Notes under the pieces: generated by a model
Database searches by the model: none
Told to the model about the DNA's origin: nothing
The model's input: only the letters and a program-made list of their open reading frames with translations
Virus record (IMG/VR): IMGVR_UViG_3300028048_000080
Coordinates: 1 to 64,000 of that record
DNA: 64,000 bases
Origin: a virus
Taxonomy: Duplodnaviria; Caudoviricetes
Reading direction: 5' to 3' (one strand)
Shown: positions 1 through 64,000 of the stretch, one piece after another
Numbering within the stretch: the stretch's first letter is position 1
How the letters are laid out: each line of letters opens with the position of its first letter
Translations under genes and position numbers: made by a program

Positions 1-429
1 ACGAAACTGCGCTTCCTCTCTTTTATCATCTCTTAAGGACGAGTATCCAGCTATTTGATTATGAAAGTAATCATTCAAATCCTTTAACGTGAATCGAATG
101 ACGTTCTCCTGGTAGAACGGATATTCCTTAAATGTTCCATCGGAGCGGATGATGGGCATCGGCGATAACAGCTGTAGCCGGTGATGACAGTAATACTGCC
201 CGCGCTTGATAAGGTTTCCTTCCGTTTCCCAAGCATCGGTAGGTATGTCAGCCGGCGTAATGTAACCTTTACCGCGGCCCATCGTATTCAAGAATCCGAA
301 TATCTCGGCGTCGGTAAGACCGCCTTCTTGCATGTACGCTATCGTACAGCGGGTAATGGCTTCTTCTCTAAGAGTAGGAAAGTCATAAACGCCGACGATT
401 TCCCTATAGTAATAGGCCGCCAGATCCAT
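1..429 (-). CDS. hypothetical phage protein, 3'-partial (MDLAAYYYREIVGVYDFPTL..., runs off the left edge)
   Basis: ATG at 429 with GGGAGG SD; 143 codons open to the window edge; consensus sigma-A promoter upstream. Not in the supplied ORF track because it has no stop in the window. Confidence 0.85.
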   Translation of the reverse strand, partial: MDLAAYYYREIVGVYDFPTLREEAITRCTIAYMQEGGLTDAEIFGFLNTMGRGKGYITPADIPTDAWETEGNLIKRGQYYCHHRLQLLSPMPIIRSDGTFKEYPFYQENVIRFTLKDLNDYFHNQIAGYSSLRDDKREEAQFR

Positions 430-456
430 AAAATCGCCTCCCTAAATTCTAAGAGT

Positions 457-485
457 ATTATAACAAAAACGTTAAGAGAAGTCAA
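457..485 (-). promoter_or_regulatory. sigma-70/sigma-A type promoter TTGACT-N17-TATAAT
   Basis: Minus strand reads TTGACT tctcttaacgtttttgt TATAAT; the -10 box lies 27 nt upstream of the ATG at 429. Confidence 0.8.
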
Positions 486-502
486 CCTCTTAACGTTTTT
501 GT
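463..502. terminator. perfect 16-bp inverted repeat; likely terminator of the structural operon, possibly bidirectional or an operator
   Basis: ACAAAAACGTTAAGAG-N8-CTCTTAACGTTTTTGT, 15 nt after the stop of 518..1579. Confidence 0.65.
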
Positions 503-517
503 ACAAAAGTATTCGTA

Positions 518-1579
518 TTACCGTTCTCCGATGGTTTTAAACTTCAGAGAAATAATTCCTTTTTTGATAGGCACTCTTACGTAAAAATCATATACGTTGC
601 GCGGCAGGGTATTCTGCGTCATTCCTTTAGATGGAACAATTTCGGAACCCAAGGTGCCGCCTTCATAGCTCATATAGAGTTTAATATCCTCTTCGGTGCA
701 GGTAGTTACGTGTACGCCATCCTGATCGTGAATAACGATATCGTCGCTTACCCAGTCTACGTAACGATTACGGCTTACCTTGAATACCATGTAGCTGTCA
801 GGATTATAATTGCTGTTAAGGAAGTACAGATGTTTAAGGCCGAAAGGATATTTGCCCGCCGCGTTCTGGAACCGTACCTTAATATCGATTTCGCAGGCAT
901 AGAGCTCTACGGTCTTGCCGATATAGATGCGACATGCTCCGGCCGAAGTCAAATCCGTATTGATGTTAATGCTGGGGAGCGTAGCCTGCGTACGGTAATC
1001 CTGCATGGTAAATACTCTTATACCGGTTATATCAAAACTGCCGGGAATATGCGGAAGAAGTTCCAGGGTATTAAACTTCGCCGCGCTGAATGCTTCGTTA
1101 GGATTAACTTCTACCTTAAGAGTGAACTCATCCGTAACCATTTCATCGAAAGCATTCTCTTTGCCCTTGATAGCATCATGCATAAGTATATTGGAAAATA
1201 CCGGGGATACTTCCTCGTTGAGATATACGTTAGCGTTATTTTTATATACGGGTCCAGCGGCCGTAAACATATTAAATGCATTGCCTTTATCAGCCGTGGA
1301 ATAAGGAACCACCGTAAGGCCATACTTACTGTAAGTACCGTCTACTTTCTCCTGGTCCACTAAAATAAACGTGGTATTGCTCTTGGTTTCATCCTGCAGA
1401 AGCTCTTCATTGAAGCGTCCAATACTATGCGCCGCGAATTCCATAGCGTCGCCGAATACACTGAGCTGACGATTAAGCTCCAGCTGCAGAGAGTTAATAT
1501 TATCCCGCAGTTCATCTACTTGGTCTTCCGTTTTTTCTAACACGTCCATTAACTGTTTGGACGATAACTTAGGTATCAT
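518..1579 (-). CDS. putative virion structural protein (N-terminal coiled coil, beta-rich body), 353 aa
   Basis: Long ORF, GAGGGGG SD, ATGA overlap with the upstream gene, last gene of the structural cluster. Confidence 0.7.
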   Translation of the reverse strand: MIPKLSSKQLMDVLEKTEDQVDELRDNINSLQLELNRQLSVFGDAMEFAAHSIGRFNEELLQDETKSNTTFILVDQEKVDGTYSKYGLTVVPYSTADKGNAFNMFTAAGPVYKNNANVYLNEEVSPVFSNILMHDAIKGKENAFDEMVTDEFTLKVEVNPNEAFSAAKFNTLELLPHIPGSFDITGIRVFTMQDYRTQATLPSININTDLTSAGACRIYIGKTVELYACEIDIKVRFQNAAGKYPFGLKHLYFLNSNYNPDSYMVFKVSRNRYVDWVSDDIVIHDQDGVHVTTCTEEDIKLYMSYEGGTLGSEIVPSKGMTQNTLPRNVYDFYVRVPIKKGIISLKFKTIGER

Positions 1580-1818
1580 TCGTTTATATCCCCCTCTATT
1601 TTTAGCTTAAGCCTCAAGAAGTCGTTAAGCAATCCTTCTTCTCCCGTAAGCTGTTCAAACATTGTTTTAAGCTTTTTATTACTATCTCCTAACAGGTTCA
1701 GATTGCCATCGGTGGTCTGCTTGGTGGAATACTTAATTTCATTGGCAAGCTGTAATACGCTGATAAGGAGTTTGTCATATTCATATGGGCCGCGATATCT
1801 TAAATTGTAACGTATCAT
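1576..1818 (-). CDS. small hypothetical structural protein, 80 aa
   Basis: ATGA overlaps with both neighbours; helical sequence. Confidence 0.7.
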   Translation of the reverse strand: MIRYNLRYRGPYEYDKLLISVLQLANEIKYSTKQTTDGNLNLLGDSNKKLKTMFEQLTGEEGLLNDFLRLKLKIEGDINE

Positions 1819-3002
1819 ACCTGCACCTCATCCAATAAAGCCTGTTCTTTAACGGCCACCATCTCTATGTATGGCTCGCTGCTATATAGTTGTTTAATCT
1901 TAACCTGTAACGGCATGGACACTTTGGCGTTGTTGCCGTACTCTTCTATACGGAAATCATATAGTTCAGGATCTGCCTGCGGGTAGTAAAGGACATCATT
2001 CTTAACTACGCCGCGGCGGCATACAGCATATATAATACCATCGGTATTTACGTTGAACGAGAAATTCTCGGCATCGTATTCAAACGTAACCAGCTGATGC
2101 TTTTGAGGAGCTGGAATGGATGTGCCCGCGAAATTTTGAGACAAGCGTTCATGCGTGAAGTCCATGTCGATATAAGTAGCGCCTATGACGTAGAAACTTA
2201 TGCGCCCTTTTCTCTCGTTAGGCGTAATAGGCTGTTCTTTATCCTTCTCGTAGAAATACTCTTGAGAAGCGTAAACATTGGTAATTTTATCCCGGCCGCC
2301 ATAGATAATATACCTATCGTTAATAATCGGAGTAAAGTTAGGCATCTGCATAGGAAAAGTAGCGTTACGTACGATGTCCTCGGGAAGTTCATAATGCAAT
2401 AGATTATATTTAGCTTCTCCCGGTATCTCCACGTAATCATGGCTGACTTTATAAGCTTTGCACCGCATGTCGCCCAACGAGAATACGGTATCATCAATAT
2501 CGAAGTTTCTTCCGCTTATATGAAAAGTGACCTTACTGCCCTTGCTTACTTCTACGTTGCCTAGATCCAGTATAGTGTAAAAGCCCGAAGTCTGCGGCGA
2601 GAATCCGTTTCCTTGGAAGAAGATGGTTTTGCCCGTAGCTACGCCGCCGGATTCAAATTCAGCTTTACGGCTGTAACGATCGGCGTAGGCTTCCAATTGA
2701 GCCAGATGCGTATCGATATAAGCTTTAGTATCGTTAAAGCGCTTTACACTTGCTTCATATGTCAATTTATACAGGATAAGAAGGTCTTGATATATGGCCA
2801 TGAAGTCTAAATTAAAACGTTCTACATCAAAGGCCGTACCTTCTTTTACGTCTATATGCTGGAATAAAGCCAGCTTGGCGTCCACGTCTTGGAGCCTTTT
2901 ATCTATCGCTATACGGTCAGGGAGCATTTCGGCCGCTACCATGGAAGAAGCTATCCTATCGCGCATATATTTAAGTTTTTCTACTTCATCATAATACTGC
3001 AT
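1815..3002 (-). CDS. putative virion structural protein (about 395 aa; start moved to MQYYDEV)
   Basis: TAATG overlap with the upstream stop and AGGAAAGG SD support a start at 3002 rather than 3026. Confidence 0.7.
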   Translation of the reverse strand: MQYYDEVEKLKYMRDRIASSMVAAEMLPDRIAIDKRLQDVDAKLALFQHIDVKEGTAFDVERFNLDFMAIYQDLLILYKLTYEASVKRFNDTKAYIDTHLAQLEAYADRYSRKAEFESGGVATGKTIFFQGNGFSPQTSGFYTILDLGNVEVSKGSKVTFHISGRNFDIDDTVFSLGDMRCKAYKVSHDYVEIPGEAKYNLLHYELPEDIVRNATFPMQMPNFTPIINDRYIIYGGRDKITNVYASQEYFYEKDKEQPITPNERKGRISFYVIGATYIDMDFTHERLSQNFAGTSIPAPQKHQLVTFEYDAENFSFNVNTDGIIYAVCRRGVVKNDVLYYPQADPELYDFRIEEYGNNAKVSMPLQVKIKQLYSSEPYIEMVAVKEQALLDEVQV

Positions 3003-4339
3003 TAGGATACAACCTTTCCTATACATACTTTAAGATTACTGATAAAAGGAGTTTCTCCGGCCGGCGTCGGCGAGATAAGCACCTTTAAGGTAGCGCTTTT
3101 AATGGGTTCCTTAAGATGAGTTATATAACTATCGCTAACCGTATAGTCCGAGAATCTAATTATCTTAGTGCCCGTACGGTTGGAATTAATCGGCACTACG
3201 TTATAATCTACGCCATTAACCGTAAGGATATAACGAATGTAATCCTGATCGGTAGGATAATGACTGGGGACATATTCGTTAGCGAATACGGCTATGCAAT
3301 CTACGGGAGCGGCTACCATATCCCATGTGTAAAACTCGCCTGAACCATATCTGGTATTATAGCCCTTAATATTGTTCACGATGATTGCGTGACGTTTTAC
3401 GCCGGGCAGCTCATTACCATCGCCGTCTACTACGATGTCGTTGGTTACGCCGCTACTACGGAAACGTATTTTTATAAATGAAGTACTGGGGAAAGCGATA
3501 ATACCCGTATCGTAAGCGTATTCAGGATCGTCGTATTTAGCATCCGGATCGTTAATATGAATTTCTTTAGATAAGGTGGAGACGTAAGTTGCGCCATCAT
3601 CCAAACTTATTAGTACATCCTCCACTACTATATCGTATTCAGAGCTTATCTTAATAGCTTGTATATTTTCGGAGGCAACGAGAGTTACCGTAGCGCGCGC
3701 TTCTTCCGTATCGCCGTTAACGGGAACCGCAGAACCTTTAGGAATAGACGATGCCGTAAAACGGGAGTATTCCCAGCGGGTTAAGTCACTTTCATCCGTG
3801 AGATATATTTCAGAGCTATTAATAGCGTCCTTAACGTATTCATTTCCATTGACGCCGTTGCCTGAAACATCGGCTACGACTAAGGTAAAATCATCATTCT
3901 TGTCGACGACTTCGCCGGTAAAAGCGTTATTTACCCACCCGTAATTGCCCAGTACGTTAGTACCCACGTAAGACTTGACGCTGGAGAATGCGTCATATTG
4001 CCCGCAGATAGCGTTGATGTCCTTAATGCGATCACGCTCAACTTGAATCTGCTGGTCAGCCGTTTCCAATCTGAGGAGCATATTATTAATAACGTCAGTA
4101 TAGCTGTTAGCCGTGTGAATTAATTCACTCTCTAAAGAGACGAAGTCGATAGAGATGTCTCTCAGGGCGTTGTTAGCAGTCTCTTTAAGCGGTTCCGTTT
4201 CGGGATGGAAGGCCAGACCTTCGAACGTAGGCGTCTGAATATCCTTCTCATATATCTGTAGGCCGCGCTTGTAATCGCCGTTATCGATTTTCTCCTGAGC
4301 GTATTCCTTGCGGATAGCTTCTATTCCTACATAGTCCAA
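3002..4339 (-). CDS. putative virion structural protein, 445 aa
   Basis: TTG start with GGAGGTG SD; coiled-coil N-terminus then beta-rich region. Confidence 0.7.
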   Translation of the reverse strand: MDYVGIEAIRKEYAQEKIDNGDYKRGLQIYEKDIQTPTFEGLAFHPETEPLKETANNALRDISIDFVSLESELIHTANSYTDVINNMLLRLETADQQIQVERDRIKDINAICGQYDAFSSVKSYVGTNVLGNYGWVNNAFTGEVVDKNDDFTLVVADVSGNGVNGNEYVKDAINSSEIYLTDESDLTRWEYSRFTASSIPKGSAVPVNGDTEEARATVTLVASENIQAIKISSEYDIVVEDVLISLDDGATYVSTLSKEIHINDPDAKYDDPEYAYDTGIIAFPSTSFIKIRFRSSGVTNDIVVDGDGNELPGVKRHAIIVNNIKGYNTRYGSGEFYTWDMVAAPVDCIAVFANEYVPSHYPTDQDYIRYILTVNGVDYNVVPINSNRTGTKIIRFSDYTVSDSYITHLKEPIKSATLKVLISPTPAGETPFISNLKVCIGKVVS

Positions 4340-5094
4340 AGTCTGTCACCTCCATATCTTAAGATTACTAAGCTGTTGATACTGGCTGGCACTTCTTCTC
4401 CGTCGTTGCGTTGCACTACTTTTATCTTCACGTTTTTATTGAGCGGATAATATACGTGAGCGCTCTTGAGCGGAGTGTAACTTATATGATAAGTGCTGGT
4501 AGTATCTAACGCTTTAAGCTGCTCGTAAGTCAAATTGGTTTTCTGCCCGTCCCTATAAATAGTAATCGGCTGAAGCATATCCGGCTTGAAGCGAGTATCC
4601 AAACCAAAGAAAACTTTCTCTTTAACTACCGTCTTTAACTCGACGGGAAGAATAGGAGTTTCTTGCGTGCCGTCTATTATAGAATATTCGATATTGCCGT
4701 TGCCGGTAGTTTTGGCCGACAACTTAATATAAGAGCACTGGCCCAAGTCAATCTCTTTGCTGATAAATCCATTAACAGCTGAAGGAGTGCTCTTAAGAAC
4801 TTTAATACTGTCGACACCCAATACATATTTACGGCATTGGATAGTATCACCTTTATATTCAGGGATGGTACTATCGTAAGGAGCGGAGTTGGAGAAACTT
4901 GGTGCCTGTGGCATAGAAGCTTCCTGATAACCATTGTCCGCGTTAGCCACCTTAGAGTCTATGATATCGCCGGGAACGTAACGCAGGGCAGTGCCGCCGA
5001 GCGATTCAATAGTACCGTTTTGGCCAGCAAAAATTAACGCGTCGCTATCTACCTTCTTTTTAGTAACTTTATTTATGTACTCGTATTCAGCCAA
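4327..5094 (-). CDS. hypothetical structural protein, 255 aa
   Basis: TTG start with GAGGAGGG SD; coupled to its neighbours. Confidence 0.7.
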   Translation of the reverse strand: MAEYEYINKVTKKKVDSDALIFAGQNGTIESLGGTALRYVPGDIIDSKVANADNGYQEASMPQAPSFSNSAPYDSTIPEYKGDTIQCRKYVLGVDSIKVLKSTPSAVNGFISKEIDLGQCSYIKLSAKTTGNGNIEYSIIDGTQETPILPVELKTVVKEKVFFGLDTRFKPDMLQPITIYRDGQKTNLTYEQLKALDTTSTYHISYTPLKSAHVYYPLNKNVKIKVVQRNDGEEVPASINSLVILRYGGDRLWTM

Positions 5095-5095
5095 G

Positions 5096-6064
5096 TTATC
5101 TGCCCTCCTCTATCTTAACATTGCGGTTGCGTACGTTCTTGTTAAACTTGTCCCATGCAGAATATATGGAATCCATAGCATTGGCTAGGTATTTACGCTC
5201 GGTGGCGAGCATGCTTTCTTCCATCTGTTTGATAGTTTGATTGTCGCTTACGTGGGTGTCTAGCCCGGAATAGAAAAGTTCCGTAGATGAGTCATAGGCT
5301 AAAGCATCCGTATGAAAACTTGCCGTATCATAATTCTTAGAAACGAGTTCAAATTTAATGCCGGCGAATTCCTGCGGGGTAAAATAGCCACATTGGATAT
5401 TCAGCGGCACTTCCATATGGTTAGGCATTACGCCGCGAACATTCTTAACTTCAGCGTTCACCGGAGTTATAGCTACGTAATTTATGGAAGCCGGAACGGT
5501 AAAGTCTACCGAGATAGTTTCTTCCAAACCATCCTTTAAATCTTCCGTGACTAAGTAAGTAGACATACCGTGCTTCCCGTTAGTTAAGTTGGAGTAAGTA
5601 GAGTTATAACACGGAACTGATGCGCTATTGTTGACATAGGCCACAGCCGCTTCTCCTATAGCGTTTGAATCCATTAACAGCTTACCGTCAACCAATTGCA
5701 TGGAAGGGATTACGGCGCCGTCACGATCACGGATAATACCACCGTCACTTTGCATGGGAACCATCATGGCTACTGCGTCATTGTCGTGGTATAAGTCGGC
5801 TACATCTTCTATAATCTTTAAACTGTCGCGCAGTTTCTCTTCTTTTTCAGCTATTTTCTTTTCGGCATAACTGCGGGCAAATTCATCTATATCCTGCAAT
5901 AACCGTATCTTTTCATATAAGACGTTTAATTGGTATTCTATCTGTCGGCAGGCCAGATTGTAACTGTCGGCATCCATTTTGTCGGCAAAGTCCTGTGGGA
6001 AGTTTTCGTTTTCTTCCCTCACGTAATCCAGCGCTGTATTGATGTCATCTATATTATTAATCAA
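5096..6064 (-). CDS. putative virion structural protein (about 322 aa; probable TTG start at 6064)
   Basis: The GTG at 6073 in the ORF track is part of the GAGGTG SD; coiled-coil N-terminus. Confidence 0.7.
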   Translation of the reverse strand: MINNIDDINTALDYVREENENFPQDFADKMDADSYNLACRQIEYQLNVLYEKIRLLQDIDEFARSYAEKKIAEKEEKLRDSLKIIEDVADLYHDNDAVAMMVPMQSDGGIIRDRDGAVIPSMQLVDGKLLMDSNAIGEAAVAYVNNSASVPCYNSTYSNLTNGKHGMSTYLVTEDLKDGLEETISVDFTVPASINYVAITPVNAEVKNVRGVMPNHMEVPLNIQCGYFTPQEFAGIKFELVSKNYDTASFHTDALAYDSSTELFYSGLDTHVSDNQTIKQMEESMLATERKYLANAMDSIYSAWDKFNKNVRNRNVKIEEGR

Positions 6065-6084
6065 TGGTAACACCTCGCAAGTAT

Positions 6085-6090
6085 ATTACC
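6085..6090 (-). promoter_or_regulatory. putative phage late promoter core GGTAAT
   Basis: GGTAATATAC; the same hexamer occurs in 7 intergenic gaps, always on the coding strand upstream of a start. Confidence 0.6.
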
Positions 6091-6111
6091 TCGCATTTTC
6101 TACGAAATGAG

Positions 6112-6134
6112 AAAAGCCACCCGAAGGTGGCTTT
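6112..6134 (-). terminator. intrinsic terminator with C(UUCG)G loop
   Basis: AAAGCCACC-TTCG-GGTGGCTTTT just after the stop of 6140..6331. Confidence 0.85.
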
Positions 6135-6139
6135 GGCAA

Positions 6140-6331
6140 TTAATACTGAATTTCGTAGGCATACGCGGACTCAGAACCAATAATAATCTGGTTATTATTG
6201 AGTCCATAGCAGTCTTCGAAGGAGTTCATTAGGGATTCGTTGGGACACTGGCTGGTAGCCATAATGTCCGCGATCTTAGCTTTCTGAACTTCAGACAGCT
6301 CATAAGAACTGATTACGGTTACTTTATTCAT
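6140..6331 (-). CDS. small hypothetical protein, 63 aa
   Basis: AGGAG SD, fills the gap between a gene and a terminator. Confidence 0.75.
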   Translation of the reverse strand: MNKVTVISSYELSEVQKAKIADIMATSQCPNESLMNSFEDCYGLNNNQIIIGSESAYAYEIQY

Positions 6332-6346
6332 CTTATTTTTCTCCTG

Positions 6347-8440
6347 TTAGGCGTTGATACAACGGTCAAGGGAAAGGCTCAAATCCTTAATGGCGCCGGC
6401 CATTACGTAAGAGCTCGTACCATACTTCTTGTCACGCTGTTCTACCAGGTTGCTATTGCAGGATTTCTTCCAGTAGATTTCCAGCTCAAACTTGTTATAG
6501 AGACGATTGATGGTGCTGCCATCACTCTCGCGGATATTCATCGGCGCCTCGAAAATAAGGCGATCCGTAGCACGCGTTTTCCCGCTCGTACGGTCAGGCA
6601 TAATGCATGTAAGCGGCAGCTCGTAGCGGTCAAGGTACTCGGTAACCATTTCACAGAGTTTAGGATTCCACGTTTCTTTCGAAGCTTTAAGAGCCACCTT
6701 GTAACCGATAGGATATACTGGCGCACCTTCGTCCGCGTAGAAGCCTTTTTTAAGAGTGAGATTTAAACCGTCTACGCTCTGGACTTCACGGATTTCCGTG
6801 CCAATAGCCACCGTAGAAGCGTTATTCAAACAGCCGTCGCCGTATGGTTCTTCCTCGGTCACGTTAATGCTGCAACCATCGATATGGCTTCCTCCCATGC
6901 CTTCAGCTAAGTGGAATAAACCTTCACGGTTTACGCGGAGCATCAGGCGGCCATAAGAAGAACGGATAGGCTCAGGCTCTTTCCATGCGGCCGTATAAAT
7001 GCCGTCGGGATACGGAGTAAATTCTTTCTCGATAGCTTTTAAGAGCGTAACGCCATAATACAGGTCGTAGGAATTCATTACATCATCCGTGTAAAGCGGT
7101 TTCGGAGCCTTCGTATCGTAATGATACGTAACGCTGTTTAGCTGCAGATCACCGTTGGTTACGGTATTTAAGAACTCAACGTCGTAGTAGTTCATTTCAT
7201 CCAGCGTATCGGGATTACATTCGATAATCATGCAATAGCGCAAAGGGATGCCCGAGGAATCATCGCCGCGTAAGCATGGGTAGCAATCCGGGGAAGTAAG
7301 CCCGAAATTGGAGCCGGTTTCTTTAGAAGCATCGTAGAAGTCGAAAGACACGATATGGTCATCCAGTGCCGCCGATACGACGAGCGGCTGGCTCTTGGCT
7401 ATCATGATATCTTCCAAGGATTCGCCTGCGCTAGTAGCACCGCCATTTTTAACAGCTTCATTCCACTTCTCAATATCCTGTTCATTGATAATAGTACAGG
7501 TGAGGGACCCTGGATTATTGTGCGCACGTACTAAGATGTCCAGCTTGGACAGGTAGCTATTCTGCATCTGCTTCGGAATACGGAACGTATAAGCGTAACC
7601 AGGGTTTTCTTTGTTAAGACGCAGGAAGTGGTTGTACGTATCATCGGTAAAACCGCTGTAAAGAGTTTGCCCTTTGTCGATAGAGGTATTGGCCGCCTGT
7701 CCAAATGCGTAAGTGCCATTCATTACTACGCCTTTAGAACGCATAATAATGGTACCCTTATCGATTTCAAACGATGCTTCGTTAACCAACTTCAGAGTAC
7801 GGCCGTCTACGTCTTTTTCGGCTACTGCTACTACACACTGTTTAGTAAGATCCGAAGTCTGGATATAGAGGTGATCGCCTACGGCAGTCTTCTTATAAAG
7901 CTCGTCGGGGACAATCATACGAAGTCTAGGCATTACGGCCGATTTTTCAGGAACTACACCGACGACCTCCTGCATATGACGAATATCGCTGGTACGGAAT
8001 GCGTCGTAGAAACCGGAGTACGGAACGTAGCCATCAATTACGCCGCGCTTAGCGAGTTCGGCGCGAAGCTGATAAAGCTCGTCGCGAATTTCGATAAACT
8101 CACGTTCGTTATTCTTAGCTAAGTTGTTCTGACGTTCGGTAAGCTGTCCACCAGCTTTGGTAGTAAAGAAATTTTCTACCGGTTGGCCAGCCAAATGATT
8201 GGCGTTATATACGGTATTGCGATCTACCGATTTAGCTTTACCAGTCGCAAAATCCGTAGTATCGGCGAGGGCGGTAAGTTCCGCCGCTACGCCAGCTACT
8301 TTTTCTACGTCCGTAGCTTTGTCTCTGCGGGTAACAAATTGTTTAGCCTTGTTAAGATACAGGGCGATGTCTTCCATGTTAAGAAGACTGGTTCCGACTT
8401 TGGTTAAGTCGCCGGAACCTTCAAAATATCCTTCTGCCAT
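6347..8440 (-). CDS. putative virion structural (baseplate/tail-associated) protein, 697 aa
   Basis: Long ORF in the structural cluster; short coiled coil followed by beta-rich domains. Confidence 0.65.
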   Translation of the reverse strand: MAEGYFEGSGDLTKVGTSLLNMEDIALYLNKAKQFVTRRDKATDVEKVAGVAAELTALADTTDFATGKAKSVDRNTVYNANHLAGQPVENFFTTKAGGQLTERQNNLAKNNEREFIEIRDELYQLRAELAKRGVIDGYVPYSGFYDAFRTSDIRHMQEVVGVVPEKSAVMPRLRMIVPDELYKKTAVGDHLYIQTSDLTKQCVVAVAEKDVDGRTLKLVNEASFEIDKGTIIMRSKGVVMNGTYAFGQAANTSIDKGQTLYSGFTDDTYNHFLRLNKENPGYAYTFRIPKQMQNSYLSKLDILVRAHNNPGSLTCTIINEQDIEKWNEAVKNGGATSAGESLEDIMIAKSQPLVVSAALDDHIVSFDFYDASKETGSNFGLTSPDCYPCLRGDDSSGIPLRYCMIIECNPDTLDEMNYYDVEFLNTVTNGDLQLNSVTYHYDTKAPKPLYTDDVMNSYDLYYGVTLLKAIEKEFTPYPDGIYTAAWKEPEPIRSSYGRLMLRVNREGLFHLAEGMGGSHIDGCSINVTEEEPYGDGCLNNASTVAIGTEIREVQSVDGLNLTLKKGFYADEGAPVYPIGYKVALKASKETWNPKLCEMVTEYLDRYELPLTCIMPDRTSGKTRATDRLIFEAPMNIRESDGSTINRLYNKFELEIYWKKSCNSNLVEQRDKKYGTSSYVMAGAIKDLSLSLDRCINA

Positions 8441-8444
8441 GTGG

Positions 8445-11400
8445 TTATCTCCATTCTAAGATAATATCTTTCGCGGGCGGCAAATACTCTTCGCCGTTAT
8501 GCGTATTCTTATATGCGAGCATTTCTTCCGGGTGTTCCTGCAAATAATTAAGCATGGGGTCGGAAGTAAGTCTTTCGATAACATCGGCGTCGATGATTTC
8601 GAGAGTAGGATGCATTACATCGATGACTTTTCTGTATCCTTGGTCTTTCTTGAGTCCGAAGAACGAACCATCCACGTAGATCTTGATCTCGTCGGTAGTT
8701 TCTAAGAGCGAAGCCGTTAAGTCGTACTGGTCGAGAACGATCTTAAAGTTATCTTTAGTGCGCTTTAACTTAAAGTGAGCTTCTTTCCATCCATAATCAT
8801 CGCGAACTTCAATCATGATACGATCACTATGTTTATGCTGCAGACGTACGATATTGCCTTCGTCGTTCAGGCAGTATTCGGCGTATTCAAGATGCTTGGA
8901 GCCATCTTCAGCCGTGACCGTCTCGGCGCGGAAATTCTTACCGTTACCTAAGATAGGTGTGTTCTGATCTAAGAACATGATAGTCTTATTATTTAACAGC
9001 GTATAAGAGTCCTGAGATTGACGAACGCCGTTAACATAGACTACGGTGCGGCCAGGGTAAAAGCTTTCGCCTTCACCTAAGGTATAAGCATTTTCGGCCC
9101 CTTGTACAGCATTGGTTGCATCCATGAAGAACTGCTTGCCTACATTATCTTTACCTGTTTCGGGCGGATGGACTACGTAAGTAACTAATCCGCATATAGG
9201 AACATCGAATTTAATGAACGTACCATTTTCCGTAGTCTCGATAGTGTAAGCCGCGTTGATATAACTCTTGTCTACCGCAGCGTCTCGATACTTAGGGTCA
9301 AGCGCTAATAAAGCTATAGCTTCGGCGCGAGTCAGAAAATCTGTGCCGCTGGTGAGCCGCCAAATATCTTTTTCGAAATAATGGCGTCCATTGGGGGCGA
9401 TTTCCGGCGCGTCACCATCCCATACTTCAGAGGGAATACCTTCAGCCAAGAGATCGTTCTTGTGGCCGTATTGACGTATACCGTTTAAATAAACTTCGTA
9501 ACATTCAAAGGGGTAAATGCTCTTTTGGGCGATAGGAATCATCTGTGGGTAAACGATAGCGCGCACCGTACCAAGCTGTGGTTGCGAATATTTTATCTTG
9601 GTGCGATAGCCAGTCCCGTAAGGAACTCGTTCTACCGACTGATAGGGCACTAATTCATTATTGATTAACGTAACAATTTTTTGTCCCGCATAATCGCCAG
9701 ATAAAATAATTTCGTTCGATGGCGTTTTGGTGGTGCTATTGCCGATATAAGTAGGAACGATTGGCGTGTGATAGTTCTCGATGGTAATCGTATTGGAATA
9801 ATCGTTGGCGCAATTAAAAGCATAAACCTGCAGTCGGTCATGCGGCCCTACGGGGATGTGGTACTGAATAGCTCTCGTGGAATTCTTGTAAGCATCAGCG
9901 AAAGTCATTACTTCGTCGTAAAGCTTGGTGCTAGGAGGCGACCACTCGCCCTTAGTGGCGTTATATACACGAGCCATTTTGGCTTCCGGGAAAAGTCTTA
10001 CCTCATTGTGTAGGCCGGAAGAAAGAGTCATCGCCGTCGTTATCAATTGGCGATCTTCACATAAAAGATGGCCATTGAGATAAACCAATGAATCGGTCAA
10101 ACGATCTACGTTAACAGCGGGAAGCATTTTGTCTTGGTCAGCAAAATAATCGTACTTATCTTTAAGTAGGATATAATCCTGGCCAGGCTTTAAACCCGGG
10201 GCAAAAATTTTCTTTTTGGTTGTGTCGAGCCAAATATCTTTACGGTTTACCAAGAGACCATCGACGAATAGTACGATATGTCCCGCTGATAAATTGCCTT
10301 GATCGTCCTGAATCAACTGGATGTCATTACTGGTGTAAGGAATGTATACCTCGCCATTTTCATCCGGCGCCGGGACGTATCCTTCGGATTCAAACATGTC
10401 GTAGTCATGATGAATATCAGATTTACCGTTGCCATCACTTGCTCGGTCACATAATTCGACTACCGTCCAGCACATGTTCATCTTACCGTTGGCCACTTCA
10501 AAACGGCCAAGTTTTCTGTCGGCCACGGCGGTAGGTACTTCCATCAAGTCGCGGTTGTAAGCAATGACGTCGCCTATGGAAGTATTCATCGCTTCGCCAT
10601 TCATAAAAATAAGCGGGCGGCGATAATCTTGCACGGTTTCAATAACGGCGTGGTTCTTAAGGTCTACCTGACGAACGAAACCGAATTCGCGGCGAATAGT
10701 ATGCATTGCTTCTACTTCGCGGCCATTAACGTTTTCATTCATTAAGATAGTCTTGGTAAGGCTATCGGCAACAAAAGCGTCGTTACCAATTTCATAACCA
10801 TCGATGAATAAAGAACTCGGCCCCATGAAGTTCTGAACGTAAAAAGCGCTATTGGTTTTGCGACTGTCTACGTAAGTCATTTTGCCGGTGGCTTTCATCC
10901 AAGCGAACTCGTAAGTAATGGCCAGTACGTAGTCATAGTTTTGACATTGATCGTACGACAAGATAATACCCTTATCGTTGTTATCGGTGAAGTAGCCGCC
11001 ATCATCCTGTTCACGTTCAGGAAGGAGGAAGTCGCCTAAAACATTATTAGCCTGAAACCCGTAGAACTCCGTATAGAAAGTCGGCTGCGGAATACGCGGG
11101 TTCACACGGTCTACTTTAAACAATCGTTTGGTAATCTTAGTCAGTTTACCAGGATTAATATGGACACAGGATACCGTACGGTCTTTAACGTAGTCCTTAT
11201 AAAATTGAATAGCATAAGGATTGACTATCTCGTAGCTGTCGTCTAAGTGATGGTCGGTGAATACGCGGTCTACGTTGATGTTGGGGACGATATACTGCGC
11301 TTTGCCGAGCATAGGTGGAGAAGGAAGATCGATTTCTTTATAGTTAACGGTGTCGCCGACTTTCCATTTGCTACCGTCACCGTTAAATTCAGAACCCGTC

Positions 11401-11912
11401 TCCGCGTCGATTTTATTTAAGAGATACTGGCGGCGAGCTTCTTTAAAAGCCGCGATATCATCATCCTGCACTACCGTATGCCCATTGGAGTGAAGAGGGC
11501 ATACCAGCAAGAAATCTTCGAAGAGAGATAAATCAAATTCGCCGGCATCCTGAGCCAAAGCTTTTACGGGTTTCCAAGCATTGCCATCCCAGTAGCATAG
11601 CACGCCGTTATATATCCATAGCTGGCCTTTTACCGGATTGGCGTCAGGCAAGATATTGGTGATGCCGTCAATGATTTGGAACTTTTCCTTGAATACCGGG
11701 CGCCATTCATCGCTGTCGCGGTAGTATGACTCCAGCTGATTCTTTTCCTGATTCATGAAGAGAGAACCGGAGAGTTTACCTTTAGGTTTCTTATTTTCCC
11801 CGGGCTTCTCGGCAACGTGGCGAACCGACTCAATTATCTGATGCAGCTCGTCGTCATATAGTAAATCACTCTGTCTGCCAGAGTTGAAACTTCTAGGATA
11901 TGGTACTGCCAA
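8445..11912 (-). CDS. large baseplate/tail-associated structural protein with repeated (V/L)(Y/F)x(N/D)G modules (about 1155 aa; probable TTG start)
   Basis: Repeats such as LFIDGY, IFMNGE, LFVDGL, VYLNGH, VYLNGIRQ, VYVNGVRQ, IYVDGS; SD AGGCAGGTG. Confidence 0.65.
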   Translation of the reverse strand: MAVPYPRSFNSGRQSDLLYDDELHQIIESVRHVAEKPGENKKPKGKLSGSLFMNQEKNQLESYYRDSDEWRPVFKEKFQIIDGITNILPDANPVKGQLWIYNGVLCYWDGNAWKPVKALAQDAGEFDLSLFEDFLLVCPLHSNGHTVVQDDDIAAFKEARRQYLLNKIDAETGSEFNGDGSKWKVGDTVNYKEIDLPSPPMLGKAQYIVPNINVDRVFTDHHLDDSYEIVNPYAIQFYKDYVKDRTVSCVHINPGKLTKITKRLFKVDRVNPRIPQPTFYTEFYGFQANNVLGDFLLPEREQDDGGYFTDNNDKGIILSYDQCQNYDYVLAITYEFAWMKATGKMTYVDSRKTNSAFYVQNFMGPSSLFIDGYEIGNDAFVADSLTKTILMNENVNGREVEAMHTIRREFGFVRQVDLKNHAVIETVQDYRRPLIFMNGEAMNTSIGDVIAYNRDLMEVPTAVADRKLGRFEVANGKMNMCWTVVELCDRASDGNGKSDIHHDYDMFESEGYVPAPDENGEVYIPYTSNDIQLIQDDQGNLSAGHIVLFVDGLLVNRKDIWLDTTKKKIFAPGLKPGQDYILLKDKYDYFADQDKMLPAVNVDRLTDSLVYLNGHLLCEDRQLITTAMTLSSGLHNEVRLFPEAKMARVYNATKGEWSPPSTKLYDEVMTFADAYKNSTRAIQYHIPVGPHDRLQVYAFNCANDYSNTITIENYHTPIVPTYIGNSTTKTPSNEIILSGDYAGQKIVTLINNELVPYQSVERVPYGTGYRTKIKYSQPQLGTVRAIVYPQMIPIAQKSIYPFECYEVYLNGIRQYGHKNDLLAEGIPSEVWDGDAPEIAPNGRHYFEKDIWRLTSGTDFLTRAEAIALLALDPKYRDAAVDKSYINAAYTIETTENGTFIKFDVPICGLVTYVVHPPETGKDNVGKQFFMDATNAVQGAENAYTLGEGESFYPGRTVVYVNGVRQSQDSYTLLNNKTIMFLDQNTPILGNGKNFRAETVTAEDGSKHLEYAEYCLNDEGNIVRLQHKHSDRIMIEVRDDYGWKEAHFKLKRTKDNFKIVLDQYDLTASLLETTDEIKIYVDGSFFGLKKDQGYRKVIDVMHPTLEIIDADVIERLTSDPMLNYLQEHPEEMLAYKNTHNGEEYLPPAKDIILEWR

Positions 11913-11948
11913 GTTTTGCACCTGCCTTTTGTATATTTCTAAATATCT

Positions 11949-11954
11949 ATTACC
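11949..11954 (-). promoter_or_regulatory. putative late promoter core GGTAAT
   Basis: GGTAATAGATATTTAG between a terminator and the 8445..11912 start. Confidence 0.6.
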
Positions 11955-11967
11955 TTCTGCAGATAGT

Positions 11968-11993
11968 AAATGCCGCCAAACAAGGGCGGCATT
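11968..11993 (-). terminator. probable intrinsic terminator
   Basis: AATGCCGCC-N7-GGCGGCATTT downstream of the tail-fibre cassette; U-tract is short. Confidence 0.65.
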
Positions 11994-12045
11994 ATGATTC
12001 GAAATATTAATAAAAAAGCAGAACTATTTGCCACAACGCGCAAGC

Positions 12046-12945
12046 TTATGATTTGATATAAACATACTCTTTGCCGTTTCTCGTAAAATGCATGTCTGTT
12101 TTTTCACTAAGAGCATAACCAACTGAAACTTTTCCGGAAGCGATGCTGGTTACGAGCCTGCCTGCATGCTCACCGCCAAAATCTTTCCATGCATGAAAAC
12201 CCGCCATTATGGTTAGGTATTTTTCCTCTTTCTTGGTAAACTTGATATTTATATTAACGGTATTCGTCCCTCGGTCTCCGTTATAACATACTATAGGCAT
12301 GTTTACTTCTTTTAAATTGGGATTTTCGTAGTGCTTCTGCCAATCGCTGGAATACGTCTGCCCCCTCTGGCTGCAGGCGCCAGAAACGATATCCTCAAAA
12401 AATTCGGCATAATCATCATAATCTCCCTCTCGAAAATAATGATAACTGTGGTCACCGCCCGTACCCCAATCCTCGTACCACTTAACCCAACCGCGTTGGT
12501 AATTATTATAATTCGAATCGCCGGCAAGAACTACCAATCTTGTGCTAGGACCATCATGTGGTGCTGAGCGGCGCCCACTTCCTTGGTCGTGCATAATTAC
12601 ATCAATTTTCCCTTTTACGGCTATAGTGCTTCCTTTGGTGTATTTAGATAAGTCTAGCCAGCCAAGAGCTTTTACCCCTACCCATTGTCCGTGACTACTT
12701 GCGGTATTTTCATAGTGGGAAATTGTATTTATCGTATCCGTTGCGGACGAAGATTGTTCTGCATTGGCGAGATCGGCAGCTCTGGCATAATATTCTTTAC
12801 CACTTACTGAACAGGAGAGAAAGCTAGACGTAACATTCGGAATATCGTAGATATCTCCATTTGATAATGCATCTGCCAGTTCTGTTTGGGTGTACCCTCT
12901 CGCAGAGTCTTGCTTATTGCTTTTTGTGTAATTTAAGTTAGTCAT
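12046..12945 (-). CDS. putative receptor-binding / fibre-tip associated protein, 299 aa
   Basis: Last gene of the fibre cassette; rich in aromatic residues and Gly. Function inferred from position only. Confidence 0.5.
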   Translation of the reverse strand: MTNLNYTKSNKQDSARGYTQTELADALSNGDIYDIPNVTSSFLSCSVSGKEYYARAADLANAEQSSSATDTINTISHYENTASSHGQWVGVKALGWLDLSKYTKGSTIAVKGKIDVIMHDQGSGRRSAPHDGPSTRLVVLAGDSNYNNYQRGWVKWYEDWGTGGDHSYHYFREGDYDDYAEFFEDIVSGACSQRGQTYSSDWQKHYENPNLKEVNMPIVCYNGDRGTNTVNINIKFTKKEEKYLTIMAGFHAWKDFGGEHAGRLVTSIASGKVSVGYALSEKTDMHFTRNGKEYVYIKS

Positions 12946-12950
12946 GTCTT

Positions 12951-14273
12951 TTATCCTATCCAGAACTTTTCACCATTCGGGAAACACAAACGTCCTTTTT
13001 CATCAAAGAGCTCGTTTTTGGGGCCATTTTTTATCCATTTTTCTAATATGGCTATCCTATCTGACAACTTTTTTATTTCGCCACTTACGTCTGTTTTTGT
13101 TGCGTATGTGTCAACAATATTGCGATTGTTTCCGTCATTAGTAGCTTTAGTTGCGCTATCAGCCTTGGTTGCGGTGTCTGCTTTAGCAGCATGACCAGCT
13201 TCCGTGGCACTGTCAGCCGAGTCCGCTTTTGTAGCACTTCCAGCTTTAGTCGCGCTATCTGCTGTTCCAGCTTTGGTAGCATAATTGGCTTCATTGGCTT
13301 TTGTGGCGCTATCAGCCGAACCGGCATGGTCAGCTTCTTTAGCACTATCAGCAGAGCCTGCTGTAGTTGCCGAGTCAGCTTTATCTGCCGTAGAAGCATG
13401 GGTAGCTTCGGAAGCTGTGGTGGCCGAACCTGCCGTTGTTGCCGAGTCAGCCGACGTTGCATGTCCGGCCTTTTCTATCCATGTTTTATTTTCAAGAGAA
13501 CTGACGCGGCTCGTAAGTTTTGCCGCGTCCCCCTCAATGGTAGCACATCTTGATTCCAGTGTAGTTGCGCGCCCTTCTAATTTGGTGGCGCGAGTTTTCA
13601 GGTCAGTAGCCCCGCTTTCCAACTTTGTTGCACGGGTTTTTAACCCCGATACGTCACCTTCTAGTGTATCTGCGCGTCCTTCCAGTGTAGTTGCGCGTCC
13701 TTCCAGTGTAGTTGCGCGTCCTTCTAATTTGGTGGCGCGAGTTTCTAAATTTGTCTTAGAAGTTTTTAAGTTAGACACGTCGTTTTCAAGTGTGCCGCAA
13801 CGCCCCTCCACTTTGGAAGTTCTTGTTTCAAGATTGTCTGCCCGGCCTTCCAAGGAGGAAGCTCTAGTTTCTACATTGGTAGCTCGCGATTCTAAGGAGT
13901 CCGCTCTACCTTCTAAAACACTAGCTCTCCCCTCAACCTTGGTAGCTCTGCTTTTTAATTTATCAATTTCCGTGTCGTGACCATTGAGTCTCTGAACGTT
14001 ATTATTAATTACTTTTTCATCGGCAGTGAGGTCTTTGCGAAGATTGTCTGTATCTGTCCTGAGCTTGTTAATGTGCGGCATATATCTTGTGTCATGCCAG
14101 TGAGTTTCTACTTCACCAACAAGATCCAGATTTTTGCGGGCCTCAGCTCTATCAGTCAAATCAGCTAAGTTTTTATCTCGTCTTAATCGATTGCGGATAG
14201 CATTGTCATAGATGCCCTCCCAGACGGGAGTGCCATTTGCCAGCCGTTCTTTAAACCATTTTAATAGTGCCAT
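12951..14273 (-). CDS. tail fibre protein (heptad coiled coil plus Ala-rich repeats), 440 aa
   Basis: N-terminal KNLADLTDRAEARKNLDL fibre motif; many RATxLEG-type heptads; ATKADSA-type repeats. Confidence 0.8.
   Translation of the reverse strand: MALLKWFKERLANGTPVWEGIYDNAIRNRLRRDKNLADLTDRAEARKNLDLVGEVETHWHDTRYMPHINKLRTDTDNLRKDLTADEKVINNNVQRLNGHDTEIDKLKSRATKVEGRASVLEGRADSLESRATNVETRASSLEGRADNLETRTSKVEGRCGTLENDVSNLKTSKTNLETRATKLEGRATTLEGRATTLEGRADTLEGDVSGLKTRATKLESGATDLKTRATKLEGRATTLESRCATIEGDAAKLTSRVSSLENKTWIEKAGHATSADSATTAGSATTASEATHASTADKADSATTAGSADSAKEADHAGSADSATKANEANYATKAGTADSATKAGSATKADSADSATEAGHAAKADTATKADSATKATNDGNNRNIVDTYATKTDVSGEIKKLSDRIAILEKWIKNGPKNELFDEKGRLCFPNGEKFWIG
13135..13960 (-). 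repeat. coding repeats: 7-aa heptads (21-bp units, near-perfect at 13671..13725) and Ala-rich xAxxA repeats
   Basis: TGCGCGTCCTTCCAGTGTAGT repeated in tandem; protein RATTLEG x n followed by ATKADSA-like units. Confidence 0.9.
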
Positions 14274-14277
14274 TTGA

Positions 14278-16239
14278 TTATCCCTCTATAACTACAATGC
14301 TTAAATTTTCATCGGATTCATTTCGAAGTGTATAAGAACCAGCGTCGTATAAGACACTAACTACTCCATCGGCCGGGGTATATTTGCCGCCAGACTCTTT
14401 AGCTAACACCCGAACTGGAACCGACATAGCATTCATACAAGCAAATGAAATGCTTGCACCTGCATTTAACGTAGCAGTTTTTCTCTGCTCTTTCACGTTA
14501 AAGCGGAGAACTTGTCCACCACTTAATACGTAAGCAACTATAACGTTAGAAGTCTGGTCAACTATAAAAGTGTTCCAGTAACTAAAATTATTTTCAAAGA
14601 AACTAGCATTTACGGTAAAGCTTCCATTCTTTTTTTCATACACTTTGCCGGTGCTACGAACAAAAAGCGTAGAAACTGAGGCGTTGTTAACCAAAGCATT
14701 TTTATCTGCTTCGTCTGCTACAGAATACATCTGAATAAAAACTTTTTTTCCACTAACAGAGCCATTCGCAGAATTAACCGTAAGATAGTCTCCGGGCTGT
14801 ACACTTGGAAACAAGTTCATTCTGGATGATAGCTCGTTAGCAACATCAACGGCTGAATTACCTCGATTTATTTTATTTAAAAGTGCCGAGTTTAAATCTG
14901 CTTCGTTAATCAGAACATCTTTGCTACGCTTAGCATCCAACGCGTTATTGGTTGATGTCTCGAAAGAATTAAAGCGATTGATTAACGGTGTGATTTTGTC
15001 CAGCTCTTGGACTACGGCTGAATCCAAATCGTTTTTCTTAATCGCTACGTTCTTGTCTCTTTTGCCATTGAGAAGCGTTGTCGTATCCGATTTCACCGTA
15101 TCGATTTTGCTGGATAAACTATCAATACGATTAAACTCTTGAATCACTTCTGGGTCTAAGTCACTCTTTTTAATGGCTACGCCCTTATCTCGCTTGTTGG
15201 CAAGTGCGGATTCCATATTTGTTTTGTAGGTATTAACCTGCAAAGCTACAGAGTCTATTTTATCCAACGCGTCATTAACGGGTTTACTCAAATCGTTACG
15301 GCCAATAAGTGCGCTCTTATCGCGCTTTGCATTTAACTTATTATCAATGGACGTGGACAGATTATTTATGGTGCTATCAATTTCTCTTATATGGGCGAGC
15401 TGCTCATTAATGCTATCGTTCAAGTCAGTTTCTGCGATAGGAACATCCTTATCTCGCTTTTTAGCGAGCAGTAGTTGCATTTCCGAGGGCAAAGAACTAA
15501 CCGTTTCGTTTACCGTCGCCAAGGTATTCAGCTTACTAAGAACGCCAGAATCAAGGTCGGATTCACCGATCAAGACATCTTTATCACGCTTTTTATTTAA
15601 GCCTTTGTTTACTGTGTTAGTTAGCGTTTCTGTCTTCGTTAATGCCGTTACACCTTTGTTTATTTTGTCGGCAACGGCGGCATCCAAATCGGATTCTTTA
15701 ATCGAAACATCTTTGTCTCTTTTGTTAGCTAAGGTGTTTTCGACAGTAGAGAACCTGTTTAAGAATGTATTATTCAGAACCTTAATTTTATTGATTTCAT
15801 TTTGTGCAGAATTGATTGAAGCTGATAAGGAAGTAAGTGTGTGATTGATTCCTTCAACGTTTAATGCATCGATAATATCGCGAATTTCTTTAATGCTGTT
15901 TTGCAGGGCTTTTATTTCAGCCTCATAATCTTTTCCGGGTTTAATCGCGCCGACCTTATCCTCCAGACTGCTAATCCGCTGAAGTAGAGCTGGGTCTAAA
16001 TCCTTGGCTGCGACAACCAGAGCTTGAGCCAAGTGAGCCTCTAATTTAGATTTCACTTCATTAATTCTGGAATAGATACCATTACGATAAGCAGCGTCAA
16101 TATCTTGCTCTTTAATTACTTCGGTTTTCTTTCTGTACTGAGAAAGTAAAAGATTTATTTGTCCGTCCGTGGTTTCCCCGCCGGCGATAAGCGCTCTAAG
16201 CGAGGGATCTAAGTCACGAAGGCGTATTTTCTGTGGCAT
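14278..16239 (-). CDS. fibre-like protein with seven ~44-aa KRDK repeats, 653 aa
   Basis: KR(D/S)KxxxIxxxDL repeated 7 times, separated by coiled-coil-like segments; beta-rich C-terminus. Confidence 0.7.
   Translation of the reverse strand: MPQKIRLRDLDPSLRALIAGGETTDGQINLLLSQYRKKTEVIKEQDIDAAYRNGIYSRINEVKSKLEAHLAQALVVAAKDLDPALLQRISSLEDKVGAIKPGKDYEAEIKALQNSIKEIRDIIDALNVEGINHTLTSLSASINSAQNEINKIKVLNNTFLNRFSTVENTLANKRDKDVSIKESDLDAAVADKINKGVTALTKTETLTNTVNKGLNKKRDKDVLIGESDLDSGVLSKLNTLATVNETVSSLPSEMQLLLAKKRDKDVPIAETDLNDSINEQLAHIREIDSTINNLSTSIDNKLNAKRDKSALIGRNDLSKPVNDALDKIDSVALQVNTYKTNMESALANKRDKGVAIKKSDLDPEVIQEFNRIDSLSSKIDTVKSDTTTLLNGKRDKNVAIKKNDLDSAVVQELDKITPLINRFNSFETSTNNALDAKRSKDVLINEADLNSALLNKINRGNSAVDVANELSSRMNLFPSVQPGDYLTVNSANGSVSGKKVFIQMYSVADEADKNALVNNASVSTLFVRSTGKVYEKKNGSFTVNASFFENNFSYWNTFIVDQTSNVIVAYVLSGGQVLRFNVKEQRKTATLNAGASISFACMNAMSVPVRVLAKESGGKYTPADGVVSVLYDAGSYTLRNESDENLSIVVIEG
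14880..15730 (-). repeat. seven degenerate ~132-bp coding repeats
   Basis: NKRDKDVSIKESDLD / KKRDKDVLIGESDLD / KKRDKDVPIAETDLN / AKRDKSALIGRNDLS / NKRDKGVAIKKSDLD / GKRDKNVAIKKNDLD / AKRSKDVLINEADLN. Confidence 0.9.
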
Positions 16240-16281
16240 AAATTATTACACCTTTCTTATTTTAATCTATGTTATGCAGCA

Positions 16282-18681
16282 TTAATGCCCTATAGCTAAC
16301 CAATAGTGCTTGCCAGCAGCTTCTGGACTATACCCCGTGCCACCGTCGTTATCATTCGATGCGCCATGGAACGTTGCGCCGGTTTTGCTCAAACTTTTGA
16401 TATGCATAATTCCAACGCCATTCCAGGTTAATTCTTCCGAGGCATATCTCGTCGTAATAAGCGAATCGCAAGAATTAGGAAATGGTTTTGGGAATGTTAA
16501 CGTACCACCCTCATGGTATCCCCATTGCATTAAGATTGGGCCAAATTGTGCCCATCCCGTTATTCCGGTTGCGACGTCAAAAATATTTTTCGTAGAAATG
16601 GGCATTTTGACTCCATCTACGTAAGGCGCAACAACGTTTTTACCGTTTTCCGTTTCATACTTAAGAGATATAGTTTTTGTCGTGGTTCCGTTCTTTACAA
16701 ACTCTTTTCCATCTAACCTACCTTTTTGCGTATTTAATTCGCTTTTTGTAGCATAGGTGTTTACGATATTATTTCCGTTTCCATCATTCGTGGCTCTTCC
16801 GGCATTATCGGCGTTAGTCGCTTTACCCGCGCTGTCTGCAGTACCAGCTTTAGTCGCATAACCGGCGTTATCTGCGCTAGTAGCTTTAGTAGCATTATCA
16901 GCTTTGCTTGCGGAAGCCGCGTGTTTGGCTTCTTCGGCGTTATCGGCATTTAATGCTCTAGTGGCCGTGTCAGCCGTTGTAGCCTTATTGGCCTTTGTAG
17001 CGGTGTCTGCCGTAGTTGCCTTGGCAGCACTATCAGCTGTAGTTGCTGTTGCGGCATGCTTTGCTTCTTTGGCGTTATCAGCATTTAAAGCATGTTTAGC
17101 TTCATTAGCATTTTCAGCATTTGCCGCTTTATCAGCATTGGTAGCATGCGTAGCGCTTTCTGCCGAAGTTGCTTTTGTCGCGCTATCTGCCTTGGAGGCT
17201 GTAGCCGCATGAGTAGCTTCTTTTGCATTATTGGCATTTTCGGCATTGGTTGCGTTATCTGCTTTGTCAGCCTTGTCAGCTCTGCCCGCTTTATCGGCGT
17301 ATGCGGCTTTTTCGGCATTCGCGGCCTTCGTGGCATTATCAGCTTTAGAAGCTGTTGCGGCATGATTGGCCTCAGAAGCATTGTCTGCATCAGTAGCTTT
17401 AGTGGCTAAATCAGCTTTCGAAGCCGTAGCGGCATGTTTTGCTTCATCTGCATTTTCTGCAGTCTTTGCCTTATTAGCGGAAACTGCATGATTAGCCTCT
17501 GCTGCATTATTGGCGCTATCGGCTTTGGTAGCAGAGGCAGCGTGTTTTGCTTCAGAAGCGTTGTCCGCATCCAAAGCTCTCGTAGCAAGGGCGGCATTGT
17601 CTGCATTAGTAGCCTTTGCTGCGCTTGTCGCACTGTCTGCATTGGTAGCGTGTCCCGCATTGGTAGCAAAGCCCGCATTCGTAGCTACATCGGCCGTATC
17701 AGCATGCCCAGCATTATCAACTTTAACTTTTTCAATGCCCAGGACATCCTTGGGAATATGAGTATGTCCTACATAAGATACTTTATCTTCGATGCCATAA
17801 CCAGCTAAAGACTTTGGACGGGTCTTAGGTCTAATGCGCGCCCAATCAATCATTCCGTCATCTTCGATATAGTCACCTAACGGATCGTCGTCAGCTAACG
17901 TACCATCTGTATCTAACCAGAAATCGCCCACTTCTGCGGCTGTTTTGTCCGGTTCGTTAGAATTAACGAATGTACGGGGATATGGGTTACCCAAACGAAA
18001 AGCATGAACATATTCAGCCGTGATTTCCATACCGTCTTCCAAAAGGTCTTCCGTAAGACAGAAACGAGTCTCACTGACTTCTTTTAAGCCGCCAGATTTA
18101 ACTGAGCGATGCAAAACGTCATCAATGGCCACTTTCAAATGATTACGGTACATAGCATAATCGCCCTGTTCCAAGTTGAATACATAACCTATCTTCTGGG
18201 TATTCCTATACTGATTTTCAGGAGCGTTATTGTCCAAGATTAAATATTTCTTACATTCAGTCCAAGTAGGGTATGTGCCATACTGGCCATATTCGCCGCA
18301 CATTCCTAAAGCATTTTTATACAGAATGATACCATGACGTACATGAGCTTCGTCTTTCTGAGAATCATAATAATAAGTAAATTCGCGCTTGGTGCCGGGA
18401 ACCTCCAACTGCTTGATTACAAACGTTTCGACGCTTACTTTTGTGTCCTTGACAACATTAAGCGTGCCATCGTTTTTGATGCCGCCCGGAACCCAGTCGG
18501 TTTCACCTTCTACTTTGACCGACCAAGCACCAGTTTGATTGTTTATTCGGATACTGCCTACGGGAATGTCATCCCATAATAGGTTATTCGCTTCTTTTTC
18601 AGTCAATACGAGGGCGCGGCCTTCTTGCGTAATAGTCTCGTTGACTTTGCGTACGCCGCGCGCCACTTTTTCTTTTGCCAT
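16282..18681 (-). CDS. tail fibre protein with long Ala-rich repeat shaft and typical fibre C-terminal domain, 799 aa
   Basis: PKSLAGYGIED and GHTH fibre motifs; about 300 aa of ADNA/ATKA repeats; C-terminal GWAQFGPILMQWG...TLTFPKPFPN...YWLAIGH is typical of phage tail-fibre C-termini. Confidence 0.85.
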   Translation of the reverse strand: MAKEKVARGVRKVNETITQEGRALVLTEKEANNLLWDDIPVGSIRINNQTGAWSVKVEGETDWVPGGIKNDGTLNVVKDTKVSVETFVIKQLEVPGTKREFTYYYDSQKDEAHVRHGIILYKNALGMCGEYGQYGTYPTWTECKKYLILDNNAPENQYRNTQKIGYVFNLEQGDYAMYRNHLKVAIDDVLHRSVKSGGLKEVSETRFCLTEDLLEDGMEITAEYVHAFRLGNPYPRTFVNSNEPDKTAAEVGDFWLDTDGTLADDDPLGDYIEDDGMIDWARIRPKTRPKSLAGYGIEDKVSYVGHTHIPKDVLGIEKVKVDNAGHADTADVATNAGFATNAGHATNADSATSAAKATNADNAALATRALDADNASEAKHAASATKADSANNAAEANHAVSANKAKTAENADEAKHAATASKADLATKATDADNASEANHAATASKADNATKAANAEKAAYADKAGRADKADKADNATNAENANNAKEATHAATASKADSATKATSAESATHATNADKAANAENANEAKHALNADNAKEAKHAATATTADSAAKATTADTATKANKATTADTATRALNADNAEEAKHAASASKADNATKATSADNAGYATKAGTADSAGKATNADNAGRATNDGNGNNIVNTYATKSELNTQKGRLDGKEFVKNGTTTKTISLKYETENGKNVVAPYVDGVKMPISTKNIFDVATGITGWAQFGPILMQWGYHEGGTLTFPKPFPNSCDSLITTRYASEELTWNGVGIMHIKSLSKTGATFHGASNDNDGGTGYSPEAAGKHYWLAIGH
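16790..17720 (-). repeat. low-complexity Ala-rich coding repeat (Ala at every third residue)
   Basis: ADNASEAKHAASATKADSA-type units, degenerate at DNA level. Confidence 0.9.
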
Positions 18682-18728
18682 CTATATGTCACGTCCTTTT
18701 TAGGTTTCGACTAATTACTACAATATTT

Positions 18729-18734
18729 ATTACC
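18729..18734 (-). promoter_or_regulatory. putative late promoter core GGTAAT
   Basis: GGTAATAAATATTGTAG upstream of the fibre cassette. Confidence 0.6.
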
Positions 18735-18761
18735 CTGCGCGGTTTTCTTTTTTGCAAAATG

Positions 18762-18785
18762 AAAAACCACCCGACAGGGGTGGTT
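18762..18785 (-). terminator. intrinsic terminator
   Basis: AACCACCC-N5-GGGTGGTTTTT directly after the holin-like gene. Confidence 0.8.
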
Positions 18786-18790
18786 CGTCA

Positions 18791-19138
18791 TCACTTATTA
18801 GGGACCAACTCGAAGGTTTTGAAGTCTTCAAAAATCTCCGTGGCCATGCCATTACCGCCTAGATTGTGATAGGCTTCGTACATGCGTTCCATGGCATGAG
18901 CCTCATTGTAAGTCCTCTTACGTCCATTTGTGCGGCATTTGTCATGCAACTGCATTATGCTTATACGCAGAAGACTTTGTATGCCGAGTTCCATGGCCGC
19001 TGCCTGTTGTTGCACTTTTTGCGCGGCTTCTTCCTGTTCTTCTGCCCGCTTACTCATCTTTCTCTTTAAGTACGCTGTAGCGAGAGTGAATATGGCCGAT
19101 AAGGCAAGGAGCACTGTCTGCACCAGGAGTGTATCCAT
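18791..19138 (-). CDS. holin-like membrane protein, 115 aa
   Basis: One N-terminal TM helix followed by a basic patch, and a C-terminal YEAYHNLGGNG motif seen in small lysis-module proteins of Bacillota phages; AAAGGAG SD. Confidence 0.6.
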   Translation of the reverse strand: MDTLLVQTVLLALSAIFTLATAYLKRKMSKRAEEQEEAAQKVQQQAAAMELGIQSLLRISIMQLHDKCRTNGRKRTYNEAHAMERMYEAYHNLGGNGMATEIFEDFKTFELVPNK

Positions 19139-19195
19139 ACACTGCTCTCCTTTCTATTGTTTAGCGCTGTTGCACGCTATATTCTACGTAGATTC

Positions 19196-19201
19196 ATTAC
19201 C
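19196..19201 (-). promoter_or_regulatory. putative late promoter core GGTAAT
   Basis: GGTAATGAATCTACGTAG upstream of the holin-like gene. Confidence 0.55.
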
Positions 19202-19252
19202 TTGGAGATAGAGAGCTCATACTGTACAGAATGTATTACTATTGTGTAAAAT

Positions 19253-19705
19253 TTAGGTAAGAATGACTTCGACGAAAAGATTCTTCAGATCGTTTTCTTT
19301 TAATCGGGCGTCTTCCGGAATCTTAATGGTTAAGACGAAATCTTTATAATTGGCCGCGTTATCGGCAGTAAGGCCGTTATTGGCTTTGCCGGAAATCTGT
19401 ACGCCGCTGGCGGGGACGAATAGGAGACGCCCACTGGTTATCTGTCCGCTAAGAGGAATACCATTCATCCTCATAGAGCAGAACTGTAAGAGAGAGGTGT
19501 CTTCTAAGCTACCGAAAGATAGACGAAGGGCAAAGTGCTTAAGGTCCGGCACTTCCTCTTGACCGTAGCGGTTATTCCATAAACGTAGGGATACTTCCAG
19601 CTCTTTTAAGGAAGAAGCTGTGCCGAGATACTTTTCGTCGGCGGGCGTATATTCAATTTCCTTCGGCATTTTTACGTACCAAGTAAGAACGGGTTGTTTA
19701 ATCAT
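19253..19705 (-). CDS. hypothetical structural protein (beta-rich), 150 aa
   Basis: GGAG SD, 3-nt gap to the upstream gene. Confidence 0.7.
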   Translation of the reverse strand: MIKQPVLTWYVKMPKEIEYTPADEKYLGTASSLKELEVSLRLWNNRYGQEEVPDLKHFALRLSFGSLEDTSLLQFCSMRMNGIPLSGQITSGRLLFVPASGVQISGKANNGLTADNAANYKDFVLTIKIPEDARLKENDLKNLFVEVILT

Positions 19706-19708
19706 AAC

Positions 19709-21709
19709 TTAAACTCCAATCGTAAAGCCGGTTACGCATATGGTGTTGCCCGAAGACAAGTATTCAGTGGCAAGGTCTATGCGCGCGCCTTGGTTGGTAT
19801 TGGCGATGGCGTAGTCAACGCCTTTAATTAAGATACGGCTATCATCTTCCGAGATAAGAAATACCTGTAGGAAATCTTTATCGGTAAATCCAGCTATAGG
19901 CGTGACGTTAGTGGCCGGCATAGTCTGGCAGCATTGTTTACTGCCCATTAAGCGTTTCTTTATCTCGGCGTCCAGATGCTTCATTTTAATCGCTCCGTCA
20001 GTCATTTGCTTATTAGCCAAAGTGTTAAATTTACTCTGGAGGAGAGAAAGTTGCTGGGTAAAATTAGTAAGCTGAGAACTGATATTGGTATCCATAGTAT
20101 CTACGTCAGTTCTAAGCTGTTGAGTATCCCCTTGGAGACTAGTGATGTCATCGCGGATATCATTAAGCAGTAAGGCCACCTGGTCATAGCTCCAGATATG
20201 CTTGGAGATTTTGTGATCAACCAATTGTCCAGCCTTAAGCTTTTTCTTAATGACGAAGTAATGGCTCATAAGAGAACCGGTAGCTACTTCACTATCCGTA
20301 GGTACGCTGGTGTCTTCTTTTAATTCTTCAAACTCTACACCAGGAACCAGGCGAATGCCGTCTACCCAGCATTCAAGCTGATTAGCCCCGATAACGTACG
20401 GGTATTCCGTCTTATATATTTGCCGCGAGTTAGCGTTAGTCTGATAAGCGTGATTTTCTACGACGAAGATGGCGGCGCGCTGAAATACTTCGCGCAAGGG
20501 GGAAGTTCTAACCTGATGATTTACCGTCACCTGCAGGTAGGTCGGTCTATCCATCGGTTCTATTAACCTAAAGCCGATACCCTGTGCCATATACCCGGGA
20601 GCACCATTATGCGCCGTAGACACGATTTCAGTGAACTGATCTTTCATAAAAACGGCGTTATCCATATATATTTCTAAAGCATTGGTGTTAGGTACAAAGT
20701 GAAGATTAACGTCGTCTTTGCCAAAAATGAAAGTCTGGCGGTCGGCGGGCCAATCTTCTGGCGCCCATATTTTAGTCTCCCTTACGGTGATGGTAGAAAA
20801 GTCGTTCACGGGATACCAACCCATCTTGCCGTTTTTGAATCGATAGATGAGAAGCGTTTCGTGTTCCTTGTCATACCACATATCATCTTCCTGAGGATCT
20901 GCCGGTTCCTGGAAATAGATAACGCGTGGTTCACGGTATTCTTTTCCGTAGATAAACAAACGGTCATCGTCAGACATATAGAGAGGGCGATAAGTACGGT
21001 GGTTGGTATATACGATGGCACGTACGTGGTCTTCTACTGCCCAGTGAACTACGCCTACCATCATATAATTTTCATCGCCACCGTTATAGTCCGTGATGTC
21101 TACGTGGGCAGGGTTCTTAGAAACGATGCTACGCTCATAACGGTAAGTGCCGTCCTCGTGAATTAGTATAGCATCTACCCTGTCTCCCGCTACGTAATAC
21201 TTGAACGACAATTCTTTACCGAACCAGTACGCGGCGTTATTAATGTGCACCTTATTCTCCGATAATTGAATATAAGGAACCGTGCGATTTTCAAGTTCGC
21301 AGGTAATGGCGAATTCATCGCGCGGCGGCAGAACCTTGTCAAACGGCGGTATATATTTAACGTGGCCGTATTTAGTGGGAGAATACGGTGCATCCGATAA
21401 AGTGATGATACCATCGGCCGGACAAATAATACGTTCTTCGCGTGTAACGTAGTCCGGCGCGCCGGCCGAGAACGTCGTTTTAGGAATAATAAGTTCGTCG
21501 CCCTGACGGTTAATCAAGACGCCGTCATCTATAGTAACGTGAAAATCTTCTACGTTGGGCGAAATATCGAAACCTTCTACGATGCCGTAGCCGCCGATTC
21601 TGCGGCGTTCTCTTTTTAGAGCATCGTTCATTACGTTAAAGTTATAGTTAATATCTCTGGCTTTTATGCCCGGAGTGAAATCCAGTTTAGTTAACTTATT
21701 GTTAATCAT
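19709..21709 (-). CDS. putative baseplate/tail-fibre attachment protein, 666 aa
   Basis: N-terminal GYGIVEGFDI...VTIDDGVLINRQG is typical of fibre/baseplate-attachment N-termini; coiled coil near the C-terminus. Confidence 0.6.
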   Translation of the reverse strand: MINNKLTKLDFTPGIKARDINYNFNVMNDALKRERRRIGGYGIVEGFDISPNVEDFHVTIDDGVLINRQGDELIIPKTTFSAGAPDYVTREERIICPADGIITLSDAPYSPTKYGHVKYIPPFDKVLPPRDEFAITCELENRTVPYIQLSENKVHINNAAYWFGKELSFKYYVAGDRVDAILIHEDGTYRYERSIVSKNPAHVDITDYNGGDENYMMVGVVHWAVEDHVRAIVYTNHRTYRPLYMSDDDRLFIYGKEYREPRVIYFQEPADPQEDDMWYDKEHETLLIYRFKNGKMGWYPVNDFSTITVRETKIWAPEDWPADRQTFIFGKDDVNLHFVPNTNALEIYMDNAVFMKDQFTEIVSTAHNGAPGYMAQGIGFRLIEPMDRPTYLQVTVNHQVRTSPLREVFQRAAIFVVENHAYQTNANSRQIYKTEYPYVIGANQLECWVDGIRLVPGVEFEELKEDTSVPTDSEVATGSLMSHYFVIKKKLKAGQLVDHKISKHIWSYDQVALLLNDIRDDITSLQGDTQQLRTDVDTMDTNISSQLTNFTQQLSLLQSKFNTLANKQMTDGAIKMKHLDAEIKKRLMGSKQCCQTMPATNVTPIAGFTDKDFLQVFLISEDDSRILIKGVDYAIANTNQGARIDLATEYLSSGNTICVTGFTIGV

Positions 21710-21724
21710 TATTGTTGACTACCT

Positions 21725-23485
21725 CTATTCAAACAGGATGACAGGATATTCTCCTGCGGCAATATGTTCTTTAACAGCCTTAGTTATGATCTCCTCGTAA
21801 GCTATCAACCGTTTAGGAAGTCTTATAATAAGAGTTGAACCAAGGCGGTAAGGGCGGCCGATAATGTTGCCGATATCGATGCAATCATAGTTATTTTCTT
21901 CTTTAATGGGAACGCCGCCGCCATATACTCTAGTATCTATAACCTGAGGTTTTTGTTTAATGCTTATGTGTACGTCGGCTATTAAATAGCCGTGAACACT
22001 CATGCTGTATAGGTTCTTTTCCACCAGCTTCGGAACGCTAGTTCCATCCGGCGTACATCCTCTTACGCATATGCACCATTCTTTATTAGGATTAGGAATA
22101 GATAAGGTAACTTCTTTCGGCACGTATATGTGTTTAATGGAATCCATTAGAGGCCTTACGGTAACGGTAAAGTTGCTCCCATTGTTTTGCCCCGACAGAT
22201 TGGCCCGCGACTTAAGCTTATATACTTCTTCAGGCTTATAGATAAGCACCGTACCTTTAGTAGTGATATACGATATAGCGCCGCCAGGCTTCTTAGGATC
22301 AACCTCTGCCTTATTCCCCTTACGAAAGAACAATGTTTTGTCGGGAGTTATCTTAACGCAGGATATGTTAGGCGTAGTACTGGATATGGATAAAATATCG
22401 TACTCATCGTTCAGGTCGAAATTCGGCGTGTAGAGCATCTTATTAAGATTGATGGTATTATGATAAGCGTTAAGAGGCATGAAATTATAAGCCATATTAT
22501 CCGCCAATTCATTGGTGATCCATGTTTCGTCCGACAAAGCTTCTTGATATCCGTTTAAGAATATATACATTAAGACATCATAAATAATTTTAACGTTAGA
22601 TGCCGTATCCTTTAAAAACTCCGACGGGGTTACTATGATATATCCGGCATTAGGCTTATGCATGATAAGCACGTCTTCGTAGGGGAAAGAATATTCGTAG
22701 GCCGACCGAAGATAAGATTGATGCTCCAGCTTCTCGTCTGGATCGAATATCCTAACGGGAGATTTCTTACGTTCCGTAGGCTTATAAAAAGAGTTAAGGA
22801 TGCTACCTTCTTTTTGCGCCGCGAAATCGCTGGGCGGCGGCATCAACAAATCATCGAATTCGTCGACCGACAACCATACGTTAATATGCTTGTCTATAGC
22901 TTCGTATACCGTATTTCGTACATCGAAGCCATCAGCAGAACGAATAAACAAGAAGTCTAGATTGTCTATCTTAGTGGCAAGTAGTGATTGAATAATCTTG
23001 TCGCCGTTATTGACGGTAATATTGCCGGGGCACAAACCTCGTTTATTGGCATCGCCGAAAGCGGTCATAATGGATGAAGAAAAAGTAAGCTGATTCCCTG
23101 TTTCTATGACACCCACTCTCATATTGTAATGGTTATCGCTCTTGTAACGCATGCGGCGTTTGATAAGAGCTTGGGCGCGAAAGTAGGCAGGCTCAAATTC
23201 GGTACAGCCAGACGGCTCGTAAATATAAGTCGCGCCGTCTCGCTTATACCGTATGTTCTTTAACAGCTTCTTGTTATCGTCGAAGAGCAGGATGTCTTTG
23301 TCGCGAAACGTATCGTAAGCAAATACCTGTTCTCTTACGTCAGCGCTAAAGTCTTTATTTAGAGTGAAGGAGATGTCGTATGAAGCGTCCGTAGTATCCA
23401 CGTAGCCGATCGGAATATCTTTGGCGTCGAAACGTTCTACGTCTTTTAGGTTGTGCTGCGGTAGATTAATCTTCATCTTCATCAT
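21725..23485 (-). CDS. putative baseplate structural protein, about 586 aa
   Basis: Long ORF with AGGAGG SD (true start may be 23482 or 23476); located in the baseplate cluster. Confidence 0.65.
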   Translation of the reverse strand: MMKMKINLPQHNLKDVERFDAKDIPIGYVDTTDASYDISFTLNKDFSADVREQVFAYDTFRDKDILLFDDNKKLLKNIRYKRDGATYIYEPSGCTEFEPAYFRAQALIKRRMRYKSDNHYNMRVGVIETGNQLTFSSSIMTAFGDANKRGLCPGNITVNNGDKIIQSLLATKIDNLDFLFIRSADGFDVRNTVYEAIDKHINVWLSVDEFDDLLMPPPSDFAAQKEGSILNSFYKPTERKKSPVRIFDPDEKLEHQSYLRSAYEYSFPYEDVLIMHKPNAGYIIVTPSEFLKDTASNVKIIYDVLMYIFLNGYQEALSDETWITNELADNMAYNFMPLNAYHNTINLNKMLYTPNFDLNDEYDILSISSTTPNISCVKITPDKTLFFRKGNKAEVDPKKPGGAISYITTKGTVLIYKPEEVYKLKSRANLSGQNNGSNFTVTVRPLMDSIKHIYVPKEVTLSIPNPNKEWCICVRGCTPDGTSVPKLVEKNLYSMSVHGYLIADVHISIKQKPQVIDTRVYGGGVPIKEENNYDCIDIGNIIGRPYRLGSTLIIRLPKRLIAYEEIITKAVKEHIAAGEYPVILFE

Positions 23486-25625
23486 CCTCCTTTCTCCTGA
23501 GCACTATATACTTATTAACGTCGGGAAGCATCTCGGTATAGAGATACTGATAAATACCTCCGTCTTCATGGCTGTCGTAATGAACTTGAATCTCTTTAGC
23601 GTCAGTAGCTATGTCGAGTTCGTACTGTCCGATTTCGGGGCGATAATTAATCGCGCAGCTATCGGCTTTTAAGTAATCCACTATATATGATTGGTATTTA
23701 CCGTATAAATCTTTCTTTAACCGTATCTGATTCATTAAGAAGTTAACGGAGAAAGATAATACCGGCAACTGTTCGTACGTATCGGCGTAGTAGTCGATAG
23801 AATTAATCATGCCGCCGTCAGGGATACGGTATAGACAATCTTCTCTTACCTTGGCGCCCACGGGGATGCCGTAAATAATCACTTCGCCGTTGCCCTTATC
23901 AATATTCTTGGAAAGATTGAGTACCAGCTGGTTACCGTCAAATATCTCTCGCTCGTAATTGGTAAACTCGTAATTGTAGTCATCCAGTGAATCATACTGG
24001 AGAGCTAGATAATCATAAGCTTTCCTTACTCTATCCGATACGGTAAAAAATCTACCGCTAAAGCTAAATTCATCTTCGGGGATAGATAAGTATGCCGTAG
24101 CCGCTTTATTTATATCTCCCGTATTGCGGTTAATTTTGGCGCCACTCGGCACACCGTATAAATTTACGCTGTGTGCGTTGACGGGAAGCTCCTCGCGAAT
24201 GAATAATGGTTGAGACTGAGAGAACAGTTCGATTTTCTTCTGCGGAGTAACAACTTCTCTATACGCCGCCGAGATATCGAATGGCTCTTGCTCGCCCTTA
24301 CGGGTAACGATGATGGGGCTTTCGATATGTTTAGGAACATAATGCTTAAAGGTTTTCTGGACGATAACATTAAAAGTAGAGCCATCTTGATTAGTGAGAA
24401 TAAGTTTGGTCATAGTCATCGTCATATTCTGCATTAGGACGATGGTATTATTATCCGCCGCGGCAAGTTCTATCGTGCCGTTATAAATATCCGTGCCATC
24501 TTCATCTTTAATAGCCAACGTCATCGTATCTACGTCTAAAACGTAATCGTAGGTACGGTTCTTAAATAGGTTGAGACTTTCCATCGTGTAACGTTTGTTA
24601 TGGGTAGCGATGACAGCGTACGGGCAAGGCTTAGATAAATCCAACCATTCTGGGCACCCCTTGACAACGGCAGTCCATTCGACTTTCTTTAATCCGTCGA
24701 GATGTAGTATGATTTCGCTGCCCTCTTGATAGTAAGGTTCGTCTTCCGTTTCTACGAACTCGGAAAACTCGTCATCCACCAAACAGAGGTCTTTTATCTT
24801 GCCATTATGCCCCTTAAGCTTTAACGTGACGACCTTGTCGCTGGTGATATGGATTTTGTTGCCATCCATCAGAATATTTTTCTTATCGTCTTCCAGCTCT
24901 TCTTCTCCCTTACCTTCGGGAAGAGTCCAGAACATATAAGGTTTAATATCAAACTGGTCGTTCACGGGTTCTGTTTCGTACTTTAGCCAGTAAGTGCCGG
25001 CCTTTAACTTAATATCCGGCTGTTCTACTTCAGCTACGTGCTCACAGTTCTCGATAGTAATGGTGTTATCCTTGAAGGATATTCGGCCGCCGATAGTGTT
25101 AGCGGTAGATACGCGCCAATGTGTGGGAAGCGACCCGTAAAAGCCGAGCGACCGGATAATGTTGCCCGCATTACTGTAGAAGCCTATGCGATAACTTTGG
25201 AACGGAGTCTTGATTTTATACTCACCGAGCACGCGTTCGATAGCCTCGTGTTGCTTATTGAACGCATGGTAAATGAGCTTAATCTTCTTCTTTACCAGCT
25301 CGAAAGTAAGATGGGCGTTTTCTACGCCAGGCTCGAAAAGGCAGCTATTGGAAAGTGTCTGATTCTGCTTACCTAGCAGCTTCTCATATACGGAAAATAC
25401 GTTGACGCCAACTTTGAAGAGGTAAGCGTTGCTGTCTTGAGTAGGCGGCCCAATAAGATTTTCTTCGATGATGGCGATACCGAATCCTGGCATAACGTAG
25501 TCAATATTCAGTTCTATTCTTTGGTCGCCAGAGAAGCTATAAGAAGAACAGAGGATATCCTGTTCATAGAACTGAATACCCTCTGTGACCTTCTGGACGC
25601 GACCGTTCGTATCAAAGACGAACAC
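23466..25625 (-). CDS. putative baseplate structural protein, 719 aa
   Basis: GTG start overlapping the upstream stop, GAGGTG SD; beta-rich. Confidence 0.65.
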   Translation of the reverse strand: MFVFDTNGRVQKVTEGIQFYEQDILCSSYSFSGDQRIELNIDYVMPGFGIAIIEENLIGPPTQDSNAYLFKVGVNVFSVYEKLLGKQNQTLSNSCLFEPGVENAHLTFELVKKKIKLIYHAFNKQHEAIERVLGEYKIKTPFQSYRIGFYSNAGNIIRSLGFYGSLPTHWRVSTANTIGGRISFKDNTITIENCEHVAEVEQPDIKLKAGTYWLKYETEPVNDQFDIKPYMFWTLPEGKGEEELEDDKKNILMDGNKIHITSDKVVTLKLKGHNGKIKDLCLVDDEFSEFVETEDEPYYQEGSEIILHLDGLKKVEWTAVVKGCPEWLDLSKPCPYAVIATHNKRYTMESLNLFKNRTYDYVLDVDTMTLAIKDEDGTDIYNGTIELAAADNNTIVLMQNMTMTMTKLILTNQDGSTFNVIVQKTFKHYVPKHIESPIIVTRKGEQEPFDISAAYREVVTPQKKIELFSQSQPLFIREELPVNAHSVNLYGVPSGAKINRNTGDINKAATAYLSIPEDEFSFSGRFFTVSDRVRKAYDYLALQYDSLDDYNYEFTNYEREIFDGNQLVLNLSKNIDKGNGEVIIYGIPVGAKVREDCLYRIPDGGMINSIDYYADTYEQLPVLSFSVNFLMNQIRLKKDLYGKYQSYIVDYLKADSCAINYRPEIGQYELDIATDAKEIQVHYDSHEDGGIYQYLYTEMLPDVNKYIVLRRKEDDEDED

Positions 25626-28600
25626 TAAATCACCTCAAATAAAAAGTTGTTTATTTTCGCGCTTGCGTCCATATCCGAAATCTCTATCTTAAATTGGAAA
25701 AATCTGTAATCATAAAAATCATGAGAGCTTACGCAGTTGAGTTCACTATCCATTTCACATGGATACCAGGATGTCCATACCGCATGGTCACCATCCTGTC
25801 TTAAGCCGCGTATCATCACATGGATATTTTCCGGATGTGTCACAGAGTCCGCATCGATGCGCCCAAGCCGATAGTTGCTGGTCGTTACGAGGTCGTAGAC
25901 CTTGGAAGTCATAGTACCTTGCAGTGACTCTGAAACATGCAACGTTTGGTTTTTCTTTTCGACGTATCTCGCGTATATCTCTATGCTATTTATTACTCTC
26001 GCGGGCGGCATTTCTACTACAATCTGTATATAGGCTGATAAGGCTGTCGCAGGAATGGAAACCAGGTTAGCCTTGCGTTGATAGAATATTTCTTTCGCGC
26101 CGTGGCCATACATGTCGCTGGCGGTAAAAACGCGGATATCAAAATCCTTCAGCTCTTTTAACAGCACGTCATTTACTTTTACGAAGATGACATCCGCGCT
26201 GGAAATGCTCGGCAAATACTTCCATGGAGTCTTGATAGTGCCCCGCTCACTGCCGGAATAAAAAGCTCCCTTACGTTGGTTCACTCGATAACATACGGTA
26301 CGTTCTATAGAATCCTTAAAGTCCACCAGCTTGGTTACGCCCCAATCAACCGTAGCTCCAGTTTCCAGCACGCCACCATCGGAGATTTCCAATCCATCGA
26401 ACTGGTTGCCTTCAGCGGTAAAGTTAACGGGGATAACTGTTGCTCGGGGAATATTTTCCTTTATATCGAAGCCGATAACCGAGATGCTCTTGGAGTGAAC
26501 GTTCTCCAGATAGGGTTCCTTATCCAAATCTTTACGGATAATGATATCGTCAATAACACCGTCGCCGGAAACGCATAAGTATAGGCGGCGCTCATCCACG
26601 TTCTCGAATTTGTAGGAACGTATCTTGCCGTCAATAGCACATTCATCTAACATTTCACAGTAGATAGATTTGCGCATTGAATCGTCGTCGGCGTATACTT
26701 CACGCATAATATAAACTTTTAATGATGCGTCGGCATAGAACGTGAGGTAAGAACCTTCTTCTACCTGATCGGAGATATTAAGCAAGGCATAAGCCCCAAC
26801 TTCGTTGGAGTGAAATTGGATACCCAAACCGTTAAGGCCGGAAACTAATTTAATGTCCATGTTGAAATCATGCCACTGCTGATAAGACTCGCAGGCGGTA
26901 ATAGCACGCACATCCGATATACCTTCGATACGTTCTTGATGATCGTGACAGTCGATATGGCACATCTTCTCCAAGAACTTGCCGTTATTCATATTGGTAT
27001 CCAATAGGTAATTGCCTGATTCCCGAATGCCGAATAACGAGCCTGAATTCTTCTGAATACGTTCAAGCTCCACGTTCTTCATTTGATTAGCTTCTTCGTC
27101 GAAATCGTGCTCAAAGAGATAGTACTCTTTATCCTGGTCGTAATAGTATCCGGAATGAACCATTACGCCGGAAGAACAAGATTGTCTCTGCACGGTTACG
27201 CGGGCCTTATCGATTACGGCGCGGAAGTTATCGTTGGAGCAACGGATAATAATGCGGTCAGGTTTCATGCCGCCGATAATAATATCACGGGAATCGCCGT
27301 GGCGCATGTTCTTAATCGTCATGGGACGTTCAAGCATCGGTTCATAAGCGTCTACCGAATAGCCTACCAGCTCGTAGAGAGATGATAAATCTTTAAATTC
27401 CAATGAATCTGGACGAGAATACCGATAGATAATATTAGCTTCTGCGCCGACCTTCTCACTCATATTGTGCCATACGATAATACCGGCGTCATCGATAAGC
27501 TGATATCTGCTTTCAGGAATGATATTGCCGCCTATTTCTATAGACAAGATTTCCTGGATATTGGAATACCATAGTTTATTAAAACCATCTATAGCTACCG
27601 TCAGCTTTTCTTGTACGGTTTCGCTACGGTAGCTTATCTTCATATCGTCGGGCGGCGTAACCAAGTAGCGCGCCAAATCATATGTCTCGTTCTTTCTCTC
27701 ATAGGTATCTTTAAGCTTAATAGCATTAGACAGAGAGAACGTTTCGTCTATGCTGTCAAAGTCAAGCTGATAAGCATCCGTGTTGCCGAAAGAGAAGTCG
27801 TACTCGACGTGTATACCGTTATGGTTGTCTCCTAAAGCCCAGTCGCGGAAAGTCATTCCATTGGCGCCGACATAGGAAAATTGCGCCGAAGCTTTAGTGC
27901 TCTGCGTATTAACTTCCATGATGCGGTAGAACAAGAGCTCGTTCAAATTAACGGCAGGAGAAAATGTGTTGACTATAGCTACGTTGTCTACGGGAGACTG
28001 CATCATGGATACTGAATTGTAAGCTACATAATCCTTGGCGTCCGTATTCTTGATGTAGGCATATTCAAAAGAACCCGTCTCGGCGACATTACTAATGTTT
28101 TCTACGCCTTTAGCATTGTCCATTACGAAAGCCGCCTTAGTTCCTTTAGGCAAACCGTCAAATTCTACTTGGTCGGTTTCGTAGGGGAACATGCTTCTAT
28201 CGCATTTTACCAGTGAGGTATTGCCGTTGACATCCATCACGATGAAGCTGCGAGCATTGCCAGCTACGTACAGTTTCTCGTTAGGCTGGATATTCAAAAA
28301 ATCTCGTAAAGAGGTGGACATTTTGTCCTTCAGTACTTTGCCGATGATTTCTACTGATTCAATCTCTTCGCCGGGCTTCAAAGTAATCGCGCCGCGTTTC
28401 ATGCCACGGTAAGCAATACTTTCAATCACTTTACTGGAATCGTGAATAGACAAGAAGCTATTAACGTTCACCACCAACGAGGTATTATGGTTAGTATCGT
28501 TCCTGTAAGAAGTTCGAGTGGAATAATTATTGCTTATCAGCTGTCCATTTTTATAGAGTTTGATATGGCAGTTGGTATCGATGCTCAATCGCCCATTCTT

Positions 28601-30610
28601 CTTAATGGAGAAATTCTTGATACGATATACGGCGCGTTCAAGGGATGGACCGATATGAATATATTTAATAGTCGGGGTATATCCACTCAAAGATTCGATA
28701 GAAACGTGGAGTTTGTTTTTAGCAACGATAGGCAGCTTTACGTACTTAGCTGTATGGATAAGCTCGCCGTTATCGACGGAACAGGTAAGAGTATAGCGCG
28801 CAGCCATAATATTTTTAACGGCCAATGGATACATGCCCGTCTTAGTAATCGTAATCCGTACATGACGACTGGTCTGAAAATCGTAGTCGAATACTTTGGC
28901 CTCAGTAAAGAAGCCCGACTTGTCTACATCCAAAACGCCGTCCAATTCAAATTCTACCGTAGCGCATCCTTGACTGCCGCCAAGCTCATAATGAAGACTG
29001 GCGCAATCCATATCGATCATCAACTTGCTTTCTGAGTCCGTTCCAGAAGCCGTAATTTCAGTAGCGCTAATTAACTCAAAAGAACCGTTGTAAGTTACGA
29101 AATTGGTATCGTTAGTATAATTAGTTTGCTGACATTCAACGGGGATAGTTACGGGCATACCCTGCATGCCAGATATATCCATAGTAAGCGACCCCTTATT
29201 GCTATCGGGGCCGATAGTTAAACCGCCGCCGACCACATCGATTAAGTTCTTGGATTCATCCAATAGAGTGAGCTTGTCAGCGTGAGCTTTAACATCCGTA
29301 TTCTGAAGTACGCCATTAACAAATTTGAAAGCTCCCGTTTCTTTAAGCAAGGGAGTTACCGTATTATCATTGTGGATAACGTCGCAGCTATCAATGGTCA
29401 TTACGCCGAACGGTTCTTTAGCCGTGAATTCCAACGTGTAAGGAGTATTGATATCTATATTGCCATGGGCGATTTCCGTATTAGCTCCTGGATCTTCTAC
29501 GATGTCTTCGAGGTAGCAGGTGAGCTTGCCATCCAATTTTTTTCGCGCCGTTATATTGATAATATCAGGGGATATCTCTTTAGCCGGAGTGGCTACGATG
29601 CGGTACTCTATATTACGTTCTACGAGCTCGTCACGATATTTACGTAACGTCAAGGAAATGTCTTTCTTGATGCCCTGTTTACGAACATAATCATTTATCA
29701 GCTTAGAAGACGTCTTGTATCCCATTACGCTAATGTCAGTAGTATCGCTTTCAGAATCGGAACCGGATAGCTTAACCTTGAGATCGTCCCTCTGCCCGGT
29801 GCCTTTCTGATAGACTTCGAGAGGTACATCCCAACGGTTATTTAGGTACTCAACTTTTTTAAAATCATTTTCCCAGTAGCTCTTATTCCATACCTTCTTG
29901 CGGGCGATATCTTTATTCAGCGTACTGAGCTTCTCGTAGATAATTTCGCCATCGCTATCTTTTAAGAACATGTTGTCCGCCGTAGGGCATTCAAATTTAA
30001 TATCTTCCGGTTCTAAGTTATCGTAGTTCATCACCGCATTGATGATAGCGTTTTTTAGCCCATCTTCGGTAGAGGACTGCGGACGGCGATAAGCAGCATA
30101 AATTCGGTCAGCCAATTGAAGGTTGGTTTCTCCTTCGTAACGTTCTAGTCCGCTAAATAAAGCGAATTCGTCGAATACGTTCCAGAGGGGAGTCTTGATT
30201 AAATTAACTTTATGATTAAAGCCGTTGTGCTCATATTCAAAAGTGCCATTGCCTTCGGCGGCGAACATAACATAGCCATCCTGGTATAAAGCCAGAGTGT
30301 CGGGAGCATCCAAAAATTTACGGGGGTCGGTAGTAATCTCCATACCGTTGACTGGAGTAATATCATCCAGCTCTCCTACGTGAGCTATATATACGAACGA
30401 TAAAACATCGTCTTCTAGTCCGGCATATCTTTTTAAGAAGAAGCCGTCTTTGAATTCTTCAAAGGCAGCTTCGAGAGTGTCGTTTTCGTCGGTAACGGAA
30501 GAAATGTAACGGCCACCGACAGAAGTACGGGGGCGCTTATTAATATCCATCCACTGAGGGAAATGTTCTAACGCTCTAGCGTTCGCTTCTTTACTGTCAA
30601 ATTTCGCCAT
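25625..30610 (-). CDS. large baseplate wedge protein with P2 gpI-like N-terminal region, 1661 aa
   Basis: FDEFALFSGLERYEGETNLQLADRI...STEDGLKNAI resembles the gpI-type wedge motif; directly follows the J-like gene. Confidence 0.6.
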   Translation of the reverse strand: MAKFDSKEANARALEHFPQWMDINKRPRTSVGGRYISSVTDENDTLEAAFEEFKDGFFLKRYAGLEDDVLSFVYIAHVGELDDITPVNGMEITTDPRKFLDAPDTLALYQDGYVMFAAEGNGTFEYEHNGFNHKVNLIKTPLWNVFDEFALFSGLERYEGETNLQLADRIYAAYRRPQSSTEDGLKNAIINAVMNYDNLEPEDIKFECPTADNMFLKDSDGEIIYEKLSTLNKDIARKKVWNKSYWENDFKKVEYLNNRWDVPLEVYQKGTGQRDDLKVKLSGSDSESDTTDISVMGYKTSSKLINDYVRKQGIKKDISLTLRKYRDELVERNIEYRIVATPAKEISPDIINITARKKLDGKLTCYLEDIVEDPGANTEIAHGNIDINTPYTLEFTAKEPFGVMTIDSCDVIHNDNTVTPLLKETGAFKFVNGVLQNTDVKAHADKLTLLDESKNLIDVVGGGLTIGPDSNKGSLTMDISGMQGMPVTIPVECQQTNYTNDTNFVTYNGSFELISATEITASGTDSESKLMIDMDCASLHYELGGSQGCATVEFELDGVLDVDKSGFFTEAKVFDYDFQTSRHVRITITKTGMYPLAVKNIMAARYTLTCSVDNGELIHTAKYVKLPIVAKNKLHVSIESLSGYTPTIKYIHIGPSLERAVYRIKNFSIKKNGRLSIDTNCHIKLYKNGQLISNNYSTRTSYRNDTNHNTSLVVNVNSFLSIHDSSKVIESIAYRGMKRGAITLKPGEEIESVEIIGKVLKDKMSTSLRDFLNIQPNEKLYVAGNARSFIVMDVNGNTSLVKCDRSMFPYETDQVEFDGLPKGTKAAFVMDNAKGVENISNVAETGSFEYAYIKNTDAKDYVAYNSVSMMQSPVDNVAIVNTFSPAVNLNELLFYRIMEVNTQSTKASAQFSYVGANGMTFRDWALGDNHNGIHVEYDFSFGNTDAYQLDFDSIDETFSLSNAIKLKDTYERKNETYDLARYLVTPPDDMKISYRSETVQEKLTVAIDGFNKLWYSNIQEILSIEIGGNIIPESRYQLIDDAGIIVWHNMSEKVGAEANIIYRYSRPDSLEFKDLSSLYELVGYSVDAYEPMLERPMTIKNMRHGDSRDIIIGGMKPDRIIIRCSNDNFRAVIDKARVTVQRQSCSSGVMVHSGYYYDQDKEYYLFEHDFDEEANQMKNVELERIQKNSGSLFGIRESGNYLLDTNMNNGKFLEKMCHIDCHDHQERIEGISDVRAITACESYQQWHDFNMDIKLVSGLNGLGIQFHSNEVGAYALLNISDQVEEGSYLTFYADASLKVYIMREVYADDDSMRKSIYCEMLDECAIDGKIRSYKFENVDERRLYLCVSGDGVIDDIIIRKDLDKEPYLENVHSKSISVIGFDIKENIPRATVIPVNFTAEGNQFDGLEISDGGVLETGATVDWGVTKLVDFKDSIERTVCYRVNQRKGAFYSGSERGTIKTPWKYLPSISSADVIFVKVNDVLLKELKDFDIRVFTASDMYGHGAKEIFYQRKANLVSIPATALSAYIQIVVEMPPARVINSIEIYARYVEKKNQTLHVSESLQGTMTSKVYDLVTTSNYRLGRIDADSVTHPENIHVMIRGLRQDGDHAVWTSWYPCEMDSELNCVSSHDFYDYRFFQFKIEISDMDASAKINNFLFEVI

Positions 30611-31406
30611 TTAACGAATCCCCCATCCAACTGATATTATCGAAAATAAATTTGGAATCAATTTGCTGCATTACCTTTGTGCCGCTTATCTGCTGTCCGT
30701 CAATATTTAAGGACAATACATTATAGAAATCCACGTTAGGCATATTCACGCCAAACTTATTGATTGTGCCGACGGAAAGATAATCGCCAGGAGCTATGCT
30801 GTTAACGTATTCCTTGATCATAGCAGTAAGCTGATTTCTAATAGCCGTTTCATCGCCATTGTTGGTTTCGAGATATATCTCGAAACTTACGGCTCTAATT
30901 TCAGGGATTATATAATCAACGTACGCGCCGGCAGCACCAGTACGTTTAATCCGCTCATGAGCTTCCTGCAAGGATAATTGAATATTTTCCTCCGTGTAAC
31001 TTTTAGGAATTACGTAGCACGTTCCGGTGCCCGTACCGTTAGTCAAGGGGACATACTGCAAGTTAGCCGCGTAGGTGGGATTGAGAAGGGCTGTGTTAAT
31101 GGCCGTTTCCGTCGCGCCTTCCTTCAAGTGTTTCCACTGCATTAAACGGTAACGGTAGGATTCATCAGATTCACCCACTTCGCGGGGGACGTTTACCCAT
31201 ATGCCCGTATCGTCTAATTCTTTGTCTTCGAGCTTGCTCCAGACATGAGGCGTTTTATTATTTTCGAGAGTAAGGTAAATCTGAGCGGCTTCATCGGCTA
31301 CCGCCGCAGTGAACAAACCGAGAATAGCGCCGGGTTCGTCACCGGCCTTATCTATAAAACGTTTCTGTATATCGTTATACACTTCTTCTGAAGTTCTTAC
31401 GCTCAC
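30597..31406 (-). CDS. baseplate J-like wedge protein (compact), 269 aa
   Basis: ELDDTGIWVNVPR, ESDESYRYRL, GATETAI, GTGTCYV and YVNSIAPGDYL...MPNVD are baseplate-J hallmarks. Confidence 0.8.
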   Translation of the reverse strand: MSVRTSEEVYNDIQKRFIDKAGDEPGAILGLFTAAVADEAAQIYLTLENNKTPHVWSKLEDKELDDTGIWVNVPREVGESDESYRYRLMQWKHLKEGATETAINTALLNPTYAANLQYVPLTNGTGTGTCYVIPKSYTEENIQLSLQEAHERIKRTGAAGAYVDYIIPEIRAVSFEIYLETNNGDETAIRNQLTAMIKEYVNSIAPGDYLSVGTINKFGVNMPNVDFYNVLSLNIDGQQISGTKVMQQIDSKFIFDNISWMGDSLNGEI

Positions 31407-31409
31407 TGT

Positions 31410-31907
31410 TTACACCTCCATCTGGAAATTATAGATTTCCTTATTACCATTATAGATATATACGTTTACGTTTTGCCATGAGAAAACGTGGCCATACATT
31501 TCCTGTTTGCGGACAATTACTGACGGATCATCCAACACGAAAGATACCTGTTCCAATACGGCATCCCGTACTTCGTTCAAAACGGCTTCCGAAGTTACAT
31601 CCAGATGCTTGGCGCGCACCACTCTTGATGCTGCGCGAGTGAGCAGCAGAACGCGTTGCCGAAGCTCTTCATCGCCTCCACAAGAATCGATAGAATTTTT
31701 ACGGGAAACTCTGTCGGTGTCTATAAAAAACATCAGTGGCGGCGCTACGTTATCACTCGGATTCTCATAGCTTTGGCTGGGACCGGTCATAAAAGAAAGT
31801 TTAACGGCAGGATTGTCGGTATTTTTCCAGGATAACTTCAATGAGCACAGTGGGTCATGACGGCTCGCTACGAGATCTCCAGCGTTATTTATTTTTAGGT
31901 CAATCAT
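31410..31907 (-). CDS. putative baseplate wedge / sheath-initiator (gp25-like) protein, 165 aa
   Basis: MIDLKINNAGDL start and ELRQRVLL segment; canonical position just before baseplate J. Confidence 0.55.
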   Translation of the reverse strand: MIDLKINNAGDLVASRHDPLCSLKLSWKNTDNPAVKLSFMTGPSQSYENPSDNVAPPLMFFIDTDRVSRKNSIDSCGGDEELRQRVLLLTRAASRVVRAKHLDVTSEAVLNEVRDAVLEQVSFVLDDPSVIVRKQEMYGHVFSWQNVNVYIYNGNKEIYNFQMEV

Positions 31908-31919
31908 ATTTTAAGTCAC

Positions 31920-33137
31920 CTACAATCCTAGTTTTACACTGCCGCCAAGTTTGCCTAGCGCACTGCCGAGATTAATGCCGATTTCCTTAGATATCTTTTT
32001 AGCGAGTTGTTTGGTCTGGTCCTTGATGAAGTTGGTAGCCATGTCCTGATATTTCTTAATAGCTTCTTTAAAAGCTTTTTCGGCGGCCACTATGCGCGCC
32101 TGCAGCTTAGCCACTTTAATGGTTATTTTTTCGATGGTCTTGACATGCTTTTTTATAAAAGGCTGTAATTTAGCGGATACTTTGGTACCAACGTTGGTGT
32201 TAATTTTCCCTAGTACCGGCCCCAAAATCTTTTTGGAATTAATGGATTTTCCCGTTTTGCTCTGCACGCTGGAATCGATGCTTTTAAAGAACTTATCCAG
32301 ATTGGTAAACTTATTAAGACTTGAAGAAATACTCTTTGTTACTGCCAGCGCAGCATCTTTTTCTTTCATTTTCTCATAGCTCTGCAACTTTCCTGAGGCT
32401 TTTTTTAAGTCGTTATAAATGTTTTTTTCTTTTGACATTATCGAGTTAACCGACGTAAGAGCTTGCTTCGTTGCGCGATTACTCTGGCTCAAAATCCCCT
32501 TCGTCTGTTTGTCGATATAATCCGTCAGATACTTGTCGATTTGGCTCACAGCCTGAGTAATCAAAGGAGATTGCGTAATGGATACAGTTTTATGCCCGCG
32601 AATTACGGCGCGCATTTCGGTATATTTTTCATCCGTAATCTTGCCGCTTGCCTTCAGGCTGTCCAGTTCTTTCTGCATGTCTTCTTCAAGGCGTTTGGAT
32701 AAAAGCTGTTGGGAAAGCTTATGAATCTCCTCTGAGACATTATTTTGATCCAGCGATGATAGAGTTTGTTCTACTCCTTTAACTTCCTGTACTTTACTGG
32801 ACCATCTATCCAAAGCCTTGGAGCGTTCTTTTTCCAACTTCTTCAGCTCTTTGTCGGCTTTTTTGGTAAGAGGGTGGATGCGATTAAGATCGTTGATTTT
32901 CTGATCAAGCTCTTTCACCTTATCCATCTCTTTTTGAGCTTCAGCATTTTTCTCGTTAATTTTTACCTGAGCCTTCGCCGCAATAGTCTTTTCTTTTTCC
33001 GCTTTCTTTTTGGCTTCTTTTTCAGCTTTTTCCTTAGCTTTGATGGCAGCAATTTTAGCTTTAGCCTCGTCCGCTATTCTCTTTTTTTCGGCTGCTTCTA
33101 TGGTAAGCTGTTTTTCCACATCCGCAATGCTAAGCAT
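31920..33137 (-). CDS. Lys-rich coiled-coil hypothetical protein, 405 aa
   Basis: AAGGAG SD; almost entirely helical and strongly basic. Confidence 0.7.
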   Translation of the reverse strand: MLSIADVEKQLTIEAAEKKRIADEAKAKIAAIKAKEKAEKEAKKKAEKEKTIAAKAQVKINEKNAEAQKEMDKVKELDQKINDLNRIHPLTKKADKELKKLEKERSKALDRWSSKVQEVKGVEQTLSSLDQNNVSEEIHKLSQQLLSKRLEEDMQKELDSLKASGKITDEKYTEMRAVIRGHKTVSITQSPLITQAVSQIDKYLTDYIDKQTKGILSQSNRATKQALTSVNSIMSKEKNIYNDLKKASGKLQSYEKMKEKDAALAVTKSISSSLNKFTNLDKFFKSIDSSVQSKTGKSINSKKILGPVLGKINTNVGTKVSAKLQPFIKKHVKTIEKITIKVAKLQARIVAAEKAFKEAIKKYQDMATNFIKDQTKQLAKKISKEIGINLGSALGKLGGSVKLGL

Positions 33138-33153
33138 AACATATCTCCTTTAA

Positions 33154-34482
33154 TTAAGATTTTGGTTTGCTGTTATCGCTGGAACTCTTCCCGGCAAATT
33201 GAGTATAAATTTCACGTGCCCTGCTTGCCCGGTCGTCCGCATAGCCGGAAAAACCGCCGCCTTCATATTCCACCGCGAATACTCTAGCCGCTTCTTCAGG
33301 CGTACCGCACCCTTGAGCGCTGTTAAATACACTGGCATATCCGCCATTTAGTTCTTCGGTAGCGAACTTAATTTGAGCTTGGGGAGTCCACCATTCGCCA
33401 TTGGATATAGTAAACAATCTTACGGCACGAGGACCCGTCCATTGTGCTAAGCCGATTCCAGGCATCGGGCCGAGTCCGTCGCCGCCATCATATCCACTAG
33501 GATTTGCGTTAACAAATTTGCTTAAATGAGACATAGCCCATTGTGCGTATTTACTACGGTCTTTTGACTGTTTAACCTGTTGTGACTCGGCTTCATCAAG
33601 GTAGTCCCCTTCTAACGCATCAAATCGTCCACTAGATTCACCAGAAAAACAGCCTAACAACCCTGCTGCTGCGATATCGTTGAACCCCATTTGCTTTAAT
33701 GCAGACCAAAGCGATTGCATATCGCCGCTAGAAATGGAAATATTGGTGTTTAAGCTGCCCTTGCCCGTATTTGGTAAGCCGGTTCCTGTGCCATAATTAG
33801 CATCGGTATTGCGAGCTACGCTGCCTGCTCTATCGATGCCTTCTTTACCGATAAGACTCTTGGCATCTTTGATAATGCCATTAACCTGATACCCTTTATC
33901 AGAAAGGGCCAATATATCCTCGTTAAGCTTGAGCGGGTCATTTATCTTAATAGCCGTATTAATTTCCGGCACATTCAATAGCGGGCCAAACATCGGGCCG
34001 CGCCATGGGCGCCGGATAAGCATATAGCGTTTAAGGTTGGGCTCCCAAGCTTTAACTAAAACGTGGCCACTCAAAGTAAGATTGCCCACGATTACGTTCT
34101 GATTAATAAGCAGTTTTTGAGCCCGCATATCAGCGAGCTCCCATAACTGCGGATTGAGCTTATGCTCATTTACTAAGATTTCATCGACGGTAAACTTCTG
34201 TCGATTAGCGATGGTTTCTTTTTCCATGGCCTGTTCAGTGATACGGCCATTAGGATTCATGTGCACCGAAGCGTACTTGGATGGCGTCATGTTAATCTGT
34301 CCATCTTTTCGTACCACTACGGCCGAACCCGTTATTTCATTTACGATACCCTGCTCGCTCATACGAGAAAGGTTATCAGCCTTGTCGCGAATTTGTTTTA
34401 ACGACGTAGAAAAATTTTTCGGTTCATCAGGCTCAATTGCTACATTGATGCTTCCCGATGATGCATTCTTTATTTCTTTCAT
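33154..34482 (-). CDS. tail-associated peptidoglycan hydrolase with C-terminal phage tail lysozyme (Phage_lysozyme2-type) domain, 442 aa
   Basis: GFNDIAAAGLLGCFSGES, GIGLAQWTGPR, QIKFATEEL, TPEEAARVFAVEYE, RASRAREIY; start at 34482 has an AGGAGAG SD. Confidence 0.85.
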   Translation of the reverse strand: MKEIKNASSGSINVAIEPDEPKNFSTSLKQIRDKADNLSRMSEQGIVNEITGSAVVVRKDGQINMTPSKYASVHMNPNGRITEQAMEKETIANRQKFTVDEILVNEHKLNPQLWELADMRAQKLLINQNVIVGNLTLSGHVLVKAWEPNLKRYMLIRRPWRGPMFGPLLNVPEINTAIKINDPLKLNEDILALSDKGYQVNGIIKDAKSLIGKEGIDRAGSVARNTDANYGTGTGLPNTGKGSLNTNISISSGDMQSLWSALKQMGFNDIAAAGLLGCFSGESSGRFDALEGDYLDEAESQQVKQSKDRSKYAQWAMSHLSKFVNANPSGYDGGDGLGPMPGIGLAQWTGPRAVRLFTISNGEWWTPQAQIKFATEELNGGYASVFNSAQGCGTPEEAARVFAVEYEGGGFSGYADDRASRAREIYTQFAGKSSSDNSKPKS

Positions 34483-34490
34483 GCTCTCTC

Positions 34491-34862
34491 CTACATGATA
34501 CAGCCGCCAGGGGGCTGACACCCCCCGCCGTCACTGAATACATCCTGACGAAGCTGTCGTTTGGAACGCACGTCCATGGCATAGTTGCCGACGTGACGAG
34601 CCACTACTACGCAGGTATCGCCAGTATCTTCTACTACTACTGCGTCATTAACTGCCGGAAACCAGTCTGCACCGTTACCGTACAATCTGACGACTACATT
34701 ATCTCTATTACGTTTCCTACCGCCCTTATCGATGTATTTTATACTAACCGTATTATTCGATTCGTCGGAGTCCGTTACGACACCGATGGTCGTAATACCC
34801 ACGTTAACGCGGGCGGCGGGATTTACTACTTCACTCTGCAGTTTGTCTTTCAATGCTGCCAT
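34491..34862 (-). CDS. baseplate spike OB-fold protein (gp5/gpV N-terminal-like), 123 aa
   Basis: GVVT...NTVSIKY...WFPAVNDAVVV pattern; lies between the hub and the lysozyme. Confidence 0.65.
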   Translation of the reverse strand: MAALKDKLQSEVVNPAARVNVGITTIGVVTDSDESNNTVSIKYIDKGGRKRNRDNVVVRLYGNGADWFPAVNDAVVVEDTGDTCVVVARHVGNYAMDVRSKRQLRQDVFSDGGGCQPPGGCIM

Positions 34863-37800
34863 TTACGATATCCCCCAATTCTTTGTCCTTTTTCTGGCCT
34901 TCTTCCGATATCCGAATAAGATAATCGGTGTCATCTTCTCCTTCACGGCGAGCAACATCTTCACTTTCCGTTTTTTCAGATTTTTGTTCGACGCTTCCGC
35001 GCTCCTCTCCATTGCCAGAAACTTTAGCCATACGAACTACGATGGCTACTTTCGTTTTATCCGTGCTATCTACGGAAACGTCAAATAAGGCCGTTTCGCC
35101 CAAACCATTTTTCTCGGCGTCAGCTTTAATCTCATCCTGTAAGTCCTTGATAGCGGAAGCGAGCGGAGTTACTGCGTTATCCACGCCTTGTAGGATAAAG
35201 GTATGCCCCGCCGCGGCCAACGACTGAGTATCGCCGATTCTGAGCGCTGACTCAAGAGCTATGAACGAACTCTTGGTCTGCTCGTAAGATTCGTACGGGT
35301 CAGACGAGTTGGCGGCCGGCATATAGTTCTTAGCCCGTCGAATAATCTCGTACAAGATATTCAAAGCATCGCGACTAAGAAGAGGAACGTCGTATACTAT
35401 CGCGCCGTTATCCAGCTTATATTTAATAACTTTGACGTAGGTTTCTTCGCCACGGATTCTCATAATCTGGCTGTCTACGTAAGCACCTTCATTAAGTGCC
35501 GGAGTTTCGTGGATAATCTTGAAGAACCCCTCTTCGCTGTATGGACGCAAACGGTTATCCGAGCTGATAAGATAGAAGTTTTTAAGCTTAGGGTCGGTAA
35601 GATACTTGTTAATATCGAGCATAGCAAAATGTTTATACGCCGACAGCACTTCATTTCCTTTAGAGAAGTCCGCTCTCGGAGTCATCTGCATAGCGCGGTA
35701 ATCATTCTTTAATTGCGCGCCGGCCTGAGGAGAAGAAAAGCTCGTACGCAAAGACTCGTTGAAGTCATCTTTATTCATGGTCGGGTCGCCATTCTCATCG
35801 ATGGTGCCCGCTTTATGTGCCGCGCTGTTCTTGGCCATAGACCACACTTCCGGATCATCAAAGATGGCCGCCGAGAAGTTAGCTATCGCCATAGACGGGT
35901 CATTAGTATTGACTCCCAACGCTTCACCTTGAGCATCTTTGCCTGGGGCTTCGATGCCGGTCATGCCATTAAAGATTTTGGTGTACGGGCCGTTATCTCC
36001 GAAGGAAGGTGTGCCGTATACCATGCCCTTAGTACCCGCTATGCCAGCTACCCAGGCTCTGCCGTAACGCTTCAGCGGATATAAAGTGATTACTTGGAGG
36101 TTACGAGCATGCTTTTTGAAAAGATTCGTCACAAGATTACCGACAGTTTCTATCACTACAGTTTCGGCGATTGCCAAGGCGGCGCCCGAAATAAGACCTG
36201 CTCCGGTGCCTAACGGACCAACTACCGACCCGATCAATGCCCCGGCCGCGGCGCGTGTAGCCAATTTAGTAAGTAATTTTTCTCCTGCGCTCACGGCCAT
36301 GCCGGCCGCTTTAGGTACTAATTTTCCGCCTGCTTTCGCAAGATTCCAAGCTCCGGCAGCAACAGAATTTTTGGCGGCCAAACTTTCAGCTTTTGCTATG
36401 GTACTGCCAAAGAATTTCTGCCCCACTTGTTTAAGAGCGGCTGCGTCGGAAGCTTTAGTAGCACCACTTTTCCAAATACGGAGAATATTGCCGACTACGG
36501 CTGTATGCGTAGCCCAGGTTATCGCACTCATATCATACCAATGATGAGAAGCGGCTTCGGACTTATCCTGCACCGTATTGATGCAGTCGGGGGATATGGT
36601 GGTAATAAAACCGTTCTCGAGAGACATATGATGCACGACTTCTTTAACCGTGCATTGCCCGCTAATGCCCGTATAGGTATCGTTAATACTGATACGATCA
36701 TGAGGCTTAACGCTAGTGTCGCCTAGAATTACCAGGTCGCCGGCATACATTTCTTTCATCGAATCCTTAAGAGCCGATGCCGTCATGCGCCATGCTATAG
36801 ACTTGGCATTCATGTTATGACCGCCGGTCAAATTAGGATTCCAACAGGAGTTGTCTTCGTCGTTACTGAAAAGCTCATCTACTATCTCGAAGGAAGTCAA
36901 GAAATTAAGTCCGCAAGCTCCGATGTACGGGACGCCTTTAGCGTATAGCTGCGTATCCACTATCATAGATTTCTGATTTTCGGGATAGATGTCAAAGTCG
37001 GCATACAGGGGGCCAACTTTATGCTGTTCTTTATTGTTAGCGGTGGCGGCTACCTGATAAAGCCCCGTAGCGGTGGTCTTCATATTTTGAGAAGTAGCCG
37101 TGATACCATTGCCGATTATATCGCAAGCGGAGCTATAGACGTGGAACTGTTGGAACGGTTTACGTTTTTCGCGAATTACTCCGCTGGTGGACATATAGGA
37201 GTAAGCGTAGTAATAACGCGGCGCACCAACGAAAACGGTCGAACGAAAATCAAATGGCGCAACGGCCGCGATAAAGTCAGGCATTACGCTGCGGCAGATA
37301 TTAATAACGTCCCAAGGGGATTTGCCGAAGACATCGAAGGAAATACTGGGAGCCTGGTCAAACAGCGCTCCTCCATCAGATTCTTCGTCCCATACCGGAG
37401 TTGGCAGAGCGTCAAAGATATTCTGAGTAGGCTCGCCACTGGCTATTATATCTTTGAAATCCTTATCGCCGAAATGGTATATACCGTACGGATTGTCGCC
37501 TAAAAGGTCAGGACGGCCGAAATTCTTAAGCGTTCGAGCAATCCAACCACCTTCCGTGGTAAGCATGTCGTTGATGATATCTTTAGGGTTATTGCCGTTA
37601 GAAAGCCATTTTGCATCTTGGCCAATCTCGTGTCCTTCCATTTCTTCCATTATGGGATTAGTGAGTTCAACGCCGTCACCTTGAGCTACTATGTTAATAG
37701 TAGCTTCCGCGTTAATCTCGGCTATACTGCCGTTAAAGATGATGGGAAGCATAGCAGCGTTAGAACCATATCCGGCGCGCAGATGGATTCTGGCGCCGGC

Positions 37801-40800
37801 GCGAAGATTGAGCTGGTCGAGCACACCGCTGGTACGAGTACGTTTTTCTTCCTCGTCTTCGCCCAGAGTAGAAGGAGAAAACATTGAACGGAAAACATCG
37901 TAGGCAGAACTTTCTTTAGCGCGAAGTCTCGTATCTTCCTCGGTAGTTTCTGACTGATAAATATTAGTCAGCACGATATTGGCCGTATCCGCGGGATTCT
38001 TTCTATCCTTAATTACGTCGAACGACAAGATATTGGTGGAATTATAGAAGTTATCGTGAAGTTTATAGCTGCCCAGCTCACGTCCTTCGTCGATAAGCAT
38101 CATATAATAGGTAGGAAATGCTCTAAGCATGCGACCGCGTGCATCGTAGACAATCATGTCGTGGCACGAATGCATCATGTACTGCTTCGGATCATCGGCA
38201 GCTTTAATGTAAAGCTGATTATCCATCTGCTGTACTTTCCGGCTACTCGGAGCACTGGGACGAACACCGGAAGCAATTTTGTTTTCCTGTCGCCCGACCC
38301 CAGCCAGAGCCAAGTTGGACTTGCGCATACCGGTGGACAATTTGTCATCCGGTGAAACCGGGGTAGATGGAACGGATACGCCATGCAAATATTCGTTGAG
38401 TCCTCGGTAATCACGTTTATCAATACGGTCACGAAGCATCTTGTTGCCGTCCGAGAGAGCGAGCATGGAGCATACCCACATCTTGCCGGCGTCGATAGCG
38501 TAAGCATTCTTGGTAAAGAATGTCATATGGTCGCGCAATTCAGCATCTGCCTGAGAAGCCGGAATCTTGTTGCGTTCTTCCGCTTTACGGATTTCTCCTT
38601 CAGCCTTAGTAACTTTACGGAGAATATCTCCGTTGATAGAAGGTAAAGCCCTTTTAAGAATTAAGCGGCGGAGCCAATAGAGCATGTTACGCATATAAGC
38701 GAATGCACAGTACTTGGGGCTGTTAATGCACCCTTGTTTATATAAGCGGATAGTGTCTACCGGTTGATAACGGTAGTAGCGGTCAAGAAGATAACGAGAA
38801 GCATTAAGAGGGCTCTTCTCTTTTTCCTCATCGCTCCACACGTCCACGGGATTTTCACCCGTTACCTGTAAGAATTCTTCTGGAGTATACTGGCGAATAT
38901 TGAATGCGCCAAACATACTAGCCTCTTCGATAGCTTCCGCGAGGGTGCTGGCAGATGCGGCCTGAGCCATATTCTGCGTGCCGACCGGAACTTTAACGCC
39001 CATGTAGTCAGGAGAGGGCATCCAATCGATAGCTTTTTTCTTGGAGGAGTATTCCTTAGAACCACTGGCGGAGCATGCCGCCGCGAATACGATATCTTCC
39101 GTAATTGAGCGGAACGCTTCTGTACGGTCAATATTCAATAGCTCAAAAATCTCGATAACTTCAGGGGTGCTCAAGAAGGCTCCTACGCCGAGCCGGATAT
39201 CGGCCTTAACTGAATCAAAGCTAGGTTTTAAATCCTGGTCGCTTTGTTTCTTGTCAAAATAGCTATTGCGGCAAGCACTTTCCTTTGGAGCCTCTAACGT
39301 AATGGGAACGTCGGTGAGATATTTGGCTATCTTTTCGGCTGCTGTATTAGCGTTGGCCAGTTGTCCGATTACCCATGCGCCTTCAGGCATCGTCCGCCCT
39401 TTTTGCGTCCCAGGAACTTGCGATGTATCATCGGTAGCCTTAACCTGCGTGGTATCATCCGTGGATTTAACCTGCGTAGTATCATCGGTAGCTTTAACCT
39501 GAGAAGTATCGTTGGTAGCGTCTACGTGAGGCTGTTCAAAGCTATCTTTAGCGTCATCGGCTTTTTTACGAGCGTCGTAGGATTCAGCTTCTTTCTTGTA
39601 ACGATTTTCCATGAAGACTACGCGAATATCGTTATTGATTTCCCACGCGTCGTAATCTTCTACGGCGGCACCTACACGACTTTTATCCCGAAGATTTTCA
39701 GACAATCCTTTGGCGTTAAGCTCATACTGTGAATTGAGAGCAGCTTTAGCGAATTCCGTTTGCCGTTTAGCTTCACTATTAGCAGCTATCAAATCAAACC
39801 CTTTTAATTCAGCGGGCGACATAGAGTATTGCGCGCCGGACGCATCCGTAAGCGTTCTGGTTCCGTCAATGCCTGCTTGCACTGAATTAATGATGGTTTC
39901 TCTTAATATCTGGCTGGATAAACGAGTAAGATATACGAAGTAGAAGTCAGGATCGACGTAAGTACGGTTGTCCTGGAACTTATAACGGATAAAGTCATAA
40001 CCCAGAGTGCTCATCTCGGCCAATGTGGGAAGTTCCAGGTCAGGATATAGTTCGGCGTGAGATATAGCAGTTTCGATTTCGAAGTATGACTTCATCTTCT
40101 TAGCTTGATAAACGTCAGCACGATTTTTCTTGCCTTGGGCCCAGTCAGCAATGTCGTCGGCGAATGAAGATGCGCGATAGCCGCCATTGTTTGCCTGGAT
40201 CATCTCCGCGGATTCGCGGTTGCGCAAGGTGCGGTCCATAGACTTCATGATAAGGTTAATCTGATACGTGCCGGGATGATTGTCGACCGTATTTACCGTG
40301 ACGTTATCAATCATTACTTCAGATACACCGAGAAAACGAGTGAACTCAGAATCGACTTTGATAGGATAACAGGGGATAATCTGTCGATACTTACGCATCA
40401 TCATGGTGGCGTAATCAGGCATGCTTTCGATCATCTTAACGGCATTTTTATCTGTAGTCATGATGCTGACATTGAATTCTATATCCTGGCCGCCAAGGAA
40501 CTGCGCGCAGGATTTGCCACTTTCCTGCAGATGAACGTTGCTGAACGTATTGCGGAGAGAAGCACTGATGGAAGTGATATGGAACACGCCGGTATCAATA
40601 GGTCTGAAACGCATGTTATCCAGCTGAGCTATTAACGGCGCCTTCATCCAGCCATCGGTGGAAGCTTCTCCACTGCCATCATTTTTTACTCGCGGAGAAT
40701 TCTGAAGCGTATTTAAGGCATAATCCCATACGCGAGCTTCAGGACGGGAGGTGTCAAGTCTGTCATATACGTGCTCCTGTGAATTCTTTTCGGGATCAGG

Positions 40801-43320
40801 ATATACGCTGAATGGAATCTCGATAAAACGGTTGGCAAACATGTTGCTGGCTTCTTCTTCTGAAGCGTTGATTAACGGTGCCATGTTGCCACGCAAATTC
40901 TTGATAACGTCGCCCTTATTCACCCCTTTTATCTTTACGGCCACACCGAAAGTTACTTTATTGCTCGCATTATCTTTACGATAAAAGATAGAGCAACCTT
41001 CTACGTTAGGATTCTTTTCAAGCGTTTCTTTAATTTGCGAGCAAAAATCCGTGACGATTTTGCCGGCATCTTGTCCGTCATCAGTAACTAAGGCACTATT
41101 GGGAGGAATATAACTAGTGAAATCACTATACCCCTTATTCATATCGGCATGAATGCCAGCCAAAGCTTTATGGGCGTCCCCCTGAAGAAATTCAGAGGAA
41201 CGCAAAAGCTTCTTTAGATCTTGAGCTACTTCTCCGATATTATGAATGACTTCGTTAGACTCTGGCGTGAACTGAATAGCGTACGACAAATTACGTTCAC
41301 GATCTTTTTTACTAGCCAGCATCTTGTCCAGATAATTGGCGTCCGCAATGAAGAACTTCATGCCGCTGTTTTCAAAGAGCATTGGCTGAAATGCCGTCCG
41401 CTGTTTAAGAGCTTCAATCATATACTCTTTCGTATTGATATCGTAGCCTACTCCGCGGAGTTTGTCGCCAGCCATTAAAGCCCTTTGATAATAGTAGCGC
41501 ATGGTTTTCCAGTTAAATGCTATCGCGAATGGATTGCTTACATCCATTTGCATGCCTAACAGAGCCACTTCAGGAATATAAGCCTCGTAGTTAAACTCAC
41601 GTAAGTAGAGATTAACCTGCATGAGCTGAGGCATACCAGGGACCGTATTGATATTGATGGTTTCAAACATTACGGCCTTGATACCCAACACTTCGTTCAG
41701 GTAAGTATTTTCGATAGGCAAGAACGGTGTGAAGTGAAATTGAGAAATAAGTGCGCGCAAACCGTTAATGGAGTATTCCATCTTAGTGCCATTGGGCGCC
41801 GTTTCAGTAATCTTATATCCGTTAATCCCGTCGTTATGAGAAAAGAATATAGACATCTGAATCGTGCGGATGCTATATTTCGAGCCGACAGGCATTGAAC
41901 CGCGAGCACGCAAAATAGGCATAGAATCATTTACGCTGGAGTTCTGCACCGTAATGCTAGTAGGCGGAATCATTAGGGTCGTGTCGCCGATGGTTACCGT
42001 CCAATCTTGCAGTTCGTTCCAACTCTTGCCGAGAACCTTTTGTTGAATCTTTTTACGGTCATCCAGTTCGTCCCATGTTCTGAAATACCCGTCAGCTACG
42101 GCCGTCTGTTCGGGGTCGTAGTTATTTTTGAATACTTTCTTATCCGAACCGCCGGTGAAATTCTTATCGACGTCAGCATGCGTATTTTCTTTATCGGCTA
42201 TTAAAGCCTTAGCAAGGTTAACCCATTTGCCGTCAACTTTAATATACGCCGTGCCGGACAAACTGCCCGCATGAATCTGGCGTAGGAGACGATAACCACA
42301 GTTGGGATTGTCGTCGCTGCTCCACTCTTTTAATTGTTTTACGGCCTCGGGGTCATGTTCAGCCATCTCTTTCAAATCGTTTTCGGGCGAACTAGCATAT
42401 CCGTCTAACATAACGTATACGTCTTTTTGGGTAAGACGATTGATGAATGCGGTCGCCGCTTCAGGATTTCCTTCTCCGGTAGCGGGAGCCATTACCCATT
42501 TAAAAGATCTGGTATCGCCATCTTCGTTGGTGGGAATGTACTGATGATATCTGCCACCGATTTTGACGAATTTATAGATTTCTCCGTCCTTAGGTTCTCG
42601 CGCGCAAACATAAAGTCCCGGCTTCGCATCTATCGTATCTTTACCAGCTTCAACCAAAGTTAAGCTGGACGCGGGAACATTCTCCTCGAAAGCCATACGA
42701 GAAGCTACGGGACAATTTATGCCGTATAAAGATATGGTTACGTAATCATTATCTTTCATCGTGCCGCATGGCGTTCCTCTATGTTTGATGGTGTTAGCGT
42801 AAGTCCCCTCTTCGCCATTACCATTTAAAGCGTCGAGGCGCACACGAAGAGTTTTACCGTTGAACCAATTGCCTTCGTGCCCCGGTTCATCCGTAGTTAC
42901 CTTAAAGAAGTAATGACCGTTATTGTCAGTTCCGGGGGTGTCAAAAGCGGGCGCTTCCGTATAGAAGACGGCTTTCTTCCCGTCGCCCTTCTTGGCTTCA
43001 GCATCTTCGACTTTTTCGATGTCACCGCGCAACATATGATCGAGCTTACGCAAGTACATGTCATCCACGCCACCAAGATAGAAATCGCCCATGTTGGGCG
43101 TATCAAACATCTCCTGGGGGATAGCGTAGTGCTGAAGATTCTCCGCTGAATTTCTATCAGCGTATGCTAAGGCTTCAGCAGATATAGCTTGTCTCGTTTG
43201 CGCTTGCTGCATTTCCCACATTTTACGTTTTGTTTCACTATCGCTTACCGCATTTTGTGCTAGAGCATTGGCTCCGGCAGCCTGCAGTTGTGTATTTGAA
43301 TTTGACAGGTTCTCAACCAA
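34831..43320 (-). CDS. giant multidomain baseplate hub protein (degenerate SNase-like domain, tube-like domains, gp27/gpD-like hub), 2829 aa
   Basis: Hub motifs ILSFDVIKDRKNPADTANIVL, GARIHLRAGYG...IFNGSIAEI...VAQGDG and GDLVILGDTSVKPHDRISI...VKEVVHHMSLENGFITTI; TTG start with AGGGAGGG SD. Confidence 0.7.
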   Translation of the reverse strand: MVENLSNSNTQLQAAGANALAQNAVSDSETKRKMWEMQQAQTRQAISAEALAYADRNSAENLQHYAIPQEMFDTPNMGDFYLGGVDDMYLRKLDHMLRGDIEKVEDAEAKKGDGKKAVFYTEAPAFDTPGTDNNGHYFFKVTTDEPGHEGNWFNGKTLRVRLDALNGNGEEGTYANTIKHRGTPCGTMKDNDYVTISLYGINCPVASRMAFEENVPASSLTLVEAGKDTIDAKPGLYVCAREPKDGEIYKFVKIGGRYHQYIPTNEDGDTRSFKWVMAPATGEGNPEAATAFINRLTQKDVYVMLDGYASSPENDLKEMAEHDPEAVKQLKEWSSDDNPNCGYRLLRQIHAGSLSGTAYIKVDGKWVNLAKALIADKENTHADVDKNFTGGSDKKVFKNNYDPEQTAVADGYFRTWDELDDRKKIQQKVLGKSWNELQDWTVTIGDTTLMIPPTSITVQNSSVNDSMPILRARGSMPVGSKYSIRTIQMSIFFSHNDGINGYKITETAPNGTKMEYSINGLRALISQFHFTPFLPIENTYLNEVLGIKAVMFETININTVPGMPQLMQVNLYLREFNYEAYIPEVALLGMQMDVSNPFAIAFNWKTMRYYYQRALMAGDKLRGVGYDINTKEYMIEALKQRTAFQPMLFENSGMKFFIADANYLDKMLASKKDRERNLSYAIQFTPESNEVIHNIGEVAQDLKKLLRSSEFLQGDAHKALAGIHADMNKGYSDFTSYIPPNSALVTDDGQDAGKIVTDFCSQIKETLEKNPNVEGCSIFYRKDNASNKVTFGVAVKIKGVNKGDVIKNLRGNMAPLINASEEEASNMFANRFIEIPFSVYPDPEKNSQEHVYDRLDTSRPEARVWDYALNTLQNSPRVKNDGSGEASTDGWMKAPLIAQLDNMRFRPIDTGVFHITSISASLRNTFSNVHLQESGKSCAQFLGGQDIEFNVSIMTTDKNAVKMIESMPDYATMMMRKYRQIIPCYPIKVDSEFTRFLGVSEVMIDNVTVNTVDNHPGTYQINLIMKSMDRTLRNRESAEMIQANNGGYRASSFADDIADWAQGKKNRADVYQAKKMKSYFEIETAISHAELYPDLELPTLAEMSTLGYDFIRYKFQDNRTYVDPDFYFVYLTRLSSQILRETIINSVQAGIDGTRTLTDASGAQYSMSPAELKGFDLIAANSEAKRQTEFAKAALNSQYELNAKGLSENLRDKSRVGAAVEDYDAWEINNDIRVVFMENRYKKEAESYDARKKADDAKDSFEQPHVDATNDTSQVKATDDTTQVKSTDDTTQVKATDDTSQVPGTQKGRTMPEGAWVIGQLANANTAAEKIAKYLTDVPITLEAPKESACRNSYFDKKQSDQDLKPSFDSVKADIRLGVGAFLSTPEVIEIFELLNIDRTEAFRSITEDIVFAAACSASGSKEYSSKKKAIDWMPSPDYMGVKVPVGTQNMAQAASASTLAEAIEEASMFGAFNIRQYTPEEFLQVTGENPVDVWSDEEKEKSPLNASRYLLDRYYRYQPVDTIRLYKQGCINSPKYCAFAYMRNMLYWLRRLILKRALPSINGDILRKVTKAEGEIRKAEERNKIPASQADAELRDHMTFFTKNAYAIDAGKMWVCSMLALSDGNKMLRDRIDKRDYRGLNEYLHGVSVPSTPVSPDDKLSTGMRKSNLALAGVGRQENKIASGVRPSAPSSRKVQQMDNQLYIKAADDPKQYMMHSCHDMIVYDARGRMLRAFPTYYMMLIDEGRELGSYKLHDNFYNSTNILSFDVIKDRKNPADTANIVLTNIYQSETTEEDTRLRAKESSAYDVFRSMFSPSTLGEDEEEKRTRTSGVLDQLNLRAGARIHLRAGYGSNAAMLPIIFNGSIAEINAEATINIVAQGDGVELTNPIMEEMEGHEIGQDAKWLSNGNNPKDIINDMLTTEGGWIARTLKNFGRPDLLGDNPYGIYHFGDKDFKDIIASGEPTQNIFDALPTPVWDEESDGGALFDQAPSISFDVFGKSPWDVINICRSVMPDFIAAVAPFDFRSTVFVGAPRYYYAYSYMSTSGVIREKRKPFQQFHVYSSACDIIGNGITATSQNMKTTATGLYQVAATANNKEQHKVGPLYADFDIYPENQKSMIVDTQLYAKGVPYIGACGLNFLTSFEIVDELFSNDEDNSCWNPNLTGGHNMNAKSIAWRMTASALKDSMKEMYAGDLVILGDTSVKPHDRISINDTYTGISGQCTVKEVVHHMSLENGFITTISPDCINTVQDKSEAASHHWYDMSAITWATHTAVVGNILRIWKSGATKASDAAALKQVGQKFFGSTIAKAESLAAKNSVAAGAWNLAKAGGKLVPKAAGMAVSAGEKLLTKLATRAAAGALIGSVVGPLGTGAGLISGAALAIAETVVIETVGNLVTNLFKKHARNLQVITLYPLKRYGRAWVAGIAGTKGMVYGTPSFGDNGPYTKIFNGMTGIEAPGKDAQGEALGVNTNDPSMAIANFSAAIFDDPEVWSMAKNSAAHKAGTIDENGDPTMNKDDFNESLRTSFSSPQAGAQLKNDYRAMQMTPRADFSKGNEVLSAYKHFAMLDINKYLTDPKLKNFYLISSDNRLRPYSEEGFFKIIHETPALNEGAYVDSQIMRIRGEETYVKVIKYKLDNGAIVYDVPLLSRDALNILYEIIRRAKNYMPAANSSDPYESYEQTKSSFIALESALRIGDTQSLAAAGHTFILQGVDNAVTPLASAIKDLQDEIKADAEKNGLGETALFDVSVDSTDKTKVAIVVRMAKVSGNGEERGSVEQKSEKTESEDVARREGEDDTDYLIRISEEGQKKDKELGDIVNGSIERQTAE
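39416..39522 (-). repeat. four 27-bp tandem coding repeats
   Basis: DATNDTSQV KATDDTTQV KSTDDTTQV KATDDTSQV. Confidence 0.9.
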
Positions 43321-43361
43321 AAAGAAACCCTCCCTAATCGTCCGTTTTTTACTACTTGTAT

Positions 43362-43367
43362 ATTACC
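43362..43367 (-). promoter_or_regulatory. putative late promoter core GGTAAT
   Basis: GGTAATATACAAGTAG upstream of the 2829-aa gene. Confidence 0.6.
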
Positions 43368-43386
43368 CGCCATGACACTTAAAACG

Positions 43387-43417
43387 AAAAAGTATCAGCA
43401 CGATACTTTTTCAAAAA
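43387..43417. repeat. 31-bp palindromic element, copy 1
   Basis: AAAAAGTATC-AGCAC-GATACTTTTT-CAAAAA, identical to 52351..52381. Confidence 0.95.
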
Positions 43418-43441
43418 AATAACGCCACCCGAAGGTGACGT
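43413..43441 (-). terminator. intrinsic terminator with C(UUCG)G loop
   Basis: ACGTCACC-TTCG-GGTGGCGT-TATTTTTTT just after the stop of the 2960-aa gene. Confidence 0.85.
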
Positions 43442-43446
43442 GTAAA

Positions 43447-46400
43447 TTATGCTACGCCGATAGCGTGAGCTACCATACGATTAACTTGTAGCTGAGATAA
43501 ACTGTTGCCTACCGAAGTGCTCAGGTTAACGTTGACTGAACCAGTCTGAGGAGTCAGTCCGCTGGCCGCGTTGGAGATGGCATCCACCGCTGCCTGCTGT
43601 CCTTGGCCAGTTTGAGCGTTAATGTTGATAACGTAGCCTGAGGATGGGCCACCGCGCATTACGTTCAGATTGGAGTCGGATAATGACATCTGCTGCATGG
43701 CAATCTGATCCCCTTGGTCATTAGACATCTGCATCGCCTGAGTCTGAGCCGGAGTAGGAACATCGTGCTCTACCGAGGGGCCGGAAGCGTAGCCGGCAGT
43801 CATGAGCCCGGCAGCTATCCCGATTGCCGCGGCTATAGCTTTTCCTCCGGCTCCGCCGATGGGCGCAATATCGAGCATGCGTCCGAAAGATTTCCCGGCG
43901 CTTTCGGCCGTATCTTGCACTACGGCGCGTCGATAACGAGCGTTACGGTTCCTGGAGGCCGCTTCAGCCATCTGCTGTGCCGCATCTTCAGCGTTCTTAT
44001 GTATCGCCGTTGAAGTAGCGTTATCCAAGTCGTTAAAAGCTCCGCTGACTCCGGCTTCAGCATTCATATCATTTAATACCTGAGCTGTTTTGCCGAGTTG
44101 ACTATCTACCGAGTGACTGGAACGATAATTGAGTGGATCGGAGGCTTTTAAACCTGAGGCAGAAATACCCGTCATTAAAAGTTTTTGTTCTTTCTGGTCG
44201 ATGGTAGTGTTGCGCACGATATCACCAAAAAGCTTAGTGGTATTTTCGATAAGCTCATCGGTGTCGCCAAGCATGGCTGAACGCGGGCCAAATTCCTTTT
44301 TAGCTCTGTCCTTAAATACGCCGCCTACAAATGTTTGAAGAGCACTTGCCGCTTCTTCACGGTTTTCTCCCGTATACATTGCTTTTACGGCATCGCCCCA
44401 TACCTTCTGCAGTTCCTCAGCTCGTTTTAAGTCCGTTTCGCCGCGGGCGTTTTTACCGGTGAGAGCACCTTCCTGTAGAGCCATTAGACCGATAAGAACT
44501 TCGGCGTTTTCTTTACCCGTAAGCTTAGCTTGAGAATGAGCTATACGAGAGAATTCGAATAAGCTCTTATTCATAATACCGGCTGCTTTCTTAGAAGCCG
44601 CTTCGGTAAAACGTTCATCCATGCCCATCTGCCATTTACGATAATGCAGGGCTTCATCAAAGGCGGCGGCTTCTTCTTTGCCGTAGTTTTGAGCTACGAA
44701 GTTACCCATTCGCTGAACATAAAGAGCTTCATCTTTGGCCGCTCCTTTCTCAGCATCCCAGATTTTTTCAAAGTCTTCCGCGTGGCTGGTCTTATAATTT
44801 TCATTCAGCTGATCTAACAGGGCTTTATTGGTTTTTATTTCTTCCTCGGTGTATTTCTTTTCGAAGTTAACCAGTCGGTCACCATCGTAAGTATATTCCG
44901 TAAGGTTGCTAACACCGTAGGAATCATCGGCGATATGTTTCCCGTCTTTCCCCCAGTGAGATTCCTGAGGCTGGCCATACGGCGTAATATCTACCGCGTT
45001 GCGTACCATGCCCGCCTTAGCTTCTATGAAGTTATCATCGAGCAGTTTAACGTTCGTACCTTCCATGGCGCTTAAAGCACGATACGCGGCGAAGTCGACT
45101 TGGGCACGTACGGTGCGTCCATCAGCGTAAGTAATTTCGGCTTCACTCTTACGGATCATCGCGTTGATCTTATCGGAGTCATAGTCACCGTTCTGCTGGC
45201 GGAACGTCTTTAAGTTGGTACGGAATTCATCTCGACCGAGAATATCGCTAAAGTGCATATTGACGGCTTGAACCGGGTCACGAGAAACCAACGGATAACG
45301 CTGATCTACCGCGATAGTACCCTCTTTATCTAATACGCCGAGAGTCTTTTCTTTCAGCTGCTTAGCCAGTTTTTTATCGCCGCCAGCCATCTGCTCGAAC
45401 ATCTCGTCGGAATAGATAGCGTCTCTATGCTGCGTGCTGGCAAATAAGAAGCCGAGATCCATACCACTACCCTTTAAGACAGCATCTTTGGCGTTTCGGA
45501 TGTCGGCCAGTTCAGTGAATGATTTCCCGGAATCAAGGAATTTGGCATTGCCAAAAGCGCCATCTAATCCGTCGCCGAGGAACTGGAACCCCTGTGCCGT
45601 GCCGTACATGGTGCCATCCGAAATAACCGTAGTGGACGCCCGTTTGAACGTGCCGTTTTTATCGGTAGCTTCCTGCGCAACCATCGAACGGAGTTTCTCT
45701 GTCTCACGCATCAGTTCACTGCGCCGCTTCTCGTTAATATCTTGTCCGCCGCCGCGATGATTCTCATACTCGCTCGTGTACTGGTCATGCAGGCGCGTTA
45801 CGCGAGCTACCTGGCGCTGCAGCTCACTCTTACGAGCCGCGCCGGTGCTGTCTTCCTGCTGCAGCGCGGAGAATGGCAAGGCAATGGTGCGGTCACGATC
45901 CGACGTATATATCTGGCCATCTATTAAAGAGTTGGAATGCAAGTCAAGAACAATGGCCTGTCCATACAATGATTCAGCGAATTTATCATCAGTTTTATGG
46001 ATGCGAGCGTTGGTACGGAGGTCGTCGATAGACAAGCTGGTAAAGCCCAGGTTGTTCATTTCTTCCAACGAGTATTTATGACTGCGATTATATTCATGCG
46101 CGTTGGTCGAACTATTAGCTTCGATGAGGTCTAAGACTCTATTGGCGGTAGCATCTTGTACGTTGGACTTCTTCAGAGCATTAATGGCTCTCTGCGCAGT
46201 CTTTTTGTCGACCCCTTGCTCTTTGAGCCATGCCATGCCCTCTTCAGCGGTTTGGGCAGTTTCTCCGTTTTTCAGAATATGCTCAGCCCCTTGTACGCCT
46301 TTCCCCTCGTGAACGAAAGTGTCTTTCATAAAGTCATCGACGAGAGTCTGGTAGGCCAAGTCGCCATCTTTTTTAGACTTGGTAAAATCTTGGATAGCTC

Positions 46401-49400
46401 TTGAGAAGGCCGTGTCGCCGAACGCATCGGATATAGCCGTGGAAGATTTATCTATATAGTCCTTCGTATATACGGTGCTCTTCAAAGCATCAATAGTACG
46501 TTCATCTGCTTTGAAAGTGGATCTGTCTCCAGACTTACCGTAGTTATAGTTAGGCAGGACTCTAACCTGAGTGCGGGCGACTTCGTACATTACGTCGCCA
46601 TATTTGGTGGAAAGCTGGTGCATGGAATCGTGCCAGCCATCTTTGCCGCCAAAATATTTTTCCGTAACTTTGTTTAAGCCTTTAGTGCTAAGATGGCTGT
46701 CGTCAGTTACGAATTCTGCCCATTTTTTACCGTCAGTATCTTCATGGATTTTGATGCCTTTCATGGCACCGTTTTTCTCCATGATGTCCTTGGCTTCTTC
46801 TATGGAAAAACCCTTAAGATCGATTAATCCGTTAAACGTAGCTTCGAATGCGGAAGGGCCACCATGTTTTTTATGACCGGCCGCCGTATGACCGAACATG
46901 TCAATAGCTTCTTTTATGCCTATATCTCTTAGAGCTTCGTCCATAACGGTATTGGTACGGTAACGCTCTTCGAGTAAAGCGGAAGCAAACTTCGCCACAC
47001 CGCCAAAATTCTTGTTAATAATTTCTTCTATCTTGGCGTCGTTAAGAGCTAATAGTCGTTCACGCTTGGCTTTGTCTTTTTCCGCCATCGCTTTGCTGAG
47101 CGTCAGACCATGAACGAAAGCGGCAAATCCCGTACCTTTTACGGTTCCGGTATCAAACAATTCTTGAATAAAGTCGACGTGAATTTGCCGGCCGATAAGC
47201 TTTTCTGCGTTCAGCTCTTTTAATGTGGAAGCGATTTTCTTGTCGACTTCTTGTGAACCTTGGCCAAGCCCGTTCATCAAGACATGGCTCATCTGTTTTT
47301 CGCTATAGTCGGTCAGCTTAGTGTGGCCATCTATATCCAGGCTTTTAACGTAGAAGTCGTGAGAGAACGGCGAATTTTCCTTAGAGAAAAGCGCCCAGGC
47401 AGCCTGCTCGCGCTCAGCCCCCGTAAGAGATTTGTTAATATTCTGGTTGATATAATCGCTTACGGCCTCATCGGTCATTTCTTGACCGTTTTTAAAGATG
47501 CCTGACCTTAAAAGCCCTGTCTGCTTAGCCCTTACGGTTTCGTCTTTATACGTAGCGCTATTAGAAGCTTTAGTAAACAGTTCTTCTCCAGATTCTACGT
47601 ATACGCCTGCGTTCGATTCATAATGGGCCATACCGTCGGCGTCAAAAGTAATTTTGCCCTGAGCTTTCAATAGCTTTTCGAAATTACGGCTATTTTCGAT
47701 ATCGGAGCGGGCAATTTTGCCGAAAGCAACATGCTGTTCAAAATGCTCGGAGGTTAATCCGGCATCTGCGGCGCGGGCCGAAATGGCGCCCGATGCTTCA
47801 TCCGTAAAGATGGACATCATCTGACGATATTCGAAGGAGTCCTCGCCCAGCTTATCGGCAGCATATCGCATTAAGCGGCGCATACTTTCCGAATCAGCGG
47901 AGAGCTTATTGACCACCATGGTGTCGGCAACGTTATGGCCAAGCTTCTCGGAAATAGCATTCATATGCATGTGTTCCTGCATGGATTCGAATGCTGCTCC
48001 AAAACGTACGCCACGGCCTTCCATGATTTTTGCGGCGCGTTCTACATTGAACGGGATGGCCCTATCCATCTTAGTAGAAATATGGTTAAGGTCTTTGTCA
48101 TAGGACATTAATCCGCGATAACTGTCGGATAGAATATTTACCTGACCACGGGTGTCACCGGCATGGCTCAGGATATCCTGAAAAGCGCCTGTGGTGTCGC
48201 CTTCAAAGAGGTCGAGAAATTCTGCGCGCCCAGAGTCAATACTATCGACGATATACGGAGTCAAAATATGCAGTGTGCGCATATATGCTGCCGCGAGAGA
48301 ACTCGATGCATTCTTTAACGAATTGATTTCATCGACTCTTTTAGCGTGTTTAATACCTTCATCGCCGATTTTCTCCAAGTGCTCAATCATGATATCGGCA
48401 GCCTGCGTACCTTCGTCGCGAAGTTTTTGTATTATCTCTTTGCGGTCTTTTTGCCCTATCGTATGTAAAGTTTCGTCTATATTAATAACGTTAGCGAGAT
48501 TACGGTCTTGGCGGTCGCCAAAATAATCAGCTGAGTGCTGCCGATATCTCGCGCTTCGCATTCCGAAAATGCCTGATACTTCTTCGGCAAGATTACCGTT
48601 TTCCCTTCCGCGGTTGAACATGAAGTTCATTAGGTTCTCGCCATCTCTAGCGAGACGACCTTCTTCCGTGGTATAAATTAAAGCGTTGTGCTTGGAAGAA
48701 TAATAGAGGCCTACTTCGTCGCCGAACTCTTGTCCGTTAGCCAGGCGGCGCTTAAAAGTACCGTTGGAAAATACGTTGCGGTCAAGACCGATTACGGTGT
48801 AGTTATTAGCCCTTACATCCTGCGCCGTATTATAGACCCAGAACTGGCCATAATCTTTGTTATAGCCTATAGCGCCGCCGTGAGAATAAATGCCGCCAAT
48901 AATCTGTTCAAGCATTTCTTGGCTGGCGCCGTAGCGGGCACGCTGCATCTTGTAAATCTTACGCGCGTCTCTCTCACTATAACCAGCGGTGTCTACCAGC
49001 TTCTGGATAAACTCCTGCTCTTCTTTTTCGGTTCCTTGCGATACATCGAAGCCGTTATTGAAAACTATGTTTTTATTAATGTCAGAAGCGACGCCCTTGG
49101 CCCAAGCTAGAAAATCCTGCCCTTCCTTGGACTCTTTTTTCCAAACAGGTTTACCGTTTTCAGCAACAGGCTTGAAACTAGTAGCAACCTGAAAATCGAT
49201 GCCGGTAGCTTTGGAACTAACGGCGAGAATCTCATCGTCCGTCAAACCGCCGTTAACCAAGTTGTCGATAATATCGAACTGCTCGGTGGTAGACAATATG
49301 CCAGCCCATACATTACGTTTTCTTCTTTCACGCATTAAATGAGTGATCTTGCCGCCGGCGATAGCAGCAGTGTCGTTTTCAATATCGACGAGATATTCTT

Positions 49401-52329
49401 GCCCGCGACCATCGGCGATGTCATCCAGTTTTATAATCCCTTGATCCAAGAGACGCTGTTGAAAGTTAGCCAAGAGAGTAAGTTTTTCATCTTCTTGAGC
49501 GTGCTCTATTTCGTTAGCGGAACGTCCCATTTGCCGCATCAAAGATTTGACTACGCCGTAATCAGCGTTGATATCGATTGAAGCCATAGTGCTTCCGGAC
49601 AAAGATTTAACCCCGTAGAATCCTTCGATATCCACTTGGAACTTATTCAGTTCGCTGGCAACGCGGGGAAGGACTTGATAACCTGCGCCGGCCTTGCCGA
49701 CTTTTTCTATAGCGGCTTCTTCAAACATATCCCGAATTTCGTGATAAAAGAATTGAGCTCTGTCATCACTTAAGGATATGTCTTTGCCATAATGGTCACG
49801 CACGGCTGTTAAAGAGGCTTTGATTAACCCCTTGTTTGCGCGCGCCCATTTTTCGAGCGACGCCATATTCTCCATCGTGTCGGCATAAGCCTTACGTTGT
49901 CCCGTCTCTTTGTCGATATAGCCAAAGTAGTCCTGAAGAGAACCGTCATATTCATTGAATTTAACTTCTACCCCAGAAAGTTGCTTCTCTTCTATCTCTT
50001 TCGTCTTAGCTTTAACCTTATCACGAAATTCTTGGCGAAGATCTTCAATGGTGCTTTCGTCCGCCTGATTTTTTAAAAGCCCTTTTTCCTTCAGCTTTTC
50101 ATTAACATATTTATCCATGTCGTCGACATACTGCATGAGCCTTTCGTCACGACTGGCAATTTTATCACGAGCTTTGCGCCCGGCAGCATCATTAAACGCT
50201 CTATCAGATATTTCCTCTAAATCTTTGAGAGAAGCTGTCTTGTATTTACGGTTGCCCTCAGCGTCTATAACCACCGTGCTAAGCATGTCCCGATATTCTT
50301 GGGGAACATTTTCCATTAAGAATTCTTTGTCGTTCCCCGTTTTTTTAGCACCCGCTAAGGTGAATAAGTTATTAACGGTATCCATAAGATCCTGATACTT
50401 GCCGACCAGAACGATGTCTCGGTGTGCCGAAGCCAACTTAGATTTGGTGTGCGTAGTCCAGCGCATAGCAAACAAGTCTCCGCCAGCCATATTTTCATGA
50501 TTGGAAAGTATAGGCATTAGCGGGGAATCAGATTCTATCTTGGAAATACCTGAAAGCTCGTATAATCCGCGGCGATGTATACCGGGCGCCTGATAAAGTG
50601 CCCGTGCGCCTCCTTTTTCGCCGATAGCTACGCCGTCAGAAGACCACCACTGGTTAGTGTCTTTGTCGAAAGCGAAAGACATTACGCCATGCTTATGCGG
50701 ATCCCAGGTAGAATTATTAGCGAAGAAAAGCTGCGTACTGTTGCCCTTTAATTTAACGGCGTTTTTGGTAGCTTTTTTAGTGATAAACGAATTAGAGGAG
50801 TTAGGGTCATAGAATCCGCTGCCGAATACTACGCGCATAAGGTCGATGGCATCAGCTTCAGCGATATGGGTTTGACCGCTATGGATAGCTTCCGGCGAAA
50901 GACCTTTTTTAATAGCCGTCGCCGCCAGGATTGTCTGCTGAGTTTTAGGAGTCTCTTTCTGCGTTTTCATCCACTTCATGAGCGAATCCGTCTTGTCCTT
51001 GTCGCCCATGTAATTGCTCCAGAACGTATACGGGTCACCCATGTGTTCTTTAGGAAGAACCATTGCGTCGAGAGCGTTATTAAAATGCAGATGGTCGCCG
51101 CCAAGAATGCTACTCATTTCCTTACGGAATGCTTCAGTAGTTAAATCCTTATTATGCAGGAGATAATCGAGCTGAGGAATATCGAAGCGATTGCCATTAT
51201 AGCTTACTGCCGTAAGGTTATTGGCATAAATGTTACGGATGGCCGAGGCAAGCTCTTTTTCCCATCCGAACATTTCGTTGCCTACGCGGGTCTTTTCTTG
51301 GTACTCGCCGACTTCACGGAGAAGATTAGCGCCCTTAATCATTTCTTCTATCGTGCCGTTCGCGCCAGTTATATCCTTCTGCTCGGAGAAAGAAGAAAAT
51401 CTAACTACACCGTCTTTGGCTTCATCCCAGTTCACGTGCGTATATTTAGCGCCATGCAAAGCGAGACGGTTAAGGGTTACAAGTTCACCTTCTGCCATCT
51501 TTTCGCCACGAGAAAAACGGTCGATGAGGTTAAGCATATTCTTATGCTCTTTGCCGGACAAACCAATAATAGAACCGTAAGTTTTCTTAATATTGAAGTC
51601 GCCCGTCTTAAAATCGCCGAAGCCATCAGAGAAAGAAAACTCGGTAATACGCTGCATCTTATCGTATAACTTATCACCGTGACGACCGAAGGTTTCCAAG
51701 TCGAATGCTACGGCGCGCCCTTTTTGGGCGACGATGTTTTCGACGGCTTTTACTGATTCGTGTGGAGCGCCTTTAGTATAGGGGGTAGTTTTTTGATAGA
51801 TAAAATCGTATCCCGTGGTCTTTCGACTTTTCCCGTAAGTAAAAGCTTTGGAAAAAGTACGCACATTAAGACCCGAATACAATTTAACTAACTGCTCGTC
51901 AATTTTAGGAAATTCACTGAACTTCCTGACGGCTGCGTGTGGAACCACTATAGTAGCGCCTTGCGGTTGAGCTAAGTCAGCTATACGATACGCCAAGAAA
52001 GGAGCTATACTATGGTTTTCTTGCAGAGCAAGTTTTTTCCGCATTCGCTCCAACTCGCCACTGTGTTTTTCTCTCCACCAATTCCGATCTTGATTGTATA
52101 GCCAGACACTATTGTCTAAGTCTTTGATGATATCGGCATCGGCTTCGTCGCCTATATCCTTAAAAAATTTTAAGCTTTCTTGTTGTTCGTGAAAAAGATC
52201 TCTTTCGATGTGTTGTCTAGCATGTTTTCGCTCGTCCATCTTTTTTTGGAACGATTCCGAATTAGTAAATTTATTTAATTCAGCCTGCATACGAGCCTGC
52301 CGTCTTGCGTTGTCGCTGAAAAATGCCAT
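43447..52329 (-). CDS. putative single-chain two-barrel (virion) RNA polymerase fused to an N-terminal DEDDh 3'-5' exonuclease, 2960 aa
   Basis: Exonuclease motifs FDLET (D210,E212), YNGNRFD (D383), HIAEAD (H488,D493). Beta-like DEASGAISARA, GVYVESGEELFTK...KDETVR and KLTDYSEK. Beta'-like QRYP (R2344) and NGDYDSD (2380-2386). Confidence 0.75.
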   Translation of the reverse strand: MAFFSDNARRQARMQAELNKFTNSESFQKKMDERKHARQHIERDLFHEQQESLKFFKDIGDEADADIIKDLDNSVWLYNQDRNWWREKHSGELERMRKKLALQENHSIAPFLAYRIADLAQPQGATIVVPHAAVRKFSEFPKIDEQLVKLYSGLNVRTFSKAFTYGKSRKTTGYDFIYQKTTPYTKGAPHESVKAVENIVAQKGRAVAFDLETFGRHGDKLYDKMQRITEFSFSDGFGDFKTGDFNIKKTYGSIIGLSGKEHKNMLNLIDRFSRGEKMAEGELVTLNRLALHGAKYTHVNWDEAKDGVVRFSSFSEQKDITGANGTIEEMIKGANLLREVGEYQEKTRVGNEMFGWEKELASAIRNIYANNLTAVSYNGNRFDIPQLDYLLHNKDLTTEAFRKEMSSILGGDHLHFNNALDAMVLPKEHMGDPYTFWSNYMGDKDKTDSLMKWMKTQKETPKTQQTILAATAIKKGLSPEAIHSGQTHIAEADAIDLMRVVFGSGFYDPNSSNSFITKKATKNAVKLKGNSTQLFFANNSTWDPHKHGVMSFAFDKDTNQWWSSDGVAIGEKGGARALYQAPGIHRRGLYELSGISKIESDSPLMPILSNHENMAGGDLFAMRWTTHTKSKLASAHRDIVLVGKYQDLMDTVNNLFTLAGAKKTGNDKEFLMENVPQEYRDMLSTVVIDAEGNRKYKTASLKDLEEISDRAFNDAAGRKARDKIASRDERLMQYVDDMDKYVNEKLKEKGLLKNQADESTIEDLRQEFRDKVKAKTKEIEEKQLSGVEVKFNEYDGSLQDYFGYIDKETGQRKAYADTMENMASLEKWARANKGLIKASLTAVRDHYGKDISLSDDRAQFFYHEIRDMFEEAAIEKVGKAGAGYQVLPRVASELNKFQVDIEGFYGVKSLSGSTMASIDINADYGVVKSLMRQMGRSANEIEHAQEDEKLTLLANFQQRLLDQGIIKLDDIADGRGQEYLVDIENDTAAIAGGKITHLMRERRKRNVWAGILSTTEQFDIIDNLVNGGLTDDEILAVSSKATGIDFQVATSFKPVAENGKPVWKKESKEGQDFLAWAKGVASDINKNIVFNNGFDVSQGTEKEEQEFIQKLVDTAGYSERDARKIYKMQRARYGASQEMLEQIIGGIYSHGGAIGYNKDYGQFWVYNTAQDVRANNYTVIGLDRNVFSNGTFKRRLANGQEFGDEVGLYYSSKHNALIYTTEEGRLARDGENLMNFMFNRGRENGNLAEEVSGIFGMRSARYRQHSADYFGDRQDRNLANVINIDETLHTIGQKDRKEIIQKLRDEGTQAADIMIEHLEKIGDEGIKHAKRVDEINSLKNASSSLAAAYMRTLHILTPYIVDSIDSGRAEFLDLFEGDTTGAFQDILSHAGDTRGQVNILSDSYRGLMSYDKDLNHISTKMDRAIPFNVERAAKIMEGRGVRFGAAFESMQEHMHMNAISEKLGHNVADTMVVNKLSADSESMRRLMRYAADKLGEDSFEYRQMMSIFTDEASGAISARAADAGLTSEHFEQHVAFGKIARSDIENSRNFEKLLKAQGKITFDADGMAHYESNAGVYVESGEELFTKASNSATYKDETVRAKQTGLLRSGIFKNGQEMTDEAVSDYINQNINKSLTGAEREQAAWALFSKENSPFSHDFYVKSLDIDGHTKLTDYSEKQMSHVLMNGLGQGSQEVDKKIASTLKELNAEKLIGRQIHVDFIQELFDTGTVKGTGFAAFVHGLTLSKAMAEKDKAKRERLLALNDAKIEEIINKNFGGVAKFASALLEERYRTNTVMDEALRDIGIKEAIDMFGHTAAGHKKHGGPSAFEATFNGLIDLKGFSIEEAKDIMEKNGAMKGIKIHEDTDGKKWAEFVTDDSHLSTKGLNKVTEKYFGGKDGWHDSMHQLSTKYGDVMYEVARTQVRVLPNYNYGKSGDRSTFKADERTIDALKSTVYTKDYIDKSSTAISDAFGDTAFSRAIQDFTKSKKDGDLAYQTLVDDFMKDTFVHEGKGVQGAEHILKNGETAQTAEEGMAWLKEQGVDKKTAQRAINALKKSNVQDATANRVLDLIEANSSTNAHEYNRSHKYSLEEMNNLGFTSLSIDDLRTNARIHKTDDKFAESLYGQAIVLDLHSNSLIDGQIYTSDRDRTIALPFSALQQEDSTGAARKSELQRQVARVTRLHDQYTSEYENHRGGGQDINEKRRSELMRETEKLRSMVAQEATDKNGTFKRASTTVISDGTMYGTAQGFQFLGDGLDGAFGNAKFLDSGKSFTELADIRNAKDAVLKGSGMDLGFLFASTQHRDAIYSDEMFEQMAGGDKKLAKQLKEKTLGVLDKEGTIAVDQRYPLVSRDPVQAVNMHFSDILGRDEFRTNLKTFRQQNGDYDSDKINAMIRKSEAEITYADGRTVRAQVDFAAYRALSAMEGTNVKLLDDNFIEAKAGMVRNAVDITPYGQPQESHWGKDGKHIADDSYGVSNLTEYTYDGDRLVNFEKKYTEEEIKTNKALLDQLNENYKTSHAEDFEKIWDAEKGAAKDEALYVQRMGNFVAQNYGKEEAAAFDEALHYRKWQMGMDERFTEAASKKAAGIMNKSLFEFSRIAHSQAKLTGKENAEVLIGLMALQEGALTGKNARGETDLKRAEELQKVWGDAVKAMYTGENREEAASALQTFVGGVFKDRAKKEFGPRSAMLGDTDELIENTTKLFGDIVRNTTIDQKEQKLLMTGISASGLKASDPLNYRSSHSVDSQLGKTAQVLNDMNAEAGVSGAFNDLDNATSTAIHKNAEDAAQQMAEAASRNRNARYRRAVVQDTAESAGKSFGRMLDIAPIGGAGGKAIAAAIGIAAGLMTAGYASGPSVEHDVPTPAQTQAMQMSNDQGDQIAMQQMSLSDSNLNVMRGGPSSGYVININAQTGQGQQAAVDAISNAASGLTPQTGSVNVNLSTSVGNSLSQLQVNRMVAHAIGVA

Positions 52330-52350
52330 GAAAATATCCCCTCTCTATAC

Positions 52351-52381
52351 AAAAAGTATCAGCACGATACTTTTTCAAAAA
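52351..52381. repeat. 31-bp palindromic element, copy 2
   Basis: Identical to 43387..43417 and in the same orientation; lies between the GGTAAT motif and the SD of the 2960-aa gene. Confidence 0.95.
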
Positions 52382-52399
52382 CGTCTTTTCTAAATATAG

Positions 52400-52405
52400 A
52401 TTACC
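52400..52405 (-). promoter_or_regulatory. putative late promoter core GGTAAT
   Basis: GGTAATCTATATTTAG upstream of the 2960-aa gene. Confidence 0.6.
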
Positions 52406-52419
52406 GATAACGGGCAAAG

Positions 52420-52444
52420 AAAAACCCTGGATTATTCCAGGGTT
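52420..52444 (-). terminator. intrinsic terminator
   Basis: AACCCTGGA-ATAA-TCCAGGGTTTTT overlapping the stop of the 2195-aa gene. Confidence 0.85.
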
Positions 52445-55400
52445 AATAAGAGCTCTGCATAGATAGAGAGTTTTCGACCATCTTCTGTTCGTGACGCATA
52501 CCCATCATCTGTTTAACAGCGGCCCATATGGTAGTACCGCCGCCGGTAGGTCCGGCTTCCACGGAAATGTCGACACCTTTAAGTCCGGCGCCCTTGAGCA
52601 CATCTTCCATGTAGTTTTTTACGGCGGCTTCATTATGGTCACGGCCGCCACCTCGGAAGTTTACCGTAGGAGCGTTGATTACTTTTTCATCTCTGACTTG
52701 AGAATCGTAGTAGCCAAAGTCCGAAAGATTCATCGCTTCGTTTTCGATGGTCTTAACCTCAATATTATTCAAATCATACTGAGGAGCCCATCCTGCCCAG
52801 TTGGCTACGGGCAGTTCATGCTTAGCGAAAAATGTTTCATTATCTTCCTGCTCGTCCACCGTCTGTCCCCAGGCAAGCTGCAGAGCTTTACGTAGGAACG
52901 GTGAAACCTTATTGAGAATAACGTTACGTTTATCTGGATTGACTTCTTTAACAAATTCCATGAAGTATTCACGATCATTCGTCGGAAGGGCGGTAACTAT
53001 TTGTGACCATGAAGAATTCTCGTCCAAAGCATACATGGTTGCGTCAGCCGCTTTCTTATAAAGAAGCGCGGTGCGCGTCCATTCGCCGCCCGGAAGAATC
53101 ATAGTGTCTCCTTCGAGATCGGCTATCTTAGCATTGAGCTTCTTCATCAGCTCGTCGCGCTGAGTGCTTGGACGGGAATTCTGTTGAAGTTTCTTCTTCA
53201 TGCTCTTGTACTTGCTAAGAGCCTTCTGGTTCTTCTCCGCTTTCTCTTGCTGAAGCTCTATGACGTCTTCGAGATCGACGTCTTCTTCTTCCTTGGCTTT
53301 TTCAGCGGCGGCATGGAATAATCCTTCGTACTTCAGATAGGTTAGTCTATCGAAGTAATCTTGCATCTCCCATTTTTCTTTAGTGCGTTCAGGAATCCAG
53401 TCACCGTTAGGGTTTTTCTTTCCGTGGTAGAGCATACCAGCCGCCGCGCCAATAGCGCCGTATATCGCACGGGTCTTGCCGTTCTTTTCGAAGAAACGCC
53501 CTACTTCCTGCCCGATATTGGCCATAGACAACGCTTCATCGACATAGCTGTTACCGCCGGTTGCGGCATGAGCTAAAGTCATCGCGGTACTGCCGTAGCG
53601 CGACCAATTCATACGGGTTCTTTCATCCAGCCCCATGGCATTACCGAGAACGTTACCGATGAAAGCGCCGCGATCGCCAAAGATAAACGCGTATGCGCCG
53701 GCATGCTTCATCCACGGAGAAGCACCTTCAAAATCGCGGGTAAAACGATAAACATTGCCGAGCATGCCAGTAAAAGCGCTGCGGTCATGTGCTGCACGTT
53801 CTAAAGCGGGCATCAGGATGGAATTAATAGGATGTTCCCATGACTGATATGGCGTACCGTATACCTGCTCTGCATCATACGACTCAAGAGGAGAACGTAC
53901 TCGTAAGAACTGGTCGGAAAGCCATGGGATATCCATATGGGCGATATACTCTGAACCCCATGCTACCATCTTCTGCACGGGGCCGTAATTAGCCAACGTT
54001 GCCGCCGCCGACGTATCACCTTTACGTATAGACGCATCGCCATTCTTAATCATTTCTTGGCCGATATTCATACCGTCAGCGAATACGGCGGCATTTAACG
54101 TGCCTTGAGCATCTTTGTTTTTACGAGCGTACTCATCTTCGTCTACCGCTACCGTTACAGTTTCGCCTACGTGAATATAACGATTCAAGACTTCTTGCGC
54201 GCTTTCCTGTGCATTGGCTTTTAAGTGAGCGCCGGCTATCTTGAATATGCGGTTGCCCGAACGGAACTTGCCGTACCCCATGACTTCTGATACGACTACC
54301 TGTTGGTATTCCAGCCCTTTACCTACTACCTTATAATCGTAGAAATCATGTTTTTTACCTTGCTGATTTACTCGGTCACGAATCTCGTCCATCTCGTCGA
54401 TAAGTGCCGGGTCAGTAATGGTCTTTTTGGCTATGTCGCGCCATAGACGATATTCGGGAGAAAACGGCGCGATATCAGCCAGTATTTTCATACGGTCAAA
54501 AGCGCCGTATTCGCCGTACTGGTCAGGATGCAACTCATTAAGTGATTCATATCCTTTACCCGGGAGACGCATTTCGCCTTTTTGAATTTGCGTGAAGGGA
54601 TCGCCGAATCTGAAACGTTCAGGGAGCCAATCAGGCATGGTATTCATAAGTGGATTATTTCTTGGCCCACGGCGATAATCGGGAACGAAACGACGAGCTA
54701 TTTCTGCTGCTGCGCCGCCCAAACCACCGAGATTTTCATCCCAGAAGGTACGGGAGAACGAAGTCATATCCTGCCCCGTAGCGATACGCTCCATATCATC
54801 GACGCCGAATCCGGTAGCGGCACCGAGAGCGTAACCGTAGATACCTGAAATCAAACGCCAGGATACGGCGGCATTTTCTACTACGCCCGCACCTTTAGTC
54901 TGGTTTATCAGCTGAGTTACGGCATCCGGGTCACTCAAGAAATCCATTGCTTGAGACGGGCGATAAGACTTCAGCTTGTCGCCGTGAATCATCGTCTCGT
55001 CTTCATCTACTCCGTAAGGCGAAACGGTTTTACCTGACTCAGCTTTACGGGAAGCAGTTACGGAAGCGAGCATTCTTCTGGGATTTACTTTAGAAGCAAG
55101 AGCGGAGAGTTCTCCCCACGCATGTGTGCTATGCATTGGATCAATGCCTCTTGCGACATCTTCCAACATATTGCCATGGACGAGCCCGTCAACTACGTCG
55201 TTGCGCGGCAGCATATCCGTTAACTCATCGTACAAAGTCTCTCCGACCAGCTCGTTATACAAAAGCTTATCTTCCGCAGAAATCTTTACATGCTGTTTTT
55301 GCGTGGTTATGACGGTACCATTGCCTTTGTCATCCGTTGCGATGACCGACCCCTGTTTCGGAGGAGGACCACCGAAGAGTTTGTAATCTATCGCTTCGAA

Positions 55401-58400
55401 GAAACCTATATGGGTAGAGCCGATATCATCGAGAACCTTTTCGGTCTTAACTCCTTTACCTAGCCCACCACCGCCAGTCGGCATCTTATCTAATGGATAT
55501 ACGCCGTATACGCCAGGGTCAACGTCGCCGTACTGTCCACTCTTAAATTGGAACGAAGCGATGCTGGTATCTGATGTCGGTGCGTCAAACATATCCAGGG
55601 TTACGGGATCAAAATCCATGCCGTTTACCTGAATATAGTTACGGTGGCCTATATCGCGAGCTTTCTGCTTAATGTTCTGCGTGATACCATACAGCAATGC
55701 TTTAGGGTCTACGCCGTTAATATTGCGATAGTCGAACCCAAGGAAAGTGTTGAGACTTTTTTGAGGTTTGATTAATTCGCCTATAGTAGGATTTAATACC
55801 GCGCCCCATGGAGTACCGTCGGCAAACATATGACCGGTCAGCTCATAAGGTCTGTCCTCTTTATGCTTCTCTTCTAACCAATACGGATCTAATATTCCGG
55901 CTATGGGAGAAAATGGATTGGTAGGCGTCGGCAAAAGGCTGTGCGACCATTTATCCCAGTAGCCATCGTAAAGAGCCTTGTCTTTCCAATCGGATTGGAT
56001 ACGACGAGCAAACGTAGGCTCCCAATAGGATATCTCTGCGCCGCGGGCTTCGTTTACGCCGCCGAATGTCCACCATGCACCTTTGCGTACGGGAGTGTAT
56101 CCTTTCTGATACCATTCACGCCGTTCATCGGCGTTCATGAAGTCATCGTGATCGCCCCAGTATTGCATTATAGGGTTAATAGCCTTTTCGCCTTTGAGCC
56201 AATCGGTTAAACCGATGGTATCCAAAACTTTGCGGCCGGCAATATCGAATTCCGCTACGCCTTGAGCCATAGCTCCAGACATGGACATACCCGTTATCTC
56301 TTCGGATGTATCATCCATCCATTCAAGATAAGTAGCTCCTACGGCCACGGGGAGAATGCGTTTGGTAAACATCGCCGTGAGCATATCCGTAGCACTGCCC
56401 ATGTTATCCTTGGAGAAACCTAATCCAACTTTATTCATTTCGTCGGACAAACGGGATAAGAAGAAATATGGAACGTACGTAGCGTTGGTAACATCACCCA
56501 TATTGCCGCGGCCGGCAGTAAACTGTTTTCCGAACTGCTTAGCCGTATCCATGAAACGGCCTTCGGTTACGCTGGTAAGAAGGTCTGTTACATGTACCGT
56601 TTTACGTTGAGTAACGAACTGGTTATACGGCAGCGGATTAGCTATCTCATCTGCCTGCATATATGGCGTGTCGAAGAGATGTTCATTTTCGGCGGCCATA
56701 TTAGCCAGGTCTTCCTGAAATTGCTTATCCATTTGTTCGTTGCTGCTGGATAATGCGCTGCTGACAGATCTTAACGCTTTCCATTCATCTTCTCTGGTGA
56801 AAGAGTTTTCTTCAGACATTCTTAGCGCATCTTCAAGATAAGTCAGATCATTCAATCGATGAGCGTTTATGCGTTCCGCGTCTTCCAGCCCAGCCGCGTT
56901 TATTTTGTCCAACGCTTTGGCATAATCAGGTTTTGAAGAACCATCGCGCGCCATCTGAGCGAAAGCTTCGCGACTAAACAAGTTGCGTAAGTACTCTTTT
57001 GCATCTTCCGTATAATTGCCGGGTTCGGTATTGGGTAAATCAAGGACGCTGGTAGAAAGATTTAATTTTTCTTTGGCTACTTTCTGAACGATATGGGAAT
57101 TGAGACTGTGGATATTGCCACGCGCCTTACGGGCCAGATCATTCAATTCGCCGATGGCATAAGTGTCGTCTCCGCTCTGCATAAGGAGCTCAAGCATAGA
57201 TTCGTAATCGTCTTTGACCAAATACTCCAGCATGGTGCGCGCAGGAGTTTTACCTTCGTTAGCCAAGAGCCGTTCAGCACTTAACGAATCAATGCCGTAA
57301 GTATGATTGCGAAGATTATCGCGGATAACGTCTACGCGATCGTGATAGCTATCAAGCCATTCATCAGAAACCAGTTTTTTATCATATTTTTGAAGTCCAA
57401 GAATGTCGGCGTCTTCTATAGTAGGATTGAGCATATCGCGGGCAGCCGTGGGGAAATAATCCAGATTGCTCCCCTTATTAGCCCAGGCATTGTATTTTTC
57501 AGCGAATTTAAAGCCGCTGAATTCATCGCGTCCTTGTCCTATATCAAAAAAACTAGTAAACCAGTTGCCACCTTTTTTGTAGCGTACGTTGCCGGACATT
57601 TGCTGATGCATATGCTTGCGTGGGCCGAATCTGCCGGAAACGAATTCTGTCTCGATACCCTGCATTTCTTTGGCGAGTTCGATCTTATCGTCGCCGACTC
57701 TATACCAGTCGCCCATAACGTAGAGCATATTGCTGTCAATTACGTTAGTCTTTCTATTATCGGCGGCGTTAGATAATGCCGCGAGGCCAGGATCTATAGA
57801 ACCTTTCGCCGCAAAATGAATATTGGGCATTACGCGGTCGAGAGATGCCTCGCGCATCTTAAAGATTTTGCCGGGAAGCGTATTCGCGAAACTGGATACC
57901 AGTTCATCCATAAACTTACGACTATCGTGGAGGCTATACATGTTGCCTCTCGCATCCATGCGCAGCACGTCAGCGTCAGGCGTTAAATCCAGGAATCTCT
58001 GCTCCTTAGACTCTTTCATGTAGCGGTCGTAAGCTTTGGTGCCCTTCTTGGCGTTCTTATTTAACCCCGCCTGCTTATCCAGTTCTTCGAAGTACAGGCG
58101 AGCATCTTCGATATCGTCAAGCGGGCTGTAGTTCGTGCCTCGATTTTCGCCATTTACCTGGTAATGGTTGACAGAAGTTTTATCTTTATTAGCCAGAATT
58201 TCACGGTTGCTTACGCCGCGGCCACCGGTAACCCTATCCTTTATGCTTAGATTTCTAACGGTACCGAAGCGTTTTTCCATTCGGTCGAGGTTATATGCAG
58301 ATTCGTTAACCTGTTCGGCGAGCTTCTGGCTGAAATCGTCAACATATTTTTTACGCGCTTGCTTGTTGTCAACATAACGCATATAGCGAAGCATTGTATC

Positions 58401-59030
58401 GATATTTTTATCTTCCAGGAGGCCAAGCTCTTTCCTGGCTTTTCTGACATCTCTTCTGTTACGGACATTGGATACAATCTTCTGCATGAATTCATAGCGC
58501 TTGGCTATTTGGTTTTCCGAATACTGTGCCCCAAAATGCTTTGTAAACTGGTTTATGGAGTGATTCAATATATCCTGTCGCCAGCTCGCTTGAGCCATGC
58601 TCTTAAATCCGGAAGCGTTAGCCTGACGAAGTTCGCTCATTAGGCCGAATAAATTGCGCTGGTCATACGGATCTAAGTGCAACGGAGCAGTCTTGGCTTT
58701 CTCCCAAGATTCTTCCCACGCACTCTTGCCATCGCTTTTAAGGCGGCGAATATCGCTTATCGTCCAATCGCCGAAATCACGTTTAAATACCGTGCTCTTG
58801 CCTAAACGAGAAGCGAAACGGGCACTAAAATTTAAGCCCCGCGAAATAGCAGGGCTGAGGCCAGATCGATGCGCCAGAACGGTGCCGGCAGCACCGGCCG
58901 CTCCATAATAGGCGTTATCCGTTATGAATTTACTAACTGAGCTAAAAAAGCCTTTACCTTCATTTTCACGGGCTTTGTTTCGCTCAGCCTGTTCCTGTCT
59001 TTGCTTTCTTGCTGCTTCTTCTGGCGTCAT
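52443..59030 (-). CDS. tape-measure-like / ejection protein with degenerate SNase-like domain, 2195 aa
   Basis: Directly follows two tail chaperones; largely helical with several Gly/Ala-rich hydrophobic segments; SNase-like segment at about 54035..54303. Confidence 0.55.
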   Translation of the reverse strand: MTPEEAARKQRQEQAERNKARENEGKGFFSSVSKFITDNAYYGAAGAAGTVLAHRSGLSPAISRGLNFSARFASRLGKSTVFKRDFGDWTISDIRRLKSDGKSAWEESWEKAKTAPLHLDPYDQRNLFGLMSELRQANASGFKSMAQASWRQDILNHSINQFTKHFGAQYSENQIAKRYEFMQKIVSNVRNRRDVRKARKELGLLEDKNIDTMLRYMRYVDNKQARKKYVDDFSQKLAEQVNESAYNLDRMEKRFGTVRNLSIKDRVTGGRGVSNREILANKDKTSVNHYQVNGENRGTNYSPLDDIEDARLYFEELDKQAGLNKNAKKGTKAYDRYMKESKEQRFLDLTPDADVLRMDARGNMYSLHDSRKFMDELVSSFANTLPGKIFKMREASLDRVMPNIHFAAKGSIDPGLAALSNAADNRKTNVIDSNMLYVMGDWYRVGDDKIELAKEMQGIETEFVSGRFGPRKHMHQQMSGNVRYKKGGNWFTSFFDIGQGRDEFSGFKFAEKYNAWANKGSNLDYFPTAARDMLNPTIEDADILGLQKYDKKLVSDEWLDSYHDRVDVIRDNLRNHTYGIDSLSAERLLANEGKTPARTMLEYLVKDDYESMLELLMQSGDDTYAIGELNDLARKARGNIHSLNSHIVQKVAKEKLNLSTSVLDLPNTEPGNYTEDAKEYLRNLFSREAFAQMARDGSSKPDYAKALDKINAAGLEDAERINAHRLNDLTYLEDALRMSEENSFTREDEWKALRSVSSALSSSNEQMDKQFQEDLANMAAENEHLFDTPYMQADEIANPLPYNQFVTQRKTVHVTDLLTSVTEGRFMDTAKQFGKQFTAGRGNMGDVTNATYVPYFFLSRLSDEMNKVGLGFSKDNMGSATDMLTAMFTKRILPVAVGATYLEWMDDTSEEITGMSMSGAMAQGVAEFDIAGRKVLDTIGLTDWLKGEKAINPIMQYWGDHDDFMNADERREWYQKGYTPVRKGAWWTFGGVNEARGAEISYWEPTFARRIQSDWKDKALYDGYWDKWSHSLLPTPTNPFSPIAGILDPYWLEEKHKEDRPYELTGHMFADGTPWGAVLNPTIGELIKPQKSLNTFLGFDYRNINGVDPKALLYGITQNIKQKARDIGHRNYIQVNGMDFDPVTLDMFDAPTSDTSIASFQFKSGQYGDVDPGVYGVYPLDKMPTGGGGLGKGVKTEKVLDDIGSTHIGFFEAIDYKLFGGPPPKQGSVIATDDKGNGTVITTQKQHVKISAEDKLLYNELVGETLYDELTDMLPRNDVVDGLVHGNMLEDVARGIDPMHSTHAWGELSALASKVNPRRMLASVTASRKAESGKTVSPYGVDEDETMIHGDKLKSYRPSQAMDFLSDPDAVTQLINQTKGAGVVENAAVSWRLISGIYGYALGAATGFGVDDMERIATGQDMTSFSRTFWDENLGGLGGAAAEIARRFVPDYRRGPRNNPLMNTMPDWLPERFRFGDPFTQIQKGEMRLPGKGYESLNELHPDQYGEYGAFDRMKILADIAPFSPEYRLWRDIAKKTITDPALIDEMDEIRDRVNQQGKKHDFYDYKVVGKGLEYQQVVVSEVMGYGKFRSGNRIFKIAGAHLKANAQESAQEVLNRYIHVGETVTVAVDEDEYARKNKDAQGTLNAAVFADGMNIGQEMIKNGDASIRKGDTSAAATLANYGPVQKMVAWGSEYIAHMDIPWLSDQFLRVRSPLESYDAEQVYGTPYQSWEHPINSILMPALERAAHDRSAFTGMLGNVYRFTRDFEGASPWMKHAGAYAFIFGDRGAFIGNVLGNAMGLDERTRMNWSRYGSTAMTLAHAATGGNSYVDEALSMANIGQEVGRFFEKNGKTRAIYGAIGAAAGMLYHGKKNPNGDWIPERTKEKWEMQDYFDRLTYLKYEGLFHAAAEKAKEEEDVDLEDVIELQQEKAEKNQKALSKYKSMKKKLQQNSRPSTQRDELMKKLNAKIADLEGDTMILPGGEWTRTALLYKKAADATMYALDENSSWSQIVTALPTNDREYFMEFVKEVNPDKRNVILNKVSPFLRKALQLAWGQTVDEQEDNETFFAKHELPVANWAGWAPQYDLNNIEVKTIENEAMNLSDFGYYDSQVRDEKVINAPTVNFRGGGRDHNEAAVKNYMEDVLKGAGLKGVDISVEAGPTGGGTTIWAAVKQMMGMRHEQKMVENSLSMQSSY

Positions 59031-59045
59031 CTTCTAACCTCTCTT

Positions 59046-59867
59046 TTACCAGCCAGGACGAAGTGCCGGAGAACGATCATCAACGTCATCCTGAGCAAGG
59101 CCGTCGATACCGCCCATCTCCATAACACTGTCGTTAGCGAACTGCGGGAATTTCTTCAGGAACTCTGCGCGTTCCTTCATTTTCTCCGGGGTGAGCTTAG
59201 ATGCTCGTTCACCGCCCCGAATAGTTTTTCCGCTGTCGTCTTTTTTCTTTTTCCGGGCTTTTTCTTCTTTTTGTATTTGGGGTCTATCCCCCATACCCAC
59301 GTCGTCCGTTCTATAGTGTTCATTGTTTCCACCTGCTACGCCAAATTCAATTCCACGAAGGGAATGTAGTTTCCATTCTGCGCGGGATAAATATTTCGTC
59401 GTCTTCTCGACATCCCAGCGCTCAATCTCTTCGATGTCGATATTAGGGAATGCTTCATTGATAATGCAGGTAATCTGATTATCGATATCGTACATTTCGG
59501 CACGATAATACTCGTGAAGCGTTCTACGATGTTCAACGGAATCCAGGAAGCTTTCTTTCAGAATAGCTTTTTCGAGTTCCGTTGGCACACCGGCAGGCAT
59601 ATCGTCCCACTCAATAGTATCTGGGTCAGGGTACAGCAGACACTGCGAGCAGATGATTTCTTCCTTCTTGTAATCATCGAAGCGAGGGTCCTGCAGTATT
59701 TCGCGGTATTCGCTGCGGCCAATGGCACGATAGAAATACACGTTACCATCGAGCTCAATGCCGAATACGTTACGATACTTCTCACACAAATCTACGTAAA
59801 TCTGTGTGAAGTTTATCGGCGCTTTCGGCTCATCAGCTTCCCGCATAATGCGAATTTTATTAGCCAT
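59046..59867 (-). CDS. putative tail assembly chaperone, 273 aa
   Basis: EKYRNVF...YFYRAIGRSEY...CLLYP is paralogous to the upstream 118-aa gene; lies between tube and tape-measure-like genes. Confidence 0.6.
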   Translation of the reverse strand: MANKIRIMREADEPKAPINFTQIYVDLCEKYRNVFGIELDGNVYFYRAIGRSEYREILQDPRFDDYKKEEIICSQCLLYPDPDTIEWDDMPAGVPTELEKAILKESFLDSVEHRRTLHEYYRAEMYDIDNQITCIINEAFPNIDIEEIERWDVEKTTKYLSRAEWKLHSLRGIEFGVAGGNNEHYRTDDVGMGDRPQIQKEEKARKKKKDDSGKTIRGGERASKLTPEKMKERAEFLKKFPQFANDSVMEMGGIDGLAQDDVDDRSPALRPGW

Positions 59868-59870
59868 GTA

Positions 59871-60227
59871 TTACAGCTCCTCAGACTCCGGTAACGGTAG
59901 GAAACCGGAATGAGCCATAATCTCTTCCGCCAACAGATTGGCAAGGCCGGCCTGAGCTTCCAGCATTTCCTCGATGTTTTCAGGATACAGAACGGACGTG
60001 CGGCAAATACCGAGACGACGATTATCCGTACGCTCGATACGCTTTTCTACTACTTCTTCGTCTTCTTCAGAGATATCCGTTTCGAGCATCAGCTGAGTAT
60101 ATTCACTACGGCGAATAGGGCGATAGATAATAGCGTCATTGCCGTTAGCCGTCTTATAAACATGACCGTATTCAGCTTTCCATTCATCAATCTGTGCCTG
60201 AGACACTGCTTCTTTGTCAATTTTCAT
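59871..60227 (-). CDS. putative tail assembly chaperone, 118 aa
   Basis: QIDEWKAEYGHVY...IIYRPIRRSEY...SVLYP...IMAHSGF; acidic; canonical position. Confidence 0.65.
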   Translation of the reverse strand: MKIDKEAVSQAQIDEWKAEYGHVYKTANGNDAIIYRPIRRSEYTQLMLETDISEEDEEVVEKRIERTDNRRLGICRTSVLYPENIEEMLEAQAGLANLLAEEIMAHSGFLPLPESEEL

Positions 60228-60278
60228 GAGTTAGTTCTCTCCTTTTGTCTTTTACATTTTGTAATTTATACTATATCT

Positions 60279-60284
60279 ATTACC
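60279..60284 (-). promoter_or_regulatory. putative late promoter core GGTAAT
   Basis: GGTAATAGATATAG upstream of the chaperone genes. Confidence 0.6.
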
Positions 60285-60294
60285 AGCTAGTATG

Positions 60295-60972
60295 TTATTT
60301 CTCCGCCTCTTTTACGGCGCTTTCATCTAGCGTCTTCATATCCTTGGCTACGAACTGATACGTTTCGGTAAGAGGAGTAGGATTAGAAGAACTGGCGCCA
60401 GAAACCAGGTTTATAATGCGTACGCCTTCCAAGACCACGTGAGTTTCTCTTAATCCACGCGCGGGTTTACCATATACGATATCGATATCAAAAGTTTGAG
60501 GCCAAAGTTCCTTCGTGTTGGTACCCGCAACTATGCCTCTCACGCTGTCGTCCAAAGCTCCACTCACTTCTCCCAATACACGGTCATGAGTAGGGATGAT
60601 GTAAGAGCTCTGACCATAAAATGCATTTTGTTTAGCAGCCGTTTCCAGTATCTTGAACAGATAGTTAGGGCTGGTAAAGCGTATAGAGAAGGTTCCTGAT
60701 ATCAGCCGCGAACCTACGTGGATCTCGTCCACCGTATAGGAGTTAAATCCGAAGATAGGAAGATTTTGCTGGTTGAGCGACCACTGTATATCGCATACAT
60801 CTTCTACGTATTCATTGCCGAAATATAGTTCAGCGTCTATAGAAGAGTAGTAACGTTTCATAATGGCGTTGGGCTGTTCCTTTATCCCATTGGCCGTCTT
60901 AGTTCGTTTATACCCCGTGACGAATGGCACGTACAGAGGCGTTTTATCCATGTATTTAGTTATGTCTGCCAT
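60295..60972 (-). CDS. tail tube-like virion protein, 225 aa
   Basis: YYSSIDAELYF...IQWSLNQQNLPIFG...GSRLISGTFSI...LEGVRI...ETYQFVAKD matches the tube-protein pattern. Confidence 0.7.
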   Translation of the reverse strand: MADITKYMDKTPLYVPFVTGYKRTKTANGIKEQPNAIMKRYYSSIDAELYFGNEYVEDVCDIQWSLNQQNLPIFGFNSYTVDEIHVGSRLISGTFSIRFTSPNYLFKILETAAKQNAFYGQSSYIIPTHDRVLGEVSGALDDSVRGIVAGTNTKELWPQTFDIDIVYGKPARGLRETHVVLEGVRIINLVSGASSSNPTPLTETYQFVAKDMKTLDESAVKEAEK

Positions 60973-62737
60973 GATAAATGATTACCTCCATATCCATTTG
61001 GTCACGATAATAACTACGTTCGCCGAGATTGTTAAAAAATACGCGGCCGGAAGACTTGTGGCTATCCACGTCAACGGCGTATACGCAGCAGAAATCGGCG
61101 TTATCTATCCTAGTGCTTATGCCACTATCGCTATCGCTGGAAAGATATTCGCGGGAAACTACGTCGTTAAAAGCATCGTAACGTTCCACGCATAGCACGT
61201 AGCTGGCGCGATTGTTAGGGAAAGTCAGGCGATTTTCTGCGTAGTAAAACACCGGCGGTTCAGGGAAGAAGGTGGAATCATACAGACCAAGTTTCATCCA
61301 ATTATCTTCCACGAAGAATAGTATGTTGCCTCTATCTCCGGCAATCTTTTGATTCTTGATAACACCCAGTATGATTTCATCGAAAACGTCCCGCGGATTT
61401 TTGGAAGAATCCGTACATAATGGTAGCGTAATATCGGCGAATACGTTATATGATTCACCAGCGCCGAAAACTTCGATAAAGCCGTTGAGAAGCTGCTTAG
61501 AGTATTCCGCGAGCTCGACCTGATGCCGTTTTTCGCAGTATTCCTCGACATAATCGTCATCATCCGAAATAGAATAACGAGCGAATTTAGAAACTACGGT
61601 TCCTCGGCTGTCTTTAACGCAGACGATAATTTCGTCGTCCAGCATAGACTGCCTAGTGTCAATCTTCATAACGGGGGAATTAATTAAGAAACGTAAATCA
61701 AAGTTTGCGTCGATACCCAAATCGTTTTCTACTATAGAGAGGTAATACTCATCGGTAGAAGCGGCGAGCATATCGTAATCCGGTATCGTTACAACTAGCA
61801 CGGATGGGTCTAGTCCGCTGGCCACAACTTCCGGACGATCAATCATAATACTGCGCGGCATTGAGGCCCGTTCTTCGATTATGCGCTGTTTGTCCTCGTG
61901 GGTGAGCTCTATTCCAGTATGAGCAAGTTCTGCGTCATCCATCATTTCCACTTCGATAGCTGCGTCAGAATGCTTACTTTGTTCCCAGAGATATGCCAAA
62001 CCAAGCTCATTCAGCTGATAATGATAAAGGCTTACTACGAGTTCCGGGCCGCTATAAAAATCCATTCGATAAAAATGGCCTGGTATGAAGAACGGATGAA
62101 TATCTCCCGGACCAATTTTTTGTGCGTAGACAAAGTTTGGTTTGTCTCCATCGTAAATGAATACGCTCATATGAGTAATGGAAACTGAAGGCGTTATCGA
62201 AAAATCTGGAGCGTAATGGCATACCATTTTGCTTAGATAGCCACGGTTTGCCGCCATAATCATAGTGTTTTCAAAATGTTCGGCTACGTTTATTAGCTGA
62301 TAAAAACTGATTAGCTCGTAATCAGACGGAGACTTTATCTTAGAGAACTCTTTAAGTATCTGATGTGTATAGCTTACTTGCGCGTTATTAATTTTGCCGA
62401 CCAGATTCTTTACGAAATTCTCGTCTTCGCAATCGTGTAAGTAGGATAGTATTTTTTGGAACACTGCTTTATCGCTGTCACGCGTATAATAAAATTCGAT
62501 AGCGGGAGACTGTGCTCCTCCGGGCGCGCTCAACCATACGCTATAACGGCCGGCGCCTTCCGGGAAATTCGTTATGACGACTTCATCCCCTTCTAGGGCT
62601 ATGCTATGCGTAATATCCGTTCCTACGAGAGAATAATTAAGTGTACTATAACCATAATGCCTGCCATTGGCTTTTACGTAGACTGCCGTATTTAATTGCT
62701 TAGAAATTGTCACGGGAAATAAAGATTGTTTTGGCAA
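60956..62737 (-). CDS. hypothetical virion-associated protein (about 593 aa; probable TTG start)
   Basis: Long ORF between the two tube-like genes; AGAGGTG SD precedes the TTG at 62737. Confidence 0.65.
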   Translation of the reverse strand: MPKQSLFPVTISKQLNTAVYVKANGRHYGYSTLNYSLVGTDITHSIALEGDEVVITNFPEGAGRYSVWLSAPGGAQSPAIEFYYTRDSDKAVFQKILSYLHDCEDENFVKNLVGKINNAQVSYTHQILKEFSKIKSPSDYELISFYQLINVAEHFENTMIMAANRGYLSKMVCHYAPDFSITPSVSITHMSVFIYDGDKPNFVYAQKIGPGDIHPFFIPGHFYRMDFYSGPELVVSLYHYQLNELGLAYLWEQSKHSDAAIEVEMMDDAELAHTGIELTHEDKQRIIEERASMPRSIMIDRPEVVASGLDPSVLVVTIPDYDMLAASTDEYYLSIVENDLGIDANFDLRFLINSPVMKIDTRQSMLDDEIIVCVKDSRGTVVSKFARYSISDDDDYVEEYCEKRHQVELAEYSKQLLNGFIEVFGAGESYNVFADITLPLCTDSSKNPRDVFDEIILGVIKNQKIAGDRGNILFFVEDNWMKLGLYDSTFFPEPPVFYYAENRLTFPNNRASYVLCVERYDAFNDVVSREYLSSDSDSGISTRIDNADFCCVYAVDVDSHKSSGRVFFNNLGERSYYRDQMDMEVIIYHGRHN

Positions 62738-62749
62738 GCGTATCACCTC

Positions 62750-64000
62750 TTATTGATTTTCAAAATATTTATCTACGTCTTGACGTCCTTTTTGCCAAGC
62801 TTTCTTGAGAGAAGCGTACCACTCCACGTATTGCCCTTGCGTAATGGCTCCGTTTTCTTTCGCTGACAATAACGTATTGCTTAAATTCTGTAGCGTGCTG
62901 TCGATGATAGCCAGACAATGATTCCGCCCTTTTTTTAAATCATCCTCGCTAATTATGAACGCTTGACTATAGTCAGGTTTGTCGGCCGTTACTTCCTGTT
63001 TGCTAGGCGTTTCTTGTGCGGGCAAATCAACGGGCGCTTCCTCTTTCGTGTCATCGTTGTCATGTTTCGGCTTTTCAGCGGCATGGCTTCCGCTCTTAGC
63101 GCCGCCATTGGAATCAACGTTTACCGTCAGATAATCCAAATCTTTAGCCATATACTGGAACGTATTTTCCGTATACATATCCTGAACACTCATAGTCTGA
63201 CCTTCCATGACGAAGGTGACGCCATATATAGCTAGGCGTGATTTGTCGCCGTACTCATTGCACATGGAAATAGTAATATTAATGGGCGGCAACTCATCCG
63301 TGAGAATATGCGCGTTACTGCCAACATGCCGTAAATACTCATCCATCATCTTATGGGCCCAGTGCCGGTCAAATACGGTAAACACCATGGAACCGGCGAT
63401 GGTGCGGTTACCGAATACTACACTCTTCATATTCATGTCGCCTAATACGCGTACGGGCATTTTTTCGTTATACATGGAGTAGGAGATAGTCTGAAGCTCG
63501 CCGACAACATGTGTAATACTGCCTTTCTCGAGAGGAATTTCGAAGATGGCTACCATGTCATGTCCTGAGTATGAAGTATATGTTTTGACATACTGAGAAG
63601 AAATGGTCATATTGGATGGCTTCTGCCAGTCAATTTTTTGCTCTCCTTTAGATGGAAGGCTCGGGGACGATGGAGTAGTATTTTTAGGCGGAGCTTTTAC
63701 CTTGGCGGGGGATTGTTTATTGTTTTCTGGGAGTTTGACGGGTGCCTCTTTTTTGTCCTCCGATTTATTCTCTTGAGGTTTTTCCCCTTGAGGCTTTTCT
63801 TGAGGTTTTTCTTCCTGAGGAGCATTTTCTTGAGGCTTCTCCTGAGGCTTTTCTTCCGAAAGGGGGTCTTGGGGAGGAGCCTGAGGAGGTTTATTTTCTT
63901 CCGGCTTTGTTTGGTTGCCCGTATTGCTGGGAGGAGGGCCGCTAACCACATCGGTATTGTTGGCGTTAGCCATTTCTTCTATAGTAACGCCGTATGCATC
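62750..64000 (-). CDS. tail tube-like virion protein with Pro/Glu/Lys-rich linker, probably 5'-partial
   Basis: YSGHDMVAIF...GELQTISYS...PVRVLG...GNRTIAGSMVFTVFD...DELPPINITI...YGVTF...FQYMAKD. The frame stays open from the ATG at 63973 to the window edge (DAYGVTIEE) and that ATG has no SD. Confidence 0.7.
   Translation of the reverse strand, partial: DAYGVTIEEMANANNTDVVSGPPPSNTGNQTKPEENKPPQAPPQDPLSEEKPQEKPQENAPQEEKPQEKPQGEKPQENKSEDKKEAPVKLPENNKQSPAKVKAPPKNTTPSSPSLPSKGEQKIDWQKPSNMTISSQYVKTYTSYSGHDMVAIFEIPLEKGSITHVVGELQTISYSMYNEKMPVRVLGDMNMKSVVFGNRTIAGSMVFTVFDRHWAHKMMDEYLRHVGSNAHILTDELPPINITISMCNEYGDKSRLAIYGVTFVMEGQTMSVQDMYTENTFQYMAKDLDYLTVNVDSNGGAKSGSHAAEKPKHDNDDTKEEAPVDLPAQETPSKQEVTADKPDYSQAFIISEDDLKKGRNHCLAIIDSTLQNLSNTLLSAKENGAITQGQYVEWYASLKKAWQKGRQDVDKYFENQ
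63765..63858 (-). repeat. low-complexity EKPQ coding repeats
   Basis: EEKPQEKPQENAPQEEKPQEKPQGEKPQENK. Confidence 0.85.

Follow-up and report, generated by a model that had tools for sequence, protein, structure and literature searches.

Virion RNA polymerases (RNAPs) of the two-barrel superfamily, fused to large virion proteins, have been described in P23-45 (gp96) and phi14:2 (gp66) (PMC10770324; bioRxiv 10.1101/2020.03.07.982082). In Thermus phage P23-45, and also in P74-26, G20c and TSP4, the fusion partner of the polymerase is the tape measure protein (Chaban et al. 2024, PMC10770324; PDB 8H2M/8H2N), while gp66 of the Cellulophaga crAss-like phage phi14:2 is a virion protein responsible for early-gene transcription (Drobysheva et al., bioRxiv 10.1101/2020.03.07.982082; PDB 6VR4). 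Here we describe a 2960-aa protein (P0001) from the tail-gene region of a giant, uncultured phage of the cattle gut, within a 64,000-nt stretch of DNA (the window). According to its predicted structure, P0001 probably contains a very diverged single-chain cellular-type RNAP core fused to a probable exonuclease (Table 1). The initial annotation had proposed a single-chain two-barrel RNAP hidden in this protein, a reading that the predicted fold and the conservation now support. The terminase, sheath and portal show kinship with 0305phi8-36, Moorella phage MTATph1 and ME3 rather than with Crassvirales, and the phage is a jumbo contractile-tailed member of the 0305phi8-36/ME3 supergroup. Most of the 28 representative homologues of P0001 are 2485-3293 aa long, with two fragments in addition; the full set comprises 38 giants of 2485-3789 aa plus two fragments. 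The gene order around P0001 recurs on a 253.8-kb contig.

Table 1. Features of the P0001 locus, with positions in the window and approximate or exact residues of the protein.
Feature	Window position	Strand	Residues	Basis or content
Whole gene, putative Exo-RNAP giant protein (P0001)	43447..52329	-		ORF = 2960 aa
N-terminal DEDDh (DnaQ-like) 3'-5' exonuclease motif set	50830..51747	-	~195-500	invariant motif residues
Predicted beta-like double-psi beta-barrel (DPBB-B)	47260..47832	-	~1500-1690	TDEAS (1509-1513), K1602/G1605, HTKLTDYSEKQM
IFTDEASGAISARAA			1507-1521	motif check in P0001
GVYVESGEELFTK			1575-1587	motif check in P0001
YKDETVRAKQTG			1594-1605	motif check in P0001
HTKLTDYSEKQM, lysine motif, K1671/E1677/K1678	47290-47325	-	1669-1680	
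Inter-barrel connector	45340..47259	-	~1691-2330 (~640 aa)	C-terminal part predicted clamp-like
Predicted beta'-like double-psi beta-barrel (DPBB-A)	45040..45339	-	~2331-2430	QRYP + NGDYDSD
QRYP, R2344/P2346	45292-45303	-	2343-2346	
Metal loop NGDYDSD, D2382/D2384/D2386	45172-45192	-	2380-2386	
Candidate bridge helix + trigger loop	44365..44679	-		model 2 helices, conservation
C-terminal module	43450..43887	-	~2815-2960	sequence, conservation
26-nt palindromic element, upstream copy (GAAAAAGTATCGTGCTGATACTTTTT)	52351..52376	-		between GGTAATC site and the gene's ribosome-binding site
26-nt palindromic element, downstream copy	43387..43412	-		identical to the GAAAAAGTATCGTGCTGATACTTTTT copy

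Each motif that the initial annotation had placed in P0001 was found at its residues, and the distance of 38 residues from R2344 to D2382 was likewise confirmed. NGDYDSD holds the sole DxDxD of the whole protein. As about 0.8 such motifs would be expected by chance in ~3000 residues (at ~6.5% Asp), the motif by itself is no proof, and it is its conservation that raises it above chance level. All 38 giant homologues keep R-x-P followed, 38 residues on, by D-x-D-[S/G/A]-D, and almost all retain the two upstream lysines. In an alignment of 31 sequences with a mean column identity of 22%, R2344, P2346, D2382, D2384, D2386 and D2412 are invariant, and K1602, G1605, K1671, E1677 and K1678 are kept in at least 90% of the sequences; T1509, E1511 and S1513 of TDEAS, the putative counterpart of beta's EDS motif, are conserved in the family as well. 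Conservation of the Asp triad, R-x-P and the two lysines across homologues, which had been suggested as a check, is thereby borne out. The serine of the DxDSD loop is present as annotated, but it is not unusual: this position is Ser in 33 family members, Gly in 4 and Ala in 1, and residues other than Gly have precedent in DFDID (phi14:2 gp66), DVDID, DQDPD and DNDKD.

Two AlphaFold models, model 1 (residues 1450-2500, pLDDT 83.4, pTM 0.82) and model 2 (residues 1501-2700, pLDDT 85.6, pTM 0.82), both built on a shallow alignment of 31 sequences, predict two double-psi beta-barrels on one chain, beta-like before beta'-like, plus a clamp-like connector and, as a pair, a bridge helix and a trigger loop. 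The motifs of P0001 map onto the predicted barrel strands and loops. Strands of DPBB-B are predicted at E110-164 and E206-235 of model 1 (pLDDT mostly 80-95), and single-chain polymerases align with this model starting at model residue 19. DPBB-A shows the predicted order strand-strand-strand-helix-loop-strand (E889-894, E904-912, E919-923, H924-929, loop 933-937 and E938-943 of model 1), and generic DPBB domains align with model 1 at ~790-945 (Z ~6). [quoted passage not shown] Furthermore, model 2 contains a 50-residue helix (H1051-1100) followed by H1105-1126 and H1131-1153, with pLDDT <50 only at 1124-1128. The first is a candidate bridge helix (~residues 2551-2600; conserved K2580, A2583, G2584 and N2587), and the other two form a candidate trigger loop (helices ~2605-2626 and 2631-2653, flexible tip 2624-2628; conserved A2617, L2618, E2620, K2626 and N2627). 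Alignments of QDE-1, gp96, gp66 and large RNAP subunits reach model-2 residues 1148-1200.

Fold searches pointed to the same class of enzymes. Foldseek against the PDB gave 119 matches at E<=1e-3, the best 50 of the 119 being all beta'/A'/rpoC1 chains. In a VIA-align comparison covering 48,161 chains, the best 18 matches of model 1 were all two-barrel RNAPs and the best 13 of model 2 all RNAPs, with the latter alignments continuing through the bridge-helix/trigger-loop region. The best solved match to model 1 was QDE-1 (7Y7P; Z 12.1, 231 aligned, rmsd 3.7, both barrels spanned), followed by P74-26 gp62 (Z 9.7) and the Pol I, Pol II, vaccinia and archaeal subunits (Z 8.8-9.6), although Z values of 8-12 only moderately exceed the tool's quoted background (typical best Z 7-8). 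QDE-1 also matched model 2 (Z 9.7), with the bridge-helix region included. Lower values were obtained for P23-45 gp96 (Z 7.7 with model 1 and 7.2 with model 2, both barrels spanned) and phi14:2 gp66 (Z 6.3 with 297 aligned and Z 5.6 with 390 aligned, respectively). The BFVD Foldseek matches include a piece of an ME3 protein (E 8.5e-6). Fold prediction and fold search, both proposed in the initial annotation, thus returned two double-psi beta-barrels and best solved matches that are exclusively two-barrel RNAPs, and on these models P0001 very probably has the two-barrel polymerase fold. At the sequence level, no tie of the polymerase region to any known RNAP family was found: there was no match in Pfam, PHROGs, PDB phmmer/hmmsearch or tblastn against 50,697 phage records, and Pfam RdRP (PF05183) matched neither P0001 nor 16 relatives. 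Given the blank Pfam and PHROGs results, standard annotation overlooks the polymerase, as had been predicted.

Like gp96, P0001 is a giant tail-module protein that has a hydrophobic segment of membrane type and carries a single-chain two-barrel polymerase, here a predicted one, and both proteins pass the [RK]xP-x(20-100)-DxDxD filter of Chaban et al. (PMC10770324). P23-45 encodes a second, non-virion two-barrel RNAP, and the present phage has a candidate for one. Nevertheless, the two proteins share no detectable sequence similarity, and P23-45 is a siphovirus. The polymerase is N-terminal in gp96, whereas it occupies the middle and C-terminal half of P0001; gp96 is flat and clamp-less, whereas a long connector with a clamp-like part is predicted here; and the loop is DFDGD in gp96 but DYDSD in P0001. 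P0001 also differs in its N-terminal exonuclease motif set, in having no metallopeptidase domain detected by Pfam search, and in that its polymerase is not followed by a long helical tape-measure part. Similarly, gp66 is a giant (2180 aa) whose single chain holds both barrels and whose metal loop has a residue other than Gly at position 4, but it has no sequence similarity to P0001, for which there was no PHROG match, resides in a podovirus-like virion with cargo proteins in the capsid, lacks an exonuclease, and has an inter-barrel connector of only ~140 aa. QDE-1 and other RNAi RdRPs and the YonO-like RNAPs (SPbeta YonO, 0305phi8-36 gp99) share with P0001 the single chain and barrel order, but they are free-standing enzymes of ~800-1400 aa that are not associated with virions. 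The present phage has its YonO/RdRP-like candidate in another gene pair (genome 89139-93436), a putative polymerase split into two genes for which 29 of 30 atlas matches are RdRP (PF05183) clusters (score 0.96). Coliphage N4 and phiKZ/AR9 follow the strategy proposed below, in which an injected phage polymerase initiates early transcription and the host enzyme is not needed; however, the N4 enzyme is T7-like (palm-fold) and unrelated in fold, and those of phiKZ/AR9 have four or five subunits and are packaged in the head, whereas P0001 is a single chain whose gene belongs to the tail module.

The putative exonuclease carries ExoI D210/E212, ExoII N378..F382-D383 and ExoIII H488..D493, with a long insert between ExoI and ExoII. 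Comparisons of 6 and of 16 diverse members showed no variation at these residues. Statistical support for the assignment is weak: Pfam RNase_H_2 gave E 0.045, below the cut-off, the family profile gave E 0.35-2.5 against PDB exonucleases, hhalign to E. coli DnaQ was not significant, and the atlas score of 0.88 to RNase_T clusters is a lead only. The domain aligned with its counterpart in phage WH1 gp095 (hhalign prob 87.8%, E 3.3e-6). At the other end, the protein has a Gly/Ala-rich hydrophobic segment (~2820-2848) and, after it, the sequence that is conserved best in the family, LSDxNLNVxRGGPxxGYVININA..., and a search with residues 2780-2960 returned giant proteins only, every one with DxDxD. 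WH1 gp095 also terminates in a similar hydrophobic segment and tail, the only part of it that aligns with 0305phi8-36 gp146 (E 0.001).

The tail-module location noted initially was corroborated by neighbouring homologues. The gene lies after the tail chaperones and a 2195-aa homologue of Bacillus phage 0305phi8-36 gp145 (E 1e-67), and before the baseplate hub (gp147 homologue), a 2829-aa gene matching phrog_20474 (E 7e-203), as expected for a hub-like gp147 neighbour. The cultured phages ME3 and WH1 have an equal gene order. This slot is annotated as 'hypothetical tape measure protein' in 0305phi8-36, where it is occupied by gp146, which according to a record note was found in virions by mass spectrometry, and as 'virion structural protein' in WH1. 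In Acinetobacter phage ME3 (gp036) and Bacillus phage WH1 (gp095), the slot proteins have REP..DHDQD and NRYP-38 aa-DHDGD, respectively, and these look-alikes had gone unrecognised; DxDxD is absent from the 0305phi8-36 and Moorella phage slot proteins.

We propose residues ~1500-2660 as the catalytic core of a very diverged RNAP of the single-chain two-barrel type, in which the beta-like barrel would provide K1671/K1678 and the beta'-like barrel R2344 and the Mg-binding D2382/D2384/D2386, with the clamp-like connector, bridge helix and trigger loop completing the core. Fusion partners of this core would be an N-terminal 3'-5' exonuclease of the DEDDh type and the C-terminal hydrophobic segment with its conserved tail. 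P0001 would most likely be incorporated in the virion and ejected into the host along with the DNA, where it may transcribe the first (pre-early) genes independently of the host RNAP, plausibly including that of the second, YonO/RdRP-like polymerase. The explanation as a whole, a virion-carried, injected two-barrel RNAP with an exonuclease that starts early transcription, seems fairly probable to us. As to its parts, the invariant catalytic residues make an active nucleotide polymerase quite likely, the nearest structural relatives suggest that it probably performs DNA-dependent RNA synthesis, and gene position and analogy slightly favour virion carriage and injection for early transcription. 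Counting against the proposal, the bulky predicted core with its ~640-aa connector could not pass folded through the tail tube, and the fused exonuclease has no explained part in transcription.

The main product of a virion-delivered polymerase might not be mRNA. Together with the exonuclease, such an enzyme might work at the incoming end of the DNA and synthesise RNA primers, dsRNA or even DNA (PolD-like chemistry) for genome-end processing, replication priming or counter-defence. DEDDh nucleases are typical partners of DNA polymerases, and here such a motif set, invariant in the family, lies beside the polymerase. In addition, the nearest solved structure, QDE-1, is an RNA- and DNA-dependent polymerase (PMC9508822), and phi14:2 gp66 shows an in vitro preference for DNA that is single-stranded or denatured. 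We nevertheless consider this unlikely, as the best structural matches are all RNAPs, the prediction includes a bridge helix and a trigger loop like those of transcribing enzymes, and both experimentally studied phage analogues transcribe early genes. An active two-barrel polymerase might also remain unpackaged. It would then be made late with the tail genes and work within the host during infection, perhaps as an RNA polymerase for late genes, or as a replication-associated RNA polymerase or primase, and its tail-module position would be historical. The bulky core would suit this, and the second polymerase candidate makes a division of labour possible, packaged or not. Such a role appears rather improbable, however, given that the gene lies strictly between virion-protein homologues even in distant relatives, that every family member keeps the hydrophobic segment and conserved tail, the tail being the only part common to WH1 gp095 and virion-detected gp146, and that gp96 and gp66, the giant fusions already known for this type of polymerase, belong to the virion. 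Finally, a protein with an essentially structural role, in the tail or in ejection (as a tape measure or a plug), whose polymerase-like core is kept for its shape, would fit the slot of the assigned tape measure of 0305phi8-36 and the relatives' slot proteins without DxDxD, but it is very improbable, because an inactive relic would not retain an Asp triad, R-x-P, lysines and bridge-helix/trigger-loop residues that are invariant over 31-38 sequences at ~22% identity.

The gene is flanked by the two copies of the 26-nt palindrome, which occurs exactly twice in the window against 0 expected by chance. The downstream copy lies after a terminator-like hairpin beyond the stop codon and before a GGTAATA site that in turn precedes the next gene.

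The 2960-aa protein, referred to here as Exo-RNAP, is encoded by a single uninterrupted ORF, the central one in a trio of giant genes coding for 2195, 2960, and 2829 aa. Each of the six polymerase motifs quoted in the initial annotation was found at its claimed residue number, including the metal loop NGDYDSD (window 45172-45192), whose first Asp is 38 residues downstream of R2344. The filter [RK]xP-x(20-100)-DxDxD, taken from PMC10770324 Supplementary Data 4, is matched by R2344-Y-P2346 and D2382-Y-D2384-S-D2386. DxDxD occurs once in the 2960 residues, and about one per ~3000 residues is expected by chance according to our own arithmetic. As the lone motif is near chance level, conservation and structure must supply the test.

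In an alignment of 31 sequences with a mean column identity of 22%, R2344, P2346, D2382, D2384, D2386, and D2412 are invariant in the polymerase region, while K1602, G1605, K1671, E1677, and K1678 are each kept in 90% or more of the sequences. The two lysines K1671 and K1678 are invariant among 16 diverse family members, and D-x-D-x-D is kept at the aligned site in 38 of the 38 members collected. The Asp triad is therefore intact and conserved, as had been claimed, and the proposed conservation of R2344, K1671, and K1678 across homologues holds as well. The DxDSD loop had further been called unusual. [quoted passage not shown]

AlphaFold2 was run on the family alignment for residues 1450-2500 (model 1; pLDDT 83.4, pTM 0.82) and for residues 1501-2700 (model 2; pLDDT 85.6, pTM 0.82). 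In model 1, R-x-P is predicted at a strand end and is followed by two strands, a short helix, the DxDxD loop, and barrel-completing strands, a layout that we take to be collinear with the beta' barrel. K1671 and K1678 fall on neighbouring strands of model 1 (E220-224 and E229-235) in a predicted upstream all-beta domain, and single-chain RNAPs align across this region in VIA-align searches with model 1. A Foldseek search against the PDB yielded 119 matches at E<=1e-3, and the best 50 of the 119 were all RNA polymerase beta'/A'/RpoC1 chains. The structure-prediction check suggested for the two-barrel claim came out in its favour.

We then compared the models with 48,161 representative chains using VIA-align. 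For model 1, the top 18 matches were all two-barrel RNAPs, and generic DPBB domains appeared from rank 19. The Z values, which are moderate on the tool's own calibration, were 12.1 for QDE-1 (231 residues, rmsd 3.7 Å, both barrels), 9.7 for P74-26 gp62 (the non-virion RNAP of the P23-45 group), 8.8-9.6 for the large subunits of Pol I, Pol II, vaccinia, and archaeal enzymes, 7.7 for gp96 (the P23-45 virion RNAP), 7.0 for RDR2, and 6.3 for phi14:2 gp66 (rank 24, 297 aligned residues). One superposition spans both barrels for QDE-1, gp62, gp96, and gp66, and the models holding both barrels have a pTM of 0.82. For model 2, the top 13 matches were all RNAPs, with alignments continuing through the bridge-helix/trigger-loop region. 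The uniform top ranks and the two-barrel coverage in both lists are a stronger argument than the Z values. The archaeal two-barrel DNA polymerase PolD DP2 fell outside the best 50 of either search, which is not evidence of its absence.

Downstream of the beta'-type barrel, model 2 contains a predicted 50-residue helix (2551-2600) with conserved K2580, A2583, G2584, and N2587, followed by two helices with conserved A2617, L2618, E2620, K2626, and N2627, in which the connecting tip (2624-2628) is the sole low-confidence spot. These predicted elements look like a bridge helix and a trigger loop. The connector between the two barrels is ~640 residues long. [quoted passage not shown] Overall, the predicted structures strongly suggest that the Exo-RNAP core has a single-chain two-barrel RNA polymerase fold. 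The core is quite probably catalytically active, and DNA-dependent RNA synthesis seems a likely activity.

With residues 1450-2500 as query, HMMER searched exhaustively recovered 28 representative homologues at E<=1e-10, nearly all 2485-3293 aa long and two of them fragments, and word-based searches added homologues of up to 3789 aa on contigs of up to 345 kb. The family forms 28 clusters at 50% identity, and no profile library recognises it. In Pfam and PHROGs searches of the whole protein the polymerase region had no match, Pfam returned nothing for the 1051-aa core even at E<=10, and among 16 relatives it detected neither a polymerase nor an exonuclease family. Likewise, neither phmmer nor the family profile matched the polymerase region to any PDB sequence, and querying 50,697 phage records with the protein by tblastn gave no match. 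The expectation that standard annotation would miss the polymerase is thus borne out. As to known families, the RdRP profile (PF05183) was matched by neither the protein, the core (E<=10), nor the 16 relatives, and Exo-RNAP had no PHROG or PDB sequence match to the crAss-like virion RNAP family of gp66. Judged from its predicted fold, Exo-RNAP is a protein that would work like the PF05183/YonO-like enzymes without being filed as a member. None of the tape-measure profiles in Pfam and PHROGs matched the protein either.

The N-terminal region (residues ~195-500) carries the full DEDDh set, defined as ExoI DxE, ExoII Nx3-4(F/Y)D, and ExoIII Hx4D, in order: D210/E212, N378...F382-D383, and H488...D493. 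No variation in these residues was seen among 6 and among 16 diverse family members. Pfam RNase_H_2 scored E 0.045 on this domain, below the cut-off, the family profile reached E 0.35-2.5 against PDB exonucleases, and the hhalign comparison with E. coli DnaQ was not significant, with ExoI alone aligning (E 0.41). A language-model atlas gave a score of 0.88 for an exonuclease, a lead only. Because statistical homology to known exonucleases is weak, the motifs make a DEDDh (DnaQ/RNase T-like) 3'-5' exonuclease probable rather than proven. At the other end of the protein, only ~300 residues remain C-terminal to the polymerase. They include a Gly/Ala-rich, hydrophobic segment (residues ~2820-2848), and conservation within the family is highest over the last ~80 residues.

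The source record is a linear viral record of 124.6 kb, judged about half complete. A homologue 44% identical to Exo-RNAP lies on a 253.8-kb contig with unchanged gene order, so these are jumbo phages. The sequence is present in cattle-gut metagenome runs of several studies, and no RNA run was among the sequencing runs listed. The terminase and tail sheath show distant kinship to Moorella phage MTATph1, Bacillus phage 0305phi8-36 and its relatives, and Acinetobacter phage ME3, and do not point to a Crassvirales genome context. Synteny with the tail module of 0305phi8-36 covers the sheath, the tube, two chaperones, gp145, gp146, and the gp147 hub. Upstream, the 2195-aa neighbour is clearly homologous to the virion protein gp145 (E 1e-67), and the 2829-aa downstream neighbour matches phrog_20474, as expected of the gp147 hub; Exo-RNAP therefore occupies the slot of gp146, the "tape measure" position. 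In 0305phi8-36, gp146 was found in virions by mass spectrometry, and its tape-measure assignment came mainly from tail length. BLASTP of Exo-RNAP against gp146 gave weak stretches only, no significant match to the family profile was found for gp145, gp146, gp147, or the MTATph1 slot genes, and DxDxD is absent from gp146 and the Moorella slot proteins. The MTATph1 slot holds, in this order, a 1309-aa gene, a transposase gene, and three small ORFs, and a mobile element seems to have broken up its slot gene. In the gp145 homologue, the stretch ~1560-1680 resembles a staphylococcal-nuclease (OB-fold) domain by eye.

Two proteins of cultured phages, gp095 of Bacillus phage vB_BceM_WH1 and gp036 of Acinetobacter phage ME3, are unrecognised look-alikes in the same tail-module slot. 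The N-terminal domain of WH1 gp095 aligned with the family exonuclease in hhalign (87.8% probability, E 3.3e-6) with the same motifs in register, and the protein also ends in a hydrophobic segment and a C-terminal tail. Its alignment with 0305phi8-36 gp146 is limited to the last ~150 residues (E 0.001), and Hardies et al. reported that tape-measure candidates of the 0305phi8-36 lineage are conserved only in the last 60 residues. Given these end-only similarities, the C-terminal module seems to be a marker of slot proteins, whatever is fused ahead of it. The link to ME3 gp036 consists of a motif seen by eye and a BFVD Foldseek match (E 8.5e-6) to an ME3 protein piece whose size fits gp036; hhalign of gp036 against the family was not significant (E 0.66). 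ME3 is a jumbo phage with a signature-bearing slot protein. The best viral BFVD match of the predicted model was the protein piece A0A7R7G2L5_2 (E 6.6e-11), and others were an uncultured siphovirus protein labelled 'minor tail protein' (A0A8S5SD80_1, E 1.6e-7) and an uncharacterised protein of Microcystis phage MaMV-DC (E 5.5e-5). Hidden polymerases like Exo-RNAP may exist in other phage groups.

To our knowledge, phage-carried two-barrel RNAPs have been experimentally shown only in the phiKZ-like jumbo, crAss-like, and Thermus P23-45 (tape-measure-fused) groups. The Exo-RNAP family would be a separate and much wider addition, in large contractile-tailed phages. No published description of the protein was found in the literature searched, and the ME3, 0305phi8-36, Moorella, and Microcystis phages are absent from the two-barrel RNAP survey of Chaban et al. 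(PMC10770324). The tape-measure-fused virion RNAP of P23-45 is the nearest known system by function, and QDE-1 and YonO-like enzymes are the nearest by structure. Exo-RNAP differs from all of these in sequence family, virus type (jumbo myovirus), and domain order, and the long clamp-bearing connector and the exonuclease fusion set it apart. In particular, gp96 is flat and clamp-less (PMC10770324), whereas the ~640-residue connector of Exo-RNAP has a predicted clamp.

By analogy with these systems, Exo-RNAP is probably incorporated in the virion by means of its C-terminal module, and would be ejected together with the DNA and synthesise the first transcripts, a scenario to which we give slightly better than an even chance. 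We infer packaging and timing from the gene position, from the occurrence of the 0305phi8-36 slot protein in virions, and from the analogy with gp96 and gp66. Because of the bulk of the predicted core, the protein would need either to pass in an unfolded state or to be kept in the head. If it is active and injected, many jumbo phages regarded as "host-dependent" would bring a polymerase of their own to start infection, injected enzymes would recurrently reside in the tape-measure slot, and the fused exonuclease and polymerase would represent a new combination of functions. We also consider, as a speculation that is rather improbable, an injected two-enzyme machine. The N-terminal exonuclease would resect one strand of the entering linear genome end in the 3'-5' direction to expose a single-stranded DNA template, the fused polymerase would start on the exposed strand without a promoter or sigma-like factor, and the C-terminal hydrophobic segment would act as a membrane anchor while transcription helps pull in the 230-250-kb genome. 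If true, contractile-tailed phages would have a new way to link the entry of DNA with the processing of its end and with the first transcription. The idea of an active, injected polymerase is directly testable, since the cultured relatives WH1 and ME3 carry look-alikes.

A candidate for a second polymerase, a split YonO-like non-virion RNA polymerase, is encoded by a pair of adjacent genes (genome 89139-93436). In the product of the first, DFDGD lies 42 residues from the end, and 29 of its 30 nearest clusters in a protein language-model search were RdRP (PF05183; score 0.96). This atlas is the sole pointer, as Pfam, PHROG, PDB, and phage-record searches were all blank. Searching all ORFs of the genome with the family profile revealed no paralogue of Exo-RNAP, and hence the two polymerases show no detectable relatedness. 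As 0305phi8-36 encodes the YonO/RdRP-like gp99, a two-polymerase programme resembling that of P23-45 is plausible by analogy. Separately, DFDGD occurs, possibly by chance, at residue 315 of a 759-aa ORF that is flanked by the large terminase and portal genes and matches nothing in Pfam or PHROG.

Locations of genes and sites (L-numbers denote sequence stretches: L002 and L003, same genome; L006, Moorella phage MTATph1; L009, ME3; L010, WH1)
Feature	Location	Strand	Size	Remarks
Exo-RNAP gene	window 43447-52329	-	2960 aa	central giant gene
Upstream giant gene	window 52443-59030	-	2195 aa	gp145 homologue
MTATph1 slot	record 30512-37868 (L006:12512-19868)
ME3 gp036	L009:22172-26983	+	1603 aa	REP...DHDQD; annotated 'hypothetical protein'
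WH1 gp095	L010:16592-24139	-	2515 aa	NRYP-38 residues-DHDGD; annotated "virion structural protein"
Candidate second polymerase, gene 1	genome 89139-91181 (L003:5139-7181)	+	680 aa	
Candidate second polymerase, gene 2	genome 91250-93436 (L003:7250-9436)	+	728 aa	
ORF between large terminase and portal	genome 78818-81097 (L002:14818-17097)	-	759 aa	
Palindrome copy 1	window 52351-52376	-	26 nt	5' leader of Exo-RNAP gene
Palindrome copy 2	window 43387-43412	-	26 nt	after terminator-like hairpin, upstream of next giant gene
GGTAATA sites	window 516-522, 6084-6090, 11948-11954, 18728-18734, 43361-43367, 60278-60284	-		
GGTAATC site	window ~52400	-		

An exact-pattern search detected exactly two identical copies of the 26-nt palindrome GAAAAAGTATCGTGCTGATACTTTTT in the window, which may form an RNA hairpin common to both sites, with a role in regulation or stability. 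The short motif GGTAAT(A/C) was seen on the coding strand in most of the larger intergenic gaps, including those upstream of Exo-RNAP and of the next gene, and any meaning it has would lie in this placement; the count of GGTAATA in the window is not above chance (12 vs 8.9 +/- 2.8).

Follow-up and report, generated by a model that had tools for sequence, protein, structure and literature searches.

A predicted exonuclease-RNA polymerase protein in the tape-measure slot of a 0305phi8-36-like jumbo myovirus

The 2960-aa protein P0001 is encoded in the tape-measure slot of a jumbo myovirus whose lineage is that of Bacillus phage 0305phi8-36. On the grounds of residue conservation and a structural model, P0001 is a DEDDh exonuclease joined to a two-barrel RNA polymerase (RNAP) core of the cellular type that is complete within one chain, with enzyme activity being predicted. 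This agrees with the initial annotation of the DNA, which had read the protein as an 'Exo-RNAP': the fold prediction and residue conservation bear out the polymerase part, and conserved motifs the exonuclease. It is probable that the phage brings a transcription enzyme of its own into the host. Taken as a whole, the best explanation, to which we give a probability of about 0.6, is that P0001 is a multi-domain virion protein that fills the tape-measure slot of its lineage and acts as an ejected transcriptase. The window analysed here is a stretch of 64,000 nucleotides from a viral record of 124.6 kb (IMGVR_UViG_3300028048_000080). The record is about 54% complete, so the missing part could encode further polymerases or a distinct tape measure.

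Gene order and expression signals of the structural arm

The whole region contains genes on the minus strand only (Table 1). A two-gene tail chaperonin is followed by the 2195-aa P0002, by P0001 and by the 2829-aa baseplate hub P0003. The chaperonin pair matches ORF143/144 of 0305phi8-36 (BLASTP E 3e-10 and 2e-24) and gp097/098 of WH1, P0002 matches ORF145 of 0305phi8-36 (tblastn E 3e-55), and P0003 is a homologue of gp147 (tblastn against ORF147, E 8e-66), which has been assigned as the hub of that phage (PMC2147016). Hydrophobic segments were located at residues 2359-2398 of P0003 in a Kyte-Doolittle scan.

The order of genes around P0001 given in the initial annotation was confirmed by ORF checks and homology, save for some details at both ends. 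The gene named there as the tube does match the tube family phrog_9206, which is the family of 0305phi8-36 ORF140/141, but it is a paralogue; the tail tube proper (228 aa) and the sheath (980 aa) are encoded just outside the window. The lysozyme and the wedge protein were recovered, the spike is assigned by position, and the 405-aa and 165-aa genes had been omitted. All genes of the structural arm that can be named, besides P0001, are structural.

The position of P0001 is the same in six related metagenomic contigs. The order of chaperonins, 2195-aa protein, 2960-aa protein and hub is also held in all the relatives examined, including 0305phi8-36, WH1, KLEB27-3, ME3 and Moorella MTATph1, and the synteny survey proposed at the outset finds the slot fixed in six contigs and five cultured or named phages. 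P0001 thus lies where a tape measure is placed, between the chaperonins and the hub, though one gene away from the chaperonins. It is the 2195-aa gene, not the P0001 gene, that directly follows the chaperonins, an observation that counts against the best explanation.

A GGTAAT motif, promoter-like and typical of the structural arm, lies 76 nt before the start codon of P0001, as the initial annotation had noted when it ascribed to the RNAP gene the upstream motif of the structural genes. On the coding strand of the arm, 9 of the 30 copies of GGTAAT are intergenic, where intergenic sequence makes up 2.5% of the total (binomial p 3e-8), compared with 0 of 24 copies on the opposite strand. Upstream of the P0001 orthologues in L001, L006 and L007, GGTAATCTA is kept. 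Early expression from a host-type promoter had been named as evidence against a delivered polymerase, and a search of the P0001 upstream spacer found no sigma-70-like promoter. The structural-arm motif, the terminator-like hairpins on both sides of the gene and the lack of a sigma-70-like promoter upstream together suggest that P0001 is made late with the structural genes. The gene is further flanked on either side by a palindromic element, the 26-nt core of which occurs exactly twice in the 124.6-kb record.

Table 1. Positions in the window of the genes, domains and signals discussed, in the direction of transcription
Feature	Position	Strand	Basis
Tail-tube paralogue, 225 aa	60295-60972	-	matches phrog_9206 and ORF142/WH1 gp099
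Two-gene tail chaperonin, 118 aa + 273 aa	59046..60227 (59871-60227 + 59046-59867)	-	common phrog_29362
P0002, 2195 aa	52443..59030	-	homologue of 0305phi8-36 gp145
Terminator-like hairpin and T run after 2195-aa gene	52423..52444	-	
GGTAAT promoter-like motif before P0001	52400..52405	-	spacer enrichment
Palindromic element, upstream copy	52351..52376	-	identical 26-nt core
P0001, Exo-RNAP, 2960 aa	43447..52329	-	single open reading frame
Predicted DEDDh (DnaQ/RNase T-type) 3'-5' exonuclease domain, ~residues 200-500	50830..51732	-	conserved Exo motifs
Predicted two-barrel RNA polymerase core, residues 1551-2750	44080..47679	-	AlphaFold2 and structure matches
DPBB-B basic hairpin, K1671 ... 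E1677-K1678	47296..47319	-	conservation and model
DPBB-A catalytic element, R2344-x-P2346 ... G-D2382-x-D2384-x-D2386	45172..45300	-	conservation
Gly/Ala-rich hydrophobic segment, residues 2821-2850	43780..43869	-	Kyte-Doolittle mean 1.56
Conserved C-terminal tail (GYxINIxA ... NxN), proposed hub-docking module	43450..43677	-	66-sequence conservation
Terminator-like hairpin and T run after Exo-RNAP gene	43422..43441	-	
Palindromic element, downstream copy	43387..43412	-	identical 26-nt core
P0003, 2829-aa baseplate hub, gp27/gpD-type	34831..43320	-	phrog_20474, E 7e-203
Putative spike, 123 aa	34491-34862	-	position only
Lysozyme, 455 aa	33154-34521	-	Phage_lysozyme2, E 5e-21
Two further genes, 405 aa and 165 aa		-	between lysozyme and wedge genes
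Baseplate wedge/gpJ-like, 269 aa	30597-31406	-	homology searches

Domain architecture of P0001

The relatives of P0001 comprise 96 representatives, nearly all of 2500-3800 aa. No match was returned by Pfam and PHROGs for the entire protein, by tblastn against 50,697 phage records, or by a profile search of PDB sequences.

In the N-terminal part, the residues of ExoI (D210/E212), ExoII (N378/F382/D383) and ExoIII (H488/D493) follow one another in DEDDh order, ExoI and ExoII being separated by a long insert. All seven are invariant in 8 sequences, and D210, E212, N378, D383, H488 and D493, a list without F382, recur in 90% or more of 66 sequences. Profile matches of the domain are weak (RNase_H_2, E 0.004; RNase_T, E 0.011; a DEDDh-like chain in the PDB, E 0.045).

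Residues 1551-2750 were modelled by AlphaFold2 from a 31-sequence alignment with a pLDDT of 84.0 and a pTM of 0.81; an earlier run on 6 sequences was unusable, the pLDDT being 57.8 and the active-site loops disordered. The model is a compact, mixed alpha/beta globular core of about 1200 residues, in which a connector of about 550 residues joins the two barrels. When it was compared with the PDB by Foldseek, all of the best 50 matches were RNAP largest subunits (E 2e-3 to 7e-3). VIA-align gave the highest Z score to QDE-1 (9.9, over 270 residues spanning both barrels), followed by Pol I, the non-virion RNAP gp62 of P74-26 and the vaccinia enzyme (8.7 each), and lower values to P23-45 gp96 (6.8) and phi14:2 gp66 (5.6); bacterial largest subunits were also among the best matches. 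Two-barrel RNAPs account for about three quarters of the 22 entries that VIA-align ranked highest, and the Z scores of the 17 RNAP entries, from 9.9 to 5.6, are moderate for a model of 1200 residues. The alignments extend to about model residue 1186 and take in the overall fold, including the helices after DPBB-A, which form the bridge-helix region, and single-chain RNAPs align over both barrels from model residue 109 on. Against predicted viral structures, the model had ME3 gp036, RNAP giants of crAss-like phages and phi14:2 gp66 among its best matches.

Both barrels retain their signature residues. In DPBB-B, the model places K1671, E1677 and K1678 on a pair of neighbouring beta strands, and K1671 and K1678 are the two basic residues supplied by this barrel. 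Of 82 full-length relatives, 80 retain each of the three, which are invariant in the 66-sequence alignment. In DPBB-A, the DxDxD motif forms a loop between beta strands, as in the metal-binding loop of this barrel. This motif and P2346 are kept in all 82 relatives and are invariant in the 66, and R2344 is kept in 80 of the 82. The spacing of 38 residues from Arg to Asp resembles that of NRAP...NADFDGD in beta-prime.

The hydrophobic segment that the initial annotation had picked out near the C-terminus is real (residues 2821-2850), and a hydrophobic stretch is present at the equivalent place in 0305phi8-36 gp146, WH1 gp095, KLEB27-3 gp034, ME3 gp036 and Moorella CDS31. In the tail that follows, the Y, I and N positions hardly vary among 66 sequences. 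A profile of the C-terminal part scored 14.3 bits on gp146 (best of 1000 shuffles, 9.4) and 23.7 bits on WH1 gp095 (best of 1000 shuffles, 7.6). No other part of the slot protein is as widely conserved as segment and tail together. The proposed likeness of this tail to tape-measure C-termini is borne out within the 0305phi8-36 lineage only.

The slot protein in cultured relatives and its possible roles

In 0305phi8-36 (NC_009760), gp146 is annotated as 'hypothetical tape measure protein', and both gp145 and gp146 carry a record note that they are virion proteins by mass spectrometry. Like P0001, gp146 occupies the slot between the chaperonin pair with the gp145 homologue and the gp147 hub, and it possesses the C-terminal hydrophobic segment and tail as well as a DEDDh-like exonuclease (the family profile scored above all shuffles), which lies mid-protein at about residues 1208-1559 rather than at about 200-500. 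No DxDxD motif and no polymerase region were detected in gp146, and hhalign of the P0001 family against it gave no match; 0305phi8-36 has a single-gene RdRP-like polymerase, orf99, instead of a polymerase in the slot. This absence of the polymerase from the protein verified by mass spectrometry counts against the best explanation.

WH1 gp095 and KLEB27-3 gp034 (of phages vB_BceM_WH1 and vB_BauM_KLEB27-3) are true members of the P0001 family, with profile E values, respectively, of 3e-14 and 6e-13 for the exonuclease, 2e-13 and 1e-12 for DPBB-A, and 2e-8 and 3e-4 for the C-terminal module; their catalytic motifs are DHDGD and DYDGD. In vB_AbaM_ME3 gp036 there is an R-x-P ... GDHDQD signature, and Foldseek linked P0001 to a predicted structure of an ME3 protein (E 2e-5); no exonuclease was detected in it. 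The three slot proteins are shorter than P0001 (1603-2515 aa), and their polymerase is unannotated, the proteins being described as structural ('structural protein' in WH1 and KLEB27-3) or hypothetical. The polymerase signature in the slot proteins of these three phages, two of which are clear family members of P0001, makes the idea testable at the bench.

A second polymerase, a split RdRP/YonO-like RNAP, is encoded in the opposite, plus-strand arm. The Atlas clusters nearest to this polymerase, P0224 (motif GMDFDGD), are named RdRP (score 0.96); P0224 found no match in five cultured relatives, and the sole match of a PF05183 search was 0305phi8-36 orf99. Since hhalign of the P0001 polymerase region with P0224 aligned the DxDxD loop only (E 0.049), an origin by duplication in the style of P23-45 is not supported.

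How might such a protein work? In the ejected-transcriptase reading, the P0001 gene would be expressed alongside the structural genes, using a GGTAAT-type promoter of its own, and the protein would be built into the tail or baseplate by its C-terminal module, which would dock at the gp27-type hub in the manner of tape-measure C-termini. P0001 would exit the particle before or together with the DNA, and the hydrophobic segment would put it at the membrane. The polymerase would then transcribe the first genes of the incoming genome, including the split non-virion polymerase, which is carried by the plus-strand arm, presumed to be the early arm. Probable targets of the exonuclease would be the end of the incoming DNA or the 3' ends of RNA. 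The link to the virion comes from the mass-spectrometry notes on gp145 and gp146, and gp146 shares with P0001 only the exonuclease and the C-terminal module.

The initial annotation had also proposed an injected RNAP in the place of the tape measure. Of this reading, the polymerase stands, as does its location in the slot annotated as tape measure in 0305phi8-36; a helical ruler was not recovered, residues 1551-2750 being predicted as a compact alpha/beta enzyme core. P0001 as a classic helical tape measure throughout was ruled out by this globular part. Since the folded polymerase core is too bulky for the lumen of the tail tube, a ruler role requires an unfolded or partly folded state.

We consider it possible, if rather unlikely, that P0001 is not a tape measure but ejected polymerase cargo of the hub, neck or head, and that P0002 sets the tail length. 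The globular core would suit this, and the P0002 gene comes straight after the chaperonins. P0002 has more than 264 relatives (34-92% identity), and the length of the intein-free full-length ones among the matches listed is tightly held at about 2050-2300 aa, against 2485-3779 aa for the relatives of P0001. The tail-length check suggested at the outset, when run on 0305phi8-36, points the same way: at 0.15 nm per residue the 2537 aa of gp146 correspond to 381 nm, a poor fit to the 486-nm tail (PMC1817643). However, the conservation of P0002 (many invariant W/Y/P/G/R residues), the inteins in some relatives and the missing hydrophobic segment (none in a Kyte-Doolittle scan) are unusual for tape measures, and Hardies et al. 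2007 gave the role of ruler to gp146, not gp145 (PMC2147016). Moreover, the only part conserved throughout the lineage that is placed like a tape-measure end is the C-terminus of P0001. P0002 itself has no Pfam, PHROG or PDB match, and the Atlas offers a weak SNase lead (score 0.78).

That the two-barrel enzyme is something other than an early transcriptase, such as a motor pulling in the genome (~230 kb), a primase-like or RNA-dependent polymerase, or a proofreading DNA polymerase, appears improbable. Throughout the family the enzyme is fused to a DEDDh exonuclease, which usually accompanies DNA polymerases; the best structural match, QDE-1, copies RNA and single-stranded DNA; and two-barrel DNA polymerases (PolD) exist (PMC10770324). 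However, none of the 50 best structural matches is a PolD chain, all being RNAPs; the characterised phage two-barrel enzymes in the literature surveyed are all DNA-dependent RNAPs; and a second polymerase in the presumed early arm suits a virion/non-virion scheme. It is very improbable that P0001 is an unpackaged late non-virion polymerase or nuclease encoded among tail genes by chance, as the polymerase-free virion protein gp146 might suggest, given the chaperonin-hub position fixed in every relative examined, the C-terminal segment and tail in common with gp146, and an arm whose other nameable genes are all structural.

Extending the ejected-transcriptase reading to the lineage, we tentatively propose, as a doubtful generalisation, that in 0305phi8-36-like jumbo myoviruses the slot protein may be a modular injected enzyme carrier, whose C-terminal anchor would convey an exonuclease and mostly also an RNAP, in non-native form, through the contractile tail, with the exonuclease preparing the DNA end or trimming RNA 3' ends for a start of transcription free of host factors. 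If true, polymerase delivery through the tail lumen would be a general strategy of long-tailed phages and not an oddity of Thermus phages. The 'tape measure' annotation of gp146 and its relatives is now read differently, and one may ask how the polymerase core, at about 130 kDa, passes through the tail tube.

Comparison with known two-barrel polymerases

A literature search for a polymerase in the tape-measure slot of a myovirus found only the P23-45 paper (PMC10770324), and 0305phi8-36, WH1 and KLEB27-3 are not listed in its supplementary survey. QDE-1 and phi14:2 gp66 share the single-chain two-barrel fold with P0001 (Z 9.9 and 5.6) but have no fused exonuclease and no sequence similarity to it. 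The phi14:2 enzyme is packaged and injected, in a podovirus and outside any tape-measure context.

The closest counterpart is gp96 of P23-45, a virion RNAP fused to the tape measure that transcribes the gene of the non-virion RNAP, gp64 (PDB 8H2M/8H2N; Chaban et al. 2024, PMC10770324). Like P0001, gp96 is a single-chain two-barrel RNAP inside a giant protein of the tape-measure locus, with a hydrophobic segment towards the C-terminus and a second, non-virion two-barrel RNAP in the genome. The folds are similar, with a Z of 6.8 over 181 residues. Searches of the PDB and of the representatives gave no sequence match between the two. P23-45 is a siphovirus, whereas P0001 belongs to a contractile-tailed jumbo phage with its second polymerase split into two genes. 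The polymerase is N-terminal in gp96 and central to C-terminal in P0001 (1551-2750 of 2960). P0001 has an N-terminal DEDDh exonuclease, unlike gp96, which has a C-terminal metallopeptidase; no peptidase family was found in P0001 by Pfam. In view of the long connector predicted between the barrels, the P0001 core is probably not of the clamp-less flat form of gp96. P0001 is therefore an analogue of gp96 and not a member of its family. Experimental proof of a polymerase borne by the tape measure is limited to the Thermus siphoviruses, P23-45 and its kin; what is new here is that a sequence-unrelated two-barrel polymerase, predicted together with an exonuclease and belonging to a family of 96 representative clusters, takes up this slot in contractile-tailed jumbo phages that form a widespread lineage.

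Gene order and expression signals

The 124,580-bp record, whose first 64 kb make up the window, is 54% complete by CheckV, and a single minus-strand structural arm spans its coordinates 1-87422. The initial annotation placed a 2960-aa exonuclease-RNA polymerase protein (P0001) in the tape-measure slot, between a 2195-aa neighbour (P0002) and the 2829-aa hub (P0003). This gene order is correct, since the order checked in the window agrees with it, small corrections aside. In relatives the module is otherwise fixed, with mobile or extra genes inserted inside it; an IS605-type Y1 transposase with TnpB (L003:19449-20961) and a ParA-like gene pair (L007:18856-20824) separate the polymerase gene from that of the hub in one related contig each, and a tube-like protein with a fused Endonuclease_NS domain is encoded at L007:720-2114. 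In the hub itself, short peptide units similar to TDDTTQVKA repeat in tandem around residues 1240-1275; the protein also has hydrophobic segments at residues 2359-2398 and, by eye, an SNase-like domain near its N-terminus.

Features of the locus, in coordinates of the record (window positions are identical)
Feature	Coordinates	Strand	Remark
Split polymerase, two adjacent genes	89139-91181; 91250-93436	+	outside window (L009:7139-11436)
Large terminase	81199-82965	-	structural arm, beyond window
Portal	76683-78803	-	structural arm, beyond window
Major capsid protein	72392-73648	-	structural arm, beyond window
Sheath, 980 aa	65177-68119	-	structural arm, beyond window
Tube, 228 aa	64410-65096	-	structural arm, beyond window
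Tube paralogue, 526 aa	62750 onward	-	extends beyond window end
Unnamed protein, 596 aa	60956-62746	-	
Tube paralogue, 225 aa	60295-60972	-	
Chaperonin, 118 aa	59871-60227	-	match to 0305phi8-36 ORF143/144
Chaperonin, 273 aa	59046-59867	-	match to 0305phi8-36 ORF143/144
P0002, 2195 aa	52443-59030	-	
P0001, 2960 aa	43447-52329	-	
P0003, hub, 2829 aa	34831-43320	-	
Putative spike, 123 aa	34491-34862	-	named from position only
Tail lysozyme, 455 aa	33154-34521	-	
Unnamed proteins, 405 aa and 165 aa	31920-33137; 31410-31907	-	
Wedge protein, 269 aa	30597-31406	-	match to 0305phi8-36 ORF151
Promoter-like motif GGTAATAnATAT	6085, 11949, 18729, 19196, 43362, 52400, 60279	coding strand of structural arm only	ahead of operon starts
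Palindrome, core GAAAAAGTATCGTGCTGATACTTTTT	52351-52376; 43387-43412		identical copies

Nine operon starts of the structural arm have GGTAAT(A)nATAT 17-76 nt upstream. Of the 30 GGTAAT copies on the coding strand, 9 fall within the intergenic 2.5% of the sequence (p 3e-8), and none of the 24 on the opposite strand is intergenic. Three related contigs retain GGTAATCTA, the variant upstream of P0001, ahead of the orthologous gene. The promoter-like motif differs from the sigma-70 consensus, no sigma-70-like match was found in the 113-nt spacer upstream of P0001, and terminator-like hairpins stand 3' of both P0002 and P0001; from these signals it can reasonably be inferred that the P0001 gene is expressed together with the tail genes.

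The two palindrome copies are the only ones in the 124.6-kb record and flank the P0001 gene, one per side, downstream of the GGTAAT motif before P0001 and upstream of the motif before the hub gene. In related contigs L001, L003 and L006, palindromes of other sequence occupy both corresponding flanks of the orthologue, which suggests a putative conserved hairpin or dimer-binding site.

Polymerase and putative exonuclease parts of P0001

P0001 gave no naming match in Pfam, PHROGs, tblastn against phage records or a PDB-sequence profile search, and eight relatives of it occur in the word-indexed collection. Residues 1551-2750, used as a profile, recovered 96 representatives; almost all are giant proteins (2500-3800 aa) in which the match falls at an equal relative position, and they are therefore orthologues. 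All 82 full-length relatives retain P2346 and the D-x-D-x-D loop (D2382/2384/2386), and R2344, K1671, E1677 and K1678 are each retained in 80; in a 66-sequence alignment K1671, E1677, K1678, P2346 and the three aspartates are invariant. These conserved residues suggest that the polymerase would be catalytic.

The structural model of this region was poor from a 6-sequence alignment (pLDDT 57.8) and improved with 31 sequences (pLDDT 84.0, pTM 0.81). Its best 50 Foldseek matches in the PDB are RNAP largest subunits only, individually modest (E 2e-3 to 7e-3) and uniform in kind, with probabilities mostly of 0.8-1.0. A search independent of Foldseek placed QDE-1 on top (Z 9.9, rmsd 4.2, 270 residues aligned over model residues 109-1171), followed by Pol I (8.7), the P74-26 non-virion RNAP gp62 (8.7), vaccinia Rpo147 (8.7) and Pol II (8.4), then archaeal, plant Pol IV, mycobacterial, AR9, phiKZ and ASFV enzymes, and lower still P23-45 gp96 (6.8 and 6.5) and phi14:2 gp66 (5.6). 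The best matches among predicted viral structures include an ME3 protein (E 2e-5), crAss-like RNAP giants and phi14:2 gp66. The modelled region thus very probably has a two-barrel RNA polymerase fold. Polymerase-like folds may also occur in tail-annotated giants of other phage groups, as suggested by BFVD matches to A0A8S5SD80, an uncultured siphovirus protein labelled 'Minor tail protein' (E 2e-5), and to an uncharacterised Microcystis phage MaMV-DC protein (E 9e-5).

The N-terminal part is a putative DEDDh exonuclease, judged from an ordered motif set (D210/E212, N378/F382/D383, H488/D493) that is invariant in 8 sequences and, except for F382, kept in at least 90% of 66. Profile matches to known exonuclease families are weak; an insert of about 150 residues separating ExoI from ExoII is the probable cause. 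Towards the other end lie a Gly/Ala-rich hydrophobic segment (residues 2821-2850) and a GYxINIxA ... NxN pattern in the last ~75 residues. This C-terminus hardly varies across the 66 aligned sequences, and together with the exonuclease it is among the few parts in common with P0011, the most distant family member (30% identity, 135 residues).

The slot protein in the 0305phi8-36 lineage

Among cultured jumbo myoviruses, P0002 and P0003 match Bacillus phages 0305phi8-36, vB_BceM_WH1, Edson and vB_BauM_KLEB27-3 and Moorella phage MTATph1, with a weaker match to Acinetobacter phage vB_AbaM_ME3; the 118-aa and 273-aa chaperonins match ORF143/144 with E 3e-10 and 2e-24. The order in 0305phi8-36 is sheath, tube, tube paralogue, ORF142, chaperonins ORF143/144, ORF145 (1930 aa), ORF146 (2537 aa, annotated 'hypothetical tape measure protein'), hub ORF147 and gpV-like ORF148, and its record lists ORF145 and ORF146 as 'identified as virion protein by mass spectrometry'. 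The two-gene chaperonin and gp27-type hub have been described, and only the last 60 residues of the ORF146 product align with its BtI1 prophage homologue (Hardies et al., PMC2147016). The tail is 486 +/- 23 nm long (PMC1817643).

Sub-profiles derived from the P0001 family were searched against slot-region proteins of cultured phages. WH1 gp095 (motif DHDGD) and KLEB27-3 gp034 (DYDGD) matched the exonuclease (E 3e-14 and 6e-13), DPBB-A (2e-13 and 1e-12) and the C-terminal module (2e-8 and 3e-4). ME3 gp036 carries R-x-P ... GDHDQD and matched DPBB-A weakly, with exonuclease and C-terminal module undetected by profile. In 0305phi8-36 gp146, the exonuclease (9.9 bits, residues 1208-1559) and C-terminal module (14.3 bits) exceed every composition-matched shuffle, DPBB-A gave no match, and D-x-D-x-D occurs nowhere in the protein. 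A transposase splits the slot gene of MTATph1 (L013:16539-18026) into CDS27 with the exonuclease and CDS31 with the C-terminal module. The C-terminal module therefore unites the slot proteins, being found in 4 of the 5 cultured phages examined (ME3 gave no profile match); the exonuclease likewise occurs in 4 of these. The P0001 clade, WH1, KLEB27-3 and ME3 have the polymerase, which in 0305phi8-36 is absent or unrecognisable.

P0002 is far better conserved than P0001: across >264 relatives identity is 34-92%, and many W/Y/P/G/R/D/H positions within 830-1110, 1380-1750 and 1880-2110 are invariant. It has no hydrophobic segment. An enzyme or a densely packed structural core would fit this picture better than a ruler would. 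Some relatives carry a ~530-aa LAGLIDADG intein at its residue-1480 position (L006:1771-9882), and an SNase-like OB domain was noted around residues 1560-1680 by eye and from a weak Atlas lead.

A second polymerase and comparison with P23-45

The products of the split polymerase genes are 680 aa (P0224) and 728 aa. P0224 was blank in Pfam, PHROGs and PDB sequence searches; its motifs (GQQKQG, KYPKM, GMDFDGD) and nearest Atlas clusters ('putative RNA dependent RNA polymerase', score 0.96, 29 of 30 hits, PF05183 in 50% of members) point to what appears to be a split YonO/RdRP-like polymerase in the presumed early arm. This two-barrel enzyme is likely the non-virion partner of P0001. 0305phi8-36 likewise has an RdRP-like polymerase, orf99.

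P0001 is probably a virion protein, and we favour, at a probability of about 0.55-0.6, the reading that it is an injected early transcriptase. That it is a true tape measure we regard as rather doubtful.

Our literature search found no description of a polymerase in the tape-measure slot of a contractile-tailed phage, and the 0305phi8-36 lineage is absent from the P23-45 survey table (PMC10770324). In P23-45, a clamp-less two-barrel RNAP makes up the N-terminal ~1100 residues of the 5002-aa tape measure and transcribes pre-early genes including that of the non-virion RNAP gp64 (PMC10770324). P0001 has no sequence similarity to this protein, gp96, and differs from it in the position of the polymerase towards the C-terminus, in the fused exonuclease and in a long connector predicted between the barrels; its phage is a myovirus whereas P23-45 is a siphovirus, and its second enzyme, unlike gp64, is split. 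As in P23-45, the tape-measure locus encodes a giant protein with a hydrophobic segment, and the same genome has a second polymerase.

Follow-up and report, generated by a model that had tools for sequence, protein, structure and literature searches.

A predicted DEDDh exonuclease is a conserved module of giant tape-measure-slot proteins that also carry a putative two-barrel RNA polymerase in 0305phi8-36-like myoviruses

The sequence analysed here, hereafter the window, is a stretch of 64,000 nucleotides from the tailed-phage record IMGVR_UViG_3300028048_000080. Its minus strand encodes at 43447..52329, behind a ribosome-binding site of its own, a protein of 2960 amino acids (P0001) in 2960 codons without interruption. 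This reading frame is flanked on one side by a homologue of 0305phi8-36 gp145 (52443-59030) and on the other by a giant gp147-like hub/'endolysin' protein (34831-43320). The phage, whose terminase shares 31-44% identity with the Moorella MTATph1 and 0305phi8-36 enzymes, is a large contractile-tailed myovirus belonging to the lineage of Bacillus phage 0305phi8-36 and Moorella MTATph1, with which it has in common the order sheath, tube, chaperones, gp145 homologue, 2960-codon frame, gp147 homologue. The frame occupies the position of a tape measure gene, after the tube and chaperone genes, from which one gene separates it, and before the baseplate hub; it fills the slot of 0305phi8-36 gp146, a 'hypothetical tape measure'. 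No homology to a known tape measure protein was detected, hhalign giving a probability of 0.15 against gp146 and the Pfam and PHROGs searches returning no tape measure match. Towards the C-terminus, a conserved Gly/Ala-rich segment (residues 2826-2850, 43780..43854), which is the most hydrophobic part of the protein, is followed by a module running from GYVININA to QVNRMV (43450..43653), the best conserved in the homologue alignment. The architecture of this module is like that of the C-termini of gp146 and Moorella CDS0031, at a similarity that is not statistically significant. All features of the protein are given here by their positions on the minus strand.

Residues ~200-525 (50755..51732) contain all the residues expected of a DEDDh exonuclease: the ExoI motif AVAFDLETFG (51685..51714), with D210 (codon 51700-51702 in the minus-strand translation) and E212 (codon 51694-51696); the ExoII motif TAVSYNGNRFDIPQL (51169..51213), with N378 and D383; and the ExoIII motif QTHIAEADAID (50842..50874), whose H488-x4-D493 arrangement is of the 'h' type. 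This motif set is far beyond chance. An additional aspartate of the domain, D421, is invariant. Since D210 and D383 are 173 residues apart, as against ~90 for the corresponding aspartates of Pol III epsilon, the domain must accommodate a long insertion between ExoI and ExoII. This insertion follows beta3 (residues ~258-355, 51265..51558), is mostly helical according to the AlphaFold2 (AF2) secondary structure, and is a family-specific element of ~100 residues with a conserved VTLxRLAL; a PDB fold search gave no counterpart to it in solved exonucleases. The stretch between ExoII and ExoIII is also longer than usual, so that the domain has two family-specific insertions.

The AF2 model of residues 144-563 (pLDDT 84.5, pTM 0.83) has the DnaQ fold. 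When the PDB was searched with VIA-align, which is independent of Foldseek, the best 50 rows consisted of DEDD exonucleases only, headed by Pol III epsilon (Z 12.2, rmsd 2.8 A, 168 of the 174 residues of epsilon186) and followed by ExoI (Z 11.8) and DinG-exo (Z 11.5), the aligned part being model residues 57-382. DNA and RNA exonucleases are tied within one Z unit among these neighbours, and the same 50 rows include REXO2/Orn-type nanoRNases, Cap18 and TREX1. The top Foldseek matches were PARN, RNase T, Pop2 and TREX1, with probabilities of 0.87-1.00. At the level of sequence, neither Pfam RNase_T (PF00929) nor RNase_H_2 (PF13482) matched the domain above cut-off; PF13482 gave a sub-threshold match (17.6 bits against a cut-off of 22 bits, E 0.004), seen as a weak match in only 2 of 10 homologues, and there was no significant sequence-profile match among PDB sequences. 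Pfam and PHROGs indeed detect neither the exonuclease nor the RNAP domain of this frame. The preliminary description of the locus had read residues 200-500 as a nuclease domain with a complete DEDDh catalytic set and a long insertion, in one uninterrupted frame with the polymerase motifs; translation, model and fold search agree with it on each point, and the RNase_T/DEDDh profile search that it had suggested gave only the sub-threshold PF13482 signal. I conclude with high confidence that residues ~200-525 are a DnaQ-fold DEDDh exonuclease with an intact catalytic set and predicted activity.

Residues ~2085-2750 (44080..46077) are predicted to form the beta'/Rpb1-like part of a single-chain two-barrel RNA polymerase. 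The catalytic, metal-binding DxDxD motif DYDSD (D2382, D2384 and D2386; 45172..45186) is preceded, 38 residues ahead of its first aspartate, by the conserved R2344-x-P2346 of DQRYPLV (45286..45306), and both are read in the same frame as the exonuclease motifs. In the AF2 model (pLDDT 84.4), DxDxD lies in a beta'-type double-psi beta-barrel, and the surrounding fold matches Rpb1/beta'. The best 50 Foldseek matches were largest RNAP subunits throughout, and VIA-align gave Pol I A190 at Z 11.5 over 384 residues, with 413 residues aligned to M. tuberculosis beta'. Upstream of the beta'-like region, K1671/K1678 and other residues are invariant in an alignment of 10 homologues. The modelled fold and the invariance of RxP and DxDxD verify the beta'-like half of a cellular-type two-barrel RNAP core, and support the earlier reading of the protein as a putative RNA polymerase. 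The exonuclease had also been described as fused to the N-terminus of the polymerase. It is on the N-terminal side and in the same polypeptide, but ~900-1,500 residues upstream of the polymerase core, within what is a tape-measure-slot protein.

Some 50 full-length homologues of 2,600-3,800 amino acids, with identities down to ~22%, keep both catalytic sets. D210, E212, D383, H488 and D493 are invariant in 10 of 10 full-length homologues, and 44 of 45 homologues, with ~22-47% identity in the domain, retain them; they are also kept at 11 of 12 IMG/VR loci. RxP and DxDxD are invariant across homologues in the alignments of full-length proteins and of IMG/VR loci. Both sets are intact in 50 of 52 full-length homologues, a count in which three alignment-edge cases were settled from further homologue and locus alignments, and in none of the 52 has one set alone been lost. 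In a complete 138-kb genome (G006), the exonuclease and polymerase residues are both gone; the same lineage has lost the acidic residues of ExoII and ExoIII and retains the exonuclease domain itself. No second RNAP was detected in this complete genome by a search of limited sensitivity. The double loss indicates that under some circumstances the phage can do without the activity, which may have a link with transcription. More than 50 independent contigs, drawn from different samples, encode a protein of this length and architecture in one unbroken frame. Conservation of the fusion, which the preliminary description had left to be checked, is therefore a matter of observation, and there is hardly any doubt that the fusion is true: its retention in ~50 independent homologues rules out a frameshift or an assembly error as its source. 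As had been supposed, no published description of an exonuclease-RNAP fusion of this kind was found in the literature. The exonuclease is a fixed module of the giant tape-measure-slot proteins of 0305phi8-36-like large myoviruses.

The slot between the gp145 and gp147 homologues is filled in 0305phi8-36 by gp146, a virion protein by mass spectrometry according to its record, and in Moorella MTATph1 by CDS0027/CDS0031, a gene split by an IS21-type insertion. CDS0027 matches Pfam RNase_T with 27.6 bits against a cut-off of 24 bits, and hhalign aligns its exonuclease with the phage domain at 88% probability (E 3e-6), an alignment that covers the flank ahead of ExoI and reaches into the beginning of the insertion; no D.D.D motif occurs anywhere in this protein. 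In gp146, hhalign was not significant and the exonuclease is read from motifs only (ExoI YLDIETTGL, ExoII-like QNVADAD, ExoIII HLARAD), while BLAST links the protein to the Moorella ExoII-III region (E 9.6e-10). Neither gp146 nor the Moorella protein has a DxDxD motif or a match to the RNAP region. CDS0027 is thus a clear case of an exonuclease domain in the tape-measure slot without DxDxD, and gp146 a probable one. By eye, both systems are like the 2960-residue protein in ending with a hydrophobic segment and then a short beta-like motif; they differ in having the exonuclease mid-protein and no significant overall homology. An exonuclease without RNAP in the same slot suggests that the nuclease is not simply an RNAP proofreader, and weakens the idea of transcript proofreading relative to DNA-end processing. 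In the cultured Bacillus phages, vB_BauM_KLEB27-3 gp034, vB_BceM_WH1 gp095 and the Edson protein have in this slot an N-terminal exonuclease followed by an RNAP with DYDGD, and they match the profiles built here at E 2e-9 and 5e-6. These proteins are however shorter (2434 aa), very distant and annotated only as structural or hypothetical, and tblastn with the 2960-residue protein gave no match to the three phages.

The Exo-RNAP protein is probably delivered with the virion. By analogy with phage P23-45, it would travel in or at the tail lumen and be ejected with the DNA; packaging is read here from gene position and record annotations, and the records of cultured phages label the distant homologues structural proteins. 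As infection begins, the exonuclease would then attack a free 3' end, and the entering phage DNA terminus is tentatively the preferred substrate. If the 3'-ended strand were chewed back, a 5' single-stranded tail would remain; this would be exactly the template strand for genes directed towards that terminus, and RecBCD/AddAB-type end-dependent nucleases would degrade it poorly. The whole chain, preferred substrate included, has somewhat less than an even chance of being right, and action on the entering 3' end is favoured over trimming of transcripts. In two complete relatives, a non-virion RNAP gene lies 11-12 kb from the contig end and is oriented towards it, one of the two having terminal repeats. 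Contig ends need not be physical genome ends. Resection would have to run very far to reach a promoter ~11 kb inside, and on duplex DNA most known DEDDh enzymes lack such processivity. P23-45 runs the same programme without an exonuclease.

Alternatively, the exonuclease might trim transcripts of the polymerase in its own chain from their 3' end, either at misincorporated or backtracked 3' ends extruded via the secondary channel or after termination. This would parallel the DEDD domains of DNA polymerases and the association of nsp14 ExoN with an RdRp; every characterised polymerase-DEDD fusion known to me edits the nascent strand, and the few polymerase copies delivered by a tail could presumably not afford a dead-end stall. 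The joint retention of the two sites would also fit, as would the fact that the only losing lineage lost both and has a complete genome in which no second RNAP is detectable. That co-loss is a single event, however, and the second-RNAP search is of limited sensitivity. Furthermore, the orthologous exonuclease of Moorella CDS0027, and probably that of gp146, has no DxDxD partner, some 1,500-1,900 residues separate the modules, a two-barrel RNAP cuts backtracked RNA with its own active site, and fidelity would carry little weight in brief early transcription. Transcript editing is the less likely of the two readings, with a modest probability.

It is rather improbable that the domain is an RNAP-independent injected effector acting on host nucleic acids with free 3' ends, be they nicked host DNA, mRNA or nanoRNA primers, linear defence signals, or retron or other single-stranded defence DNA. 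Ejected phage proteins often have counter-host activities, the RNAP module accompanies the domain in some proteins and not in others, and nanoRNases, Cap18 and TREX1 are among its structural neighbours; but tape-measure stoichiometry would supply few copies per virion, the domain is tethered in a 2960-residue protein with a membrane-type C-terminal segment, and the co-loss with the RNAP residues is left without explanation. Cyclic signalling nucleotides are an unlikely target, since they lack the free 3'-OH on which DEDDh enzymes depend. There is very little chance that the domain persists as a remnant devoid of nuclease activity, with a structural or DNA-end-binding role: one lineage did retain the domain after the acidic residues of ExoII and ExoIII were lost, and inactive DEDD-like domains such as those of Pol alpha and Exuperantia are known and are both among the fold matches, but this reading conflicts with the retention of all five catalytic residues in ~50 homologues whose domains are only ~22-35% identical, a mark of selection on catalysis. 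Slighter still is the prospect that the DxDxD module is a PolD-like DNA polymerase with the DEDDh domain as its editor. A DEDD exonuclease in a polymerase chain is a hallmark of replicative DNA polymerases, and five complete relatives have no family A/B polymerase gene or RNase_T-type gene above cut-off; each of the five nevertheless has two DnaE-type Pol III alpha genes, PolD is absent from the best 50 fold matches, every one of which is an RNAP largest subunit, and the gene lies among tail genes. Two-barrel enzymes able to copy DNA do exist, PolD being an example (PMC4996933). The source record being a metagenome-assembled contig, a frameshift, chimeric assembly or mis-joined contig might be suspected, a suspicion effectively refuted by the same architecture on over 50 independent contigs and, distantly, in three sequenced cultured phages.

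Among known systems, the DEDDh family (Pol III epsilon, Exonuclease I, RNase T, TREX1, 3'hExo, DinG-exo, Cas2-DEDDh and Cap18) shares with the phage domain its fold (Z 10-12, rmsd 2.8-4.0 A) and the ExoI DxE, ExoII Nx4D and ExoIII Hx4D residues. Unlike these enzymes, the phage domain has the ~100-residue helical insertion, the longer ExoII-ExoIII linker and D421, and is embedded in a 2960-residue tail-module protein. In nidoviruses, the DEDDh enzyme nsp14 ExoN proofreads RNA alongside the nsp12 RdRp, which is encoded in one reading frame with it, but this polymerase is RNA-dependent, has a right-hand fold, is cleaved apart from the exonuclease and belongs to a eukaryotic virus. The virion RNAPs of crAss-like phage phi14:2 (gp66) and of N4 are likewise giant, virion-delivered proteins with large regions without known function (PMC13434306), and the gp66 paper reports no nuclease domain; they are podovirus cargo rather than tail-slot proteins, the N4 polymerase is T7-like, and gp66 is outside the top fold matches of the RNAP region. 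Among the closest in organisation is gp96 of P23-45 (also of P74-26, G20c and TSP4), a tape-measure-fused virion two-barrel RNAP (PDB 8H2M/8H2N) that transcribes the pre-early genes at the entering end, including a second polymerase gene, and for which no exonuclease or nuclease domain is mentioned (PMC10770324). P23-45 is a Thermus siphovirus with no detectable sequence relation to the present phage, and the gp96 polymerase is N-terminal and has no clamp; a fold search with the RNAP region recovers its structure at Z 7.5, compared with 11.5 for cellular beta'/Rpb1, which the region resembles more closely. By organisation, however, both are giant tail-module proteins with a single-chain DxDxD polymerase, and P23-45 also has a second, non-virion two-barrel RNAP.

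The exonuclease and RNA polymerase motifs lie, as the preliminary description had it, in one uninterrupted frame, a 2960-codon ORF on the minus strand (43447-52329) of what is throughout the window a single long minus-strand structural operon. The three Exo motifs were found at the positions claimed for them: ExoI (AVAFDLETFG) at 51685-51714, ExoII (TAVSYNGNRFDIPQL) at 51169-51213 and ExoIII (QTHIAEADAID) at 50842-50874, all on the minus strand. Downstream, the same frame encodes RYP (residues 2344-2346) and DYDSD (residues 2382-2386; 45172-45186). A ribosome-binding site of its own precedes the ORF, and a terminator-like hairpin lies upstream of that site.

Assignment of residues 200-500 to the DEDDh nucleases was assessed with curated profiles and by structure prediction. 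No Pfam family matched above its cut-off, RNase_H_2 scoring 17.6 bits against the required 22, but the RNase H-like fold was borne out by an AlphaFold2 model of residues 144-563 (30-sequence alignment; pLDDT 84.5, pTM 0.83). PHROGs gave no family for either the exonuclease domain or the RNA polymerase region, the latter being missed by Pfam as well, and searching PDB sequences with the domain or with a 10-sequence profile returned nothing relevant. When the exonuclease model was compared with the PDB by Foldseek, the top matches were PARN, RNase T, Pop2/CAF1, 3'hExo and TREX1 (probabilities 0.87-1.0). A fold search independent of Foldseek gave DEDD exonucleases for all of its best 50 matches, among them Pol III epsilon (Z 12.2, rmsd 2.8 Å, 168 of 174 residues aligned), Exonuclease I (Z 11.8), DinG-exo (Z 11.5), 3'hExo (Z 11.4) and the exonuclease of T7 DNA polymerase (Z 11.1). 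The long insertion noticed between ExoI and ExoII is real: it comprises about 100 mostly helical residues after beta3 (residues ~258-355), and the linker between ExoII and ExoIII is longer too.

Homologues of the domain were collected in two ways. Ten full-length relatives came from a word-indexed search; they measure 2923-3200 aa, are 32-92% identical in the exonuclease region and have D210, E212, D383, H488 and D493 without exception. D421 is one further invariant aspartate. HMMER, run exhaustively over 1.8 billion cluster representatives, yielded 43 homologues, nearly all of 2600-3800 aa and matching at the same N-terminal offset. The D-E-D-H-D set is retained in 44 of 45 aligned homologues, at identities to the window domain that go down to ~22%. 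The DEDDh domain looks intact and is under strong purifying selection. Short database matches (283-1300 aa) were considered as stand-alone exonucleases and rejected: one lies on a 1.5-kb contig and another continues in frame past in-frame stops. On a gut metagenome contig (L022, 4100-4300), the homologue of the giant protein resumes in the same frame beyond a brief run of A-rich sequence that contains TAA/TAG stops in frame; the phage is very AT-rich, and these stops could be recoded, or could stem from a small insertion or from faulty assembly.

The polymerase region was modelled likewise (residues 1950-2750, pLDDT 84.4). The best 50 Foldseek matches of this model are exclusively largest subunits of multisubunit RNA polymerases. 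VIA-align matched it to Pol I A190 (Z 11.5, 384 residues aligned), to M. tuberculosis beta' (413 aligned) and to the phage polymerases of phiKZ and AR9, as well as to P23-45 gp96 (Z 7.5) and QDE-1 (Z 6.8). R2344, P2346 and the three aspartates of DxDxD are invariant, and the invariant K1671 and K1678 fit a putative beta-type barrel upstream. The reading of this region as a two-barrel DNA polymerase is rejected, since five complete relatives carry two DnaE genes each. The description of the exonuclease as fused to the polymerase holds insofar as both belong to the same chain, but roughly 900-1,500 residues separate the exonuclease from the polymerase core.

Fusion of the two enzymes is conserved, since one giant ORF matches both the exonuclease and the RNA polymerase profiles in 12 of 12 IMG/VR loci; a frameshift or assembly artefact is rejected. 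In an automatic alignment of 52 full-length homologues, D-E-D-H-D and R-P-D-D-D are both intact in 47, and three more prove intact on visual inspection or have K in place of R. The remaining two, P0042 and the protein of locus L013, form a single lineage that has lost both catalytic sets: the ExoII aspartate is replaced by G and the ExoIII aspartate by N, and RxP and DxDxD are gone. None of the 52 has lost one set alone. The genome behind L013 (G006) is complete, with 138 kb and terminal repeats, and has a single copy of the gene, which encodes a protein of 2693 aa (G006:C1:~42.7-50.7 kb). This lineage amounts to a natural 'enzyme-dead' variant in which the protein is still required, presumably in a structural role.

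The source record is a linear 124.6-kb IMG/VR contig. Its large terminase shares 44% identity with the Moorella phage MTATph1 enzyme and 31-36% with the terminases of Bacillus phages 0305phi8-36, WH1 and KLEB27-3; relatives of 214-247 kb are rated complete. The order of genes is that of 0305phi8-36, namely sheath, tube, two chaperones, gp145, gp146 and gp147, the last position corresponding to a hub or 'endolysin'. Since the ORFs flanking the Exo-RNAP gene are homologous to gp145/CDS0026 (the 2195-aa neighbour, by BLAST) and to Moorella CDS0032, the Exo-RNAP ORF fills the gp146 slot. The 2829-aa neighbour (34831-43320), BLAST homologue of CDS0032, is a gp147-like hub giant protein that matches PHROG 20474 'endolysin' at residues 1962-2445 and, weakly, DUF6046. 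At the other end, the ORF at 62750-64000 (continuing to 64330 in the genome) matches PHROG 9206 'major head protein' but is by synteny a tail tube paralogue; the match arises because the tube proteins gp140 and gp141 of 0305phi8-36 bear that product name, and the true capsid gene (Pfam Phage_capsid_4) is at 72392-73648.

The slot is occupied in 0305phi8-36 by gp146, whose record names it 'hypothetical tape measure protein' and annotates it, from mass spectrometry, as a virion protein. Overall homology between gp146 and the Exo-RNAP ORF is undetectable. Hardies et al. named gp146 a tape measure by its length and found only the last ~60 residues conserved among relatives (PMC2147016). In the Exo-RNAP ORF, similarly, the C-terminus is best conserved (~130 residues here), and the hydrophobicity peak of the whole protein precedes it; a profile of this C-terminal module gave nothing significant against gp146 and the Moorella proteins.

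Relatives of the slot protein show that the exonuclease can occur without the polymerase. The exonuclease profile matches the MTATph1 slot protein, CDS0027 (E 4e-7), which also exceeds the Pfam RNase_T cut-off (27.6 versus 24 bits). Aligned with the family profile by hhalign (probability 88%, E 3e-6, 176 columns), it covers the flank preceding ExoI, ExoI itself, the beginning of the insertion peculiar to the family, and ExoII; the D.D.D motif is absent throughout CDS0027. An IS21-type transposase and an IstB-like ATPase are inserted in this slot gene (L019, the MTATph1 locus, 34538-36780), and CDS0031, cut off by the element from the exonuclease-bearing CDS0027, appears to be what is left of the gene's C-terminal part. 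In gp146, YLDIETTGL at residue 1223 is accompanied by an ExoII-like QNVADAD and by HLARAD for ExoIII, D.D.D is again absent, and BLAST ties the protein to the ExoII-III region of CDS0027 (E 9.6e-10). Because hhalign of the family profile against gp146 was not significant, its exonuclease is claimed at the level of motifs. The cultured Bacillus phages KLEB27-3 (gp034, 2434 aa), WH1 (gp095) and Edson have, in the same slot, an N-terminal exonuclease and an RNA polymerase with DYDGD. They were recovered only with profiles built in this analysis, a tblastn search with the entire ORF in 50,697 GenBank phage records giving no match; 'structural protein' is the record label in KLEB27-3 and WH1, and the literature search gave no paper on either phage. 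The exonuclease, found without polymerase in CDS0027 and probably, by its motifs, in gp146, and with polymerase in these three phages, is therefore a lineage-wide feature of the slot protein, while the polymerase, judging from motifs and profiles, is limited to some branches. A 21-nt palindrome, AAAGTATCGTGCTGATACTTT (minus strand), occurs as identical copies at 43389-43409 and 52353-52373, one in each of the intergenic regions bordering the Exo-RNAP gene; the window contains no further copy (chance expectation 0). The element could serve as a hairpin or a signal for processing in the RNA, or else delimit an exchangeable gene cassette; the latter would fit the variable content of the slot among relatives.

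Other polymerases are encoded in these genomes. Two adjacent plus-strand ORFs of 680 and 728 aa, at 89139-91181 and 91250-93436 of the genome of the window (L002:5139-7181 and 7250-9436), are proposed to be a putative split YonO/QDE-1-like (two-barrel) non-virion RNA polymerase. A Pfam search of both found nothing, and the 680-aa ORF has homologues in four related genomes. In two complete relatives, the second RNA polymerase gene lies 11-12 kb from a contig end and is directed towards it. No such second polymerase was detected in G006, in contrast to four other relatives; its second half and the D[FY]DGD pattern were also looked for there and not detected, by searches of a sensitivity too limited to prove absence. 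Five relatives (G001-G005, the records behind L011, L007, L012, L014 and L010; complete, 214-247 kb) each have two DnaE-type Pol III alpha paralogues of 937-1167 aa; no family A or B polymerase, and no RNase_T-type gene above cut-off, was found in them.

I tentatively propose that a tail-delivered DNA-dependent RNA polymerase cooperates with a built-in DEDDh nuclease, which would either resect 3' ends at the entering end or edit the polymerase's own transcripts. The slot protein would be packaged and then ejected together with the DNA, as for P23-45 gp96. The nuclease would resect the 3'-ended strand at the terminus of the entering genome, exposing the template strand of genes directed to that terminus as a ready single-stranded template for a sigma-less polymerase. 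The resected end would also be concealed from RecBCD/AddAB, for which a 5' single-stranded tail would be a poor entry site. The 3' end of the entering DNA is ranked first among possible substrates, if without much confidence, because the exonuclease persists without the polymerase. Trimming of transcript 3' ends, or rescue of backtracked complexes, is ranked second and is rather doubtful; DNA polymerases and nidovirus ExoN offer a parallel that speaks for it, and so does the one lineage in which the two active sites were lost together. The third-ranked reading, in which host nucleic acids are attacked, is improbable. Cyclic signals are unlikely to be degraded, since DEDDh enzymes require a free 3'-OH.

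If true, resection or editing alike would make this the first cellular-type RNA polymerase with a dedicated exonuclease module. I know of no characterised cellular-type RNA polymerase with such a partner domain, and a role of the nuclease in template-end preparation, genome-end protection or RNA editing would for that reason reveal a new step in the initiation of infection. The presence of an exonuclease in the polymerase-free 'tape measure' of the 0305phi8-36 lineage would point to a general enzymatic function of tail-lumen proteins, overlooked by annotation pipelines. The question is directly testable, three cultured Bacillus phages having distant homologues. To my knowledge, few groups of phages introduce into the host an RNA polymerase that they encode themselves: the N4-like, phiKZ-like and crAss-like phages and the P23-45 group. 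The Exo-RNAP family adds to them a lineage of large phages with contractile tails that is widespread and has the polymerase in the tape-measure slot, in every case paired with an intact DnaQ-type nuclease. The literature search found no paper on an exonuclease joined to a virion or tape-measure RNA polymerase. The closest known system is gp96 of P23-45, which transcribes the pre-early genes at the entering end, the gene of a second polymerase among them (PMC10770324).
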